A stretch of 64,000 nt of DNA from Leptogorgia sarmentosa (Eukaryota). The stretch is from NCBI GenBank assembly GCA_964658305.1, contig OZ210884.1, positions 3,534,001 through 3,598,000 on the forward strand, in the 5' to 3' direction. This document shows, piece by piece, positions 1 through 64,000 of the stretch. Under the pieces are notes generated by a model that saw only the letters and a list, made by a program, of their open reading frames with translations, did not search any database and had not been told where the DNA came from. Positions within the stretch are counted from its first letter, which is position 1, and every line of letters begins with the position of its first letter. The position numbers were made by a program, and so were the translations under genes.

Positions 1-3000
1 TATTGACATTTGATACGGCTGTGGAGTGCGGAAAGAGCAACAAACCACGCTCTCAAATACAAAGGGCTACTGACTGCTTTCGTCGATAAAGCAAAACGAA
101 TAAACGTACGATAACATGAATACTTGATTGTAAAGGGACTTCGTTGGTGCACCTCGTTGAATGATGATGATATTCGACCAGTTATGGCAAGAAATCGATG
201 ACTGGTTTGGTGTATAAAAATTCGTATGGTAAGACTAATATTTTGTTACCGATTACTTCGTTGGTTTGTTCTGCTTTGTATGAAAATGACTCGGCATACA
301 GAGCATATTTTCACTTGAGATAATTCTGAATATTTAGTATTTAAAACACAGGATAGAAATTGGGCTATTTTGGAAATAAAACACACCAAAATGACCGTAT
401 ATATTAAAACATTGTTCACCCAAGCACGCATTTAATTTGAGACCATGACATGAGACATTACTACAAGCGACTATGGGAATATCAAACATCGACTGGAATT
501 CCTTTTGAAAATGTGAGCGATGTATTATAGAAATATGAATTGGCAGATTACTAGTTGCAGACGGGACCTTTAGACTGTGTCAGTGTCTGTGTAGAAGTAA
601 AATTCCCATGTCTTGAGATTATATATATAAGAGGTGAATATTCAAAAACCAATATTCATCGACAAGCTACCGCCTCGGTGATCAGGGACGTCGCTAGCCA
701 GGGAGGAGAATGTGGGGGACGAGTACTGCCAGTTATTTTAATAACCAACGTCGAGATTGTTCTAAATATGATTTTAAATCTGGGGGGTACGATATGTAGA
801 TATTTATCAGCTTTTACGACCTTTGTTAGAGTGTGCATATGTGGCTTTTAGATTTCCAAAATAGGTGCCTGAAAATGCTACAATCATCGCTATAGAGAGC
901 CCAGAAATCAAAAATTTGCTTCACCCATATGCCCCGTGCAAGTTCCCCAGCTTCAACAAGCTGACGACGCGACTGAATTAAATGCGATGTACAGCCTGAA
1001 ATGTAATGGCCCTGCATGTAAAAATTTCACCGTTCAATTTAGTGCCAGGACATTCATGGTCAAACAACGGAGTATTTCAATGCTTTTGGTATTATTTGGG
1101 ACATCCTATATAATATAAAGAACTTGTTCCCATTCCGAATAGCGATATTTGTCAAAGGGACGCTATGGGCTCTACAGTAAGTGAGACTGGGATTCATCAG
1201 CAAAAAAACAATGTAAATGGGAATGAGATTAAGATTTGACCAGAAGAGCCACTGAGCCGACGATGGAATTTGTGCTTTGGGATTTGAACATTGTGATTTG
1301 GTCAAAATTTGGGCTGGGAACTAGGAATAGGAACCCCTCCCTTTTCAGGACCCTCTTGTTAGATTGCTTGACCAACTGAATCTTTAAATTGTAATTTGAA
1401 TAGAAACCCTGACGCATTTAAAAGTAGTCCGAAGTACCAAAGTTTCGTTTGAATATCTTTTCTATAATTATTGATCCTTGAAAGAACAAATCTCGAACTG
1501 ATAAAACTTTCTTGCCTTCTCGTACTGCGGGATATTCCAATGCAATTACATTTACAATCGCACCGAACTTCTCCGGACTGGGTCGGTCTCGCCACTTGAA
1601 TACGTCAAAATACCATGGAGCCTGGAAAATGTCTCTTGAGCCTAGAACGTCTACCAAATGCGAGTTCGTTTTGATAAAAATGAGCGTATTGCTGGCCAAA
1701 CGTATGTTGCGGACGCAAATCCCCCTTGTAAAAATCACTCGTTGATTTGAATTTGTCTGGAAAACAGATAGAAAAGTTATTACAGTTAATCCACCAAGAC
1801 AATACACGATGTGTTCTTTGCCTACTCGAATCTATTCGAATCTATTCGAATCTATTCGAATTAGCGCGATGTTTGTATTCGAATCTCTTTGTACTAGCTC
1901 AATCCAATACTGCATAAAATATAGTCAAATTGAAAAAATGGTAATAAAAATATTTTTAAATCTTCGTGAGCAAAAAAGCATTTACTTAAGAAAGGAACCC
2001 AGTAACAGCTCATTGCATGTCCCCCGAAACTCCGATAGGTATGGCCTAGTTTCCGTGAGATCGCCAGCTATCGCTGGCACGTGAGGCTGAGCCAAAATGC
2101 ATTGATTTAAGAAGTACCCATGCACACACAAATTATTTTGTCAGTTGAATTAAACAATGTTGAATGCAGTATAACCAACAGCTATCAGTGCAACATGCAA
2201 ATAACACCCAATTTTGAACATGAATCAAATAGACAAGCTCTACTGGGAGAAACGGAAAACGACATCTGAGCGGATAGAACAAATCTTATTCCCGCACCAC
2301 TGCTGGCAACACTGTTATTTTTTGTCGTTCATGGTGGCCTGCATGGTGTAGTCTATAAGAAGCAACGAGAAACTCGATTTTTTAACGTATACGTATGCGT
2401 TAAAAACGACAACGTCGTTGGGGATCCAAACGATACTATCAATTATTGTATCTGCGTGACGTAGTGACGCAGATATATTGCTATCGTGTTGTAACTGTAA
2501 CCGTAACCGTGCTTGCAGCCAATCAGAGCAGAGCTTTTCGCATATCGATAATTTCTGATGTTGAATTCGTGCGGCGTCGTGTCTCATGTTCGCCATTTCT
2601 AAATACTTCAAACTTCGAAGCGAGCAAGTTCGCAAATCGTTTAAAATATTGTACTTTTTTCTCATTTCTATCCTACTTTTGTCGCCATTTTATACAGAGA
2701 CCTATCTTGATCTGGTAAGTGTAAACATGACAGAATTACAGCAGGTTTTACGGGTTGTTTGGATATCAAAAGTAGGATGGAAATGAGACGCTGCGTGCCG
2801 CAGATTTATACGCAGATACGCAAAAATATTACGACGCAAATTATACATTGGCATTGCTTTCAAAGATATTAAAGAGGTTTGCTATGGAATTTAGATCATC
2901 AAAGCAGAAGGATCACGACGCAAATTATACATTGTATTACCTTAAACACACACAGCGAATATTATACACGTTATGAAAGAGGTTTATGCCGGCTTGACAA

Positions 3001-4394
3001 AATTGCGCGTATATTTTCCCTACGATACTTTAGCGTGTCGGTACTGACACATTTGTACATGTACATGTTTGGAATACACGCGGTGTCATTGTGATCACGG
3101 AATATCTACTATATTTTGCCGCTTCGCCATACTGAATGGTTGAAACATTCATCCCAGGAAAATAGATTTTGTAGCTTGTAATGAGACAAAACAAAGGAAA
3201 TCATATATAGTTTCAAGTATTCTGTTTTGAACCTACGCGCATACCGATCATACACTTGAGCGTCTAAACAAATGCTGCATGAATCAATGGATAGAATATA
3301 GTGTATATAAATATATTATAATATGGTTTTCAAAAGAGTAAATTTGGTTTTTAGAAAGCCACATTCTTCACAAACAATCGCAAAGCGCTGTCTCTATTTT
3401 AAAGACGCAATAGCATAAAATGCGATATCATATTTCGTCAATTTTAAATTCATTATGCAATTTGATATGATCGCGCGAATTCCGAAATGCGAGATAGCTC
3501 ATACAATGAAAGCTTATATCAAGTATTGAATGCATCTGACGTTTTAACCACGCACAACCTCACGCCTTAAATGAAATTAGCATTTGCGCTATTCGCCTAT
3601 TCCCTAGCTGTAAACCATTTTATACATCGCTGGTAACCAAACTACATAGGCGCAGATACATGTACACTTTGTGTACCTATTTTTTATTCTTTTTGCTCTT
3701 CATGTTAAATTTTCGATGCGGTCGCGTTTTATCTCATGATGTGATTGACGCCTTTGAATGTTTGACGTTAATGTGTGTCAGGGAGTCGATGTTTGAGAGC
3801 AATTATAACATTCCACGCATTCGAATTCACACCTGTGTAAACACATGCATGATTTGAAGCAGATGCACCGCATTTGTTTTTCAGTGTTTTTCACTTCATC
3901 TCGTTTCTGAACGGATCAACTAATAATCATTGCAGTATGTTCAGGACAATACGTTGATTATTGAAAATTCGCGATAGCTGCGTTTGCATTTCGTGCATGT
4001 GCTGCGTTCAATTAGTTGATGGTAAACTCGAAATGAAAACCAAAATTGAAATGCTAATTGATTGGAATTCAACGTAGGTGGTGATACATTACGTTTGGAC
4101 TTTGGATTGAAATATCTGCAGTTTATTATATTAAATAGCTCACTTTTACAAGGCATTGAGGTAATATGGGTAAAGTTCTCACGCTTCTCCTCAACTATTA
4201 ATATGACGTGGCATCAACAGTGAAAAGACATGTAAATTGAATAATCAGCTTGAGTATGTATTGTGTCGTTGCAGTGTGCTCTTTATAGCAACAACAACGT
4301 ACTTTTTCCGTGTATGAAGTGGTATTTAAGAAATTCATTTTTCTTTTCTTTATCAAGGGCACACATATGTGCAGCTGATGAAGTTTTCAATGGT

Positions 4395-4800
4395 CCAACT
4401 GGTTATCGATCAAAGTATTGAAACCTAGAAGCTTTGTGACGCTCGAAGTTGAGTACGTAATGATTCAAATATTTCCTACTGAAATTTTTCTGGCAATGCA
4501 TCGGGGATAGAATTGGAGTCCTTGCACCCTTGCTTTAAAATTAACTTTGTTTGCATGTTCAAACTATTTATAGAATATATACACTGTACTTTGAACTTTT
4601 TATCATTTGGTTTGATTTCGTGCTGACTTTCCATTTTCAGATGTTGTCTCGCCCTCATCAATTCGCGAGGGTAATTTTGTGCTCGTCTGTATCGTGTCTT
4701 CACCATTTGTCGTGCTTAATGGCTCAATCTAGAAAATCTCCTCTCTGCATCGTTCCAGCATCTCACTAAAAAGGACAAAAAGGTTCGTATTAAAAGCACA
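4395..4800. repeat. Diverged local duplication, copy 1 (copy 2 at ~6058-6432)
   Basis: Colinear similarity, e.g. TTTTGTGCTCGTCTGTATCGTGTCTTCACCATTTG and AAAAAGGTTCGTATTAAAAGCA occur in both copies. Confidence 0.85.
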
Positions 4801-5045
4801 TTTTTTGTGTCGCGCATGCAGCTTCGATGAAATCTTTTTGGCGTTCCTTTCAAAGTCTAATTGCTTTCTGATTACATGATTACAATCTCGAAAAAGAAGC
4901 TCGCTATTTTCGAATTAACTGTGGAATGTGGATTGGGAGAATAAAAGGAATATAAAAAATGCAGCATTATGTTGTTTAGCAAGCGCAACGCGATGATTGA
5001 ATCCTCAATTATCTCAAATTCCTAACAAAAGCAAGATTCCAATGC

Positions 5046-5964
5046 TTATTGCTGCCGAGCGTAGCGAGGCAGCACACTATTCTTGACACGCGGTGGTTTC
5101 CCCAGAGTCTACTCGACCCAGTCTTTCGCGCGAGTTATGTATTGCCGAGATCGAAATCTTGTGTCTGTCTGTCTGTCTGTCTGTCCATAAAGATGTTTGT
5201 CGTATCCGGGGGCATAATTAAGCTTCAGGGACGTTTGTTAAAAGAGGGGAGCGGTCAGAATAATTAAGCTTGAAGTACGTAAACAAGATATTGTATTGCG
5301 CACGCGGCACGCATCTCCATGTGCGTCAAGAATCGAAAGGTTTTTACAAAAGCGTTTCATACGGATGCAAGATTGTGCTAATGTTTTATGCGTTGTAGTT
5401 GGGTAATTTGGTATTTATGGCGATCACACATCAATGATGCAAGCAATGTTCAGAATGCTAGCCCTAATAGACTGTTAGGGTTAGTGTTTACTATGCTATT
5501 ACTAATAGTATAGTAAACACTAACCCTAACAGTAAACCTTCACCCTAACTGGCGTGCTGTTGCTTTTCAAAGAACGGGACATAAACACAATATGCGCACT
5601 GAATCGCATTTTTAATTATTATGTTGAGCTTGCGATTAAATAACGAGATATAAACGTGGTAAACTTAATCGGTAATAATTTTCACTTCGTATGATCGTAC
5701 ACGAAGAACGAAGGCTGTCACACGCTGCTTTCTGAATAATCGGGCATATCAATTTCACACTTCGTGTCATCGTATTACGAAAAAATGTATCTTGCCCAGG
5801 CTTTTTAAAAACTCGGATACATTACATTACGTGATCATTTTGACTTCGTATCATCGTATCATGATAACAAGTCACTGTTTCAAAAGTGGACAGGTATAAC
5901 CCAGCCGGGATTTTAAAGTTTGAGCGCAACGGCAGCACATTTCCTTGCGATAGTAACTCCTAGT
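5046..5964 (+). mobile_element. Non-autonomous Helentron/DINE-1-like element (HINE)
   Basis: 5' hairpin GCTGCCgagcgtagcgaGGCAGC, internal (GTCT)n microsatellite at ~5162-5186, GGCAGCACA repeated near the 3' end, and a CTAGT terminus. This matches known DINE-1/HINE architecture. Confidence 0.65.
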
Positions 5965-6057
5965 TACTTATTAATTTTGTCTTCGCTGCCATGATTTTAT
6001 ATGTATAAATAACAGCACTCGACCTGCTAACTGAGAAATATCAATAGTTCGTTTCAA

Positions 6058-6432
6058 TCAAAGTATTCAAACGTCAAAGCTTTATGTGAACATTCGGCAG
6101 AAGTTGAATATAAGTAATTCAAATCTTTTTTTACAGAATTTCTTCTGGCAATAAATCGAGGATAGTATTGGAATCCTTGCAATCTTGGTATGAAATGAAT
6201 TTTGTTTCGTCTGGTCAAAATATTTATCGAATAGAATTGTACATCGTAGCGATTTTTTTCTCAGTTTGTTTGATTTTGTGTTGACTTCCCATTTTCAGAT
6301 GCTGTCTCGCGCTCATAAATTCGCGAGAGTTGTTTTGTGCTCGTCTGTATCGTGTCTTCACCATTTGACGGGCTAGAAAACCTCTTTTCACATCGTCCCA
6401 GAATCACAAAAAAGGTTCGTATTAAAAGCATA
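6058..6432. repeat. Diverged local duplication, copy 2
   Basis: Colinear with 4395-4800. Confidence 0.85.
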
Positions 6433-7019
6433 TTTTCTCTTCATGTTTAAATTGTTCTTAAGCGTTGGAGCCATTTACAATTGCATTGATATTTTTGGCA
6501 TGGTTATGCTCCAGATTTTACGAATTACTCATATATATTGTTTTTCTATTTCATCCTGGTTAGCTCAGAGGGATGCTCACTCCATTACCTTTTGTGAAGG
6601 TCTTACGTGAATAAATCAGTATAGTTGGCACCAAGTTGCAATAAACCTCTGCCTTCTATCGTGGAGTTCTGTTCAACTCAAAAAATTGTCACGGCTTTTA
6701 ACTGCATGGATATAGCCTATAGTTTGGCAATGCGACATCTGAAGCTTGGACCTGATCGAGGTATAGCAGATTTTTGCGTCTATATAGTATATATAGGTCG
6801 CATAATATTAAGTCGGTTCAAATCGTCTCATATACTGTAATGTTGTTGTTGATCCTCTGTGTCAAGTGTGAAGTCCATTGCATGTACTATATTTCTCATT
6901 TCGAATGAGAATATTGTACATTTTTCTTCGTGATTATACAGTATTGTTACTATTGTATTAGTATTCTACAACAGCTATATAAATCTGATTGTCCTAAATA
7001 TTACTGTAGGATCGTGTAG

Positions 7020-7915
7020 TTTCATCCAACCCATAGAAACAAGGACGTTTCACGAATGGACAGAATGGTATATATAAAGAAAAGGAATATCAAACACGGC
7101 GTTTCAACTTGTGCCAGGTACCAGATTTTTGCTTCTCTTTTCGATAGTTCACATGGCAATGTTTTATTTATCGTGTCCGTCTAGCAAATTCTGCAATATA
7201 TCCCCTAGCAGAACTGCTCATTCCCTTGTGCTTTCGAGTGAATATATAATCTGTTGCTCTCCATTCTTTGTCTATTCGATTCAAATCCAAAAATGCGTGT
7301 TATGTGTTGTAGTGTATTCCTCTGTATTGTGTTGTCCTACAATGTATTTGTTTGGTTGTTCTGTTTCTTGCATCTATCAGGCCAAAACATTGCTGAATTC
7401 AACTGACAAAATATTTTGTATACGTACGTGCATGGATTCTGAAATCTAAACGATAGAAGTGAACATTTAAGATGTTTCCATTTAAAAAATGACTTAGGCA
7501 AGCTGCTTGAAAATACGTAAGATTGACTTTGTTCAGTTTGTGAATCATGCATATGCTTTTCAGTACGGATATTAAAATCTTTCCGGTTTCATCAATTAAT
7601 TTCCAATCCATAACCTGGAAACATTTTAGTTTATTATTTTATTGAAAGAGCAGTCGAAATAAACATTAACAGTTCAGAGAGAAAAAAACGAAATTTCATT
7701 GTATTTTAAATTATCCATAAATTAAACTGAGAGGGAGGAAAACGTGGGAACTACAGTAGCTCTGTCTTGTTAAAAGCAGTGCAAAAGCGTTGGTTGACCC
7801 AACACACAGTTTTTAAACGTTGCGTAAACTAGGTGTAATACTGTATTGTCATATGAGCGCAAAATTATCTATCAGCTGTCAGATTCACAATTTCAATGTT
7901 CATGAAATATTGCGA
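7020..7915 (+). repeat. Left arm A of cassette 1 (homologous to 30360-31140; inverted homolog of 25330-26065 and 40590-41558)
   Basis: Core TCGATAGTTCACATGGCAAT...ATCGTGTCCG at 7141-7179. Inner landmarks GGAAAACGT (~7737) and CATATGAGCGCAAAATTA (~7850) are colinear with the other arms. Confidence 0.75.
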
Positions 7916-8372
7916 TACATATATATATTAGTGGACGGAAACGCAATACTATTTCAAATTATTATTTCTATTTTTGGGTTTGCCATTAGGTACTCCATTT
8001 GTAGGTATTTTTTATAACTATTGAAATATACAGTAAGTGGATGGCCGTCGCTCCGTCGCTTCACGAACTAACCTAACATGTATGTTAGTAAATTTACCAA
8101 GTTAACTTCTGATTAGGTTAGTTATCTAACAGCGCGAAGTGAAATGTAAAATTTGCTTCTACGTATATATATATATATATGTATATTGGCCGCACGCGCA
8201 TTTGTCGGTATAGAAATACATTTGCCCCAGAATTCGCTGTCTGGTTTCAACGAATTGACATGCATAAAACTACTAGCTGGTTCGGCACACCGGCATTTCG
8301 TTTGTACTGTACATTCCGAACTATCCGATTAATTTCTGTTTGTACGTAGCTATTGTTAATTCGCTCAGCAAA

Positions 8373-8455
8373 CGGGGTGTAGTTAAAATGCGGGCGCGGA
8401 CGGCGGGCGCGGGCGGCGGGCGCGGACGGCGGGCGCGGACGGCGGACGCGGACGC
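8373..8455 (+). mobile_element. Orphan terminus of a TIR/foldback-like DNA element with GC-rich subterminal repeats (GGCGGGCGCGGAC)n
   Basis: CGGGGTGTAGTTAAAATG followed by about 5 GC-rich units and then an AT-only tract. No matching opposite end was seen in the window. Confidence 0.45.
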
Positions 8456-8976
8456 TAATTTTTTAAAATTACCCTTTTTTAACTAATAATAATTTTAATA
8501 ATTAATAATTAATATTAATAATGATAATTATTAATAATAATCAATTAATAATTATTTTAATGATTATTTTAATAATTTTAATAATTATTTAACTAATAAT
8601 AATATTTTAATACATAATTGTCATTATGTATTAATTGTTATATTATATTAACTATTATTGTGCACTGTATATTATTATTATGTCGGCGAAAGTTGAGATT
8701 GAAAACAACACAGAGCAAAGCTCCCCTGTATTGCAGATCGAGGCGTTTTGTGGGTTTTTGCGGGTTTTTCCGGAAGTGTTTTGTTTTTTGCGGTGGCGGA
8801 CAATGATTGGTTGAGTAATTTTATCTGTCAGTTGTGACTTTTTTGTACTTTTTGCATGATTTTCGCCACAATTCAAAGTAATTCAAAGCCTTTTGCAAAT
8901 ATTTGAACTTTATTGCGTATTTTTGCAGAAAAATATATATACTATATACAATATTTTTGAAAAATAGAACGTTATT

Positions 8977-10285
8977 TCAACATTGTTCGCTGTTTTTCGT
9001 TGCTTCGAGTATATCTTCTATAGCGTCTATTCGTTGTAGTTTTTCTTTTTCTTTTTTTATTGTCTCTAGAGACTTTTTTCGTTCCTCAGTTATATGGTCG
9101 TACGCTATGAATTGTTTATCGTTTTCGCATACGATGTCGTAAGGGTGTTTTGTTAGTATTGGCTTCGTTTTTTTTGGGTTCTGTCGGTCTTGACCAACCA
9201 GTTTTAACATTTGACTGTACACCACCGGTTCGTCTTGTTTGCTCGCGATTTTTGTCAGGGTTTCGAGCCGTGTTGGCCGCCCGGCTGTTTTTTTGTTCTT
9301 TTCTTCGTTAGTTGTTCTTTTTCTTTTCCGTATATTCTCTTTTAATTTAGAGAGGTCTTTTCTTGCGATGTGTTGTCGGGGTTCGGGTAGTGTTGGAGCT
9401 GTTAGTACTTCGGGTGTTTGTGCTTGGACGGTCGGCGTTACTTTCGTTGGCGGTGTCACGTTGTTGGTTAGGAGGTTGAATTGTGCACCGAAATCATCTA
9501 AGCACCAGTTCTGTGGCAACGGAGATAGATAAGGGAATTGTATCTGTACCTGGGGTTGTTGTTGTTTTGGTTCAGGGCACTGTTGTGTGTCGAAAATGTT
9601 CCCTCCGTCGAACTGTAGTTCTCGACACAATCACGCTTTTTGGTATATAGGTTTTATTTAAAATAACCACAAACAAAAACTAAGATATTAAAATGTAAAA
9701 TTCTCCCAAATCACGATACACGATCAAATTAGCGCCCGGGCTATACAAATCACTCTGTCTCACACTAGGGTTCACTTCGCACTCTCTCATTCACTCTCAC
9801 AATCCAACTGAACGCTTCTCTCTTTTCGTGACTATTTCACTCGCACCCTCACTCTCTAGCTGTCACTCACTCTGTCATGCACTAATTATTGGCTATATGA
9901 AAAAATGTTATAAACTTGGATTATTTGTTCTGTCAGTCCCGACATGTGGGTTTGGTGGTATTTGGATATGTTCATTATGTTGACACGATTCGATTGTTGA
10001 TTGTTCTTTTTTGGGCGACAGTTTTCCTTCGGTAGTGTTGCTTTGTTCTTTGTACAACTTTTGCAGTAGTGGTTCTTCACGAAAGATTGCATTTCTCATT
10101 TGCCATTTTTCGAACGCTTTTGCAAGCGTTAAGTTTGTTGTTTTGTATTCTTTGAAGTTTTCGTACATTTGATAATATTCGTCATTTTTTTGTGGCGAAA
10201 TATCGATTTCTGAAAGCGTTAGGAACTCTAAGTACTCTTGTTGGTCGACTGAGAAATTCATTTTGCGCACTAAAGAATTGTTCAA
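8977..10285 (-). pseudogene. Disrupted intronless gene of unknown (TE/virus-like) origin, in two ORF pieces: 9908-10285 and 8977-9630
   Basis: Lys/Gln/Thr-rich ORFs. A decayed paralog at ~11090-11890 shares motifs from both pieces (SPLPQNWxxDDF..NLLTNN; YCKSC/YYKSC). Confidence 0.5.
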
Positions 10286-10679
10286 AATTGTGGTTTTTGT
10301 AATGGGTGTAATATTATATACTGTTACGTTGACGTTATTGATAAGTAGCTATTTTTGTCATATTGCGGGTTGTTTTAAACCTTTTAAAATATATGTCAAC
10401 ATCGGCTTATTCGCACAGATTTATGAAATTAAAAACTAGACAGCACATGCAGACCATATTTGTTTTAAATTGATTTGTAAAACTTCTGGTTTGTTTTACC
10501 CTATACAGTTAATTAGTAAAACATCGGGTTTATTTAGATCGATAAATACCATATTAAAATTTTAAATATAGCTAAAAACTTGATAGCGTCCCTGCGTTGT
10601 TGCTTTATTAATAAGATTTTATTGGGTGTTGCTGCTTATATATTGATGCATAAAAAGGGTTTGCGGTTATTATTTTCGA

Positions 10680-11084
10680 ATGGATAAACACGATGCATGT
10701 AGAAAAAAAGCAATTAAAATTTTTAAATTGTGTGATGTTGAAATGTGTATTTATGGTACGGATAATAATACAAAAAAGGTGTTCGAAGCTCTTAGTAATT
10801 ATACTACCGGTTATTCTTTGTTTTCTTTATGTGAATTATGGAGTGAAAAAAGTGAATACTATGTTGAACACATTTTTATCGATGTTGATGGAGGTCATCA
10901 ATATTTATTACTTTGCGACAGCAACCCCGCCTCGGGTAGACTTTCCCACGGCAGACGCGGAGTTTTAATATTGCCGTTGCAGTATAGCCCTAATGAAAAA
11001 AGCATTGGGAAAAAATTGACAGTAACGCGATCATGTCATGATCATGACATGATCATGTCATGTGTACTGATTGTGTGTTGTTGA
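10680..11084 (+). CDS. Hypothetical intronless ORF, 134 aa (possibly TE/viral cargo)
   Basis: ATG-initiated with protein-like composition and an AT-rich upstream region. No family recognised. Confidence 0.35.
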   Translation: MDKHDACRKKAIKIFKLCDVEMCIYGTDNNTKKVFEALSNYTTGYSLFSLCELWSEKSEYYVEHIFIDVDGGHQYLLLCDSNPASGRLSHGRRGVLILPLQYSPNEKSIGKKLTVTRSCHDHDMIMSCVLIVCC

Positions 11085-11089
11085 TAGAT

Positions 11090-11895
11090 GTTCTATAGGC
11101 TTTTGCTTAATCTTTTTTTATTGTTCCTAATGATTTTTTCGTTCTTCTGTGATGTGCTCGTACGCCAGGAATCGTTCTTCGCGGAGTGGAATTTGTGCTT
11201 TGTTGGTATTGACTTCGTTTCTTTTGTTCAGCTGGTCCTCACCAGTTGGTTTTGGTGTTTGAATTTATACGTATATTAACGACGCGTCTTGCTTGCCAGC
11301 AACTTTTATAAGGGTTTCCAATTGTATTAGCCTTCCGCTCATTCTCTTCTTCGTTTCTTCTTTTCCTTTTGCGTAAACTTTCTTTTAGTTTCGATAGGTC
11401 TTTTCTAGCAACATGTTGTTGGGGTTGAGCAGGTGTTGGACTTTCTTATGCTTGAGTGATTGGTAATATTTTCGTTAGTGTAAGATTATTGGTTAGCAGG
11501 TTGGAATGTGACCTGAAATCATCTATGTTCCAGTTTTGCGGCAATGGGGATGAATCAGGAAAACCTGCTTTTGTTTGGGGATTGCTGAGGACGATTTTGT
11601 GGTATTTGGATTTGTTGTTGCGTTTCGATTGGTTGTTGGTTTTGGAGAGCTTGGTTTGCTTCGGTCGTGTTGACGTGTTCTTCACACAGCTCTTGTAGTA
11701 GGGATTCTTCATGCATGATTTCGTTTCTCTATTTTGCAAGCGTTAGTTGACTACGACACGTAATTCTGTAGTCTTTAAAATTCTCGTACATTTGGTGTGT
11801 AGTCGTCAGTGGTTTTAGTGACGAGATGACAGTGGAAGTAATCTTGTTGTCGAATGTGAAATTTATTTTGCCTTCTTAAACAACAGTTCAAAATT
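11090..11895 (-). pseudogene. Degenerate paralog of the 8977-10285 gene
   Basis: SSPLPQNWNIDDFRSHSNLLTNNLT versus LSPLPQNWCLDDFGAQFNLLTNNVT; contains stops and frameshifts. Confidence 0.65.
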
Positions 11896-12222
11896 GCGTT
11901 TTTTTTAAAATATTATTTATGCCGTGGTATAATTATCACGTGGTTTTTGTACACAGGTTTATCAAATTATATTAAAAATAGACTGACGAACATTTGTTTT
12001 TTGTCACGTATACTGCCGTTGTTTGGCAAATCCTTCTTCCCTAAATAAAGGCAAATAAAGTACGACAAATTGATAAAATAAAACTAACTTACCTCGTGCT
12101 AGCAAATGCTATTTAAAACAATTGTTAACTTTTCTTCTATTTACGTCAGCAGGGAACTTTTTCTTCTGTTTTCTTCGTCGGTTCGTTTGTTTGAGCTTGG
12201 ATAGCGTTGTCTTTACTTCGGT

Positions 12223-13209
12223 CTACGTCCACTCAATTGGGCCGAGCGTTGTTGACATCTGACCATTCATTGCGGAATGAGCTTTGCGAAGAGGATTTTG
12301 ACCCATCATAATTTCCCGATCAGTAAGCATGTAGTTGGGATTGAGAATGTTGGCTTCGTCATTTTCCTCCAACTTGTAGTTCGGTCGCTTCATTCTCTCA
12401 CGAACCTTACGAGTCGCCGGTCGGCTGGTGCTTTGAACTTTTCTTGCTCTTTTCGCCGACTTTACATCGAATTCCTTCTCGATCTCCTCTCCTTGCAAAA
12501 TGCTGTTGGACATCGTGCTATATGCCTTGTCCTCCGAAATTTGTAAAATGTTTTTTGCTCTTGTAAGTGCTTCAGGCAATGGCACATACCATTTATATTC
12601 ATCTTTTTCTTTTGGAAATTGCCTCATAACGAACTTCATAACAGTTTCTAATTGCTCTTCAGAATAAGGTCCGAGATTACTGTTCAGTTTGAGAACAATC
12701 CTCCTTACCTCTGGATGCAAAGTTGAACCACCCTTTTTCGGAACGTCATGTTTCCAGTTTTCAATCTTCCCACTGCATACAAGACGCAACTCTTCCGTAA
12801 CAGCAAGATTTCCTTCCAGCGTTTTGGTGAACTCACTATTTTGGGACGTATTACTTCCCTGCTGTGTTGGTTGGCTGGCTTCTGAGGTGTGAGACTGATG
12901 AGTAGGCTGATGAGTATCGTTAATCGGGGACGTGGCACGCCCCGTTTTGGTTGGTACATGTATGGTTTCGGGAACGTCGTGTTTTGCTTGTTCCGTTGCG
13001 GGGGAAAGTATATTTTTTATTGGTTTGAGTATATTTTTTTTATCGCTTCCTTTAATTAACATGAGTATATTTTTTTTATCGCTTCTATTAATTAACACCT
13101 CATCTGGCAGATACCTTGTGACGATGAGCTCCGTTTTCTGTGTTTTGCGCAATAAACATGTCAGACGCGTATTGGAATAAATTTGGCAATGTGCGAGTCG
13201 TGTACGCAC
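12223..13209 (-). pseudogene. Transposon-derived ORF fragment ending in the N-terminal part of a Ulp1/SENP-like protease domain, truncated by an LTR-like fragment
   Basis: C-terminal ILNPNYMLTDREIMMGQNPLRKAHSAMNGQMSTTLGPI resembles the xLTDxxIxxAQxLLKxQxPxxxGLQxTxLG start of TE-borne Ulp1 domains. At ~12235 the sequence switches to the repeat motif TTTACTTCGGTCTACGTCCACT. Confidence 0.5.
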
Positions 13210-13614
13210 ATGCCGGTTTTATTGATTTTTCGATAAATGAATTATTAACATCACAAATGGTTAAACTAAGTAATTAATTAACAATTAACACAGAAAAGGT
13301 GGGGGTAATAACAACGCCACCGAAAACTATAATAAACTAGTACTTTCCACATGGAAAGCTATAAAGCTTTGGTATATGGGTCAATATATTTTTTCTAATA
13401 CAAACTATTGTAAAGTTTATTGATATCGATGACAAAAGTATTTTTTCATATATTATACATGTTTACAGTTCTGTTTCGGCGGTAACGCTACTTCCTCTTA
13501 ACGAGTCAAGCGAGAGACGTTCGTGTTGAAAAGACGGTCGCCGGACACGCATTGCGGTTCTTTGCATCTCGCGCTCATTCATCCTCCGTTTACAGCACCA
13601 CACGCAAATTAATA

Positions 13615-14633
13615 TTAAAAAAAATAATCTATCGTAGGTCCAATTGTAATAAGTAACAGAAACTTCATATCATTCGCGGATGGAACGAGAGTTTGGACAT
13701 AGGTGGGTTCTGCAAATAGGGTGGGTCGTGGATTGGAAGGTCGTGCAGTTGAGGACGGCCGGGCCGGGAGTTCTTGAGGATCGTGGAGTTGTGGAGGTTC
13801 GTGTAGTTGAGGGCGGTCGTGCAATTGAGAAGAAACTTAAAATTGATGACGACCCTTGAAGTTGAGGAGGGTTGTGGAGTTTGGACTGCGGAAAGCTGTG
13901 GAGTTGAGGATTATCGCCCTGTTTGGACTGTGGAGGGCTGTGGAGTTGAGGACGGTCGTGGAGTTGTGGATGATTGCGCTGCTTGGAATGTGAAGGGCTG
14001 TGGAGTTGCGGATGATTGCGCTGCTTGGAATGTGAAGGGCTGTGGAGTTGTGGATGATTGCGCTGCTTGGACTGTGAAGGGCTGTGGAGTTGTGGATGAT
14101 TGCGCTGTTTGGAATGTGGAGGGCTGTGGAGTTGAGGATGATTGTGCAGTTTAGACTGTGGAGGGCTGTGGAGTTGAGGATGATTATGCAGTTTGGACTG
14201 TGGAGGGCTGTGGAATCGCGGACGGTCGTGGGGTTTGGACTGCGGAGGGTTTTGAAACTGAAAGGTGTCTTGAAGCTAAGATGGTGGTGTGTGGTGAAAT
14301 CCTCGAGAACAATCTCGGTGGACAATCGTTTGTAAAGAATGTCCATTTGCAACTCAGCTTGCAATCAAATGAAGGATTTTCACGAACATCCAAAAATCGT
14401 AAGTTCGGAAAAGCCAATTTAATCTTCGTAAAATTTAGCGAAACAAACCTGTTTCGTCTTAGATCGATCGATACCACCCATCCCTTTCGGCGCGATATTG
14501 GTAGGTTCTGTGTGCGTTTTATCCCCAAACCATAACAATCCAAAACATTAAACCGTTGTTTCTCCAAACAATTAAAAACGGTTGTACTTCCAACAAGTAA
14601 AAAGCACAAAACGAGAAAAACCAAGCGCAGCAT
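13615..14633 (-). pseudogene. Signal peptide + short leucine-rich-repeat domain + Ser/Thr/Pro mucin-like stalk, with in-frame stops; copy 1
   Basis: [16 protein letters not shown] signal peptide; LDCYGLGI (LRRNT-like); IDLRRNRF and LRFLDVRENPSFDC (LRR/LRRCT-like); then 42-bp/14-aa repeats QPSTVQTAQSSSTP. The TAA at 14184 is CAA in the 19.4-kb copy. Confidence 0.7.
13870..14250. repeat. 42-bp tandem repeat (~8 units) encoding the S/T/P stalk on the minus strand
   Basis: Unit TGTGAAGGGCTGTGGAGTTGTGGATGATTGCGCTGCTTGGAA and variants. Confidence 0.9.
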
Positions 14634-14709
14634 TATTTTCAGCTGTTTCTTTGTCGATCGTATCGTGATGTTTGTATAACGGTATTCGTGATTGTTTTTC
14701 TTAGGTTCT

Positions 14710-14892
14710 TGTGGTAGTGGTGACTTGTGATGGTGTTGATGGTGGTGATTTATGATGGCGATGATGGTGGTGATGGTGGTGATGATGGGAATGGTGGGGA
14801 TGGTGGTGATGGTGGTGATGGTAGTGGTGACTGGTGATGGTGGTGATGGTGGCGATTGTAATAGCGTTGGGTTTAGACGGTGGTGATGGTTT
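14710..14892. repeat. (GGTGAT)n low-complexity repeat, also at ~15912-16200, 19920-20262, 21045-21295 and 22177-22370
   Basis: GGT/GAT trinucleotide mosaic that produces His-, Thr/Ile- or Pro/Ser-rich spurious ORFs. Confidence 0.9.
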
Positions 14893-15025
14893 CATTCGTC
14901 TGTATCTGAAAATCCTAATGACCCAGGTCCTCTTGTAAAGTATATTACTTCGTCTTAAACAAATCTCTTCTTCAACTGGTGAATATGTCTTCAATCGTAA
15001 CTTTATGATATTTCTGTATTTCTTT

Positions 15026-15545
15026 TGTTAAATATGTTTTTATTTGCACGAGGAGGGAATCGTTACACTTTGTCTATAGTATTTCTACTGTTCGTAAAGA
15101 TCTTCCATCTTCTTCTTCTTGGCGTTGTTTGGTCGGTTTCTTCGTTGAGTTCGTCTGTTTGAGTTTCGGTAGCCTTTTCATTTGATACGCTTTTACTTCG
15201 GTCTACGTCCACTGACTCAAGTTGGGATGGGGAGTTCCTTTTATACTGTCGGTCGAGGGGATCTCTAGACACGTGAACAGCGAGGTGGCACGATACTGAA
15301 TCCACCAATCAGCGTTCATGTGTTGTACTATGAACCGTCGTTCCAGCTCTCCAATTCTGTTTGTTTAGGATGTTGTCGCACTTCTCAAGTCAGTTTTACG
15401 CTCATTCTACCGATACTTAGATAGGTTAAGACTAACCTACTTCATTACTTATTAATAGCAAAATATTTGACGTGCAACCTCTAGGCTTAGCTTTAAGAGT
15501 TAACTTAATTTAGAAGAGAATTTAACGAACTGGGATTTTGATGTC
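15026..15545 (-). mobile_element. LTR-like repeat, partial copy
   Basis: On the minus strand: GATTGG (CCAAT box), CAGTATAAAAGG (TATA), TCAGT about 25 nt later (Inr-like), then AATAAA. Homologous to 18580-19203 and 24590-25140. Confidence 0.6.
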
Positions 15546-15835
15546 CATTTGCAACTCAGCTTGCAATCAAATGAAGGATTTTCACGAACATCCAAAAATC
15601 GTAAGTTCGGAAAAGCCAATTTAATTTTCGTAAAGTTTAGCGAAACAAACCTGTTTCGTCTTAGATCGACCGATACCATCCACCCCTTTCGGCGCGATAT
15701 TGGTAGGTTCTGTGTGCTTTTTATCCCCAAACCATAACAATCCAAAACATTAAACCGTTGTTTCTCCAAACATTTAAAAACTGTTGTTCTTCCAACAAGT
15801 AAATAGCGAGAACAAGAAAAACCAAGCGCAACATT
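15540..15835 (-). pseudogene. LRR ORF copy 2; signal region frameshifted, truncated after CKWT and fused to the LTR-like repeat
   Basis: Near-identical to 14340-14633; junction GGAC|ATCAAAATCCCAG. Confidence 0.75.
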
Positions 15836-16439
15836 TTTTTCAGTTGTTTCTTTGTCGATCGTGTCGTGATGTTTGTATAACGGCATTGGTGATTGTTTTT
15901 CGTGGGTTCTTGTGGTAGTGGTGACTTGTGATGGTGTTGATGATGGTGATGGTGGTGATGGTTGTGATGGCGGTGATGGTGGTGATGGTGGTGACTGGTG
16001 ATGGTGGTGATGGTAGTGGTGACTGGTGATGGTGGTGATGGCGGTGATGGTGGTGATTGCGGTGATGGTGGTGATGGCGGTGATGGTAGTGGTGACTGGT
16101 GATGGTGGTGATGGTAGTGGTGACTGGTGATGGTGGTGGTGTCTGGTCATGGTGGTGATGGTGGCGATTGTAATGGCGTTGGGCTTAGACGGTGGTGATG
16201 GTTTTATTTCTGCACCGTTAAATAAGGTGGGTTCAGGTGGAGAAATTGAAAACAATTAAAAAAACTTTATAATATTTATGTATTTCTTTATCACCTTCTG
16301 AATAGCATTAATTCCAAGGTGATGCTATTTTATTCAGGCTTTTAGCCTTATGAATAATGCATGCTTAGAAGTGTTGTGCTGAAGTATTTTTTACTAACGG
16401 ACAGTGATGACCTAATTTTTTATTTGCAGAACGCGGTTA

Positions 16440-17441
<1,002 letters not shown>

Positions 17442-18259
17442 CATATTCCATTACATTATGAGTGAGCGTTTTCATCTCAGCCATTGCTAAGCTGAATAGT
17501 ACTTCGCTTGCGCAAGTTCGTGGGCGCTAAAGCATTCGCTTAATCATGCAAGGTTAACTAAAGTCTTACTTTCTAAAATAAAGTCTTTATGTCATTGAAT
17601 ATATGTATCGCGTATAGTATCTGAGTACATCATTATATAAGGTGTCACGCAACAATGTACAATTCAACTCGAACAGCCAGATCGTCGAGGTCGCAAAGGG
17701 AATGCTCGTTACTTAGTTCGCGTGAAATACGCTAGAGCACCCAATTTCCAAACATTCTTTTATTTCTATTTCTTCTAAATTGAAATATTTAACGTTCACA
17801 CAGACACTTTACAAACACGTACACAGTCAAACATATGGACCAAGACTTACTAACTAGGTAACATTATTTACATTTGATGCACGTGCAGTTGTCAAACACG
17901 GATTGTTTATAATTGTTTATTGTTGACCACATATGGTCATTTTTAATCATCCCTGATATCAATATGAATCGAACCCCGTATGTTAAACGTACTCGTATAA
18001 CATGTGTATATATTTCATATAACAAACAGAATGAAGATAGCTACAATAATTAATCATACCGAAAACGTAGCAGTCTAAGTAAAAAAGCATGCATAAGTAT
18101 AGCTGACGGAATGAAATTGAATAGAGATCAGGTTCTTCCTTTTTGCATTCTTGTTGAAGAATAAGAACAAAGTCGATATTTTTTTAATTTGATCTCAAAT
18201 CTGACATTTATCATTTACTCATTTGATTTATATATCAAATGGAAATAATTGCAAAGACC

Positions 18260-18579
18260 GAATGGTAGCTAATACTTTAAATTGGTAAAGCCCATGATAG
18301 GTTGTGAAGGACGTGTATTCTTTGGGGAATGCCCCATTTCGACTTGCCAGTAGCCAGAAATCAAATCTAATGTAGTGAAAAATTGGGTTTGTCCCAGTAA
18401 TTCAAGGGATTCCTGAATATCCGGAATTGGGTTGGAGTCTTTTTTAGCAACGGCGTTCAATTCGCGATAATCAACGCAAAACCTATTACACCCATCCTTT
18501 TTCTTAACCAAGACAACGGGACTAGCCGAAGCACTCACTGATGGTTCGACGACATCATCGTGAAGCATTGATGTAATAT
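18260..18579 (-). mobile_element. Ty3/gypsy reverse transcriptase N-terminal fragment
   Basis: ITSMLHDDVVEPSVSASASPVVLVKKKDGCNRFCVDYRELNAVAKKDSNPIPDIQESLELLGQTQFFTTLDLISGYWQV shows canonical gypsy RT motifs; it frameshifts afterwards and ends before YxDD. Confidence 0.95.
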
Positions 18580-19203
18580 TGTTACATATGTTTTTATTTG
18601 CACGAGGAGGGAATCGTTACAACTGTGCCTATAGTATTCCTACTGTTCGTGAAGATCTTCCGTCTTCTTCTTCTTCTTAGCGTTGTTGTTTATTGTCGGT
18701 TTCTTCGTCGAGTTTGTCCTGTTTGAGGTTCGGTAGCCTTTTCATTCAATGCGTTCTTTACTTCGGTCTACGTCCACTCTCTCAGGTTGGAATGGGGAGT
18801 TCCTTTTATACTAACGGTCGAGGGGATCTTTGGACACTTGAACAGCCAGGTGGCACGATACTGAATCCACCAATCAGCGTTCATGTGTTGTACTGCGAAC
18901 CCTCGTTCCAGCTCTCCAATTCTGTTTTTTTAGGGTGTTGTCGCACTTCTCAAGTCAATTTTACGCTCATTCTACCGATACTTAGATAGGTTAAGACTAA
19001 CCTACTTTATTACTTACTAATAGCAAAATATTTGAAGTGCAAAATCTAGGCTTAGCTTTATGAGTTAACTTAACTTAGAAGAGAATTTAACGAACTGAGA
19101 TTTTGATGACGTATTATTATAATTACTCAACCGCGCGAATTATCTTGAGGCGTGATTGATAGCAAAACCCAAACCATACGCACGTGTAAGTACAAAGGTT
19201 ACA
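18580..19203 (-). mobile_element. LTR-like repeat, most complete copy (~620 bp)
   Basis: Minus strand begins TGTAACC and ends TGTAACA (TG...CA), with CCAAT box, TATAAAAGG and AATAAA in the expected order. A further partial 3' copy abuts it at ~19204-19350. Confidence 0.65.
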
Positions 19204-19350
19204 TGGTTGTATTTATAGTAATGTTAAATATGTCTTTATTTGCACGAGGAGGGAATCGTTACAATTGTGCCTATAGTATTTCTACTGTTCGTAAAGATCT
19301 TCCGTCGTCTTCTTAGCGTTGTTTAGTCGGTTTCTTCGTTGAGTTCGTCT

Positions 19351-19841
19351 CAGCAGTTTGGAATGTGGAGGGCTGTGGAGTTGAGGATGATTGTGCAGTT
19401 TGGACTGTGGAGGGCTGTGGAATCGCGGACGGTCGTGGGGTTTGGACTGCGGAGGGTTTTGAAACTGAAAGGTGTCTTGAAGCTAAGATGGTGGTGTGTG
19501 GTGAAGTCCTCGAGAACAATCTCGGTGGACAATCGTTTGTAACGAATGTCCATTTGCAACTCAGCTTGCAATCAAATGAAGGATTTTCACGAACATCCAA
19601 AAATCGTAAGTTCGGAAAAGCCAATTTAATCTTCGTAAAATTTAGCGAAACAAACCTGTTTCGTCTCAGATCGACCGATACCACCCATCCCTTTCGGCGC
19701 GATATCGGTAGATTCTGTGTGCTTTTTTATCACCAAACCATAACAATCCAAAACATTAAACCGTTTTTTCTCCAAACATTTAAAAACGGTTGTACTTCCA
19801 ACAAGTAAAAAGTACAAAACGAGAAAAACCAAGCGCAACAT
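19351..19841 (-). pseudogene. LRR-mucin ORF copy 3 (frameshift at ~19725; stalk truncated and fused to an LTR piece)
   Basis: ORFs 19626-19841 and 19313-19684 together reproduce copy 1. Confidence 0.8.
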
Positions 19842-20264
19842 TATTTTCAGTTGTTTCTTTGTCGATCGTGTCGTGATGTTTGTATAACGGCATTGGTGAT
19901 TGTTTTTCGTGGGTTCTTGTGGTAATGGTGACTTGTAATGGTGGTGATGGGGTTGATGGTGGTGATGGTGGTGATAGTTGTGTTGGTGGTGATGGTGGTG
20001 ACTGATGATGGTGGTGATGGTGGTGATGGTAGTGGTGACTGGTGATGGTGGTGATGGTTGTGATGGTGGTGATCGCGGTGATGGTGGTTATGGTGGTGAT
20101 AGTGGTGATAGTGGTGATGGTGGTGATGACTGGTGATGGTGGTGGTGATGGTAGTGGTGATTGGTGATGGTGGTGATGGTAGTGGTAGTGGTGACTGGTG
20201 ATGGCGGTGATGGTAGTGATGGTGGTGATGGTGGAGATGGTGGTGATGGTGGTGATGGCGGTCA

Positions 20265-20395
20265 TGTGTAATGAGCTCTCGTTGTGCTGGGGCTGTGCTG
20301 TATGGCCTCTGGCGCATAGGTGGAATGCCATTAGTTGTTATTTCATGCTGCACAATGGATGTTCGCCCTAAATCCTGCGTTATGCTCACCAACCC
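20265..20395 (-). mobile_element. Ty3/gypsy pol fragment immediately upstream of RT (duplicated at ~22372-22500)
   Basis: [38 protein letters not shown] is the typical gypsy pre-RT linker. Confidence 0.88.
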
Positions 20396-20635
20396 ACTAC
20401 CTTATATTAGTATATACAAAAGAATAATTAGGCAAGCTACAAGCGAAACTTCATTATATATGGAGTGTAAGGTAATAAAACATATAAAATGTACGATATC
20501 ATTAGAAGAGTCTTTAACTGACTTACGAGAAGGAGCTGCGACATTTGGATTAGCCACGCACGCAAAAAGTAAAGTATAAAAACCGATGTATACGTTAGAC
20601 CCGCAGGCATATATAGTCTCGCACCACAATGATTG

Positions 20636-20968
20636 TATAATTTAGAAGAGAATTTAACGAACTGGGATTTTGATGTCCATTTGCAACTCAGCTTGCAATC
20701 AAATGAAGGATTTTCACGAACATCCAAAAATCGTAAGTTCGGAAAAGCCAATTTAATTTTCGTAAAGTTTAGCGAAACAAACCTGTTTCGTCTTAGATCG
20801 ACCGATACCATCCACCCCTTTCGGCGCGATATTGGTAGGTTCTGTGTGCTTTTTATCCCCAAACCATAACAATCCAAAACATTAAACCGTTGTTTCTCCA
20901 AACATTTAAAAACGGTTGTACTTCCAACAAGTAAAAAGCACAAAACGAGAAAAACCAAGCGCAAAATT
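20636..20968 (-). pseudogene. LRR ORF copy 4 (start codon mutated, truncated after CKWT)
   Basis: Part of the block 20636-22175, which duplicates ~15505-17565. Confidence 0.75.
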
Positions 20969-21472
20969 ATTTTCAGTTGTTTCTTTGTCGATCGTGTCGT
21001 GATGTTTGTATAACGGCATTGGTGATTGTTTTTCGTGGGTTCTTGTGGTAATGGTGACTTGTAATGGTGGTGATGGGGTTGATGGTGGTGATGGTAATGA
21101 TGGTTGTGTTGGTGGTGATGGCGGTGATGGCGGTGACTGGTGATGGTGGTGATGATGGTGACTGGTGATGGTGGTGATGGTAGTGGTGACTGGTGATGGT
21201 GGTGATGGTAGCGGTGACTGGTGATGGTGGTGGTGTCTGGTCATGGTGGTGATGGTGGCGATTGTAATAGCGTTGGGCTGAGACGGTGGTGATGGTTTTA
21301 TATCTGCACCGTTAAATAAGGTAGGTTCAGGTGGAGAAATTGAAAACAATTAAAAAAACTTTATAATATTTATGTATTTCTTTATCACCTTCTGAATAGC
21401 ATTAATTCCAAGGTGATGCTATTTTATTCAGGCTTTTAGCCTTATGAATAATGCATGCTTAGAACGTGGTTA

Positions 21473-22054
<582 letters not shown>

Positions 22055-22819
22055 CACATTCCATTATGAGTGAGCGTTTTCATCTCAGCCATTGCTAAGC
22101 TGAATATTGTACGCTTGCGCAAGTTCGTGGGCGCTAAAGCATTTGCTTAGTCATGCAAGGTCAACTAAGGTCTTTAATGGTGACTTGTAATGGTGGTGAT
22201 GGGGTTGATGGTGGTGATGGTTGTGATGGTGGTGATCGCGGTGATGGTGGTCATGGTGGCGATAGTGGTGATAGTGGTGATGATGGTGGTGATGGTAGTG
22301 GTGATTGGTGATGGTGGTGATGGTAGTGGTAGTGGTGACTGGTGATGGCGGTGATGGTGGTGATGGCGGTCATGTGTAATGAGCTCTCGTTGTGCTGGGG
22401 CTGTGCTGTATGGCCTCTGGCGCATAGGTGGAATGCCATTAGTTGTTATTTCATGCTGCACAATGGATGTTCGCCCTAAATCCTGCGTTATGCTCACCAA
22501 CCCACTACCTTATATTAGTATATACAAAAGAATAATTAGGCAAGCTACAAGCGAAACTTCGTTATATATGGAGTGTAAGGTAATAAAACATATAAAATGT
22601 ACGATATCATTAGAAGAGTTTTTAACTGACTTACGAGAAGGCGCTGCGACATGTGGATTAGCCTCGCACGCAAAAAGTAAAGTATAAAAACCGATATATA
22701 CGTTAGACCCGTAGACATATATAGTCTCGCACCACAATGATTAAATTTTTCAGTTTTTAATAGTTCATTTCATCATTCTTATTAATTACACTAAATTACT
22801 ATTGTTCCATTTTCAATTA

Positions 22820-23125
22820 CTATTGTTCCATTACTCTAAAGCTACGCGGATATATATCACTATATGTGTCCCACACTGGTACCCGCCCCGTTTCGTCTCT
22901 TGTTTTTTCGCCTCTTGTTTTTTTCTTCTGCCGCTCTCGCTCGCAGGTTTCGCATGGCGCAGTCCAGTGCGCCGCAGGAAGTTTTTTGTATCCGTTTTCC
23001 AAATATTCTTGCTCTTTGAACGCCTCTTCGACAGGGCGCTCAGCAAATCCGATGTCGCTGAAATCCTCGTCGGAGGACTCGCCCTCGAAAAAAACCTTCG
23101 CCTCCTCCGCATACTTTGGATCCAT
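22820..23125 (-). CDS. Small intronless acidic/basic protein with CxxC (~101 aa from MDPKYAEE); compact virus/Maverick-like gene
   Basis: Upstream on the minus strand are GATTGG (~23250) and TATAAATA (~23225). The ORF is intact and contains PCETC. No family recognised. Confidence 0.45.
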   Translation of the reverse strand: MDPKYAEEAKVFFEGESSDEDFSDIGFAERPVEEAFKEQEYLENGYKKLPAAHWTAPCETCERERQKKKTRGEKTRDETGRVPVWDTYSDIYPRSFRVMEQ

Positions 23126-24589
23126 TTCACTTCTTGTATTCTTTGTCTTCTTGGCTTCTTTACAAGCGTTTTCTTCTAATATGAGTTCCGTTTTACTTTC
23201 CAAACCACATCAAGCGGACTTATTTATAGTAACGATCCCTCGGACTCAACCAATCACATTCTGACTCCAGAATGACTCCGTAATTTTTGGAGTCATTTTT
23301 CACCTTTCTCTTCTTTCTTTTTCTTTTTTTCTGAATTTTCTTTGTTTTTCCGCTCTATTCTTTCTTCATTCGGATACGTGTTCAGAGCGAGGCCTTGCAT
23401 GTATACGTGTATATAAGGATAAACGTTTTGTGACGTATGCTGATCATGTGTAAAGCAGGAGTAAAGTGTCTGCGTCTTGTGACATTCCCCCAAGCAACTT
23501 GCTGGGCGCATCGTCTCTCGCTCTGATCAGGAACGCAGATCCGATTGATCGGAATGAGGCAAGACCATCAACGCCCAAAACAACAGTTGTATAGAGGAGT
23601 TTTTAATCAACCATTTCAAGAAGCATTTCAGCTCCTGAGTTTCAGAATCACAAGTGAGTACACCTGATCCAAACGTCTTGTTTAGATCTTCCAAAAATGG
23701 TGTGACTCCACCAGATAATGCTTTGTTAGTTCTAAAGTAGCACAATCTAAAATAAATCAAAACCGTCATAACAAAGAAGCTTTCAATTTTTCAAACGAAT
23801 TAGATTTTCAGACGATTAGAGCGTGTTCGACTAGCTATGGGTTCGTCTCTTTCAGAATAAGATTCTGTTATGCTCATCAACCCACTACCTTATAATATAG
23901 TATACAAAAGAATAATTAGGCATGCTTCACGCAAAACTGCATGATATGTAGGGTTCAGATAATAAAACATATAAAATGTACGATATCATGGTAAAAGAGT
24001 CTATAACTGACTTAGGAGAAGTTCAGCGGAAATCCGTTTCGAATCCGTTTCGTAACCAGCGGCGATACAGCGGTATTCAGGAGCGCAATAGTTTCGTCCG
24101 GTGCTGAATTGTCGAAAATCAAGTTGCGAGAGAAGGTGGACGCCGGAGTCCTGGTTATTTGTGTGGTCTCGTCGAGGGTTTGGCAGCTAACGTCAACAGT
24201 CGTTTTACGGTGGGATTGAGAACTATCTTCAATGCAGTCGTTTCACAATCGGTTTGGGTACCAACTTCAACAGTCGTGGTCACAGTTGTCGGATGCGTTT
24301 GCTGTGGCACTGGCGTTGCTGGTATATTGACGAGATATATGTCCCCAAAGACGGTTGTCATGAAGCCGATCTTCCACCACTGTTAATTATCGTAGCAAGA
24401 GATTTGCCAGGCGGGAAACGAATTCTTATAATAAACATAAGAGCCCAACATATAACTTTTAGTAAAGCCATAAACACAATATAAAAGTTTTAAAAGTGAT
24501 TTATTTAGTAACGTTTCGTCTTTAACTTAAGGCATCTTCAAACTATAATGGTATAAAATTGCATTGGGTAAGAATGCTAATTATTAAGT

Positions 24590-25140
24590 ATAACTTTATT
24601 TGCGCGAGGAGGGAATCGTTACAATTGTGCCTATAGTATCGCTACAGTTCTTAATGTTCTTCCGTCGTCTTTTTTATGTTGTTTCGGCCGCGTCTTGTTG
24701 TCTTGTTTGAGGTTCGAATTCGGTGGCCCTTTCATTCAATGCGTTCTTTACTTCGGTCTACGTCCAGTGACTCAAGTTGGAATGGGGAGCTCCTTTCATA
24801 CTTTTATTTGAGGGAATCTTTGTCCACGTGAACAGCGACGTGTTACGATGTTAAATGCACCAATCAGCGTTCATGTGTTGTACTGTGAACACCCGTTCCA
24901 GCTATCCATTTCTGTTTGTTTTATGGTTTTATCGCACTCCTCGAATCCGTTTTATGCTCATTCTACCGATACTTAGAGAAGTTCAAAACTAACTTAATTC
25001 ATCATTTCTTAATCGTAAATGTTCAACCTATAAGCGTATATCTGTACACTTGGTTTGGTGAACTAACCAAATTAAAAGAGAACTAAACTAACTGAGGTTT
25101 TTGATGACGTAATATTATAATTATTGAACCTCGCGAAATA
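24590..25140 (-). mobile_element. Diverged copy of the LTR-like repeat
   Basis: Shares GAGGAGGGAATCGTTACA, TTACTTCGGTCTACGTCCA, CCAATCAGCGTTCATGTGTTGTACT and TTTTGATGACGTA with the other copies. Confidence 0.65.
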
Positions 25141-25329
25141 TCTCTAGAAATGATTGACGCATCTGGCTTGTTTCCCATGTCCCCTGACAAACATTGACAG
25201 TATCCAAACATGGTTTATTTTTTCTATCCGCCTGCTTTGAAACGTTCTGCGTAGTTTGACATTCTGCGTAGTTTCAAAAATTATATTACTTTTCGTTATA
25301 TTTTGTAGCCAAAAATGTCTCTCATCCGG

Positions 25330-26065
25330 CTTATCTTCCAGGTGCATAATACTTTGTTTGCCTGCTGAACTTGACTTTAATATTTACACAATGTTATGCA
25401 ACTGCGTAACAATAAGTTTTTAGTTAACTTTGTTCTCATATGTGAAATATTCAATTTTATTTTTTTCCACTTTGTTCGTAAGAAAAGCTGCAAGATAACT
25501 ACTTGGTTAAAAACGTTTTCATCCTAAAATTGTTTTTTAGAGTACGTATTTCAATCAATATTCACTAAATCTATAAACTCTTTTTAAAACAAAATTTTAA
25601 AACGTTTGAATCAACTATTATTGAGTCTTTGGTTATTTTTGCAAACGATTTGTTTCATTCAAATTTCATTAGGGTCAATATTGATTGCTCTTTTAATATA
25701 ATATAGCTAATAAGTTTTCGAAATTGTCTGGTTGAATAATTTCAAAAATAAAGTCATCGGTCTGTTTTATTTATATTCAAGAATCCACTAGCGTAGACAA
25801 AATATTCTGATTTCTGCGAAATTGTTCATTGCAGCAAGATGATAATGTAGCCATGTAGCTATGTATTCGTTGTTAATAAATAATTACTTTTTCATTTATT
25901 TCTATAATATTCTATGTATGTTGCTGTTATTTTTTCCTTGTGTTTTTATGTTGTGTTTGTCATTGTGACTGTGATTTCTTTTGTTGTGATGTCTTTCCCG
26001 GACACGATTCATATACCTTTTACCTGATATTGCCATTTTGTGACTATCGAATTGAGTTGCACTCT
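25330..26065 (-). repeat. Right arm B of cassette 1 (inverted relative to arm A)
   Basis: CGGACACGAT (25999), ATTGCCAT (26029) and GTGACTATCGA (26040) are the reverse complement of the arm core. TTAACTTTGTTCTC (25424-25437) is the reverse complement of 31069-31082. Confidence 0.75.
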
Positions 26066-26721
26066 TCTGTTACGGCCGAAAAAAAAAGCATTAACCAAAT
26101 CATGAGAAGGCGATGGAATATCTGATAACGCCGGAGTAATACTACGTGATGCAAAAAAAGAATGAATTAAAGACTGTTCACTTAGTGACCCAATGCAAGA
26201 CAAAATTTCATGGAGTTCATTCAAACATGGCCGACATGAACTTTATGGGTGATATGAACTTTACCATGGGAGCAGCGCCAAGCTGAAGAAAGGATATTTA
26301 CAAACATATTAACGTAACGTTTATATATAGATATTATACCTCGCAGTCACATTGTCAAGTCAAAAGCTTACATTTGTACCACGTGTCCATAACATTTTTA
26401 GGGAATACCATCCCATGGGAACTTTATATCCTTTTTGTGTTTACTTGCATGTGAAAAAGATGTATTTTTGTTCGGTATAATATATCAGTTATATACCTGC
26501 ATCTCGGGGTTATATACAACGGTAATATTTAAATGCCATGAATTATACATATATTCATCCGCCCAGCAAGAATATCATACGTGGGTCCATTCAGGATCAC
26601 TAAAGATCGCCTACCATTTACATAAAGACATCAAGAAATTCTTTTTAAACCTTTATATTAATGTATGCATGCTCAATAGCTATTTTAGCTCATTTTCTGT
26701 CTAATTATCATTTTCCTATTC

Positions 26722-26924
26722 GAGGTCTGGGTCTAGTTGATTTTTGGAGGGGAAACGGACGAGGTAAATGTGTATTAAAGATGCTTTAAATAGTGTTTTT
26801 GCATTTCAGGCCTCACAACGAACTTTAGGAAATTAGAAAAACATTAGGAACACTTCCTAGATGTCATATTCGACATATCGTTTATTTTCGCCCCTCCGAA
26901 ACAAGCCACTAGACCCAGTCCTCT
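26722..26924. mobile_element. Short MITE
   Basis: Terminal inverted repeats GAGGTCTGGGTCTAGT / ACTAGACCCAGTCCTC. Confidence 0.6.
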
Positions 26925-29900
26925 ACTCCATACGGACATGGATAATATTCCAAGACTTTATTCCTAACTGATGTATTGAAAGTGTTAATCAGTCCACCAA
27001 CAGCAAAATGTCACTCAGGTAGTTAGTCTGGAAATAAAAATTCAGAAATAAACCTTTTATTAGCTATCTAAATCCATGCGCAATCTCGTACCCTGAGCAT
27101 TCGAACCTCGGGTAAGCATCGAAGGCTCTGGGATAATCCATGAATTTGCGCGATTCTGATTGGCTGTTGAGACGTTATTTTGCAATGATGAACAACAATG
27201 GCGGCCGAAATAGGAGTGTGATGAGAAGTTTTGACACTTGCAATCAAATACCATACAATATACGGTCCACAAAATTCGTACAAAAACGCACAGACCCATG
27301 CACCTGTCTTATTGAAATTTGTACCAAGGAAAAACGACCAAGAGTGCAGACAGTCGTATACGAATTAATATTAATTGTAACATTGAAGCGGTTTTTGTTA
27401 ACGTTTATGGGGTGAATTATTCTAAAAGTGTGGGGCGGGGGGGGGGCACCGTGCCTCAGTGCCCCCCCCTGTTCCGCGGCCCTTGATTTGGTATGCAAAT
27501 AAATGTAGATCTTTGTATTAAATTCAAGTTTACATTAGTCCTAATCACATACGGATGACAAATGGTTCTGAATATTAAAAAAAATGCCAATAAAACCAAT
27601 AAAAAAGCTGATATTTTGACTGTTTTCAAAAAATACAGAGATATCAATTTCCGTTCGTGTTGCCATGACAACAACCTTTGAAGCACAGCTTTGAAGTACT
27701 TCATGTTCCAAACATATAGTTGCATCAATTGGTTAGTTAGGCGAGGGGTTACTGCATATATTATGTATTTCTAGTTCTAAATAGGAGCCTGGTGACCCCT
27801 AAACTTCAAATTTCCCGCCTCATATAGCATTCCAGTTATATCGAGTTCAATGGCAGAGACGTAATAAAAATTGTATTTCTGGCACATGATTCGTCATTTG
27901 TCGTCACGTGCTTCGTTTTGCATAATTTGATACACGTGGGCACTGCGCAGCCTCAGGCACTCACACTTGTGACAGCGAGGGAAGCGCGATGGTTTATACT
28001 TTATAGCAAGAAATAAAGTTGAGAATGAATCCCTGTCAATCCTTCGTTTGACAAAGCTCTTTGTCATTTCTTCAACAATATTCGGAAGCAAGCGCAAGAA
28101 AGGAAGCGTTCTTCAAAGAAAAAGAAAGAAAAGAATGCCGCATGAATTAAATATCGGATTACCAACTAGACAAACACTTGAATAGTTAATCCGACATGTG
28201 GGCAGCGGCCACATGTTGAACGCTTCAAGAACGATGATCTTTGATCAGTTATGGGGATAAATCGTTGCCTGAATGTAAAATTTGGCATGGTAAGATATTA
28301 TTTCTATGCTGCTTGATTTTGTTTTGTGTTTGCTTGTCAGAACACGGCTCTCAAAACGGCTGATAATTTCGCTTGGCATAGTGTTGTGTGTCGAACATAT
28401 GCGACGCGTTTAGTATCCATAGCGCTGTATTTAACAACGTACTGGTTAAAAGTTAATCAAGACCTCCTTTAACTTAAGATTGCTTGCCAAATGTCTTCCT
28501 TGTGAATTTCAATCGTTTGTCTGTTAAAATATTGGGTATTACATTTTATTTTATTAGAATAGTGCACTTATCATTACATGTAATCCAGGGGGGGGGGGGT
28601 TGCTAGTAGTAAAATTATGGTCAAATTTGGGTTGAGTTGAGTTAATCGAATGCATCAAAATGACCCAGTGTGAACAACAAACCCCTGTGGCAAAGTGTAA
28701 CATCCTCATTGGCCTATTTGGCAATCTCTTGCAGCAGGCCTAATTTTTACATCAATAAGACTTGTATACCATATGGCATACCATATACCTGAAAAACAAA
28801 TTACCTATACAATTACAAATACAAATTACATATACCTATCCAAATTATTCACAACTAATAATAGCCATTCCCAAAAAGATCCATAAACTCCATCAGTATC
28901 TGGGCGTCTCGCCCAGTCTCTAAAGCCATTTTGCATTCAACTGTGAGGCATTTTATTGTAAACTAAGAATTGTGAAATATGATTACATTTTATTGTAAAC
29001 TTGAAATATGATTTAAAATATCAAATTAGCTGTAAAATTAGTTTAAGAACCATATATGTAGCATGCTCTGATCCATCCCTCTGTCCCTGAAATTTGAAAT
29101 AAACCATTGCTTGATCTACATGTGCAAGTATTCAGCCTAGCCCTCCCTGGACCTGCTGTGGCTTAACTCAAAATTCAAAGCAAATTTTTGCAACATTTTC
29201 TGCATGAACCTTACTATTATATTCTTTCAGAAATCTTGTCTCGATGAATAAGAGTTTTTTTTCAATTAGTGTCTCAAAATACATATATATGCTAAATTCA
29301 GAAATACACAAAATACAAACTTGGGCTAAATTTAACCCTGTGTTAGTAATAACTGTCAGGGCCATATTAATTAACAACTTTTGTCCCTGGAGCTGGGCTT
29401 GGGACTCACTGGGCTATATATCTATATTATTAGGTAGCTAAATAACATTTGCTAGTCTTTCTTGTTGGAACGGAATTCAGTCGGAAAATATTATAATGAA
29501 AACCAGATATTATTTTTTATATTATGAGAGGAGGATCTTGAATGAAGCAGCACTGATTAATGTCTGTTCAATTGTAGGTAATGTCAAGCACTTAATTTGG
29601 TCTTCTTCCTGACATTTTGTGAATAGCAATGCACCCAGAATGAAATCAATAGTTGTTCTCTCTAAAGTGGAACATCCTCATGATATTACTGCAAGTCTGC
29701 AAGACAGTTCTCCCATAGAACAAGGTAAGATATCAAACATCCTGAGAAAGCTCCAATATGCATCACACCACCAGACAAGAATTAATGTTGCAGGGTCCGA
29801 ATTTTCAGCCAGGTTCCCCCTAAAGTTCAGTAATAGTATAAATCTCCCCCCTCCCCCCCTCACAGGCTGAAAGACTGTGCGGTTAAACGATGAAATCCCG

Positions 29901-30359
29901 ATAGAAATTATGGGGGGGACGATGACCACCCATGTGACTACCAATCTTAATCCCTTCTCCGAACATTTTGTTTCAGGATGCTTTAGATTTGGCATAATTC
30001 AGAAAATGCAACATTGTCTCTCTGAATGGCAATAGTGGAATGGCAAGATTGGAATATAGTGCTCAGTTATTTTATTTTCCTCCAATATGTTGGATTAAAA
30101 ACTTAATTTGGAGGCGCAAGGTAAAATTTGGGGACCCTTGATCCTCTATCTTGAGTATCTTCTACCTTGTAGTAAAATGTTAGGGTGGTCTGTTGCTCCC
30201 CCCCCCCCCCCCCACTTACACTTCAATTTCTTAACCATAGCATGGTGTCTCCAAATGTGAGCGTTCAAACAATTTTAACCGTTCATTCTGACTAACGTTC
30301 TCAATTTTCTGCTGTTTTCAATATATCCTATTTTTTTAATTCCAGCGTCATGTAACATA

Positions 30360-31140
30360 CTTCCGTCCAAACCAGAAAATTCGGCAGCATTCCAGGAAAC
30401 GATGCAAATCGCAACACGAAGTTGTGCGAGGTACCAGATTCATTTTGCTTCTCTTTTGATAGTTCACACGGCAATGTTCTGAACATCGTGTCCGTTTATC
30501 CAATTTTCCTCTTGTCGCTTTCTCTTGCATCTCGCTGTATTGTTTTGTGTTGTGTTGTAAAGTTAGTGTTGTTTTATTTCACATTAGTCATTTTATCATA
30601 CTATGACATTGCTGGTTTCAACTTGCATAATGCATTCGCGCATTTTTTAATTGAAATTTCGGTTTACTTTTACCTGTTTCTTTATTTCATTATTTTGTAA
30701 TGTTTTAAAATGCCCATATTCAAAAAAGATATAAAAAATACCGCGCGGCTAGAGCCTCGTGGAATCTCTTTATACTTTGGTCTATCGATATATGAAAGTA
30801 TTTTCTGCAACTCCAGTTGAATTTGAAATTTTTCCGATATTCGAAAGTTTTCAGTTTATTTATTTACCCTGAAAAACAGCAGTCAAAATAAGCTTTTATA
30901 GAATGATGTGATATTATTCATAATGTATTTGTAATGAGCTAGTTTTGAGGCGCAGGAAAACTTATCTTAAATTTAATTAGCTATAGCTGGCTGATATGCG
31001 GACCTCACAGTATTACAGTATTTTACAGACGTAAAAGAGTGCGTAACTGATCATGTATTATCGTATGTGAGAACAAAGTTAAGTAATAATTTTTATAATA
31101 ATCACATTGAGGATGTAGTAAATATTTAAAAGACAGCAAG
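30360..31140 (+). repeat. Left arm A' of cassette 2
   Basis: TTGTGCGAGGTACCAGATT..TTTTGCTTCTCTTTTGATAGTTCACACGGCAATG..ATCGTGTCCG matches 7109-7190 closely; inner landmarks are colinear. Confidence 0.78.
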
Positions 31141-31672
31141 GTAATAAGCAACTCGAGTTGGGAATGCCATGCATGACCGAAACAACGTGTTTTTTTTCAC
31201 TTGTCAATCAAATCATAAAATGACAGCTCTCGAAATATATAGCTCCTTTCTTCGGGCGCGCTATGAAAATAACAGTTTTACCACTTTATATTTTATACCA
31301 ATTCAGTACTCGCTTTGACGCATGTTTTTGATTGATGGTAAATTTACTATTGGCGTGGCAGAAAACCCGGATAAGCGGATAGTAGGGAATGGATACGAGA
31401 TTTATAAAAAAATCTATTGTGATACTAATTACCAAATCCCATTATCGTTGATTTAAAAATCACGGTCTCTTCTCGCGTCTCCTTCACGCTTTTTTGGAAA
31501 ACTAATATGCAGGTTAAAAACATACAGTAGCTAACACTATTTTTAAAATGGTTTATCACCTAGAAAGTACAATTACAAGAACAACTTCCAAAAATAGTTC
31601 TCCTGCAATGTGCTTATTCAATTTGGTGGTCTTCTCCCCCAACATAATTGGAAAAGCTGCCAAAATACACCG

Positions 31673-31765
31673 AATAACCTAGGCTATACGTTTTCCAATG
31701 TCATTAATAAATATATACATCTAAATAACCTATAGGCTATACGTTTTCCAATGTCATTAATAAAT
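31673..31765. repeat. ~50-bp tandem repeat (2 units); 3 more units at 33568-33697
   Basis: Unit AATAACCTAGGCTATACGTTTTCCAATGTCATTAATAAATATATACATCTA. Confidence 0.85.
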
Positions 31766-32059
31766 AAGGGAATCGGGGTTGGCGCATGTTAAAAGATTGC
31801 AAAAATTGCTATATATGTAGATTGTTTTAAAACGTTATCATACCAAATTGTTTCTTGTTGCCATACAGGCCAACGCGCAATGCCATTGTGGTTGAATACT
31901 TGAGAGTTTTAAGAGTGTCTGCTAATAGATGCTTGCTGTAGCAAAAGGGCCGAATGTGACATGCGCACGTGTGTATAAATTGCGTGTTACGGGGCGTCTT
32001 GGGCATGTTTGTTGTCGTGTGGTTATAATTGGGGTCTCAGGGGGTGAAGGTTGTGTAGC

Positions 32060-32940
32060 TAGGATAATTGCCTGTTGGTTTAATCGTAGTTCATTCATGA
32101 TGTTCACTGCTGCTTTGTTACGAACATTAAAATGACCAACATCATCATCCAAAATTGAGCACCTCGGCTGCAACCAAAAATTGTTTTCGGCAACCGGTTC
32201 CAAATCATCCCGTTCAATGACTCATTTTGGTTCTGGGTTTTCCCATCCAAGCACTTTGCCAAAATATCATCATTACTAAGCCTGTCATAAATCGGCCTAA
32301 TTAACTTAATAATATCATCAGGACGACCAGGTCCTGGTTCATATAGATTCATATTATTGGCCACATCCTGCTTGCATAGTGAAAGAAGTGGCAAGTGCTG
32401 AGGATTTCATGGCAGATAAATCTCCAGAATTACTTCTTATGGCAATTCCATAATAGTTCTGAGGTTTGTCTATCAAAGAGTCAGTGAGTTTCCCCTTCCC
32501 AATCCAATCCCCTTCCCTCCAATCTTTTTTCCGCTTCCTCAATGCTGTGTCTGAACTCCATGAACTCCTTCGTATAGCTGTTCACTACCTCATTGTAGGT
32601 CTTGCTGTCACCATCGCCAAAGTACTCGGTGTATTGCAGCTTGCGACATTCCTCGCTTCTTCCAAAGATTCTCTTGATCCCAGCAGTTTCCATTGATGGT
32701 GCAGAACCAACGTAGTTCACTTTATACTTAATTGCCAGTGTGCTTTTCCAAAGGGTCTGCTTTCTTTGCATCATCAGACTCCCTTTAATTGCTTTGCACC
32801 CATGACAAACTTTTGTTAGGACCTCGATGTCCAAGCATTTGCCAGTTTCAATAGATAAGGTTGTGGCACAGCCATTTAGCGAGGAGTGACCACGTCTTTG
32901 CCATGTTCCATCGCACGAGACACCACACTTTACAATCTGG
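32060..32940 (-). mobile_element. Degenerate Kolobok-type (Pfam 'Mutator-like') DDE transposase fragment
   Basis: SCDGTWQRRGHSSLNG, TGKCLDIEVLTKVC, GSAPSME, YFGDGDSK, GKGKLTD..YYGIAIRSN and CLDGKTQNQNESLNGMIW, spread over several frames. Confidence 0.9.
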
Positions 32941-33289
32941 CTCCAATGACGCATTGACAACAGCAATATCCTTGCTGAAGCGCTTTATCCTGTCAAAATA
33001 TTTGTGTTAATAATAATAATAATAATCTTCAACAACATGCAATTCAATAGTTGCATCTTGCATGAATGTCAATAGCACAATAAAACTGATTGATATGATC
33101 GTATAGAATATGGATGAGACGTATTGTTTTGTTCACGGTGAAAAACAAATGACACATGTTTAAACAAGGAACAGTTTATTAACGTACATATATACAAAAG
33201 TATTCTAAAGTCATTGATGAAACTGCTTTCCAAATAGTAATTTGCTGGATGGCTTGCTTGCTTGTTTGCTTGCTTTCGACGGGTCTCAG

Positions 33290-33430
33290 GAGATTGACAT
33301 CGTAGTACGGTTCTTCGGGTAACCATTCAAAGTATTTGCACGAATTTTCCTTATCCAGAGGACAGCAGAAAAACTTTCGATCTTTGTTTAAACCGTCTTT
33401 TTTCACTTTACACACTTTGCAAGTAAGTCC
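33290..33430 (-). pseudogene. GRF-type zinc finger fragment
   Basis: CKVKKDGLNKDRKFFCCPLDKENSCKYFEWL fits the zf-GRF pattern (N.GR.F..C......C.FF.W). Confidence 0.8.
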
Positions 33431-33713
33431 ATGACGCCATTCGGGTTTCTTTTCGAATTCCACGTCACCCCACTGCATGCCAATGAGTTTGAGAACGATA
33501 AGAAGAGATGACAACGCATTGTTGTGAAAGATTATATATTGGGCATTCGGCGTTGACCATTATATCTAATAACCTAGGCTATACGTTTTGCAATGTCATT
33601 GATAAATATATACATCTATAAATAACCTAGGCTATACGTTTCCAATGTCATTAATAAATATATACATCTAAATAACCTAGGCTATACGTTTTCCAAATAT
33701 TAATTTTGTATTC

Positions 33714-34060
33714 GGTTCAATGACTCATTTTGGTTCTGGGTTTTCCCATCCAAGCACTTTGTCAAAAGATCATCATTACTAAGTCTGTAATAAATGGGCC
33801 TAATTAACTTAATAATATCATCAGGACGACCAGGTCCTGGTTCATATAGATTCGTATTATTTGCCACATCTTGCTTGTATCGACACCAGCTCTCAGGAGC
33901 ATCTGGACAATAGGTGTGCGAGTTCCGTCTCTTGGAAGAAACACATCCCCTTGTTATCTTTTTTCATCTTCCTCGGTGCTCTGCCGACTCGTTTTTGAAT
34001 ATGACCAACACATTCTTTTTTCTCCACATGAACTCCTACGTATTAGCTGTTCTGTACCTC
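33714..34060 (-). mobile_element. Additional Kolobok-type transposase fragments
   Basis: 33714-33878 duplicates 32210-32374. Also encodes HTYCPDAPESWCRY and KKECVGHIQKRVG, motifs missing from the 32-kb copy. The ECVGH segment recurs at ~36600-36722. Confidence 0.85.
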
Positions 34061-35120
34061 GCCAAAATATGTATGTTACATACCTTCAAAGACAATTCTT
34101 CCTCTTCAAGAACTCAATAACAAATGTGATTAGCCTTTTAGACTTTAGTGTGAAGCGTCGGTAAATAGCATATAGCAATAGCAATAGACGTTAATTTCTA
34201 TTTTCTGAATACTCAAAATATTAAATTTCGCTGAAGACGCTTCGTGGAGCATGATTTCCAATTCCCTCAAAAGAGTTTATACTAAATTTTCTGGACCTTG
34301 CAGTACCAAAAACAAACAGTACCTGATGAACAAAATATTGAAATTGAAGAACATGTTACTGAAGTACTATTTACTATAAAGAACAAATAATGTCAAATAA
34401 AAAATAATTGAAGGTTTGAATAATAATCATAAAGGAAGTGCTTTACGCCAAATCGTTTCTTTATAAGTAGTAGTTTTTAATTACAGATGCCCTCGGGGTC
34501 ATTTATACACTAAGTAAATACCATTAGTCAACCTTGAATGAAGGAACATGATATTTGTTAAAGCATGAGTCATGATGGTGCAGTTTAAAAGATGCTTGTA
34601 CTCCGCACTGGATACACTGAAATTGAAGTCGTTGCCACTAAAAAAGAGCAAGGATTCCAAGAAAATTTTTCATCAAATAATCTACATGTTTTGTTTACTG
34701 GTTTTTTTTCTTATAACGCACATTGGGGGCTGTGGAAACTAAACTTCCCAGCGTTACAAAATCGTTGTTTCACATTTCGTTCAAATTTAAAAAAAAAAAG
34801 TTGGTCCTACATGTGTAGCCGAACGCTATTTAGTCCATATATACTACAAATTATGTGATGTTTGTAAACCTTGGTCACATTCCTTATGACTTGTCCAAAG
34901 AGATGATCACCAGGATTAGTTAGGCAGCCAATGGGGACCCCCATTATCGGTCTCCAAGTACTTTGAGTGGGTGCCCGATGTGCCTTATCTAGTTGTTAGT
35001 TTTGTGAAACCCGTTTCAAGTATATCATAAACAATTTTCCAATTAGTTGGAACATATGAACATTTTATTTGAACAGTTTTAATTTAAACACTTTTATAAG
35101 TATTATTTTAAAAATTCTTA

Positions 35121-36349
35121 TTAAAAATCATTAAAGTCTAAATGGTCTAAAAAATAAAAATTGTTCCAGTCCAATGAGGCCATGAGTTCATCCACGTCAG
35201 GTACCGGGGATGGGACTTCTTCAAGGGGGTTTACTGGGGGTTCTTGGAGGACTTCATCGAGCGCTGCTTCTTGGGCTTGATTCAGATCGGCGTCCTCTTC
35301 GACATATTGATCCTCGAACCTTTGTAATAAACGAGGGTCTTCTAAATGGTCTAAAAAATAGAAACCGTTCCAGTCCAAGGAGGCCATGAGTTTACCCACA
35401 TCGGGTACCGGGGATGGGACTTCTTCACGGGGGTTTATTGAGGGTTCTTGGAGGACTTCATCGAGCGCTGCTTCTTGGGCTTGATTCAGATCGGCGTCCT
35501 CTTCGACATATTGATCCTCGAACCTTTGTAATAAATGAGGGTCTTCTAAATGGTCTAAAAAATACAAATTGTTCCAGTCCAAGGAGTCCAAGGAGGCCAT
35601 GAGTTCACCCACGTCGGGTACCGGGGATGGGACTTCTTCACGGGGGTTTTTTGAGGGTTCTTGGAGGACTTCATCGAGCGCTGCTTCTTGGGCTTGATTC
35701 AGATCGGCGTCTTCTTCGACATATTGATCCTCGAACCTTTGTAATAAATGAGGGTCTTCTAAATGGTCTAAAAAATACAAATTGTTCCAGTCCAAGGAGG
35801 CCATGAGTTCACCCACGTCGGGTACCGGGGATGGGACTTCTTCACGGGGGTTTACTGGGGGTTCTTGGAGGACTTCATCGAGCGCTGCTTCTTGGGCTTG
35901 ATTCAGACGGCGTCCTCTTCGACATATTGATCCTCGAACCTTTGTAATAAATGAGGGTCTTCTAAATGGTCTAAAAAATAGAAACCGTTCCAGTCCAAGG
36001 AGGCCATGAGTTCACCCACGTCGGGTACCGGGGATGGGACTTCTTCACGGGGGTTTATTGAGGGTTCTTGGAGGACTTCATCGAGCGCTGCTTCTTGGGC
36101 TTGATTCAGATCGGCGTCCTCTTCGACATATTGATCCTCGAACCTTTGTAATAAATGAGGGTCTTCTAAATGGTCTAAAAAATACAAATTGTTCCAGTCC
36201 AAGGAGGCCATGAGTTCACCCACGTCGGGTACCGGGGATGGGACTTCTTCACGGGGGTTTACTGGGGGTTCTTGGAGGACTTCATCGAGCGCTGCTTCTT
36301 GAGCTTGATCCAGATCGTCGTCCTCTTCGACATATTGGTCATTGAACAT
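35121..36349 (-). pseudogene. Acidic protein built of six 204-bp (68-aa) tandem repeats; single 1-bp frameshift at ~35908
   Basis: Repeat spacings of 204, 213, 204, 203 and 204 nt. ATG at 36349, stop at 35121. Unit QYVEEDADLNQAQEAALDEVLQEP..REEVPSPVPDVGELMASLDWN..YFLDHLEDPHLLQRFED. Confidence 0.8.
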
Positions 36350-36949
36350 TTTATTTGAACATTTTATTTGAACATTTTATTTTAAACATTTTATTTTAAC
36401 ATATAAAAAGAAACTGTTAGTTATAAAGATTGCTATCAAAATTGGTTAAAATAGTCTTCAGGTGAAAAATTAAAATCATTGAGAAAATTGAAATCGTCCC
36501 CTCCAAGGACGCCATAAGATCCGCTAAGCACAAGCGACATTTACGAATCATTTAATCGAATTAATATAATTTTTCAAAATCTATGCTACCTAATTTGTAA
36601 CCCTAACCCTTTCCTTCCAATCCCCTTGTTATCTTTTTTTTCAGCTTCCTCAGTGCTGTGCCGACTCGCTTTTGAACATGACCAACACATTCTTTTTTCT
36701 CCACATGAACTCCTTCGTAGCTATTAAGAAAATATTCTTAAAATAAGATAAATTTTTCTTAAATAGATTTTTTTATTAAGGAATATTTCTTGTTATTCTT
36801 TCCAAGAAAAACAAGTTTTTTTTTCTTAAAATACACTACCGTAGTAAGAAAATGATTTTCAAGAAATTCTTCTTGAAACAAGAAATTTTAATAAATTCTA
36901 AGACGCATGTATTACAATAATGTTCATATATTCTACGGCTTCTGTGTTA

Positions 36950-37657
36950 AAGTTTTTGTACGACGGAAGCTGCGAAATACTGCAGGACGTTCATTCCGAG
37001 TTCATAGTATTTTGGATAATCAAAATCTAGCAAATAAAACGTTGCCATGAATGCCACAACAGTTTCTGGCAACAGGCTTATCTCTAGCTTCAACAAAATG
37101 CGTTTTCCTACTATCACATAACAGGAATTTCTGTCCAACATCACCGTCGGAACATTCCCGGCTTGCTTGCCACACAACATGTCAGGATCCTCATGGTCCT
37201 TTACGAAACAAATAAATTGAATGAATACACGCAGTTTGAAATTATATCATCAAACATACTTCATACTTGTGCATTACTGTACCTTAACTTTATGTATAAT
37301 TTCCTGATTGGTCTGTTCCTTTGCGTTGTGTTTCCCGGAGAATAAAGTTGGCAGGAACTTAAGAACATGGAGGATCTTGGCATTTGCAAACAGAGATTGA
37401 AGTATAATAAATCATGCACTTACAATTACTAACACATAACTGTTATACTCCCTAAAATGAAAGCACAGTGGTTTCGATTCATGAAGGAACTTACTGAGTT
37501 GTGGGCTTTTTGGAGGATTTATTCCTTTTGAGTTAATGGGCTGGCATAGTATTATTAGTATATAAGAAATTCAATTTCTTCAGTGAGCCTGGAAACACAT
37601 CCTTTTAGAAAATCTTCTTCTTGTTCAATCATTAAGACTCACCTAGCCTCAATAACC
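36950..37657 (-). pseudogene. Spliced fragment of a DNA-transposon accessory ORF (EnSpm/CACTA-associated type), decayed
   Basis: Exon ...KILHVLKFLPTLFSGK...IHKVK|GT intron AG|DHEDPDML..., ending AFMATFYLLDFDYPKYY...LQ, which resembles the F..YY.F.L.YP motif of such ORFs. Confidence 0.5.
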
Positions 37658-38184
37658 TGTTAAATAGAAGAGATATACATGTGTGTGTATAATTATTAAG
37701 ACAGCATCATCCAGGTCTTTAATGTACAACTAACTAACTGTAATATGAAATTATGGTCAAAATTGAAATGGTCTTGAAGGACACGTTGCCCAAGGAAACC
37801 TTCTACGACCTTGACCTTACTAACAACTCAATGGAATATAAAGGAATAAATAATACAATTACAAAATATGGTAGTAACATTGCAACATATGAGAGCATGA
37901 TTATTAAAAATAATGTGTATGTTCCACATTGACACTGTCATAAATTACCATTGAGACATAGGACATTGATTAAAAGTATAATTCATTAAAAGTATAATTC
38001 ATTAAAAGTATAATTCATTAACAGTATAATTCATTAACATAAAATTTAGTAGTGGATGGCATTTTTAAAGGGAAAACTCAACCTTTTTTCAGTGCAGAAA
38101 TCGTTAATATTAATTGATTATTATACAAATAATGAATGTTTATGAGTGCAATGGTAAGAATATTTTCATGGAACATTCCATCTT

Positions 38185-38465
38185 TCACCGAATGCGTGAC
38201 TCCGTAACTTTCTTCAAATTTCTGCCATTACACGCCCGTTTTCGTTTTGTTTTGGTGCCTTGACCGGCACATGCGAAAAAGTCGCACTTCTCATTTTTGT
38301 CCGTCTCCTGGCATCGCAAAAACGGCCGGCCCGGGTTTTCTGTAGAATGCGAAACCCAAAAGCTGCAAACTTCATCGCAATCACATAATGGGAAGTTGTT
38401 CGGTTTCAACTTGCTGTGTACCTTCGATTGAAAGACCTCAACCAGCTCGGTATACTTCTCCTCGG
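38185..38465 (-). pseudogene. GRF-type zinc finger fragment
   Basis: PLCDCDEVC...SHSTENPGRPFLRCQETDKNEKCDFF. Confidence 0.85.
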
Positions 38466-39224
38466 CCACAAATAACGTACAAGTTATACATTTTCATTTC
38501 ATGTCGGCACGGCGTGTATGATTTTTTTTTTCGAACTCGTATTGTATTGTATTGTATTGCATTGTGTATTGTGAATACAATATAGTTACACATTACATAA
38601 TATAAAAGTTAATTAAGATACTAATTATATATACATACTATACTAATACTAATACTAATTATATATAACAAGAATACCTGTTTTCCATAAGTGCCGTGCT
38701 AATATATATTAATATAAAAATCTAAAATTATTAACTAATTCTGCCCTACCATGGAAACCAGAGTTGAACTCTTGCAAACATCACACTCAAAAGGTATTTC
38801 TCGTGTGTGGTTTTTTTTCATCCATTGTGTCTACCTACAATGCAGTAGACAGTGGGTCACACTGAAAAAGTAGATTTAATATAAGTAAAAATATATATAG
38901 CATTTGCTTCTCGTAGAAGATGTACGGTTAGGCAACTTATGCATTAGCGACTTATGGATAAGACGCCACCTTAATAAGACGCGATCTAGTTTATAATTTT
39001 GCTCCATATTTACACAACCAGCATTTTGCAATTGACTTTACGAAAATCGAAATAACTTTTGAAGACAGGGTTGGTTTCTTCATTGCCCTAAAATAGTCCT
39101 CTTGTGAGGTGGAAGATTAAAGTACCTTACCACACATTCAAAAGCCCCCAGCTTCTTACATTACTCCTTCTAAACTCAATGTACCTTTTTCTCAAATGTC
39201 TTAATGTTTTTCTTCTACTCTTCA

Positions 39225-39397
39225 CTGTGTGTGGAGGAATCACCGTCACCGAGCATGTTCGTGTATTTAAGGCCCCGTGAAATGTAGGATCTTTCAAATA
39301 TCCGCAAGGCGCCAGCTGCTTCCATGCTGTTCGCGCTTCCTGTATGGTTAATTTTGCACTGGTGGTTAGCTTTCCACTCTAATGTTTCTAACTCCAC
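39225..39397 (-). mobile_element. Kolobok-type transposase fragment from a second family
   Basis: CKINHTGSANSMEAAGALRIFERS...LKYTNMLGDGDSST. Confidence 0.85.
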
Positions 39398-40589
39398 AAG
39401 TTTCGGTATTGGTAAATAATAGTATCATTTTTTTCAAAATTCATAACATGGACAATAAGTAATATTGTGAATGCTTGCGTAGCTGAAACGCTGAATACCG
39501 GCAAATTTTGTGGCGCGAATTTGATCGCGATGGTCTCAACGGTAATCGTTCGAATGTACTTTAAATATTTGTGAAATATAATTTATATTATTATTTGTAC
39601 GCGGAAAATAAACCTAAAATTAAAGCTTTAAAGTTTTACGCTGAGCGTCTGATGTTGAGATGTAATTTTGTCATGCTAATAATATATATCAGTTTTCAAT
39701 ACCTTTTGAATCTTCATTACCATCCGCTGGCAAGTTTTTCTTTTTTTTCACCTAACTCGCTATCTTTCCGGCGAACATTTGGAAATTATGGTTGAAAGTA
39801 TCTTCCATAGATGAAGGCATGCCTTCCACCACAACACGTTCAAATTTAATGAGGACTTGGTAATCGGCTGCTATCTGTATTTTTTCAATTGCTTGTACAC
39901 CACCATGTACCACAATCAGGGCGTATGCGGCCTTTGCGTTGTGAAGGTTTAAGGTGATGTTCGCATGCGCTATCTTCATTTTCCTAAGTAACAAAAAATA
40001 TAAGTTGTATAGTACATACCATTGTGGGCTAGTCATATTTAGACTTCAATTTCATCATGACTGCAAAATGATGTGACACGTATATAATTATATGATAAAA
40101 AATGATTTAAAAGTATATGATGTGACGCGTATATAAGTGTGAAAAAGTACAGGAAGAATTTCACAAAATCTGGCTGGTTGGTTTTATTTGCCTTTTGTGA
40201 CAGCAGGATGGGGCAACTTCTGTCAGCTCATCCGAAAATAAACAATAGTATATGCATATTTAGTGAGGCACCACAAAATACATACTGTAACAGCTCATTA
40301 TATTACACCAATTACTTCCATCTTCGAAGATTTTCTCCAAAATATATTTCGCTGAATTTGAAAGCAATTCAGATAACCAATTCGGGAAAAGAGTTGAAAT
40401 TTTGCCTGGATCATAATGTCTTTCACAATACGGTGGCGAAAAATGTGTCAATTTTTGCTTTTCTTTCGATAATCGTGTCGGTATTTGAACCCATTTTTTC
40501 CCGATCGAAGGTTTCGCATGCATGTGTATGCCGTAAATCCTAAAAATATAATTTCCTTGTTTTGGAGTAAAGGATACATATAGACGCAC

Positions 40590-41558
40590 CATATTGAATT
40601 GTTTTTGTTCATCCAATCGATGCCATTAAATTGTAGTAACCGTACTAGTTTAGGTTTGTAAAATATTTGAATACTGTCTGATCCGCGTATGTAACTCGAG
40701 TTTTTCTCAATATGCGTTTTCCTCAGTCCTTTTGAAATAGGCGATTTACAAAAATATTATGAATAATTTTCTAACAATTATTTTGCATAAATTTGCTTCG
40801 TTTTCACATTAAATTTCATCGTAATTATACTAGTTTCAATTTCAATGGATTTCTGTATGCAAGTATGAAGACTGGTGAGTTGCAGGAAATACTTCTAAAA
40901 AAATTCTGCTGTCTTTCACGTGAGCGAAATTTTGTTTTTTTTCTGCGCAAAACTGTTGAATAAGGCAATGTGATAGTGCGGAACTAGATAGTACACAAGT
41001 TATGAATTTTTATTTTTCTACCTATGTGTTTCTCTTGTTAAGTACATGTGCGCTCATAAGTTACTGATGATCATCTTGGCTCGTGACAATAGAATGAATA
41101 AATCTGAAAACTTAAGTGAAAAATTATATTTCAAAATTTGTGTGCCCAAAAAACTAAATTTGTGCATTTTTGTATTAACTCTTGTCGTATACAAATATCC
41201 ACATTGTAAATACTTTTCCATTTGTTTGTGTGACATTGAATACAAAAACTTTTCCGGCACTTTTTGTCAACCTTTCTAGAGCTTGGATCATTCGAAATGA
41301 GAATTAAAAAAGATGTCTAAGAATTTATGAGCGCATCTGTAGCTAATACTCGTTACTGCCAAATGCTTGTGTGACATGGCATGGTTCAAATGTAACAGCA
41401 AAATCTTCGAACATTTGCATATTTGTGTGTATTATTGTCTATACGTGTATTATATGTTTGGTTTCTTCTTTTGCCAAATGCAATCTCTTTTCCCGGACAC
41501 GATTCATTTCTTTCCTCTGAAATTGCCATTTTGTGACTATCGAATTTGAGTTGCGATC
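40590..41558 (-). repeat. Right arm B' of cassette 2 (interrupted by a MITE)
   Basis: TTTCCCGGACACGATTCAT...ATTGCCATTTTGTGACTATCGAATT(T)GAGTTGC is shared with 25993-26060. GTTTTCCTCAGT (~40717) matches the inner GAGGAAAAC landmark. Confidence 0.7.
41045..41339. mobile_element. Tc1/mariner-type MITE
   Basis: TA|CATGTGCGCTCATAA ... TTATGAGCGCATCTG|TA. Confidence 0.65.
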
Positions 41559-42616
41559 ACCAATTCTGAAAGAAACAAGCTGACCAGAAGCCGAGGTACC
41601 TCTTTTGGTAGCACTTGTCGGAGAAAGCAATGTGTGGTTTTAACCAAACATGAACCAATCGACTAGTGATGGTGGGGACGAAAAAAAGTGACACCTGAAA
41701 TTGTTTACTTTGACCTGGATTAGTGCTGACCAGTTCGGGAAATTGATTTGGATTTGCAAAAAAGAAGTATTAATACTTTATGCAAGCACAAGATACAAAA
41801 ATATTTGAAAAGGTGGACCTTGATGTTGGATCCCTGTATTAGCATAGATTACGAAAGCCAATGGAAAAACACTCTTGAAATGCTACGGGACCATTAAAAA
41901 AACTCCTTCCAAAAACTTTAGTAGAACTAAATCTAGACCTCATTGTTTGAAAGATGATGCTGTACTCTGTTCTCTGTAATAAAAATGTTTATTTCTGATT
42001 ATTATACTTGTTTTATTGTGATTAATCCAACTACGATGGAGAAAATGACAGGTGGTCGTATGACGAACATATAAAAAAAAGCAGAAAAATAAGCTGGCTA
42101 AACTAGAAAAAATGTCTAAATGCCCATTTCAATGACGAAACATGCTTTATTTGGCACAAAAAAACCTTAAAAAATATATTTGGTTTCTAACTCCTCTCAA
42201 TGAGTTCAAAGCCACCATTTCGAAAAAGTGATCACCCCAACCTACAGAAAGTCACTATCGTTTTAGGAATTTCGGGTAATTTGGGGTATTACCTTAATAC
42301 AACGTCGCATCAAAAATTCTAATAAAATTTGTTTGGATTACGATTCTGGTGAGGTCGAGAATTGGGATTATAATTAAATTAGTTGTTTTGGCAGAATATT
42401 CTAAATAGAAAGGATGCCAACGACCTTACATGCAGTTTAAGTGTATAGTAGAAAGTTTGTTCCTGGAAATTGATGATCAAATCAGTCGTATTGTATTGTA
42501 TATTGAATTCATCTAACAAGCATATATTGCTTTGAATAAGTATTGAGCCGGCAATCCAATAATGGCTTTTGATTCGATCTCATTTTCGTATATTCGACAC
42601 GTTTCTGTTAGGTATT

Positions 42617-42759
42617 AAGGCCGTTTTCCACTTCAAGCGTATCGTAACGTAACGGAGCATGTTCTTTTGTGTCGAAGTCATTAGATCCAATTCATTGCTC
42701 AGGAAATAATGACATACGCTACGTTACGTTACGATTCGGTTGAAGTGGAAACCAGCCTT
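42617..42759. mobile_element. PIF/Harbinger-like MITE
   Basis: TIRs AAGGCCGTTTTCCACTTCAA / TTGAAGTGGAAACCAGCCTT with internal CGTAA/TTACG repeats. Confidence 0.7.
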
Positions 42760-43673
42760 TATAGACTCGACGTACTTTGGAACTTTCAGATCACTATGAT
42801 ATTACAATACTAATTTGAATTTCAATGCTAGCCTTTTTTAGCCATACAACCCATATTGTATAGTGTCAATAGTTTATTCAGTTCAAGGTCAAACGCGAAA
42901 GAAAAAGTGGTTGTACAATTCTAACCAATTCTTTTTGCTGACATCAGGAGCTCTTAGGCAACTGTGACTCTTCACGAAGCATTCAAAGCTCAGGAGCTAT
43001 ATATATTTATTCTTCAACAACAATTTATTAATCAAAATTTGTTTTTGCAATTGTGTATAGCTCTCAGCAGGCCAAGCGAGAAGTATTTCCTGTCAAATAT
43101 TTTTCCCCCTTTGCTTATTTTTCCGAGTTGCCGAGCATTCTTCGAATTCATTATCCAAGAGACATTGGAGAAGGAACGTTCTTGCTCATCAATTACACGT
43201 CGTGAAATCCCCCATTCGCGCCCTTTTCTTTCAAAGGTAAGTGTTGTTATACCCTGTGTGAGGATATTTCTTAGTCAGATTGTCAGAATTAATTTTACCG
43301 TAATCATTGATAAGCATTTGATGTTCGATCACTTTAGCATAACCAATCGCTGCTTTCGCAAAACTTAACTTATATAATTCAGGGTAGCCTATGTCGAGAA
43401 GACTGATGAACTAATACATTTTCAGCAATCTACCAGATTTTAAAGGTTGAACAATTGATCCCCTATGTTCAGTTTGTTATACATGGTATTTGACATGCTT
43501 GACAGATAGTAGATGGTTTATTCAAGTGAGAAACTTAATTTTTTCCAACCACTGTGAGTCAACATAAACGTGTATAGTCGTGGTACACAATCATTCATTT
43601 TAATCCTTATTTTGAATTAGTGATTTTGATTTAGAATTAAAACTAAATAATCAAATCCGTTATTGACACTCTA

Positions 43674-44258
43674 CAGGGTGTATAAAAAGAAAAGGTAATG
43701 CAATTTTCGCGAACTTTAATTTAGCGTGTTGTTGTTAACCAGTCAGTGAGTGCATTTATTTAAATTCTTTACAGTCGTAATGTCTAAAGTTTGAATTTTA
43801 CCAGGCTATAAATGACTGCTACAAGTCCGGTCAAAACTGATCAAAATTGTGTATTCCAACAGTAGCCGAAAATAATTTATGCAAAAATGTGTATCTCAAT
43901 AAACCAGTTCGAAAGCTGTTTGAAACTCCTAGTTCGAAACTCCTAGTTCGAAACTCCTAGTTCGAAACAGCGCTGCTCCTTTCAGAATTTATTTACCTTC
44001 AATTTTTTGCTCCCAATTCCCAACTGTGGAGAAATGCAGTTTCGTTCGCCGATTTTCATTCGATTCGTATGAAGTCATTCATGCAAATCAGGGTAAGCTA
44101 TGGTTCAGTATACTGAAGAAAATTAATAATATATAATAATAATTAAGAAGCTAAAGGCTTGAATTTTATTGGTATGAAAAATTTAATTTTATCGTCAATC
44201 ATTGTATCTATAGCCTGCAATAAGACACCAAAGCTGCATTACCTTTTTATACACCCTG
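43674..44258. mobile_element. Tc1/mariner-type MITE
   Basis: TA|CAGGGTGTATAAAAA..GGTAATGCA ... TGCATTACCTTTTTATACACCCTG|TA. Confidence 0.85.
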
Positions 44259-45392
44259 TACAAATGCAAAAATATACATGATATTACATTATTTGCTGTT
44301 ACTCCAGTTTTATCCAATTTTCTAACAACCACACCACAGATTCGTTTCTTTACGGCACATAGGATTTTCAGGGAAATTTTTCAGCAAAGTAGTACTTATA
44401 GCCAAAGTGGATTTGGTTGGCATGTATAGTTGGCATATAATATCAATCTAAATTTCGACTTGGGCTAGTCATGTGTATCGTTTCTATCTCCTATTAAACG
44501 ACCCAGCATTTTCAAATTTTTAAATCCTCTTTTCTGCTTTGGAAAATGCATTGATTTAGGGAAACTTAGCTTTATTAATCAAAATTATATTTCAACTAAA
44601 TTGAACGAATTTTTGTAAGTAAATGACTGTCGTGAGCTGAGTGTGAAATTTCTGCGGCGAACTTCAAATCTTTTGCGCAGAAAAATATGCGACGGAAGCA
44701 GTTCTTTTCAAGCAACAAAAATGATCGTCAAAATATTGAGTTTCAATAGTGGAAATTATAGGGCCTGGCTGTTATCGCATAACATGGGTCGTATTAAATC
44801 AAATAAGGTAGGAATGCTGCATGCTGTGCTATTCCGTATGTTTATCAAAGCCTCCCATACAGTGAGTAATATAACTGTAAGATCAAGGACAGGAAATACT
44901 GATCATGATATACAAGAAATACAAGGTAATGTTTATGTAACCTGATTGAAATGGAATTCTTTTTCAAATAGTTATTATAATTCAACATTACGACCCTATC
45001 AGCCAAGCTTTGAAAATTAATTGTCAATCGTTGTCACAGCTGGAAAGATCATCCTATATTTAGCTCTGTTGAGTTTGATTTTAAAATATCTAAAAACGTG
45101 GAAAATGCAATCGTAGTTTGCCCCATTTGTATACTTTTACATTATGCGCGGAAAAGTGCGTTTCAACATTTCCGGAATTTTATGTAGCTAATAGGGAAAG
45201 GTCCATTGTATTTCTGCCAGATGCTCTACCGCCTCGATTGTTTTCCATTCTTTGCATTCCAGAATTCAAGTTTATTCCAGAAGGAACATTCAGGTTGAAC
45301 AAATACTCTCGAATTCCATATCTCGTGCGTTTCTCGGGAATCAATGCTGTTTATTTGTTTTAGGAGTCTACATTCCGTGACATTACAAAAAA

Positions 45393-47790
45393 ATGAGATT
45401 TGTTCTCTTGTTCCTTATTTCTACTGTCAACATCGTGAAGGTGTTTGGAGGTATGTCATATACAGGCCTACATTATAATGTATGTATGCTCGTGTGTGTT
45501 CAAAAGAAATTCTGGGAATGAGGAGATTTCAATCTCCTGAGATAACTAAGTGTGTAAATCAAAATCCCGTAAATTTTTTCTTCGTTATTTTGCTCTGTAC
45601 AAAGTTACTTTCATCACGGCGTAAAAATGAACTTCGCAAGCGACAAAGCACGTTTTTCATCATTTTTTCATCATTTTTTTGTCATTGTTGCTGGCTATCC
45701 CACCCATATTCTCCATGATAGTTGTACGGCAATGTGTAATTTTTAAAACTCTTATATTCACCCGTTCATGGACTGAATATCCCCTGGGACTCGGGCTTTT
45801 TTCACCAATCAATTCGCCAATGCACCGTATTCTGCATGCAAAAAACAGATTTTTGGTCGAAATAGCTGGGAATAAAGTATTATCGCGTGCATTTCTTTTC
45901 TTTTCGAATTCTACCAGGCGTAAATGATAGCTATTGGACCACCTGGCTTGACAGAGACAATCCTGGCGGCACTGGCGATTATGAATACTATATATTGTTT
46001 GTCAAGTATCATTTTGTAAGTGAAGTTTCAATTGTTATATATAACCAGTATTAAAGAAGCAAGGTTGGTAATAGGTAGTTACGGTTTTTATTTTCGTCGC
46101 TGATTAATATTATCTTTACAATTATTAAAACGGGATGAGAATGTATAAAATTACGGTCGATTTCAGGTCACCTTTCAATGCGCGGTTGCCAAAACTGAAA
46201 TTAGGGACATTTAGCATGGCGATAAACGACAACGACAACGTCACCCGGAAGTGAAGCCAAGTTGTCGGTAACGACGTGCGCATGTGTAGAACTTGAATTC
46301 TGCCGACTGCCGTCGGTTTGTTCGCGCCGACGTGAGATTGCTTGTTTTGGCGTTGTTTGAAAACGTGAGAATATATTTGCCTATTTTGTCTACAATTTTA
46401 AGTTTGTTGAAGTAAAGTGATAAATATAACACCCAGTACCTTTCATTAAGTTAGTGTAAGTGTCATTTTGGCAAAATGTTTGCTTTGGTTTTGTTTGTTA
46501 GTTCAAGTATGGCTGTCGAGTCACAGCGATATTTGACAGGATTTCCTGGAATCCTGAGAGAATCGCGAACACGAGGCAAATCATGCTTTAACACACGAAA
46601 CAGAGCTTTTCATTCGGCTTCTTCTACATGCATCTTCGAGCGAAAAATGAGTCAAAGGAGGAGAGGTGTCGTAGGAAAAATCAGGATTTGTTGACGTGAA
46701 ATGATCGTCGAAGGAGGCAAAATTCTGTTTCAGAGATGAATTTAATTTGCTACAGTACGAAAGTAAACAGTTTGTAACTCTTGAGAATTTCTAAACGAAG
46801 ACATTCCCACCAGGACTGAAAACCTCTAAACGAGATCGACGTTCGATTATTTTAAATGTTTCCAATACAGCCGTCTTCTGTGTTTGCTAAAATATTTGAT
46901 CTGGCGGCAACGAGTTGCGAGGCCTTTCGCGGTCTTTGCCGTCACCGTCACACAGAAAACGTCGCCTGCTAAAGGTCGTTATGGTTGCGTGAGATTCGGT
47001 GAGAAGTTGCAAAGCCAAATTGGCATGTTGGTGAATCAAGTATACTGACGTTCTCAACTAAAGTACTTAAGGACTCAACTGATTAAGCTTAGACAAAAGA
47101 GAGAGATTTCTTCGAGTAAAAGAATTCGCTAGTGCAAAACCGGCTTTAGTTCGGTATTTTTAATAATTTAGTTCACTACGTCTTTACGTTAGTTCAGCAT
47201 TTCAATACTTTAGTTGGGAACTTCAGTACTTAATTGACCGACATGTATGCCAACTAGTATGCTTTGAAGTGTGACCTGAAATCGACTGTAATCCTATAGC
47301 TTAGCAAGTAAACAAGAGTAGTATTTCTTTCAAAATTGAGCAATAAAATCTGAATAACGTTCATGAATAATATTGCGAATAATATATTCATTAAGAATTT
47401 AAAGTAGCTAAGTTATATTTGTCTGACTTCGTTTTGCTGCCCCTCGAACCAGTTTCTTGAAGTTGTTTTGTTTTGTCTTGCACATGGTTGGAGGAAGAAA
47501 AATCTCTGTCTCAAATTATAGATCAATTCCAACTCTTTTCCAGTCTTCAAAACAGAGAGATGTAGACGTGAAAATATTTTCTTCTAATTGCATTCTTTCT
47601 TTCTAGGCAACATGTAAAATTGGCTTTGAACCAGTTGATGCCAAATGTAGAGTTAGATTCACAAAAATACCTTGGCAAGACTCAGGTGATGTTATTAAGA
47701 CTGGCTGCAAAGCTGGCGGGATGTCTTGTGTGAACCAGTATCAGAACGGCAGTTACTGTAATGACTATGAAGTACAGTTTTTGTGTCGAG
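45393..47790 (+). CDS. Secreted WxxW-domain (Mucin-2/CILP type) protein, copy 1; exons 45393-45450, 45918-46015, 47607-47790; 3' end unresolved
   Basis: GT-AG introns of phase 1, 0, 1 give MRFVLLFLISTVNIVKVFG-GVNDSYWTTWLDRDNPGGTGDYEYYILFVKYHF-ATCKIGFEPVDAKCRVRFTKIPWQDSGDVIKTGCKAGGMSCVNQYQNGSYCNDYEVQFLCR. WTxWxDRDxPxxxGDxE...CxNxxQ...CxDYEVxFxC is the WxxW signature. Confidence 0.92.
46154..47288. mobile_element. Tc1/mariner-type MITE in intron 2 (orthologous copy 55122-55404; relatives at 48042-48402 and 56078-56432)
   Basis: TA|C(A/G)GTCGATTTCAGGTCAC ... GTGACCTGAAATCGACTG|TA. Confidence 0.85.
46203..46980. mobile_element. Harbinger-like non-autonomous element nested in the MITE; absent from copy 2
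   Basis: AGGGACATTTAGCA ... TGCTAAAGGTCGTT. The empty site AAAACTGAAATGTTGCGTGAGA is seen at ~55141. Confidence 0.75.
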
Positions 47791-50700
47791 GTAAGTGCAT
47801 TGTACCCGTTCTTTATTCGACGTGTTTCGTTAATGGAAACGCTTTGGTAATTCAACATGGAAACTCGCATAATTTTTATGTGACGTCTGCCGAATGCACA
47901 CACGAAAAAATCTCGCAGTGCTGAATAAACGAGCACAATTTGCACATATAGAAGCGTATACGCTTCTATATAGTGTTTTATAGCGTATACGCTTCTATAT
48001 AGTGTTACACTCATTGGTGTTCAGCACATGTAAACACATTACAGTTGATTTCAGGTCACTGTTCGAGGCGTGGTGCCCATATTTGTGTTGAATATCGCTA
48101 CGTTACCAAATTTATTATGTTGCGTGACAACTTGCAAACACAAATTGGGATTTTAGTGAATTAAGTACTGACTAAGTTCCCAACAATTACTTAATCAGTG
48201 CAAAACGACCTTTAGTTTGGTATTTCAGTAATATACTAGTTCGCTATAGCTACTTCAGTACTTTAGTTCAGTACTTCAGTACTTTAGTTGGGAACTTCAG
48301 TACTTAATTCACCAACATGCAAATTTGGCTTTGTAGTTTCTCGTGCAACATTTCAGATTTGGTAATGCATACATGCTTTGAAAATTGACCTGAGATCGAC
48401 TGTATAATTGTGTAGCACAAAAATGAACAAATCGAGTGGAACATTACATCTATGAATTGTGTTCTTACACCGAAGTAGTGGTGCGATAACCCTCCATGGT
48501 GTAAGACAAAATTTGATTAGTTTCAATACGGTAGATTTATAATCTGAAGATATAAACTACCTTATTTTCGATGTTGTGAATCATAACATCCAGTATGTTA
48601 TTAAACATAATTGCAATATCCTATAAAAGGAAAGACACAGTAATTGAATCAATACACCAGGAGTACTTCAATGATGTCTTTCCACCAAAGTGGGTGGAAA
48701 GCAAGTAATTTATAGGAAAATGATATTTTATATCGATAAAACGTTTGAAAAAAAACATCGATTCCTTACGTTCGAAAATATACGTAAATATTATATTTAT
48801 GCCCTCTATAAAAACTGTATAGTGTGCAACAAAACGCAGTGCTGCAATATTAAAGCACTCGTACATTAATACCCCTTGACGAAAGAACAAAGTAAATCAC
48901 TACCATTCATGTCGGTAGTATCAACTATAATATGATGTTATTTTGAATGAACATCTACTTGGTTTATACTCTGCATAGATTTTGTTTATCTCCAAGGTCC
49001 GTTTACTTAGCAACCTTTATGCTCTTTTGTTCGATGTAAAAGAGCGGATTGGTAACAAATGTCCTGACGGCATTCTTACTCACACAAACATTAACAACTG
49101 ATAGTTTACTGGTTCAATCGCGCGCTCAAAAATTACCCAGCGAGAAGTTTGAGCGGGTCTGGAAAATTTCTCGCCAATGAATTCGCAAGGTGGGTCATTT
49201 CCCAGTTATTTAAAACGCCCATAGTCAGTGCCTTTTTACATTTAAAACTTTCGGAGGTCCTTCTTCACGTTTAACTGTATATCTGATAAAGCATTCATCT
49301 TTTAATCAGGACTTGAAATATTGAAGAACAATCGCAAATCACCTATAAATAGCCCTGCGGGATTACTCTCATTGTCCCACGCTAACGCCCACGAGACGTT
49401 CTAGACCTACGTCTCCTAAATAAACAATGAAGGCTCGTTTCATTCGTCGAATTTTAGTCGCATCCAATGCAATTCAAACAATAAATAATGAATTTGGTCA
49501 TCTCATTATCCATTGCTTGAATTGCATTCGATGCGACCAAAATTCGACGTATGAAACGAGCCGAACTCTAATATCAGAAAAAAAAATGGAACAAGATCTT
49601 GAACTTGGCCCCCATCTTTGGAACCACTCCTGCGCCAACCATTGGAAGGTATGCCTAAAAAATGCACTACGTAACCTGTTAGCAACAGTCAGTAAACTCG
49701 AAACAATGAGACTGTAAATTGCTGCGCCGTATTGAACATTTTCATTCAAATTTTATTTTTACAAGAGCAAAAACAAAGATGGCGGAGAATATCAGATTTG
49801 AAGATCAAAGCATGCAAAATTATTACCACTGACTTGAATACATGGTACCCCTTGAATTTTTGCTGTAACTGCAAGTTGAGTGAGAACTATGAAGAAATTA
49901 GTAAAAGGTAAACTATTTAAAAATTGAAATTCACTTTTTGTTCGCTTTATATTTTTTTAAAAGTAATATTCCGAAATAAACTCTCCCCAACTGTTTTTTC
50001 TTAGTTTTTTTTTGCCCACGCGTCTCCGACCATAAGCTTTAAATTGGTTTCAGCTAGACATGCATTGATCTCGTTCCAGGTCCCTTACATGTACAGAACA
50101 AGAGGACGAGGCTGCCGTGATTAGGACTGCACAAAAATATGATTCAGGAAAGAGGAATTCTAGATCTTGTCATATGCAAGTATCTGTTATAATGAGATTG
50201 GATTCTAATAAACTATATTGAATGACTGAGTACTATTATCATATGTGTGGATAGTGGCAAACAGCAAACCATGAACAGTGTACAATGAACAATGCGTGTT
50301 TGACGAACAGAAAAATGTGCGTGGTATTTTAATAGTTTGAGTCGGCATGTGAGTGTGCCATCGTCAAGCATGAGGCTCCAGAATAAAACTGATTAAGTTT
50401 ATATTTGGAATTGTGTGCTCTACCTTACTATCTTAATAATACAGTATTGAGCTTCCCTTTGGCTACTTTGGATCATGCTGTCTGTTTTGTGTTTAAAAAT
50501 ACGTTCAAAGATGCAACAAAAAGAGCAGGTGTAACACTGGTGGAGAACGTGATCATCAGCAAGGTAAGCGGCGAAAAACTAGGATTACCGGAAAATTGAG
50601 ATATCCGTCAGGACAAATCAACAAAGCCAAGAGAAATGAACTGACTTCCTGATATCACAGGGGCAGAAACGAGACCAATTAGCAAAACTATTATCACAAA

Positions 50701-50798
50701 ATACCTTACAGGCCGGTGCGCCGTGAGTGCCATCACTCATCTTTTTTGCGATGGCGACAGGTGATCTCACAGAATTTCTAAACCACTTCGAATGCTAT

Positions 50799-51727
50799 CA
50801 AGGGCGTCAATCCTGGGGGGGGATGGGGGGACGCGTCCCCCCCCACTTTTTGAAGTGGGGGGGACGAATATCTAATTATCCCCCCCACTTTTTATCATGT
50901 TTGAAAAAATTGGTTTTTGGCAATCTTAAAACCCCATGCCTGTATGCTATACATCGTGAATTGTGAAGTACAATCAACAATCTAAGATCAGAAGAAAACT
51001 ATTCGGAGCCTTGGAATAGTTCTGCGAATGAAATCCTAATTGGAAAGGCAATAAACGGACCTCAGCCACGTACACACGTTCAAATTTGCTTTTGTTTTTA
51101 TTGATCATTTTATGGACAATTTATAATTGTTAAAGAAATCATTTCATTTGCGACTCAAATCTTTATTGTTTTATTAAAAATAATACGTATTCGAATAATA
51201 CACATTCGACACCGACAAAAAATTCTCATATAATTTAGGCAAGAAATTCGGCGGAATTATTTTAGCAAAAATCGTTCCCAGAACGCTGAAAATGGTATTT
51301 GTGCATGATCTTTCAAATTTCAAATTTTTTCGGGGAAGATTGCCCCCAGACCCTTCTAGAAAGGGGCACGTTTCATTACTATTTTACAACAGACAGACTT
51401 TTGTCTCCCCCCCCCCCACCATAGGCGTACGAGGCGGGGGGACAAGGGGGGCAACTGCCCCCCAAAAAATTCAAATAATGCCAACAATCCTCCAGTCGTT
51501 CACCTGAACGAGCGTACCAAGTAAGTGGAGTTAGGACTCTGAAATCGCTGTTTCCGGTAATCCAGAGGGTGTAAAAGCTCAAAAATTTCTCGCTCGGCGC
51601 CAACCATGGTGGCGCCTCGTGACATTCCCTACCCTTAACTTCGGTAAAGATCTTTCTGCCCCCTGAAAAAATGTAGCCCGTACGCTTATGGTCCCCCCCC
51701 ACTTTTTGGAAAGGATTGACGCCCTTG
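50799..51727. mobile_element. hAT-type MITE with 8-bp TSD, containing a nested MITE-like piece (51420-51690)
   Basis: Perfect 15-bp TIR CAAGGGCGTCAATCC/GGATTGACGCCCTTG and TSD AATGCTAT on both sides; empty site at ~58842. Confidence 0.95.
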
Positions 51728-54309
51728 AATGCTATGCTAATTTTTGTGGATGAAAATCTAAACAGCGTCTACAGGCCAATTATCCCTTTCCTTACAAGGT
51801 AATGCTGACTTAGTATGCTAGTCTAACATAATATCAAATAGTTTTGAGAGTGATGATGAATTATTTTAAGAAACGGGCATGCAGAAAGAACGTTAGCCTT
51901 TTGAACATCACTTTGGCTTTTGCGTCAAGAATTCCCATCAAGAAAGCAAAATAAAACTGAGTCCTTAGCTATCTATACAGCAGAAATTAGGCAGCTATAT
52001 AGCTATGCAACCGATTAGGCTCGAGTGTGAATGAGGCCATGCATTATTTTTTCAGGAACTTCATCCTGATTCAAAAGGCTATGAAATATTAGGACAGCCG
52101 AATTAAAACTCTGGTAGAAGCAGGAAGTCTGGCCCATCTTAAAGAAGCTGTTTCAGCAAGTAATCATCAGTTGGCAAAGTATAAATTTGAATTTCAGCTT
52201 TGAGTTCAGATACACTAGCATGTAAGCGGCAAACATGACAGCTTGTAATGATTATTTGAAACCGAGATATTTGGTCATGCAGTAGCTAAATAATCACGCG
52301 ATCAATACCGTTCGCGCCATCCCAAACTTGTCCAATGGACGGCTCGTGCAAATAGCATAGCAAAATTAGTTCGAGAAGCGATACAGCGGCAAACATAATA
52401 CTTCATGCCAAAGTAAAGTCCTGGTGTGCTTTTAAACGTGTCGTGTAAACACTGCACATGGAACAAATTCAACTGTCACAAATTTCTAGGCGTAATTGTC
52501 ATGTCCGTCCCGTCATGCAACTTGAGCGTCAATACTCATCTGAGTACAATTCGTATGTATATATATTTGTCCTGGCATGAAAACTTCCTGCTGTGCATCT
52601 ATACGTCGCCTGAAAATTAAATCGACAAGGAACGCTCTTGTTCATTCTATAGAAATCTTGGATTCTGTGATTCACGCTGTTTCCTCAAATGTAAGTGCTA
52701 TGTATATATATATATATATATGAGTCGGCTCATTATGAGTCGTGTCCGATGCCTCACAAATTGTGGGACACCGATATAGATATATATACATGTCAAATAT
52801 CATGCCAAACAGACTGAAAATAATAAGTGCAGCAGTTCTAAAATCTGTTCGGCTGTTTGGAGCGAGAGTATACAGATTAACTATAGTATCTGTACATCAT
52901 TCGTTTATATATTGACATGCATGACAAATTGTTGGTCGTTTATTTAAATTAGAGATATTTGGCGCATCCACAGAACATTAGGCTAGTAATTGAATATCGA
53001 AGAGTTCGGAAATTCTTGAACATATTACTTTTGGCCAATAGCGAATTGTCGTTTGAATTATTGACAAAATCTTGACTGCAGCAGTATCTCGTATTTACAT
53101 TTCAGAGTTTACAATTTAACTAGTGCAGGAAGTTGTTACGTTGCTATGCTTCAATCCCACTGGATACTCGTGACATTATGGTTTAATTTGATTTGCCTTT
53201 ACAAACCTGCTGACATGTACGTTCGTTAATCGCGGAGACAACGCATGTTCGCAGTATTGTTGTCGTTTATAAGACGAAACAAACTCTCAGAATGATCGTT
53301 CTTTCCGGAAGCCGTGATATACGATACCTTGAAATAGGGAAGTAAATAGAAGTGACAGGATGTTTTTTAGGCTGAATATGAATATTACCGATATTCTGTA
53401 GCTCCCGCAATTCCTCATTCCCTGCAATGATTCACAATACAAAAATAAATATCGCGCGGAGTTTCTACGATTTGTTTCCAGCGAGTAAATAGGCGAAAAC
53501 TTGGGCTTTCGATGAAGTGTTTGCAGAGTTCACAAAAAAATATCAGACCTTGTTGGAAAGCTGGCATGATTTGTATTTGGGCTAGATCCTCATACTCACA
53601 CGAGCAAAACAAATTTATCAATAAAAAATTTCTTCTTTGTACGGGGCTTTATCGGCAAACCAATAAGACCATCCGCTTGTGTTGCAATGTTATGCTTAGC
53701 AAATAATTCCCAACTGGCGCGAAATTAAGCCAGTCAAATCTCAAATGACCGTGTTCTGCGTGCAATTTGAGGACGAGGAGAATTTTGATGACGAGGCGAA
53801 TTTTGAAGAGTGGGGGCGTTGCCATGGATACGTATCCTGGTTCATGAACGTTGCCGTTGGAGACGTGCCGGGGAGTGAGTTCCAGGAGCAGTCCATGCCA
53901 GCATGTCTAACTGGAGTGGTTAAGGCATGGGTTAGGGTCAGGTTAAGGATTGGGCTGGGACAGGGGTCCATTTAGGGATTAGGGTTTGAAATGGTTAAGG
54001 TCAGGTTCAGGGTTTGGGTTGGGGTTTGGTCAAGGGTGTATTTAAGGATTAGGGTTTGAAATGGTTAGGATTTTCGGAAGATTGTGAAATAAGGAAAATT
54101 TCAATGTATTTCTGTCAGATGGTTTACCGCCTCGATTGTATTGTCATTCTTCGAATTCCAGAATTCAAGTTTATTCCAGAAGGACATTCGGGTTGAATGA
54201 ATACTCTCGAATTCTATATCTCGTGCTTTTCTCGGGAATCAGTGGCTTCAGTGCTGTTTATTTTTTTTAGAGTTTTGCAATACCTGACATTATACAAGTT
54301 ATACAAAAA

Positions 54310-55864
54310 ATGAGATTTCTTCTGTTGTTCCTTATTTGTACTATCAACATCGTGAAGGTGTTTGGAGGTATGTCATATATAGGCCTGCATAAATTATAAT
54401 ATAAAGTATACTTGTATTTGTTGAAAAATAATAAAAAGAAACTATGCGAATGAGATTACAATCTCCTGAGATGACTAAGTGTGCATGGAAATCAAATTTG
54501 CAGGTGAATATTTTGACTTTAAACAGTAAATTTTGTCTTCGTTATTTTGCTCTGTACAAAGTTACTTTTCATCATGGTGTAAAAATGAACTTCGCAGGCT
54601 ACAAAGCAAGTCTTTCATAATTTTGCCTTTTTTGTCATCGTTGCTGGCTGTACCACCCATATTCCCAATAATTCGGTTCACATGATAGTTGTACTGAATA
54701 TCCCCTGGGGCTCGGGCTTTTTTGACCCGGCAATTAAATCGCTGACAATGTTCTAGTATACTAGAATCTAGTATAGTTTCGAACTTCACGCCAATGCATT
54801 GTATTCAGAAAACAAGTTTGGGTCGAAATAACTGGGAATAAAGTAATTTCGTGATTGCATTCCTTTTCTTTTCGAATTCTACCAGGCGTGAATGATAGCT
54901 ATTGGACCACCTGGCTAAACAGAGACAATCCTCGCCTGACTGGCGATTATGAATCCTATGCATCCTTTGTTAAGTATAATTTTGTAAGTGAAGTTAGTTA
55001 TGTAGCCAGTATTAATTAAAGAAGCAAGGTTCGAAATAGGTAGTTACGCTTTTTATTTTCATCGGTGATTAATATTATTATCTTTACAACTCTTAAAACA
55101 GGGTGAGAATGTATACAATTACAGTCGATTTCAGGTTGCCAAAACTGAAATGTTGCGTGAGAACTTGCGAAGCCAAATTGACATGTTGGTGAATCAAATA
55201 TACAGACGGTACCAACCAAAGTACTGAAGTACTGAAGGGCTCAGCTAATTAAGCTTAGACAAAAGAGAAAGGTTTCTTCGAGTAAAAGAAATCGCTAGTG
55301 CAAAACCGGCTTTAGTTCGCTATTTTTGTTGGGATCTTCAGTACTTTAATTGACCGACATCTATGCCAACCAGTATGCTTTGAAGTGTGACCTGAAATCG
55401 ACTGTAATCCTATAGCTTAGCAAGTAAACAAGAGTAGTATTTCTTTTCTAAATTGAGCGAGAAAATGTGAATAATATTCATGAATAATATTGTAAATAAT
55501 ATTCATGAAGAATTTAAAGTAGCTAAGTTATATTTGTCTGACTTCGTTTTCCTGCTTCCTCGAACCAGTTTCAACTTCCTTCAAGTTGTTTTGTTTTGTC
55601 TTGCAAGCACTTTGTTGGACGATATAGACGACGTGATTATATTAATTTTCTCTTTAAAAGGATTCTTTAATTCTTTGTAGGCAACATGTAAAATTGGCTT
55701 TGAACCAGTTGATGCCAAATGTAGAGTTAGATTCACAAAAATACCTTGGCAAGACTCAGGTGATGTTATTCCCGGTGGCTGCACAGCAAAAGGGATTGCT
55801 TGTGTGAACTATCTCCAGAACGGCAGTTCCTGTAATGACTATGAAATACAGTTTTTGTGTCGAG
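54310..55864 (+). CDS. Secreted WxxW-domain protein, copy 2; exons 54310-54367, 54886-54983, 55681-55864
   Basis: MRFLLLFLICTINIVKVFG-GVNDSYWTTWLNRDNPRLTGDYESYASFVKYNF-ATCKIG...DVIPGGCTAKGIACVNYLQNGSSCNDYEIQFLCR; same splice sites and phases as copy 1. Confidence 0.92.
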
Positions 55865-58800
55865 GTAAGTGCATTGTACCCGTTCTTTATTCGACGTGTT
55901 TCGTTAATGGAAACGCTTTCATTGGTAATTCAATCACATTTTATGTGACGTCTGCCGCATGCACGCACGAAAAAATCTCGCAGTGCTGAATAAACAAGCA
56001 CAATTTGCACATATAGAAGCGTATACGCTTCTATATAGTGTTACACTCATTGGTGTTCAGCACATGTAAACACATTACAGTTGATTTCAGGTCACTGTTC
56101 GAGGCGTGGTACCCATATTTGTGTTGAATATCGCTACGTTACCAAATTTATTATGTTGCGTGACAACTTGCAAACACAAATTGGGATGTTAGTGAGTTAA
56201 GTACTGATTAAGTTCCCAACACTTACTTAATCAGTGCAAAACGACCTTTAGTTTGGTATTTCAGTAATATACTAGTTCGCTACTTCAGTACTTTAGTTCA
56301 GTACTTCAGTACTTTAGTTGGGAACTTCAGTACTTAATTCACCAACATGCAAATTTGGCTTTGTAGTTTCTCGTGCAACATTTCAGATTTGGTAATGCAT
56401 ACATGCTTTGAAAATTGACCTAAGATCGACTGTATAATTGTGTAGCACAAAAATGAACAAATCGAGTGGAACATTACATCTATGAATTGTGTTCTTACAC
56501 CGAAGTAGTGGTGCGATAACCCTCCATGGTGTAAGACAAAATTTGATTAGTTTCAATACGGTAGATTTATAATCTGAAGATATAAACTACCTTATTTTCG
56601 ATGTTGTGAATCATAACATCCAGTATGTTATTAAACATAATTGCAATATCCTATAAAAGGAAAGACACAGTAATTGAATCAATACACCAGGAGTACTTCA
56701 ATGATGTCTTTCCACCAAAGTGGGTGGAAAGCAAGTAATTTATAGGAAAATGATATTTTATATCGATAAAACGTTTGAAAAAAAACATCGATTCCTTACG
56801 TTCGAAAATATACGTAAATATTATATTTATGCCCTCTATAAAAACTGTATAGTGTGCAACAAAACGCAGTGCTGCAATATTAAAGCACTCGTACATTAAT
56901 ACCCCTTGACGGAAGAACAAAGTAAATCACTACCATTCATGTCGGTAGTATCAACTATAATATGATGTTATTTTGAATGAACATCTACTTGGTTTATACT
57001 CTGCATAGATTTTGTTTATCTCCAAGGTCCGTTTACTTAGCAACCTGTTTGCTCTTTTGTTCGATGTAAATAAGCGGATTGGTAACAAATGTCCTGACGG
57101 CATTCTTACTCACACAAACATTGACAACTGATAGTTTACTCGTTCATTCGCGCTGAAAAATTACCCAGCGAGAAGTTTGAGCGGGTCTGGAAAATTTCTC
57201 GCCAATGAATTCGCAAGGTGGGTCATTTCCCAGTTATTTAAAACGCCCATAGTCAGTGCCTTTTTACATTTAAAACTTTCGGAGGTCCTTCTTCACGTTT
57301 AACTGTATATCTGATAAAGCATTCATCTTTTAATCAGGACTTGAAGTATTGAAGAACAATCGCAAATCACCTATAAATAGCCATGCGGGATTACTCTCAT
57401 TGCCGCACGTCAACGGTCAGGAGGCTTTCTACACCTATGTCTCCTAGATAAATAATGAAGGCCCGTTTCATTTCGTCGAATTTTGGTCGCATCGGATGCA
57501 ATTCAAACAATAAATAATGAATTTGGTCATCTCATTATCCATTGTTTGAATTGCATTCGATGCGACCAAAATTCGACGTATGAAACAAGCCGAACTCTAA
57601 TATCAGAAAAAAAATGGAACAAGATCTTGAGCTTGGCCCCCATCTTTGGGACCACTCCTGTGCCAACCATTGGAAGGTATGCCTAAAAAACGCACTACGT
57701 AACCTATTAGCAACAGTCAGTAAACTCGAAAGCAAGAGACTGTAAATTGCTGTGCCGTATTGAACATTTTCATTCAAATTTTATTTTTACAAGAGCAAAA
57801 ACAAAGATGGCGGAGAATATCAGTTTTGAAGATCAAAGCATGCAAAATTATTGCCACTGACTTGAATACATGGTACCCCTTGAATTTTTGCTGTAACTGC
57901 AAGTTGAGTGAGAACTATGAAGAAATCAGTAAAAGGTAAACTATTTAAAAATTGAAATTCTCTGATAGGAAACTTTTTGCTCGCTTTATATTTTTTTAAA
58001 AGTAATATTCCGAAATAATCTCTCCCAACTGTTTTTTCTTAGTTTTTTTTTGCCCACGCGTTTCCGACCATAAGCTTTAAATTGGTTTCAGCTAGACATG
58101 CATTGATCTCGTTCCAGGTCCCTTACATGTACAGAACAAGAGGACGAGGCTGCCGTGATTAGGACTGCACAAAAATATGATTCTGGAAAGAGGAATTCTA
58201 GATCTTGTCATATATTGTACTTTAAAGTATCTGTTATAATGAGATTGGATTCTAATAAACTATATTGAATGACTGACTATTATCATATGTGTGGATAGTG
58301 GCAAACAGCAAACCATGAACAGTGTACAATGAACAATGCGTGTTTGACGAACAGAAAAATGTGCGTGGTATTTTAATAGTTTGAGTCGGCATGTGAGTGC
58401 ATGTGCCGTCGTCAAGCATGAGGCTCCAGAAATAAAACTGATTAAGTTTATATTTGGAATTGTGTGCTCTACCGCGTAATATCTTAATAATATAGTGTTG
58501 AGCTTCCCTTTGGCTACATTTGATCATGCTCTCTGTTTTGTGTTTAAAAATACGTTCAAAGATGCAACAAAAAGAGCAGGTGTAACACTGGTGGAGAACG
58601 TGGGCATCAGCAAGGTAAGCGGCGAAAAACCAGGATTACCGGAAAATTGAGATATCCGTCAGGACAAATCAACAAAGCCAAGAGCAATGAACTGACTTCC
58701 TGATATCACAGGGACAGAAACGAGACCAATTAGCAAAACTATTATCACAAAATACCTTACAGGCCGGTGCGCCGTGAGTGCCATCACTCATCTTTTTTGC

Positions 58801-59631
58801 GATGGCGACAGGTGATCTCACAGAATTTCTAAACCACTTCGAATGCTATGCTAATTTTTGTGGATGAAAATCTAAACAGCGTCTACAGGCCAATTATTAT
58901 CCCTTTCCTTACAAGGTAATGCTAACTTAGTATGCTAGTCTAACATAATATCAAATAGTTTTGAGAGTGATGATGAATTTTAACAAACGGGCAGAAAGAA
59001 CGTTAGGCTTTTCAATATCACTTTGGCTTTTGCGTCAAGAATTCTCATCAAGAAAGCAAAATAAAACTGAGTCCTTAGCTATCTATACAGCAGAAATTAG
59101 GCAGCTATATAGCTATGCAACCGATTAGGCTCGAGTGTGAATGAGGCCATGCATTATTTTTTCAGGAACTTCATCCTGATTCAAAAGGCTATGAAATATT
59201 AGGACAACCGAATTAAAACTCTGGTAGAAGCAGGAAGTCTGGCCCATCTTAAAGAAGCTGTTTCGGCAAGCAATCATCAGTTGGCAAAGTATAAATTTGA
59301 ATTTCAGCTTTCAGTTCAGATACACTAGCATGTAAGCGGCAAACATGACAGCTTGTAATGATTATTTGAAACCGAGATATTTGGTCATGCAGTAAATAAT
59401 CACGCGATCAATACCGTTCGCGCCATCCCAAACTTGTCCAATGCACGGCTCGTGCAAATAGCATAGCAAAATTAGTTCGAGAGGCGGCAAACATAATACT
59501 TCATGCCAAAGTAAAGTCCTGGTTTGCATTTAAACGTGTCGTGTAAACACTGCACATGGAACAAATTCAACTGTCACAAATTTCTAGGCGTAATTGTCAT
59601 GTCCGTCCCGTCATGCAACTTGAGCGTCAAT

Positions 59632-60229
59632 AGGGACATTTAGATATTCGTTTTTTGGCTGAAACGTCAAACCGCAAACGTGAAGAAACCACGTGACTAC
59701 ATCCCAGCGGTTGCGTTTGCCGTATATTCTTGAGGTTTTCAACGACAGGAGAGGTTTTTCACGTAAATCATTTCCCTCAAGCTTTTTATATCTATTTTGA
59801 CGAATTATCTCGTGTAATTGTAGTCTATTTTTGTTGGTATACGTTTAGTCTTTAAATATAAATAATGACTGAGGTCGATTAAATCTTTTAAGCATGTTTA
59901 TTTCTCGAATTTGAAGTGGTCACTAGAATAGCATGTATTCAAAATGGCTGCAATATATTTACAACTTATATATTAAAGTTGTATTGCATTTTATCAATAA
60001 TATAACGAAGATATTTTAACCACTTAAAATGTAGGAATAGTTTAACTATCTTTCAAGAATCTTGTTCTTTGGAATGCTATGTCAACAGAATTTTTTGAAA
60101 AAAACTGAAAAGTTCTAACAACTAAATGCGAATGACATGTTATACGGCAAACCGCTAACCGCAAACGGCTAACCGCGGTTCGCGGTTAGCCGTTTGACGT
60201 CCAAGCCGGAAATCTAAACTAAGGTCTCT
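59632..60229. mobile_element. Harbinger-like non-autonomous element present only in the second duplication unit
   Basis: Starts AGGGACATTTAG, ends CTAAGGTCTCT; empty site GCGTCAATACTCATC at ~52526. Confidence 0.75.
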
Positions 60230-60397
60230 ATTACTCATCTGAGTACAATTCGTATGTATATATATTTGTCCTGGCATGAAAACTTCCTGCTGTGCATCTA
60301 TACGTCGCCTGAAAGTTAAATCGACAAGGAACGCTCTTGTTCATTCTATAGAAATCTTGGATTCTGTGATTCACGCTGTTTCCTCAAATGTAAGTGC

Positions 60398-60433
<36 letters not shown>

Positions 60434-61624
60434 TCGGCTCATTATGAGTCGTGTCCGATGCCTCACAAATTGTGGGACACCGATATAGAGATATATACAT
60501 GTCAAATATCATGCCAAACAGACTGAAAATAATAAGTGCAGCAGTTCTAAAATGTGTTCGGCTGTTTGGAGCGAGAGTATACAGATTAACTATAGTATCT
60601 GTACATCATTCGTTTATATATTGACATGCATGACAAATTGTTGGTCGTTTATTTAAATTAGAGATATTTGGCGCATCCACAGAACATTAAGCTAGTAATT
60701 GAATATCGAAGAGTTCGGAAATTCTTGAACATATTATTTTTGGCCAATAGCGAATTGTTGTTTGAATTATTGACAAAATCTTGACTGCAGCAGTATCTCG
60801 TATTTACATTTCAGAGTTTACAATTTGACTAGTGCAGGAAGTTGTTAAGTTGCTATGCTTCAATCCCACTGGATACTCGTGACATTATGGTTTAATTTGA
60901 TTTGCCTTTACAAACCTGCTGACATGTACGTTCGTTAATCGCGGAGACAACGCATTTTCGCAGTATTGTTGTCGATTATAAGACGAAACAAACTCTCAGA
61001 ATGATCGTTCTTTCCGGAAGCCGTGATATACGATAACTCGAAATAGGGAAGTAAATAGAACTGACAGGATGTTTTTTAGGCTGAATATGAATATTACCGA
61101 TATTCTGTAGCTCCCGCAATTCCTCATTCCCTGCAATGATTCACAATACAAAAATAAATATCGCGCGGAGTTTCTACGATTTGTTTCGAGGGAGTAAATA
61201 GGCGAAAACTTGGGCTTTCGATGAAGTGTTTGCAGAGTTCACAAAAAAATATCAGACCTTGTTGGAAAGCTGGCATGATTTGTCTTTGGACTAGATCCTC
61301 ATACTCACACGAGCAAAACAAATTTATCAATGAAAAATTTCTTCTTTGTACGGGGCTTTATCGGCAAACCAATAAGACCATCCGCTTGTGTTGCAATGTT
61401 ATGCTTAGCAAATAATTCCCAACTGGCGCGAAATTAAGTCAGTCAAATCTCAAATGACCGTGTTCTGCGTGCAATTTGAGGACGAGGAGAATTTTGATGA
61501 CGAGGCGAATTTTGAAGAGTGAGGGCGTTGCCATGGATACGTATCCAGATTCATGAACGTTGCCGTTGGAGACGTGCCGGGGAGTGAGTTCCAGGAGCAG
61601 TCCATGCCAGCATGTCTAACTGGA

Positions 61625-61810
61625 GTGGTTAAGGCATGGGTTAGGGTCAGGTTAAGGATTGGGCTGGGACAGGGGTCCATTTAGGGATTAGGGATTGAAA
61701 TGGTTAAGGTCAGGTTCAGGGTTTGGGTTGGGGTTTGGTCAAGGGTGTATTTAAGGATTAGGGTTTGAAATGGTTAGGATCAGGTTCAGGATTTCGGTTG
61801 GGGTTAGATT
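61625..61810. repeat. Degenerate TTAGGG/TTAAGG-like repeat tract (partial copy at ~53917-54070)
   Basis: GGTTAGGGTCAGGTTAAGGATT...TTAGGGATTAGGG units. Confidence 0.6.
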
Positions 61811-62460
61811 TCGATTGAGGTGATTAGTGACAGTTGTATTGTGTGGTGATGCCACTTGGAACGGTTACGAGGGTCGGCACTAAATCATGGTGACCTTACG
61901 CACAAATCTGCGTCTGCTGTACATTCACGTCAGCGGTGATAGAAATTTCTTTTGGCGTATTCACAAAATAAACCAGTAATCTGACCCTAACCTTTGGTTA
62001 TGGTTTGGAACTGGTGGTTAGGGTCAGATTTATCTAACACCGTGTTGATATTTAACACTGGAAAATTTTTCACCGTGTTAACACCTAAAATAAGGCAAGT
62101 TTAATGATATTTTATGGTGATGTGATATATTTTCGGTTTAACTATAACGTGGACAATACAGCCGAAGTTCGCAGCATTTGTGTACTTTTACATTACGCGC
62201 GCGGAAAGTGCGTTGCAACATTTTCGGAAGATTGTGAAATAAGGAAAGGTTCAATGTATTTCTGTCAGATGGTTTACCGCCTCGATTGTTTTGTCATTCT
62301 TCGAATTCCAGAATTCAAGTTTATTCCAGAAGGACATTCGGGTTTGAATGAATACTCTCGAATTCTATATCTCGTGCTTTTCTCGGGAATCAGTGGCTTC
62401 AGTGCTGTTTATTTTTTTTAGAGTTTTGCAATCCATGACATTATACAAGTTATGCAAAAA

Positions 62461-63873
62461 ATGAGATTTCTTCTGTTGTTGCTTATTTGTACTATCAACA
62501 TCGTGAAGGTGTTTGGAGGTATGTCATGTATAGGCCTGCATAAATTATAATATAAAGTATACTTGTATTTGTTGAAAAATAATAAAAAGAATCTATGGGA
62601 ATGAGATTACAATCTCCTGAGATGACTAAGTGTGCATGGAAATCAAATTTGCAGGTGAATATTTTGACTTTAAACAGTAAATTTTGTCTTCTTTATTTTG
62701 CTCTGTACAAAGTTACTTTTCATCATGGTGTAAAAATGAACTTCGCAGGCTACAAAGCAAGTCTTTCATAATTTTGACTTTTTTTGTCATTGTTGCTGGC
62801 TATCCCACCCATATTCGAGAGAATCTAATTGTCGCGGGTCGCGGGTTTTTGTCGCGGGTCGCGGGTTTTTTGTCGCGGGTCGAAAATTTTTGTCGCGGGT
62901 CGTAAATATTTGTTGTGGGTCGGAAATTTTTGTCGTGGTAAAGTTTTCTAAATGCATGTTGCCTGTGAACATATATCTCAAGACACTATTAACCATTTCG
63001 TTAAGCTCGACCAGAGCAGTCGAACCTAACGTTTAGGTCAAGCTTAACATTTAGGTAGAACCTAATTCGTTTCATACGTCGAATTTATCATGTGCTTCAT
63101 TAAAACAATTAAGTTTGGCACATGAGAAGTTCGACGTCTGAAACAGGCCTAAGGCCTTAATTGTTTTAATGAAGCACATGATAAGTTCGACGTATGAAAC
63201 GAATTAGGTTCGACCTAAATGTTAAGTTCGACCTAAACGTTAGGTACGGTTCGACTGCTCTGGTCGAGCTTGGTCGAACCTAATAACTGACATTAAGTTC
63301 GGCACATGAAAAGTTCGACGTCTGAAACGGGCCTTAATAGTGTCTTGAGGTATATGTTCACAGGCAACATACATTTAGAAAGATTTCGACCCGCGACAAA
63401 AATTTTCGACCCGCGACAAAAATTTTCGACCCGCAACAAAAATTTTCGACCCGCGACAAAAACCCGCGACAAAAAACCCGCGACAGGCGACAAAAACCCG
63501 CGACAATTAGATTCTCTCCCCATATTCTCCAATAATTCGGTTCGTATGATAGTTGAACGCCAAGCTGCCATTTTTAAAACTCTTATATTCACCCCTCCAA
63601 GGACTGAATATCCCCTGGTGCTCGGGCTTTTTTGACCAATCAAATCGCTGATAATGTTCTAGTATAGTTTCGAAATGCACGCCAATGCACTGTATTCAGA
63701 AGACAGATTTTTGGTCGAAATAGCTGGGAATAAAGTAGTTTCGTGATTGCATTCCTTTTCGAATTCTACCAGGCGTAAATGATAGCTATTGGACCACCTG
63801 GCTTGACAGAGACAATCCTGGCGGCGCTGGCGATTTTGAATCCTATGAAAACTTTGTTACGTTTGATTCAATT
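62461..63873 (+). CDS. Secreted WxxW-domain protein, copy 3 (partial; exons 62461-62518 and 63773-63873, remainder beyond the window)
   Basis: MRFLLLLLICTINIVKVFG-GVNDSYWTTWLDRDNPGGAGDFESYENFVTFDSI|GTAAGT. Confidence 0.9.
62817..63518. mobile_element. Mutator/foldback-type MITE with 9-bp TSD in intron 1 of copy 3, with a nested palindromic insert
   Basis: TIR GAGAGAATCTAATTGTCGCGGGT.../...ACCCGCGACAATTAGATTCTCTC and TSD CCCATATTC (62808-62816, 63519-63527). Empty sites are in copies 1 and 2. Confidence 0.92.
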
Positions 63874-64000
63874 GTAAGTGAAGTTAATTGTATAATTATC
63901 CAGCAGTAATAAAGAAGCAAAGTTGGTAGTAGGTAGTTACGGTTTTTATTTTCGTCGGTGATTAATTACACGGTTCGAGAAGTATTTATTAATGAAAAAT

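Follow-up and report, generated by a model that had tools for sequence, protein, structure and literature searches.

Arms and core of two cassettes

The window analysed here, a 64,000-nt stretch of Leptogorgia sarmentosa contig OZ210884.1, contains two cassettes of 19 and 11 kb, separated by a gap of 4.4 kb between arms B and A'. Each consists of a left arm, an interior (9-17 kb) and an inverted right arm; 26.7 kb lie inside the frames.

7094..7912, plus: left arm A, with a type-specific outer block, core at 7143-7179(+) (9-nt spacer), TG-rich tract and inner conserved blocks
7950..25250, no strand: interior of cassette 1, a mosaic of coding fragments, much of it duplicated locally
25255..26113, minus: right arm B, core at 25999-26048(-), 20-nt spacer
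30407..31138, plus: left arm A', core at 30458-30494(+), 9-nt spacer
31150..40550, no strand: interior of cassette 2, a mosaic unrelated to interior 1
40591..41597, minus: right arm B', core at 41494-41541(-), 18-nt spacer

The core motif, GATAGT-N(3-8)-AYGGCAAT-N(8-24)-ATCGTGTCCG, was matched exactly four times in a pattern scan of the window, in the order A(+)..B(-) and then A'(+)..B'(-), and not once in 100 dinucleotide shuffles. A first-pass annotation of this DNA had placed the cores correctly to within 2 nt, and its perfect 14-mer was confirmed (31069-31082 is the reverse complement of 25424-25437). It had also described four homologous arms of about 0.8 kb with distinct left and right types. 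Arms of the same type are indeed related, and A-A' and B-B' are closer than A-B (local alignment scores 161 and 141 versus 50, with A'-B' at 112, A'-B at 65 and A-B' at 40; shuffle means 41-48, 43 for the A-B pair, and maxima 52-68), but A has only the core in common with B and B'. After removal of the core, A-type arms were still related (z 4-39), B' was related to B arms from other assemblies (z 4-11) as well as to A' (z 8-14); B showed no more than a weak relationship to any arm (z up to 4). An inner block of B' (40591-40894) matches A' 30796-31089 in inverted orientation at 71%, while homology of arm B is clear over 25933-26112 and weak further inward. Arm conservation fades outward without a sharp end. 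TG-rich tracts adjoin the cores on the same (+) strand at both ends.

Arm columns are 45-60% alike and the core 82-88%, whereas the cargo is 80-97% identical to its nearest relatives. Judged by this contrast in identity, the arms, which are non-coding, are old and the cargo is young.

The left outer block presumably resembles a splice acceptor, and we take two further words to be an RFX-like box and an initiator-like word, all by eye against general consensus sequences. A hairpin in the core was rejected (folding z -1.5 to +1.5 on both strands for 9/9 cores), as was the idea that the ATG of the cores is coding, because frames differ among right arms (spacers of 18, 19 and 20). Rfam returned 13 weak matches, none of them in an arm, and no gathering-score match. 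Both cores contain a YY1-like GCCATNT word (consensus from PMC7481187).

Arms in other assemblies

The core was found in six metagenome contigs, representing five distinct loci (L001-L005). They fall into the two types seen in the window, left (9-nt spacer) and right (18-20 nt), and the flanking blocks are specific to each type. The spacer is 9 nt in two loci and 18-19 nt in three, though the pattern permitted 8-24 nt, and the type-specific flanks, which were not part of the search pattern, match the spacer class; conservation of the core itself in these loci is partly circular because it was the search key. A profile built only from L001 and L003 matched arm A over 7097-7784 (E 1.8e-28), and one from L002, L004 and L005 matched arm B (E 4.1e-25). 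External-only profiles likewise matched A' (E 4.8e-44) and B' (E 1.1e-25 and 7.2e-10). The frame is real: its arms recur in left and right types across the window and other assemblies. The view of a fixed frame with variable transposon cargo is thereby supported and its arms extended to five further loci; interiors 1 and 2 are, as had been proposed, unrelated (no blastn or tblastx match at E<1e-3).

None of the external contigs carries both arms, and identifiable cargo was reached in L004 only. L002 and L005 have 700 nt of outer flank in common, about 89% alike (orthologues or a segmental copy); the other arms have unrelated far flanks. A core scan of viral contigs gave 0 matches and one of prokaryote genomes a single match, which is about chance by estimate and whose surroundings lack arm homology. 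Pfam gave no real match for 96 ORFs of L001-L005 and missed a reverse-transcriptase (RT) piece later found by homology. A LINE RT inside right arm L004 faces against the frame. A further degenerate stretch there, in sense orientation, we take to be RT-like; it has no Pfam match. The short-ORF scan of L004 covered 26 ORFs of 30-54 aa.

Parts of 30300-40299 are present in 11 of the 16 sequencing runs listed, from three studies and under two species labels; no RNA run was among the listed runs containing part of it. Contig depth in one run, X4, whose library type is not on record, was uneven and differed in this from the DNA-type runs: contigs covered both right arms (25509-26389, 40795-41558), and there was little coverage of A' and parts of the gap. 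This pattern was kept out of the evidence, because places cannot be ranked by contig depth, nor can strand be read from it.

Cargo of the interiors and its orientation

The pieces of cassette 1 are:

8980..11908, minus: two diverged copies (66-67%) of one family, strand from ORFs, not homology
10680..11081, plus: truncated piece of an unnamed gene, with an intact 187-aa relative (P0068)
12226..13218, minus: Ulp1-protease/PHD gene piece, truncated immediately ahead of the catalytic domain and joined to a different repeat family
14187..21240, minus: four locally duplicated copies of an ORF whose start resembles a signal peptide and which has a single LRR-like motif (labels read from sequence)
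16460..17441, minus: 84-bp tandem array of broken C2H2 zinc fingers (Pfam zf-C2H2, E 1e-14)
18272..18616, minus: RT fragment (Pfam RVT_1, E 2.4e-5, below the curated cut-off)
21493..22054, minus: second copy of the C2H2 array (Pfam zf-C2H2, E 3e-12)

Those of cassette 2 are:

32484..32984, minus: Mutator-like transposase fragment, family 1 (Pfam Mutator, E 1.4e-23)
33182..33559, minus: GRF zinc-finger ORF (Pfam, E 5.4e-9)
33896..34042, minus: short Mutator-like transposase piece (short-ORF scan, 36-54 aa)
35124..36376, minus: 204-bp tandem repeat with long acidic ORFs on the minus strand (repeats and ORFs)
36606..36737, minus: short piece of a Mutator-like transposase, 92% to that at 33.9 kb
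38188..38493, minus: second, different GRF zinc-finger ORF (Pfam, E 4.1e-5, below the curated cut-off)
39218..39424, minus: Mutator-like transposase fragment, family 2 (Pfam Mutator, E 1e-12)

The interiors had been described as short pieces of many unrelated transposon or virus-like genes. Transposon pieces were confirmed by Pfam, but searches with the cargo that was tested brought up no viral relatives, and cassette 1 between 13.7 and 22.7 kb is largely a local duplication of few pieces (89-97%). PHROG gave no match of substance for 22 ORFs, the acidic repeat ORF having low-complexity matches only; viral contigs held no relatives of two ORFs, the Protein Atlas returned nothing usable for two, and the LRR-like ORF had no relatives among proteins of 59-189 aa. 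The 8980..11908 family has long ORFs at 8980-9630 and 9911-10348; one half scores 228 on the minus versus 167 on the plus strand at the protein level, and the other half shows no difference. The truncation of the Ulp1 piece is also found in P0049, an 86%-identical protein, so that some fusions predate this copy or spread as composite repeats. P0061, another relative, seems to carry what we take to be a Gypsy integrase tail, and the RT fragment is presumably of Gypsy type, judging from its motifs.

Concerning orientation, of the nine families that homology could orient, eight run against the A-to-B direction (one-sided p 0.02, two-sided 0.04), the family count being small and two Pfam matches lying below curated cut-offs. 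Within the window, 10 of 11 homology-oriented pieces are on the minus strand, and 10680..11081 is the sole homology-confirmed piece in sense orientation. This strand bias had been missed by the first-pass annotation. All repeat matches inside the cassettes are direct (64/64 and 10/10 HSPs, which overlap and are not independent); outside, 17 are direct and 6 inverted. The bias is weaker in a blind ORF count, with 16 minus versus 6 plus inside (p 0.05) and 9 versus 7 outside (inside-outside Fisher p 0.32). Interior 1 is T- and G-rich on the plus strand (AT skew -0.16, GC skew +0.14).

A Pfam scan of the full set of 364 ORFs (55 aa or more) marked seven pieces with transposon or zinc-finger matches inside the frames (26.7 kb) and none in the 37 kb of flank. 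The two short Mutator pieces were left out of this comparison because short ORFs (36-54 aa) were scanned inside the cassettes only, 78 in cassette 2 and 102 in cassette 1, the latter set without low-complexity and zinc-finger repeat stretches. The C2H2 and GRF pieces are not necessarily transposon genes.

Candidate piRNA source loci and alternative readings

We propose that the cassettes belong to a small paralogous family of one-strand, flamenco-like candidate piRNA source loci whose start and end modules are conserved; as a reading of sequence, we give this a probability of roughly 0.55. The bias of the cargo (8/9 families) points to one-strand transcription from A to B, a direction that we infer from the cargo strand, and not to two equal inward promoters. 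Of the readings offered by the first-pass annotation, that of a small-RNA locus appears to fit best. Arm A would provide the promoter and 5' end of a long A-to-B transcript, antisense to the cargo and processed into piRNAs, and arm B would act as 3' end or chromatin boundary. Pieces landing in antisense would be retained by selection, and later trimmed and locally copied. One DNA-binding complex might recognise the two-box motif at both ends, spacers of 9 versus 18-20 nt presenting both boxes to one side of the helix. Segmental duplication would give rise to new frames, each of which would then acquire cargo of its own. A promoter model alone leaves the inverted copy of the motif in B unexplained, and 10680..11081 as well as the presumed RT-like stretch of L004 lie in sense orientation.

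Several features of such loci are known from other animals. In the cnidarian Nematostella vectensis, one-strand clusters are the majority (402 of 457 piRNA clusters; PMC5731801). One-strand clusters of the fly have a discrete promoter and antisense transposons, and flamenco-like Drosophila clusters are enriched in antisense transposon fragments and carry conserved elements at their 5' ends; unlike here, their bias is Gypsy-specific and promoter elements are, according to the text, not readily detected beyond close species (PMC10643416). The present loci have mixed Mutator-like, RT, Ulp1 and zinc-finger cargo, extend over 9-17 kb, and have an end motif common to paralogues at both ends. Clusters of the slug Arion vulgaris are likewise dense in transposon fragments read antisense (PMC11615739), but neither for these nor for Nematostella does the text, supplements aside, describe conserved boundary arms or a common end motif (PMC5731801, PMC11615739). 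Mouse piRNA clusters can be bracketed by inverted repeats, which are, however, >90% identical SINE/LINE/LTR copies and equally frequent in random regions (PMC2065894), whereas the present ends, which are of distinct left and right types and conserved from locus to locus, have diverged too far from each other for a fold-back along their length.

One-way transposon piles are already known. The conserved asymmetric two-ended frame was not found in the literature searched, supplements aside, and a search on octocoral piRNA, transposable elements and small RNA gave no match. How piRNA sources are marked and how such loci are founded in animal cells is a standing question; known clusters turn over fast and rarely have common sequence signals. 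A short motif that flags each end of a candidate cluster, and that comes in two fixed types across loci and samples, would make this question testable. If the arms do not bound piRNA sources, they would still be an undescribed conserved paired element.

Alternatively, both arms could be inward promoters giving overlapping sense and antisense RNA, as in a two-strand piRNA or siRNA locus. The two-box motif does point inward at both ends and the YY1-like word (consensus PMC7481187) occurs in both cores, but a symmetric design gives no reason for eight of nine families running one way, strand bias is lost in two-strand clusters (PMC10643416), and at either end it is the plus strand that is TG-rich next to the core. 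We regard this arrangement as unlikely.

Somewhat more doubtful is a giant non-autonomous Pack- or Helitron-like element whose ends are old and asymmetric and which took up fragments in a single orientation. The inverted core, the 71% inner block of A' and B' and the co-orientation of the cargo are in its favour, and Helitron capture is co-oriented. Near-identical terminal inverted repeats within one element were not found, the common parts of A' and B' being the core and that single block. The giant Pack-type element of the first-pass annotation is weakened: in each cassette the outer flanks have no common word longer than 8 nt, which equals the median expected by chance from 200 random pairs, although old target-site duplications could have decayed. 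The lack of a duplication above chance together with arms far older than the cargo argues against a Pack-type transposon, and the common outer flank of L002 and L005 may speak against independent insertions. Pack-MULEs and cargo-carrying Helitrons also hold gene fragments between inverted ends, but Pack-MULEs measure 1-7 kb (PMC6431247) as against 19 and 11 kb; the present loci lack sharp ends, and their identified cargo is of transposon type, not host exons.

It is improbable that the arms are conserved insulator- or enhancer-like elements around neutral transposon graveyards, with a bias due to duplication and chance. Much of cassette 1 is local duplication and the blind ORF test against the flanks is not significant, yet unrelated families in two cassettes and L004 have the same polarity relative to the arms, and transposon-domain matches are absent from the 37 kb of flank.

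Less probable again is an inherited memory-cassette scaffold, in which the arms would be unequal-spacer signals, possibly domesticated RAG/Transib-like ends, and a host protein would define the transcript and direct antisense capture; if true, animals would have a counterpart of the CRISPR array that acquires its pieces actively and in a set orientation.

That the cores are RSS- or ProtoRAG-like recombination signals with unequal spacers, at which a recombinase inserts, excises or shuffles cargo, we consider very improbable. Read from inside outward, they consist of CACGAT(A/G/T), 11 nt (left) or 20-22 nt (right) and GCC(A/G)T(G/T)T.., and the spacer classes are about one helical turn apart. 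ProtoRAG ends have CACTATG, 27 or 31 bp and GCCATCTTG (PMC7481187, PMC8289069); ProtoRAG/RAGL ends and the 12/23 RSS resemble the cores in a CAC-starting 7-mer, two spacer classes and a GCCAT-type 9-mer (PMC7481187, PMC8289069, PMC7204232). The likeness of the CAC heptamer and GCCATCTTG-like box is one of motif, but CAC continues outward into invariant bases (CGGA), not a variable target, and into long conserved arms. Relative to the cargo, the polarity is the opposite one and would place the transposon body outside the cassettes. ProtoRAG membership was rejected: no 5-bp duplication was found (the five bases adjoining CAC at B are CCGGA, those adjoining GTG at A' are TCCGT), and Pfam gave no RAG1L or RAG2L match in the 4.4-kb B-A' gap or the cassettes. 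Among 15 of 78 joints, in four runs, there was no core-to-core link.

Conserved paired motifs around transposon-rich DNA could also bound segments removed from somatic cells by programmed DNA elimination, the least probable reading of all, as no cassette-skipping joint was seen among the 15 of 78 joints, contigs of four runs from three studies (tissue not on record) cover parts of interior 2, and arm A' is joined to the interior by contigs in X1 (30790-31709) and X9 (30844-31612).

Two arm types around the cassettes

The four arms share a two-box core, located by motif scan.

Two-box cores of the arms in the window
7143-7179, +, left arm A
25999-26048, -, right arm B
30458-30494, +, left arm A'
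41494-41541, -, right arm B'

Four matches to the motif lie in the window, against none in 100 shuffles, and a profile search of the window revealed no further full core. About 350 nt upstream of arm A, at 6741-6787 (+), lies a weak partial profile match to the left-arm outer block (E 0.0036). The first-pass annotation had claimed that A resembles A' and B resembles B' more than A resembles B. This was borne out by alignment scores of 161 (A-A') and 141 (B-B') versus 50 (A-B); the other pairs reached 112 (A'-B'), 65 (A'-B) and 40 (A-B'), with shuffle means of 41-48. Thus, left arms resemble left arms and right arms resemble right arms. Across types, the arms are linked by the core and one inverted inner block (A' versus B', 71% over 278 columns). 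The 14-mer at 31069-31082 does match the reverse complement of 25424-25437, as reported, and between the interiors neither blastn nor tblastx gave a match.

Arms outside the window were found by an exact motif scan of a metagenome collection. It returned six contigs from three assemblies; L002 and L006 are 99.6% identical, so that five loci remain, and no contig is near-identical to the window. L001 and L003 carry left arms, L002, L004 and L005 right arms. In all four left arms, external and internal, the boxes stand 9 nt apart and a common outer block is present; all five right arms have an 18-20 nt spacer and an outer block unlike that of the left arms. The scan pattern permitted spacers of 8-24 nt and included no outer block, so it did not impose this sorting. 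In the window, profiles made solely from external loci match only A (E 1.8e-28) and A' (E 4.8e-44) for the left type, and only B (E 4.1e-25) and B' (E 1.1e-25) for the right type. Once the core is removed, a relation among left arms persists across about 700 nt (z 4-39) and B' is related to the external right arms (z 4-11), B weakly. Judged from these sequences, the arms form one family of two fixed types, left and right. Mean identity is 82-88% in core columns versus 45-60% along the arms; such conserved islands in otherwise diverged sequence point to constraint more than to neutral decay, although the core was what retrieved the external loci. A single prokaryote core match, with no arm around it, serves as chance control.

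Cargo and its strand

The Pfam scan took in all 364 stop-free frames of at least 55 aa in the window.

Identified cargo
10680-11081, +, truncated copy of an unnamed 187-aa gene (homology)
12226-13218, -, part of an Ulp1-protease/PHD gene, 331-aa frame (homology)
inside frames, -, two Mutator-like transposase pieces of different families (Pfam)
inside frames, -, two different GRF fingers (Pfam)
inside frames, -, RT piece (Pfam)
inside frames, -, C2H2 array, two copies (Pfam)

Transposon or zinc-finger matches mark seven pieces, two of them below the Pfam curated cut-off; 7/7 lie inside the arm pairs and 7/7 on the minus strand. Two further Mutator pieces, in short frames scanned inside the cassettes, are also on minus. 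Counted by family, orientation is 8 to 1 against the A-to-B direction (two-sided p 0.04). Repeat matches inside the cassettes are direct in 64/64 and 10/10 (overlapping) HSPs; outside, 17 are direct and 6 inverted. Inside the cassettes, a blind count of long ORFs found 16 on minus and 6 on plus, outside 9 and 7 (Fisher p 0.32); this contrast is weaker, in part owing to the open shadow frames of real genes. By coding strand, the identified cargo is polarised against the A-to-B direction.

A LINE RT piece inside the right arm of L004 faces against its frame, as predicted, and the best named relatives of the LINE RT beside an external arm are in the octocoral Paramuricea clavata (~61%), which makes a cnidarian host likely. 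L004:1200-1900 (+) holds a degenerate RT-like stretch with no Pfam match, which from its motifs we take to be Penelope-like and apparently in sense orientation. Just inside the right arm of L002, at 58-321 (-), an 88-aa charged ORF runs against the frame like the window cargo. At 14187-21240 (-), four copies of a short ORF lie between His/Pro-rich microsatellites; the ORF combines a signal-peptide-like start with one LRR-like motif, and a search for its relatives among proteins of 59-189 aa found none.

A candidate one-strand piRNA source

The frame, its types, its recurrence and the confinement and strand bias of the cargo are observations. We propose, with a probability of roughly 0.55, that the cassettes work as one-strand piRNA source loci. 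A would be a promoter module whose A-to-B transcript is antisense to nearly all identified cargo, and B an end or boundary module. One complex would bind the two boxes at both ends, the spacers being one helical turn apart; selection would retain antisense pieces, which would be reshaped in place, and new frames would arise by segmental duplication. This layout, deduced from cargo strand, is that of one-strand clusters in fly (PMC10643416) and slug (PMC11615739), whose transcripts are antisense to transposon cargo, and such clusters dominate in Nematostella (PMC5731801). One-way transposon piles are a known kind. A conserved asymmetric left/right frame common to paralogous candidate clusters was not found in the literature searched, main-text passages of the cnidarian small-RNA papers PMC5731801, PMC6211395 and PMC13343488 included. 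The inverted repeats surrounding mouse piRNA clusters, by contrast, are ordinary retroelement copies (PMC2065894).

Two inward-facing promoters, one per arm, would account for the inverted motif but leave the strand bias unaccounted for, and we consider them unlikely. Slightly less likely is a Pack- or Helitron-like element, which fails on terminal identity and target-site duplication (none above chance at the cassette flanks) and on size (PMC6431247) and age order; the giant Pack-type element among the alternatives first offered is weakened on the same points. Neutral graveyards between unrelated regulatory elements are improbable, since the common polarity would have no explanation. The cores, when read outward, look like ProtoRAG ends (CACTATG, 27 or 31 bp, GCCATCTTG; PMC7481187, PMC8289069). 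Recombination ends of this kind are nevertheless very improbable, as polarity, invariant outer bases and the lack of a 5-bp duplication and of RAG-like genes depart from the family definition (PMC7204232).

Age, stability and neighbouring features

Cargo pieces share 80-97% identity with their nearest relatives, some of which may be alleles of this locus, and local duplicates within cassette 1 are 89-97% alike, versus 45-60% between arms. By divergence, the frame is old and the cargo young. Intact Ulp1/PHD relatives go on to encode the catalytic domain; at that point the window copy is joined to another repeat family, with a short shared word at the fusion. The relatives P0048 (95%) and P0049 (86%) carry this fusion at their ends, so this junction is common to other copies. 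Between L002 and L005, identity is about 89% to either side of the core and extends over 700 nt of outer flank.

Parts of interior 2 are covered by contigs of four runs from three studies, one carrying a second species label, and two run contigs bridge arm A' into interior 2. Cargo thus differs between cassettes and is at least partly common to individuals. Somatic elimination of the cassettes is scarcely credible; among the joints listed (15 of 78), none is core-to-core or cassette-skipping. At 35065-36420, one contig of a single run skips a 1354-nt tandem-repeat ORF and so represents either a different allele or a further copy of the repeat around it.

Where the cargo of cassette 1 begins (8390-8660), a GC-rich short tandem run is directly followed by an AT-only imperfect palindrome. 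A linker-like unit of ~53 bp, in two copies at 31673-31766 and three at 33561-33696, lies on either side of the first Mutator and GRF pieces in cassette 2. A small host gene, in which a signal-peptide-like exon is accompanied by a Mucin2_WxxW exon (Pfam, at 47.6 and 55.7 kb), is tandemly duplicated at 45190-63966 (+), its blocks at 47.0-50.8 and 55.2-58.8 kb being 91% alike. By these Mucin2_WxxW exons, the window resembles animal DNA. Long hairpin (MITE-like) repeats with sub-threshold miRNA-family matches lie at 49432-49562, 57460-57591 and 62817-63518.

Follow-up and report, generated by a model that had tools for sequence, protein, structure and literature searches.

Within a window of 64,000 nucleotides (the whole stretch analysed) from Leptogorgia sarmentosa lies a patchwork of about 32 kb (positions 8373..40040) made of broken mobile-element genes, almost all of them on the minus strand. 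How did so many pieces come to point in one direction? A preliminary description of the window proposed a one-strand piRNA cluster, transcribed from the plus strand and antisense to many element families. Judging from the DNA sequence, we consider it possible, with a probability of roughly 0.45, that the span is a piRNA-cluster-like trap, presumably read on the plus strand, of unrelated coding cores that lie on the minus strand.

Composition and limits of the patchwork

The pieces (Table 1) fall into two coding blocks, at 8.98-25.16 kb and 31.9-40.05 kb, separated by 6.8 kb without an orientable piece. Assigned sequence covers about 52% of the span, 16,126 bp of it on the minus strand and 427 bp on the plus strand. 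Coding pieces make up 73% of the left block and 59% of the right block, and the flanks have none; a Pfam search of 246 flanking ORFs found no mobile-element domain. No Rfam family was found. The arms (A/A') described earlier, or other bounding repeats, were not found at the span ends, and no terminal repeat links the two ends.

Table 1. Positions, strand and supporting evidence of the pieces within the span
Positions	Strand	Feature	Evidence
8980..10348	-	Orphan 250-370 aa family, split copy (N-terminal 9911-10348, C-terminal 8980-9630)	both halves match P0037
10680..11030	+	Plus-strand exception, codons 1-117 of 187 of orphan gene	P0008, 97% over aa 1-117
11085..11908	-	Second, older orphan-family paralog	65-67% DNA identity to 9040-9537 and 9951-10302
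12235..12933	-	Middle of GTF2I-Ulp1-PHD gene	60-66% to P0004/P0013/P0027, which carry those domains
13673..14891	-	Signal-peptide / LRR-like / Ser-Thr-Pro-rich ORF module, copy 1 of 4	cores 94.5-97.5% identical
15025..15543	-	LTR-like copy	TATA box 15237, AATAAA 15039, minus strand
16460..17567	-	C2H2 zinc-finger array containing stop codons (11.5 units of 84 bp)	Pfam zf-C2H2
18272..18573	-	Gypsy-type RT start	RVT_1 E=2.4e-5
18574..19349	-	Longest LTR-like copy (18574-19203) and 3' piece of another (19216-19349)	
22823..23209	-	Acidic ORF	ORF list; no Pfam match; diverged contigs in 4/4 runs
23400..23790	-	Frameshifted EnSpm/CACTA-like piece	translation; diverged contigs ~93%; no Pfam match
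24581..25160	-	Diverged LTR-like copy	76-79% to other LTR-like copies
25161..31924	.	Gap with non-coding repeats	no Pfam match on either strand; 0% assigned
31925..34042	-	Transposase family A, two internally deleted copies (31925-32984, 33715-34042)	PF20700 E=1e-23, 3e-4
34955..35030	+	Plus-strand exception, 3' end of GRF-type gene	22-aa alignment to GRF gene 1
35124..36376	-	204-bp tandem repeat x5.9, open as 68-aa repeat	no convincing homolog
36606..36737	-	Third family A transposase piece	PF20700 E=1.8e-6; 92% to 33945-34042
36950..37660	-	Piece of spliced gene with 84-nt GT-AG intron (37199-37282)	no Pfam match
38188..38500	-	GRF gene 2	GRF E=4e-5; distant from GRF gene 1
39130..39424	-	Family B transposase piece	PF20700 E=1e-12
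39755..40045	-	ORF at right edge	ORF list; no Pfam match

Pfam homology confirms the minus-strand orientation that the preliminary description had assigned to the gypsy RT (match at 18272-18570), the C2H2 arrays (matches at 16460-17441 and 21493-22054; the array in Table 1 is duplicated at 21461-22174, with 96% identity) and the two GRF fingers (33182-33559 and 38188-38493). GRF gene 1 (33182-33481, minus strand; E=5e-9) lies between two family A transposase copies that share a 166-bp direct repeat (94.6% identity). The Ulp1-like piece of the preliminary description, also on the minus strand, belongs to a truncated GTF2I-Ulp1-PHD gene, and the LTR-like copies are placed on that strand too by their TATA box and AATAAA signal (the latter in four copies). 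The supposed Kolobok pieces are indeed minus-strand transposases of two families (four PF20700 matches, at 32484-32984, 33896-34042, 36606-36737 and 39218-39424; about 46% protein identity between A and B), but their Kolobok assignment is our presumption, whereas the Pfam name for PF20700 is Mutator-like. For the pieces labelled EnSpm-like or LRR and for the 68-aa repeat there is no convincing Pfam match, and their orientation is read from ORF shape and presumed motifs. Specifically, we take 23400..23790 from its motifs to be an EnSpm/CACTA-type transposase and 36950..37660 to be EnSpm-ORF2-like; the LRR label was given by eye to a module (other copies near 15503-16255, 19350-20270 and 20638-21349) for which neither a Pfam nor a viral match was found. 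Motifs also mark what is presumably the upstream linker of the gypsy RT, at about 20271-20401, with a 97.8% identical duplicate near 22375-22509.

The orphan 250-370 aa family has 44 relatives at E<=0.001, with one named relative, from an octocoral. It has no Pfam match, and its predicted fold (pLDDT 70.6, pTM 0.38) matched nothing at E<=0.001 in the viral and PDB libraries. Scans of viral contigs with GRF gene 1, the Ulp1 ORF, P0078, P0092, P0008 and the LRR-like ORF gave no relative, so viral ancestry for these orphan genes is treated here as no more than a presumed resemblance; a metagenome scan returned two loci, of 1.0 and 1.6 kb, without neighbours. Both plus-strand exceptions reported earlier are genuine. 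The piece at 10680 lies head-to-head with the split orphan copy and ends at a palindromic scar, a 12-bp perfect hairpin at about 11029-11055, and the piece at 34955 is convergent with the 68-aa repeat ORF. Each directly borders a minus-strand gene, its neighbour in a shared donor, which makes the two likely passengers, and they suggest that at least one donor carried genes on both strands. A broader version of the trap reading, which we hold to be quite improbable, is that the span captured mainly DNA-transposon cores, together with accessory genes (the orphan family, the GRF genes and the LRR/mucin-like gene) whose source was a large mobile element or a DNA virus not yet described. The coding cores would have been trimmed and amplified in place, the plus-strand pieces would be neighbours from a two-strand donor, and the locus would be a readable record of elements silenced by the lineage.

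Strand bias and its statistical weight

Mobile-element Pfam domains are found in 10 of 147 minus-strand ORFs and in none of the 148 plus-strand ORFs, and a strand-symmetric scan of read-through frames gives 7/81 versus 0/81. The independence of the pieces had been overstated, as all 136 self-matches inside the span are direct repeats, many pieces are local duplicates with 94-99% identity, and the region from 13.7 to 22.8 kb can be reduced to about four original pieces. (The summed E-values of the tblastx self-comparison were unusable, and pairwise alignments alone were used.) Once duplicates are collapsed, the minus strand holds 9 of the 11 homology-anchored units (p=0.065); an alternative unit count gives 8 of 9 (p=0.039), inclusion of soft calls gives 17 of 19 (p=0.0007), and the harshest collapse, in which all possibly linked genes are counted once, leaves 6 units, all of them minus (p=0.031), or 9 of 9 with motif-based calls (p=0.004), all of these p-values being taken on post hoc boundaries for a span picked from a scan of very many windows. 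The strand counts thus have modest significance once duplicates are collapsed (p=0.004-0.07, by counting scheme), and the strand bias is real but weaker than it first appeared. Fragments of several unrelated families are polarised to one strand, as in a one-strand cluster. The limited independence of the pieces counts against the trap reading, as does the splitting of the span into two blocks by a gap that cannot be oriented.

One unlikely account of these counts is chance combined with local duplication: a few insertions, with a single multi-gene donor contributing several, would have entered in the same direction, been multiplied in place and been selected post hoc. The small number of sources between 13.7 and 22.8 kb and the p-value of the homology-only test agree with it, and a common donor is conceivable for the orphan, GRF, LRR-like and 68-aa genes. 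However, every unit is minus in the harshest collapse, where possibly linked genes are already merged, and the account leaves unexplained the high coding density of the blocks versus the flanks.

Mosaic structure and its possible origins

A search with positions 23001-33000 listed 17 sequencing runs, none recorded as RNA. Contigs from 4 of these runs, which are unstranded and from runs of unrecorded kind, were compared with positions 22750-35120. The junctions at 22.9-24.0 kb are bridged by contigs from two studies besides the best-matching one, and thus this part of the mosaic is real and common to different samples; run X4 contains near-identical pieces across 22.9-26.8 kb. Diverged contigs (85-95% identity) over several pieces in this interval indicate related copies elsewhere in the genome, and the LTR-like copy at 24581..25160 is matched in run X1 by up to 19 contigs with differing letters. 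The pieces therefore have related genomic copies that could be targeted, as is also seen in multi-member protein clusters. Depth profiles correlate with that of X1 (Spearman 0.73 for X4, 0.74 for X12 and 0.95 for X7), contig depth being no gauge of level. The X4 and X12 profiles are far more uneven than that of X7, which resembles expression, but the run kind is unrecorded and the pattern is not counted as evidence; an RNA-like signal at 25.9-26.9 kb might be a minus-strand transcript that ends at 25879. X4 and X12 both lack cover at 28.1-28.9 kb and 31.0-31.8 kb, empty bins that carry no weight. Taken together, these data show a mosaic of unrelated, truncated and polarised pieces that directly abut one another, are in part locally duplicated and have diverged relatives elsewhere in the genome.

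A single autonomous element whose genes are naturally co-oriented was the explanation that the preliminary description had named as fatal to its reading. For the homology-anchored pieces this does not hold: the two transposase families, the gypsy RT, the Ulp1-PHD gene and the C2H2 array are unrelated. Searches for the marks of one element bounding the whole span, autonomous or composite (Helitron, Polinton, CACTA or KolobokP), also speak against such an origin. No terminal repeat links the ends, and two transposase families together with a gypsy RT do not form one coherent replication gene set; Pfam searches of both strands of the span found no RepHel, polymerase, integrase or capsid domain, and no minus-strand Helitron 3' end (hairpin plus CTRR) was found by the criteria used. 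KolobokP with long direct repeats (PMC9587614) was considered and set aside: the transposase pieces are not bracketed by the LTR-like copies, which carry TATA and AATAAA signals. A same-orientation rule is an idea associated with Helitrons. Such a general rule is not documented in the available part of a paper on maize Helitrons (PMC3288121).

Alternatively, the co-orientation may stem from assembly of the mosaic rather than from selection, although we find this rather doubtful. The left block would then be a template-switching chimera, made by the RT of an LTR retrotransposon between co-packaged RNAs, or the result of capture into one composite non-autonomous element; through either process, the pieces automatically become sense to each other. 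In favour of this account, LTR-like pieces directly abut the LRR-like module and the GTF2I-Ulp1-PHD piece. The latter stops just before the protease core, where a short LTR-like piece (about 12150-12235) adjoins it. Relative to the TATA box of the LTR, the junction at 12235 falls about 30 nt further on, near a likely transcription start. Template switching accounts equally well for the short words shared at some LTR junctions, and the uniformly direct internal repeats also agree with assembly. Yet the right block has no LTR piece and retains its 84-nt GT-AG intron, and still its two transposase families and two GRF genes are co-oriented in the same direction as the left block. Moreover, two pieces sit on the plus strand, and the terminal repeats, RepHel domain and Helitron 3' end of a composite element were not found by the searches described above.

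A putative plus-strand precursor and known clusters

If the span is a one-strand piRNA trap, a long plus-strand RNA would carry the minus-strand pieces as antisense sequence, and this precursor would be cut into PIWI guides against the represented families. Selection would retain antisense pieces and purge sense LTRs, because the poly(A) signals of the latter end the precursor. The coding cores would afterwards become concentrated through deletions and local duplications. Because the LTR-like AATAAA signals lie on the minus strand, a long minus-strand RNA would be stopped, and a plus-strand one would not. A precursor strand poor in poly(A) signals is expected for such a locus, though not strictly defining; the plus strand has 41 AATAAA over the span versus 31.4 expected, and 12 versus 11.1 in the left block.

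Purging could also act on an ordinary long plus-strand transcript, either the intron of an unseen gene or an lncRNA, in which sense insertions are lost for ending or mis-splicing the RNA and no piRNA is involved. We think this improbable. An antisense bias of intronic elements is established, as reported in the available parts of two papers (PMC3517506, PMC1794541), and the nearest host genes, the WxxW genes that lie downstream (the first starting at 45393, about 45.4 kb), are on the plus strand. However, each WxxW gene opens with its own signal-peptide exon, and the span was therefore rejected as their coding intron. Neither 1-8500 nor 40301-45300 showed any detectable plus-strand host exon, and no plus-strand gene with a Pfam-detectable domain was found in 1-8500, a search that a gene lacking a Pfam domain or lying beyond the window escapes. 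Furthermore, purging within an intron would not be expected to pile up coding cores. Against the trap reading itself, searches of the window revealed neither a promoter nor bounding arms, nor a plus-strand gene upstream.

The one-strand trap reading has precedents, each cited here from the part of the source available. In Nematostella, 402 of 457 clusters are one-stranded, so such clusters are already known in cnidarians (PMC5731801). Like the one-strand clusters of cnidarians and molluscs (PMC5731801; Anemonia, PMC5793845; PMC6128900), the present span consists of tens of kb of truncated elements, and the Gypsy and Kolobok(-type) classes enriched in the clusters of Lymnaea/Crassostrea (PMC6128900) are both present. 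Those clusters are defined by small-RNA reads, whereas this locus is known from DNA sequence; the available portions of these papers do not report element orientation within clusters. Strand-polarised content is shared with flamenco and flam-like loci, where it is the basis of de novo prediction (van Lopik et al. 2023, PMC10643416). Flam-like loci, however, are found in 100-kb windows rich in LTR elements, with a bias driven only by Gypsy (PMC10643416), whereas this span has a single gypsy piece and a small number of LTR-like copies, which form a minor share of it; DNA-transposon and orphan genes dominate, and antisense Gypsy LTR elements are not its main content. In Aedes, a cluster of same-strand TE-EVE hybrids yields one antisense transcript (PMC7161354). 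The Aedes TE/viral one-strand clusters (PMC7161354; Qu et al. bioRxiv 10.1101/2022.08.22.504762) resemble this span in their short coding fragments of mixed origin, single coding strand and inter-element hybrids. Unlike them, this span has no detected RNA-virus fragment, and no upstream same-strand host gene that could give read-through, as in the mosquito type, was found within the window. Thus the layout and the unrelated families argue for the original cluster interpretation, and the missing arms, the undepleted plus-strand AATAAA and a content that is not strictly flamenco-like argue against it.

At present, the locus is one further candidate of an already known type. If small RNAs confirm it, sequence alone would suffice to predict piRNA source loci from the polarity of DNA-transposon and orphan-gene fragments as well as of Gypsy, and such prediction would serve invertebrates without small-RNA data. 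The list of fragments would then name the element families that the host controls, among them a multi-copy gene family that lacks annotation.

Strand of the mobile-element pieces

The span at 8373-40040 lies in a window of 38% GC in which CpG is not depleted and spliced host genes are present, which marks it as part of an animal genome, presumably that of a marine invertebrate. ORFs of at least 40 aa between 8300 and 40100 were compared with Pfam (147 of 172 minus-strand and 148 of 188 plus-strand ORFs were entered, the omissions being mostly alternative frames across tandem or low-complexity repeats). Mobile-element-type domains are found in 10 of the 147 minus-strand ORFs (three C2H2 arrays, one RVT_1, four PF20700, and two GRF) versus none of the 148 plus-strand ORFs, where a lone DUF match (E=6.5e-4) was taken to be noise. 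When all frames of 27 non-repetitive stretches were scanned symmetrically with stops replaced by X, domains were seen in 7 of 81 minus frames and 0 of 81 plus frames. In the flanks, the Pfam scan of ORFs of at least 48 aa (115 plus, 131 minus) gave nothing beyond WxxW exons (3 of 115 plus) and a weak DUF (2 of 131 minus). Assigned length is 16,126 bp on the minus strand versus 427 bp on the plus, together 52% of the span. The single-strand orientation claimed in the preliminary description holds for the domain matches; the independence of the pieces is limited. They fall into a left block (8.98-25.16 kb, 73% assigned) and a right block (31.9-40.05 kb, 59%) separated by a 6,764-bp gap (25161-31924) with 0% assigned. 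Strong base skew is confined to the left block (AT skew -0.16, GC skew +0.15).

Database searches anchored three pieces beyond Pfam. The PF20700 pieces, which Pfam names Mutator-like, are putatively labelled Kolobok by their motifs; the EnSpm-like, pre-RT, and LRR labels are likewise presumptive and motif-based. The two plus-strand exceptions recognized earlier both gained support from homology. Each adjoins a minus-strand gene (head-to-head at 10348/10680, tail-to-tail near 35030/35124), and they are probably neighbours brought along from a donor whose genes lay in both orientations. A perfect 12-bp hairpin/11-bp tandem repeat (11029-11062) sits exactly at the cut end of the ORF at 10680.

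Features of the span and its right flank
Feature	Position	Strand	Basis or remark
Orphan family member, split	8980-10348	-	Database search, 44 representatives at 50% clustering
First 117 codons of 187-aa gene	from 10680	+	Database search
Older paralog of orphan family	11085-11908	-	Self-comparison
GTF2I-Ulp1-PHD gene, middle part	12235-12933	-	Database search
Remnant matching GRF gene 1	from 34955	+	Alignment over 22 residues
Signal-peptide exons of WxxW genes	45393, 54310, 62461	+	One per gene
WxxW exons	~45.9/47.6, 54.9/55.7, 63.8 kb	+	Mucin2_WxxW

In the orphan family (8980-11908), a long disordered linker connects a helical N-terminal domain to a C-terminal domain of beta-hairpin/helix type, with no Pfam or fold match; two of its members sit on contigs of equal length and are likely tandem paralogs. 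An octocoral protein related to this family is the sole named relative of any gene (1 of 10 clusters looked up). Outside the span, a minus-strand open frame of 137 aa (1421-1831) looks protein-like and has no Pfam match.

Composition and duplication of the mosaic

The preliminary description held that derivation of all fragments from one autonomous element would refute its interpretation. The pieces instead belong to unrelated families: two transposase families (~46% identical), a gypsy RT, a C2H2 array, the Ulp1-PHD gene, and part of a spliced gene that retains a GT-AG intron of 84 nt. Within 22750-35120, contigs from public runs bridge the mosaic junctions (X1, 23615-24415 and 32321-33174; X4, 22923-23638, differing only once; X7, 22957-23454 and 23426-24010), so this part of the arrangement is real and occurs in two studies besides the best-matching run. 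Many contigs align there at 85-95% identity (505 of 848 for X1), revealing diverged relatives elsewhere in the genome. A single X4 contig fuses 33715-34006 directly to 31882-32211 with zero mismatches; consequently, a form without 1.5 kb (32212-33714), possibly an allele, exists. This segment contains a transposase piece and GRF gene 1, flanked by 166-bp direct repeats.

All 136 self-matches within the span are direct; the right flank has 14 direct and 6 inverted. Identity is 94.5-97.5% among the four LRR-like cores, 97.8% between pre-RT copies, and 96% between zinc-finger arrays, which indicates that 13.7-22.8 kb represents about four sources shuffled in place. After duplicates are collapsed, the bias persists at modest significance, with 9 of 11 homology-anchored units on the minus strand (p=0.065; this and the following values are unadjusted, computed on our own unit table with span boundaries chosen post hoc). 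The count becomes 8/9 (p=0.039) with a mixed fragment dropped, and 17/19 (p=0.0007) with eight motif- or ORF-based units added. If all orphan, GRF, LRR-like, and repeat genes represent one donor, it is 6/6 (p=0.031), or 9/9 (p=0.004) with the LTR and two EnSpm-like pieces included. Chance orientation plus local duplication is, in our estimate, an improbable source of the layout. Co-orientation could also arise by construction, through reverse-transcriptase template switching and with no selection. The Ulp1 piece is fused near the LTR's likely start site, and the LRR-LTR joins share short words, as suits such switching; however, it cannot cover the right block, which is LTR-free and intron-bearing, and we rate it equally improbable.

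Boundaries and transcription signals

The arms A/A', from which plus-strand transcription had been proposed, were not found: among 401 inverted pairs, none of the 25 longest encloses the span, and short-word searches of both ends gave no match >17 bp. The only flank-interior repeats are direct (7106-7190 with 30419-30505; 25994-26060 with 41489-41554), and a scripted search found no minus-strand Helitron 3' end. The left edge (8373-8620), with five GC-rich 13-bp repeats and then a TAA-rich tract, resembles one terminus of a non-autonomous DNA element; the window does not contain the opposite terminus. Palindromic MITE-like elements occupy the right flank (48103-48365, 49432-49562, 62790-63504).

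Three short, secreted, tandem Mucin2_WxxW genes (45393-63870, plus strand, period ~8-9 kb) follow the span. Each is headed by a separate signal-peptide exon (45393 for the first gene), so the span lies upstream, and a position inside a coding intron of these genes is ruled out. Pfam detects no plus-strand host domain in 1-8500 or 40301-45300, so read-through from a gene within the window is unsupported; antisense purging within an ordinary transcript appears the least probable of the alternatives.

Minus-strand TATA boxes occur in three of four LTR-like copies checked (the TATA-less one is a 3' piece) and AATAAA in all four. Given these poly(A) signals, a long minus-strand RNA through the span is unlikely. 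In run X12, two near-identical contigs cover 25879-26850 at a depth far above their neighbours; the left one begins 16 nt beyond a minus-strand AATAAA (25895-25900), with a plus-strand AATAAA at 25875-25880. This edge may mark either where a minus-strand RNA ends or a terminator acting in both directions. Counting against a piRNA trap read on the plus strand are plus-strand AATAAA signals without depletion in the span and the lack of any detected promoter or bounding feature.

Comparison with known clusters

Most clusters are one-stranded in Nematostella (402/457; PMC5731801) and in Anemonia (61-68%; PMC5793845), those of molluscs show enrichment of Gypsy and Kolobok (PMC6128900), and Aedes has both a one-strand cluster made of same-strand hybrids (PMC7161354) and read-through clusters (bioRxiv 10.1101/2022.08.22.504762). 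Cluster prediction from strand bias has been published for Drosophila, where the bias is Gypsy-specific; unlike those clusters, the span falls outside the strict definition used there (PMC10643416).

Judged from sequence, the interpretation of the preliminary description as a whole is plausible but unproven, and we give a probability of about 0.45 to the span being a cluster-like piRNA trap read on the plus strand. The observed layout is the one expected if selection had favoured antisense content within a piRNA precursor transcribed from the plus strand.
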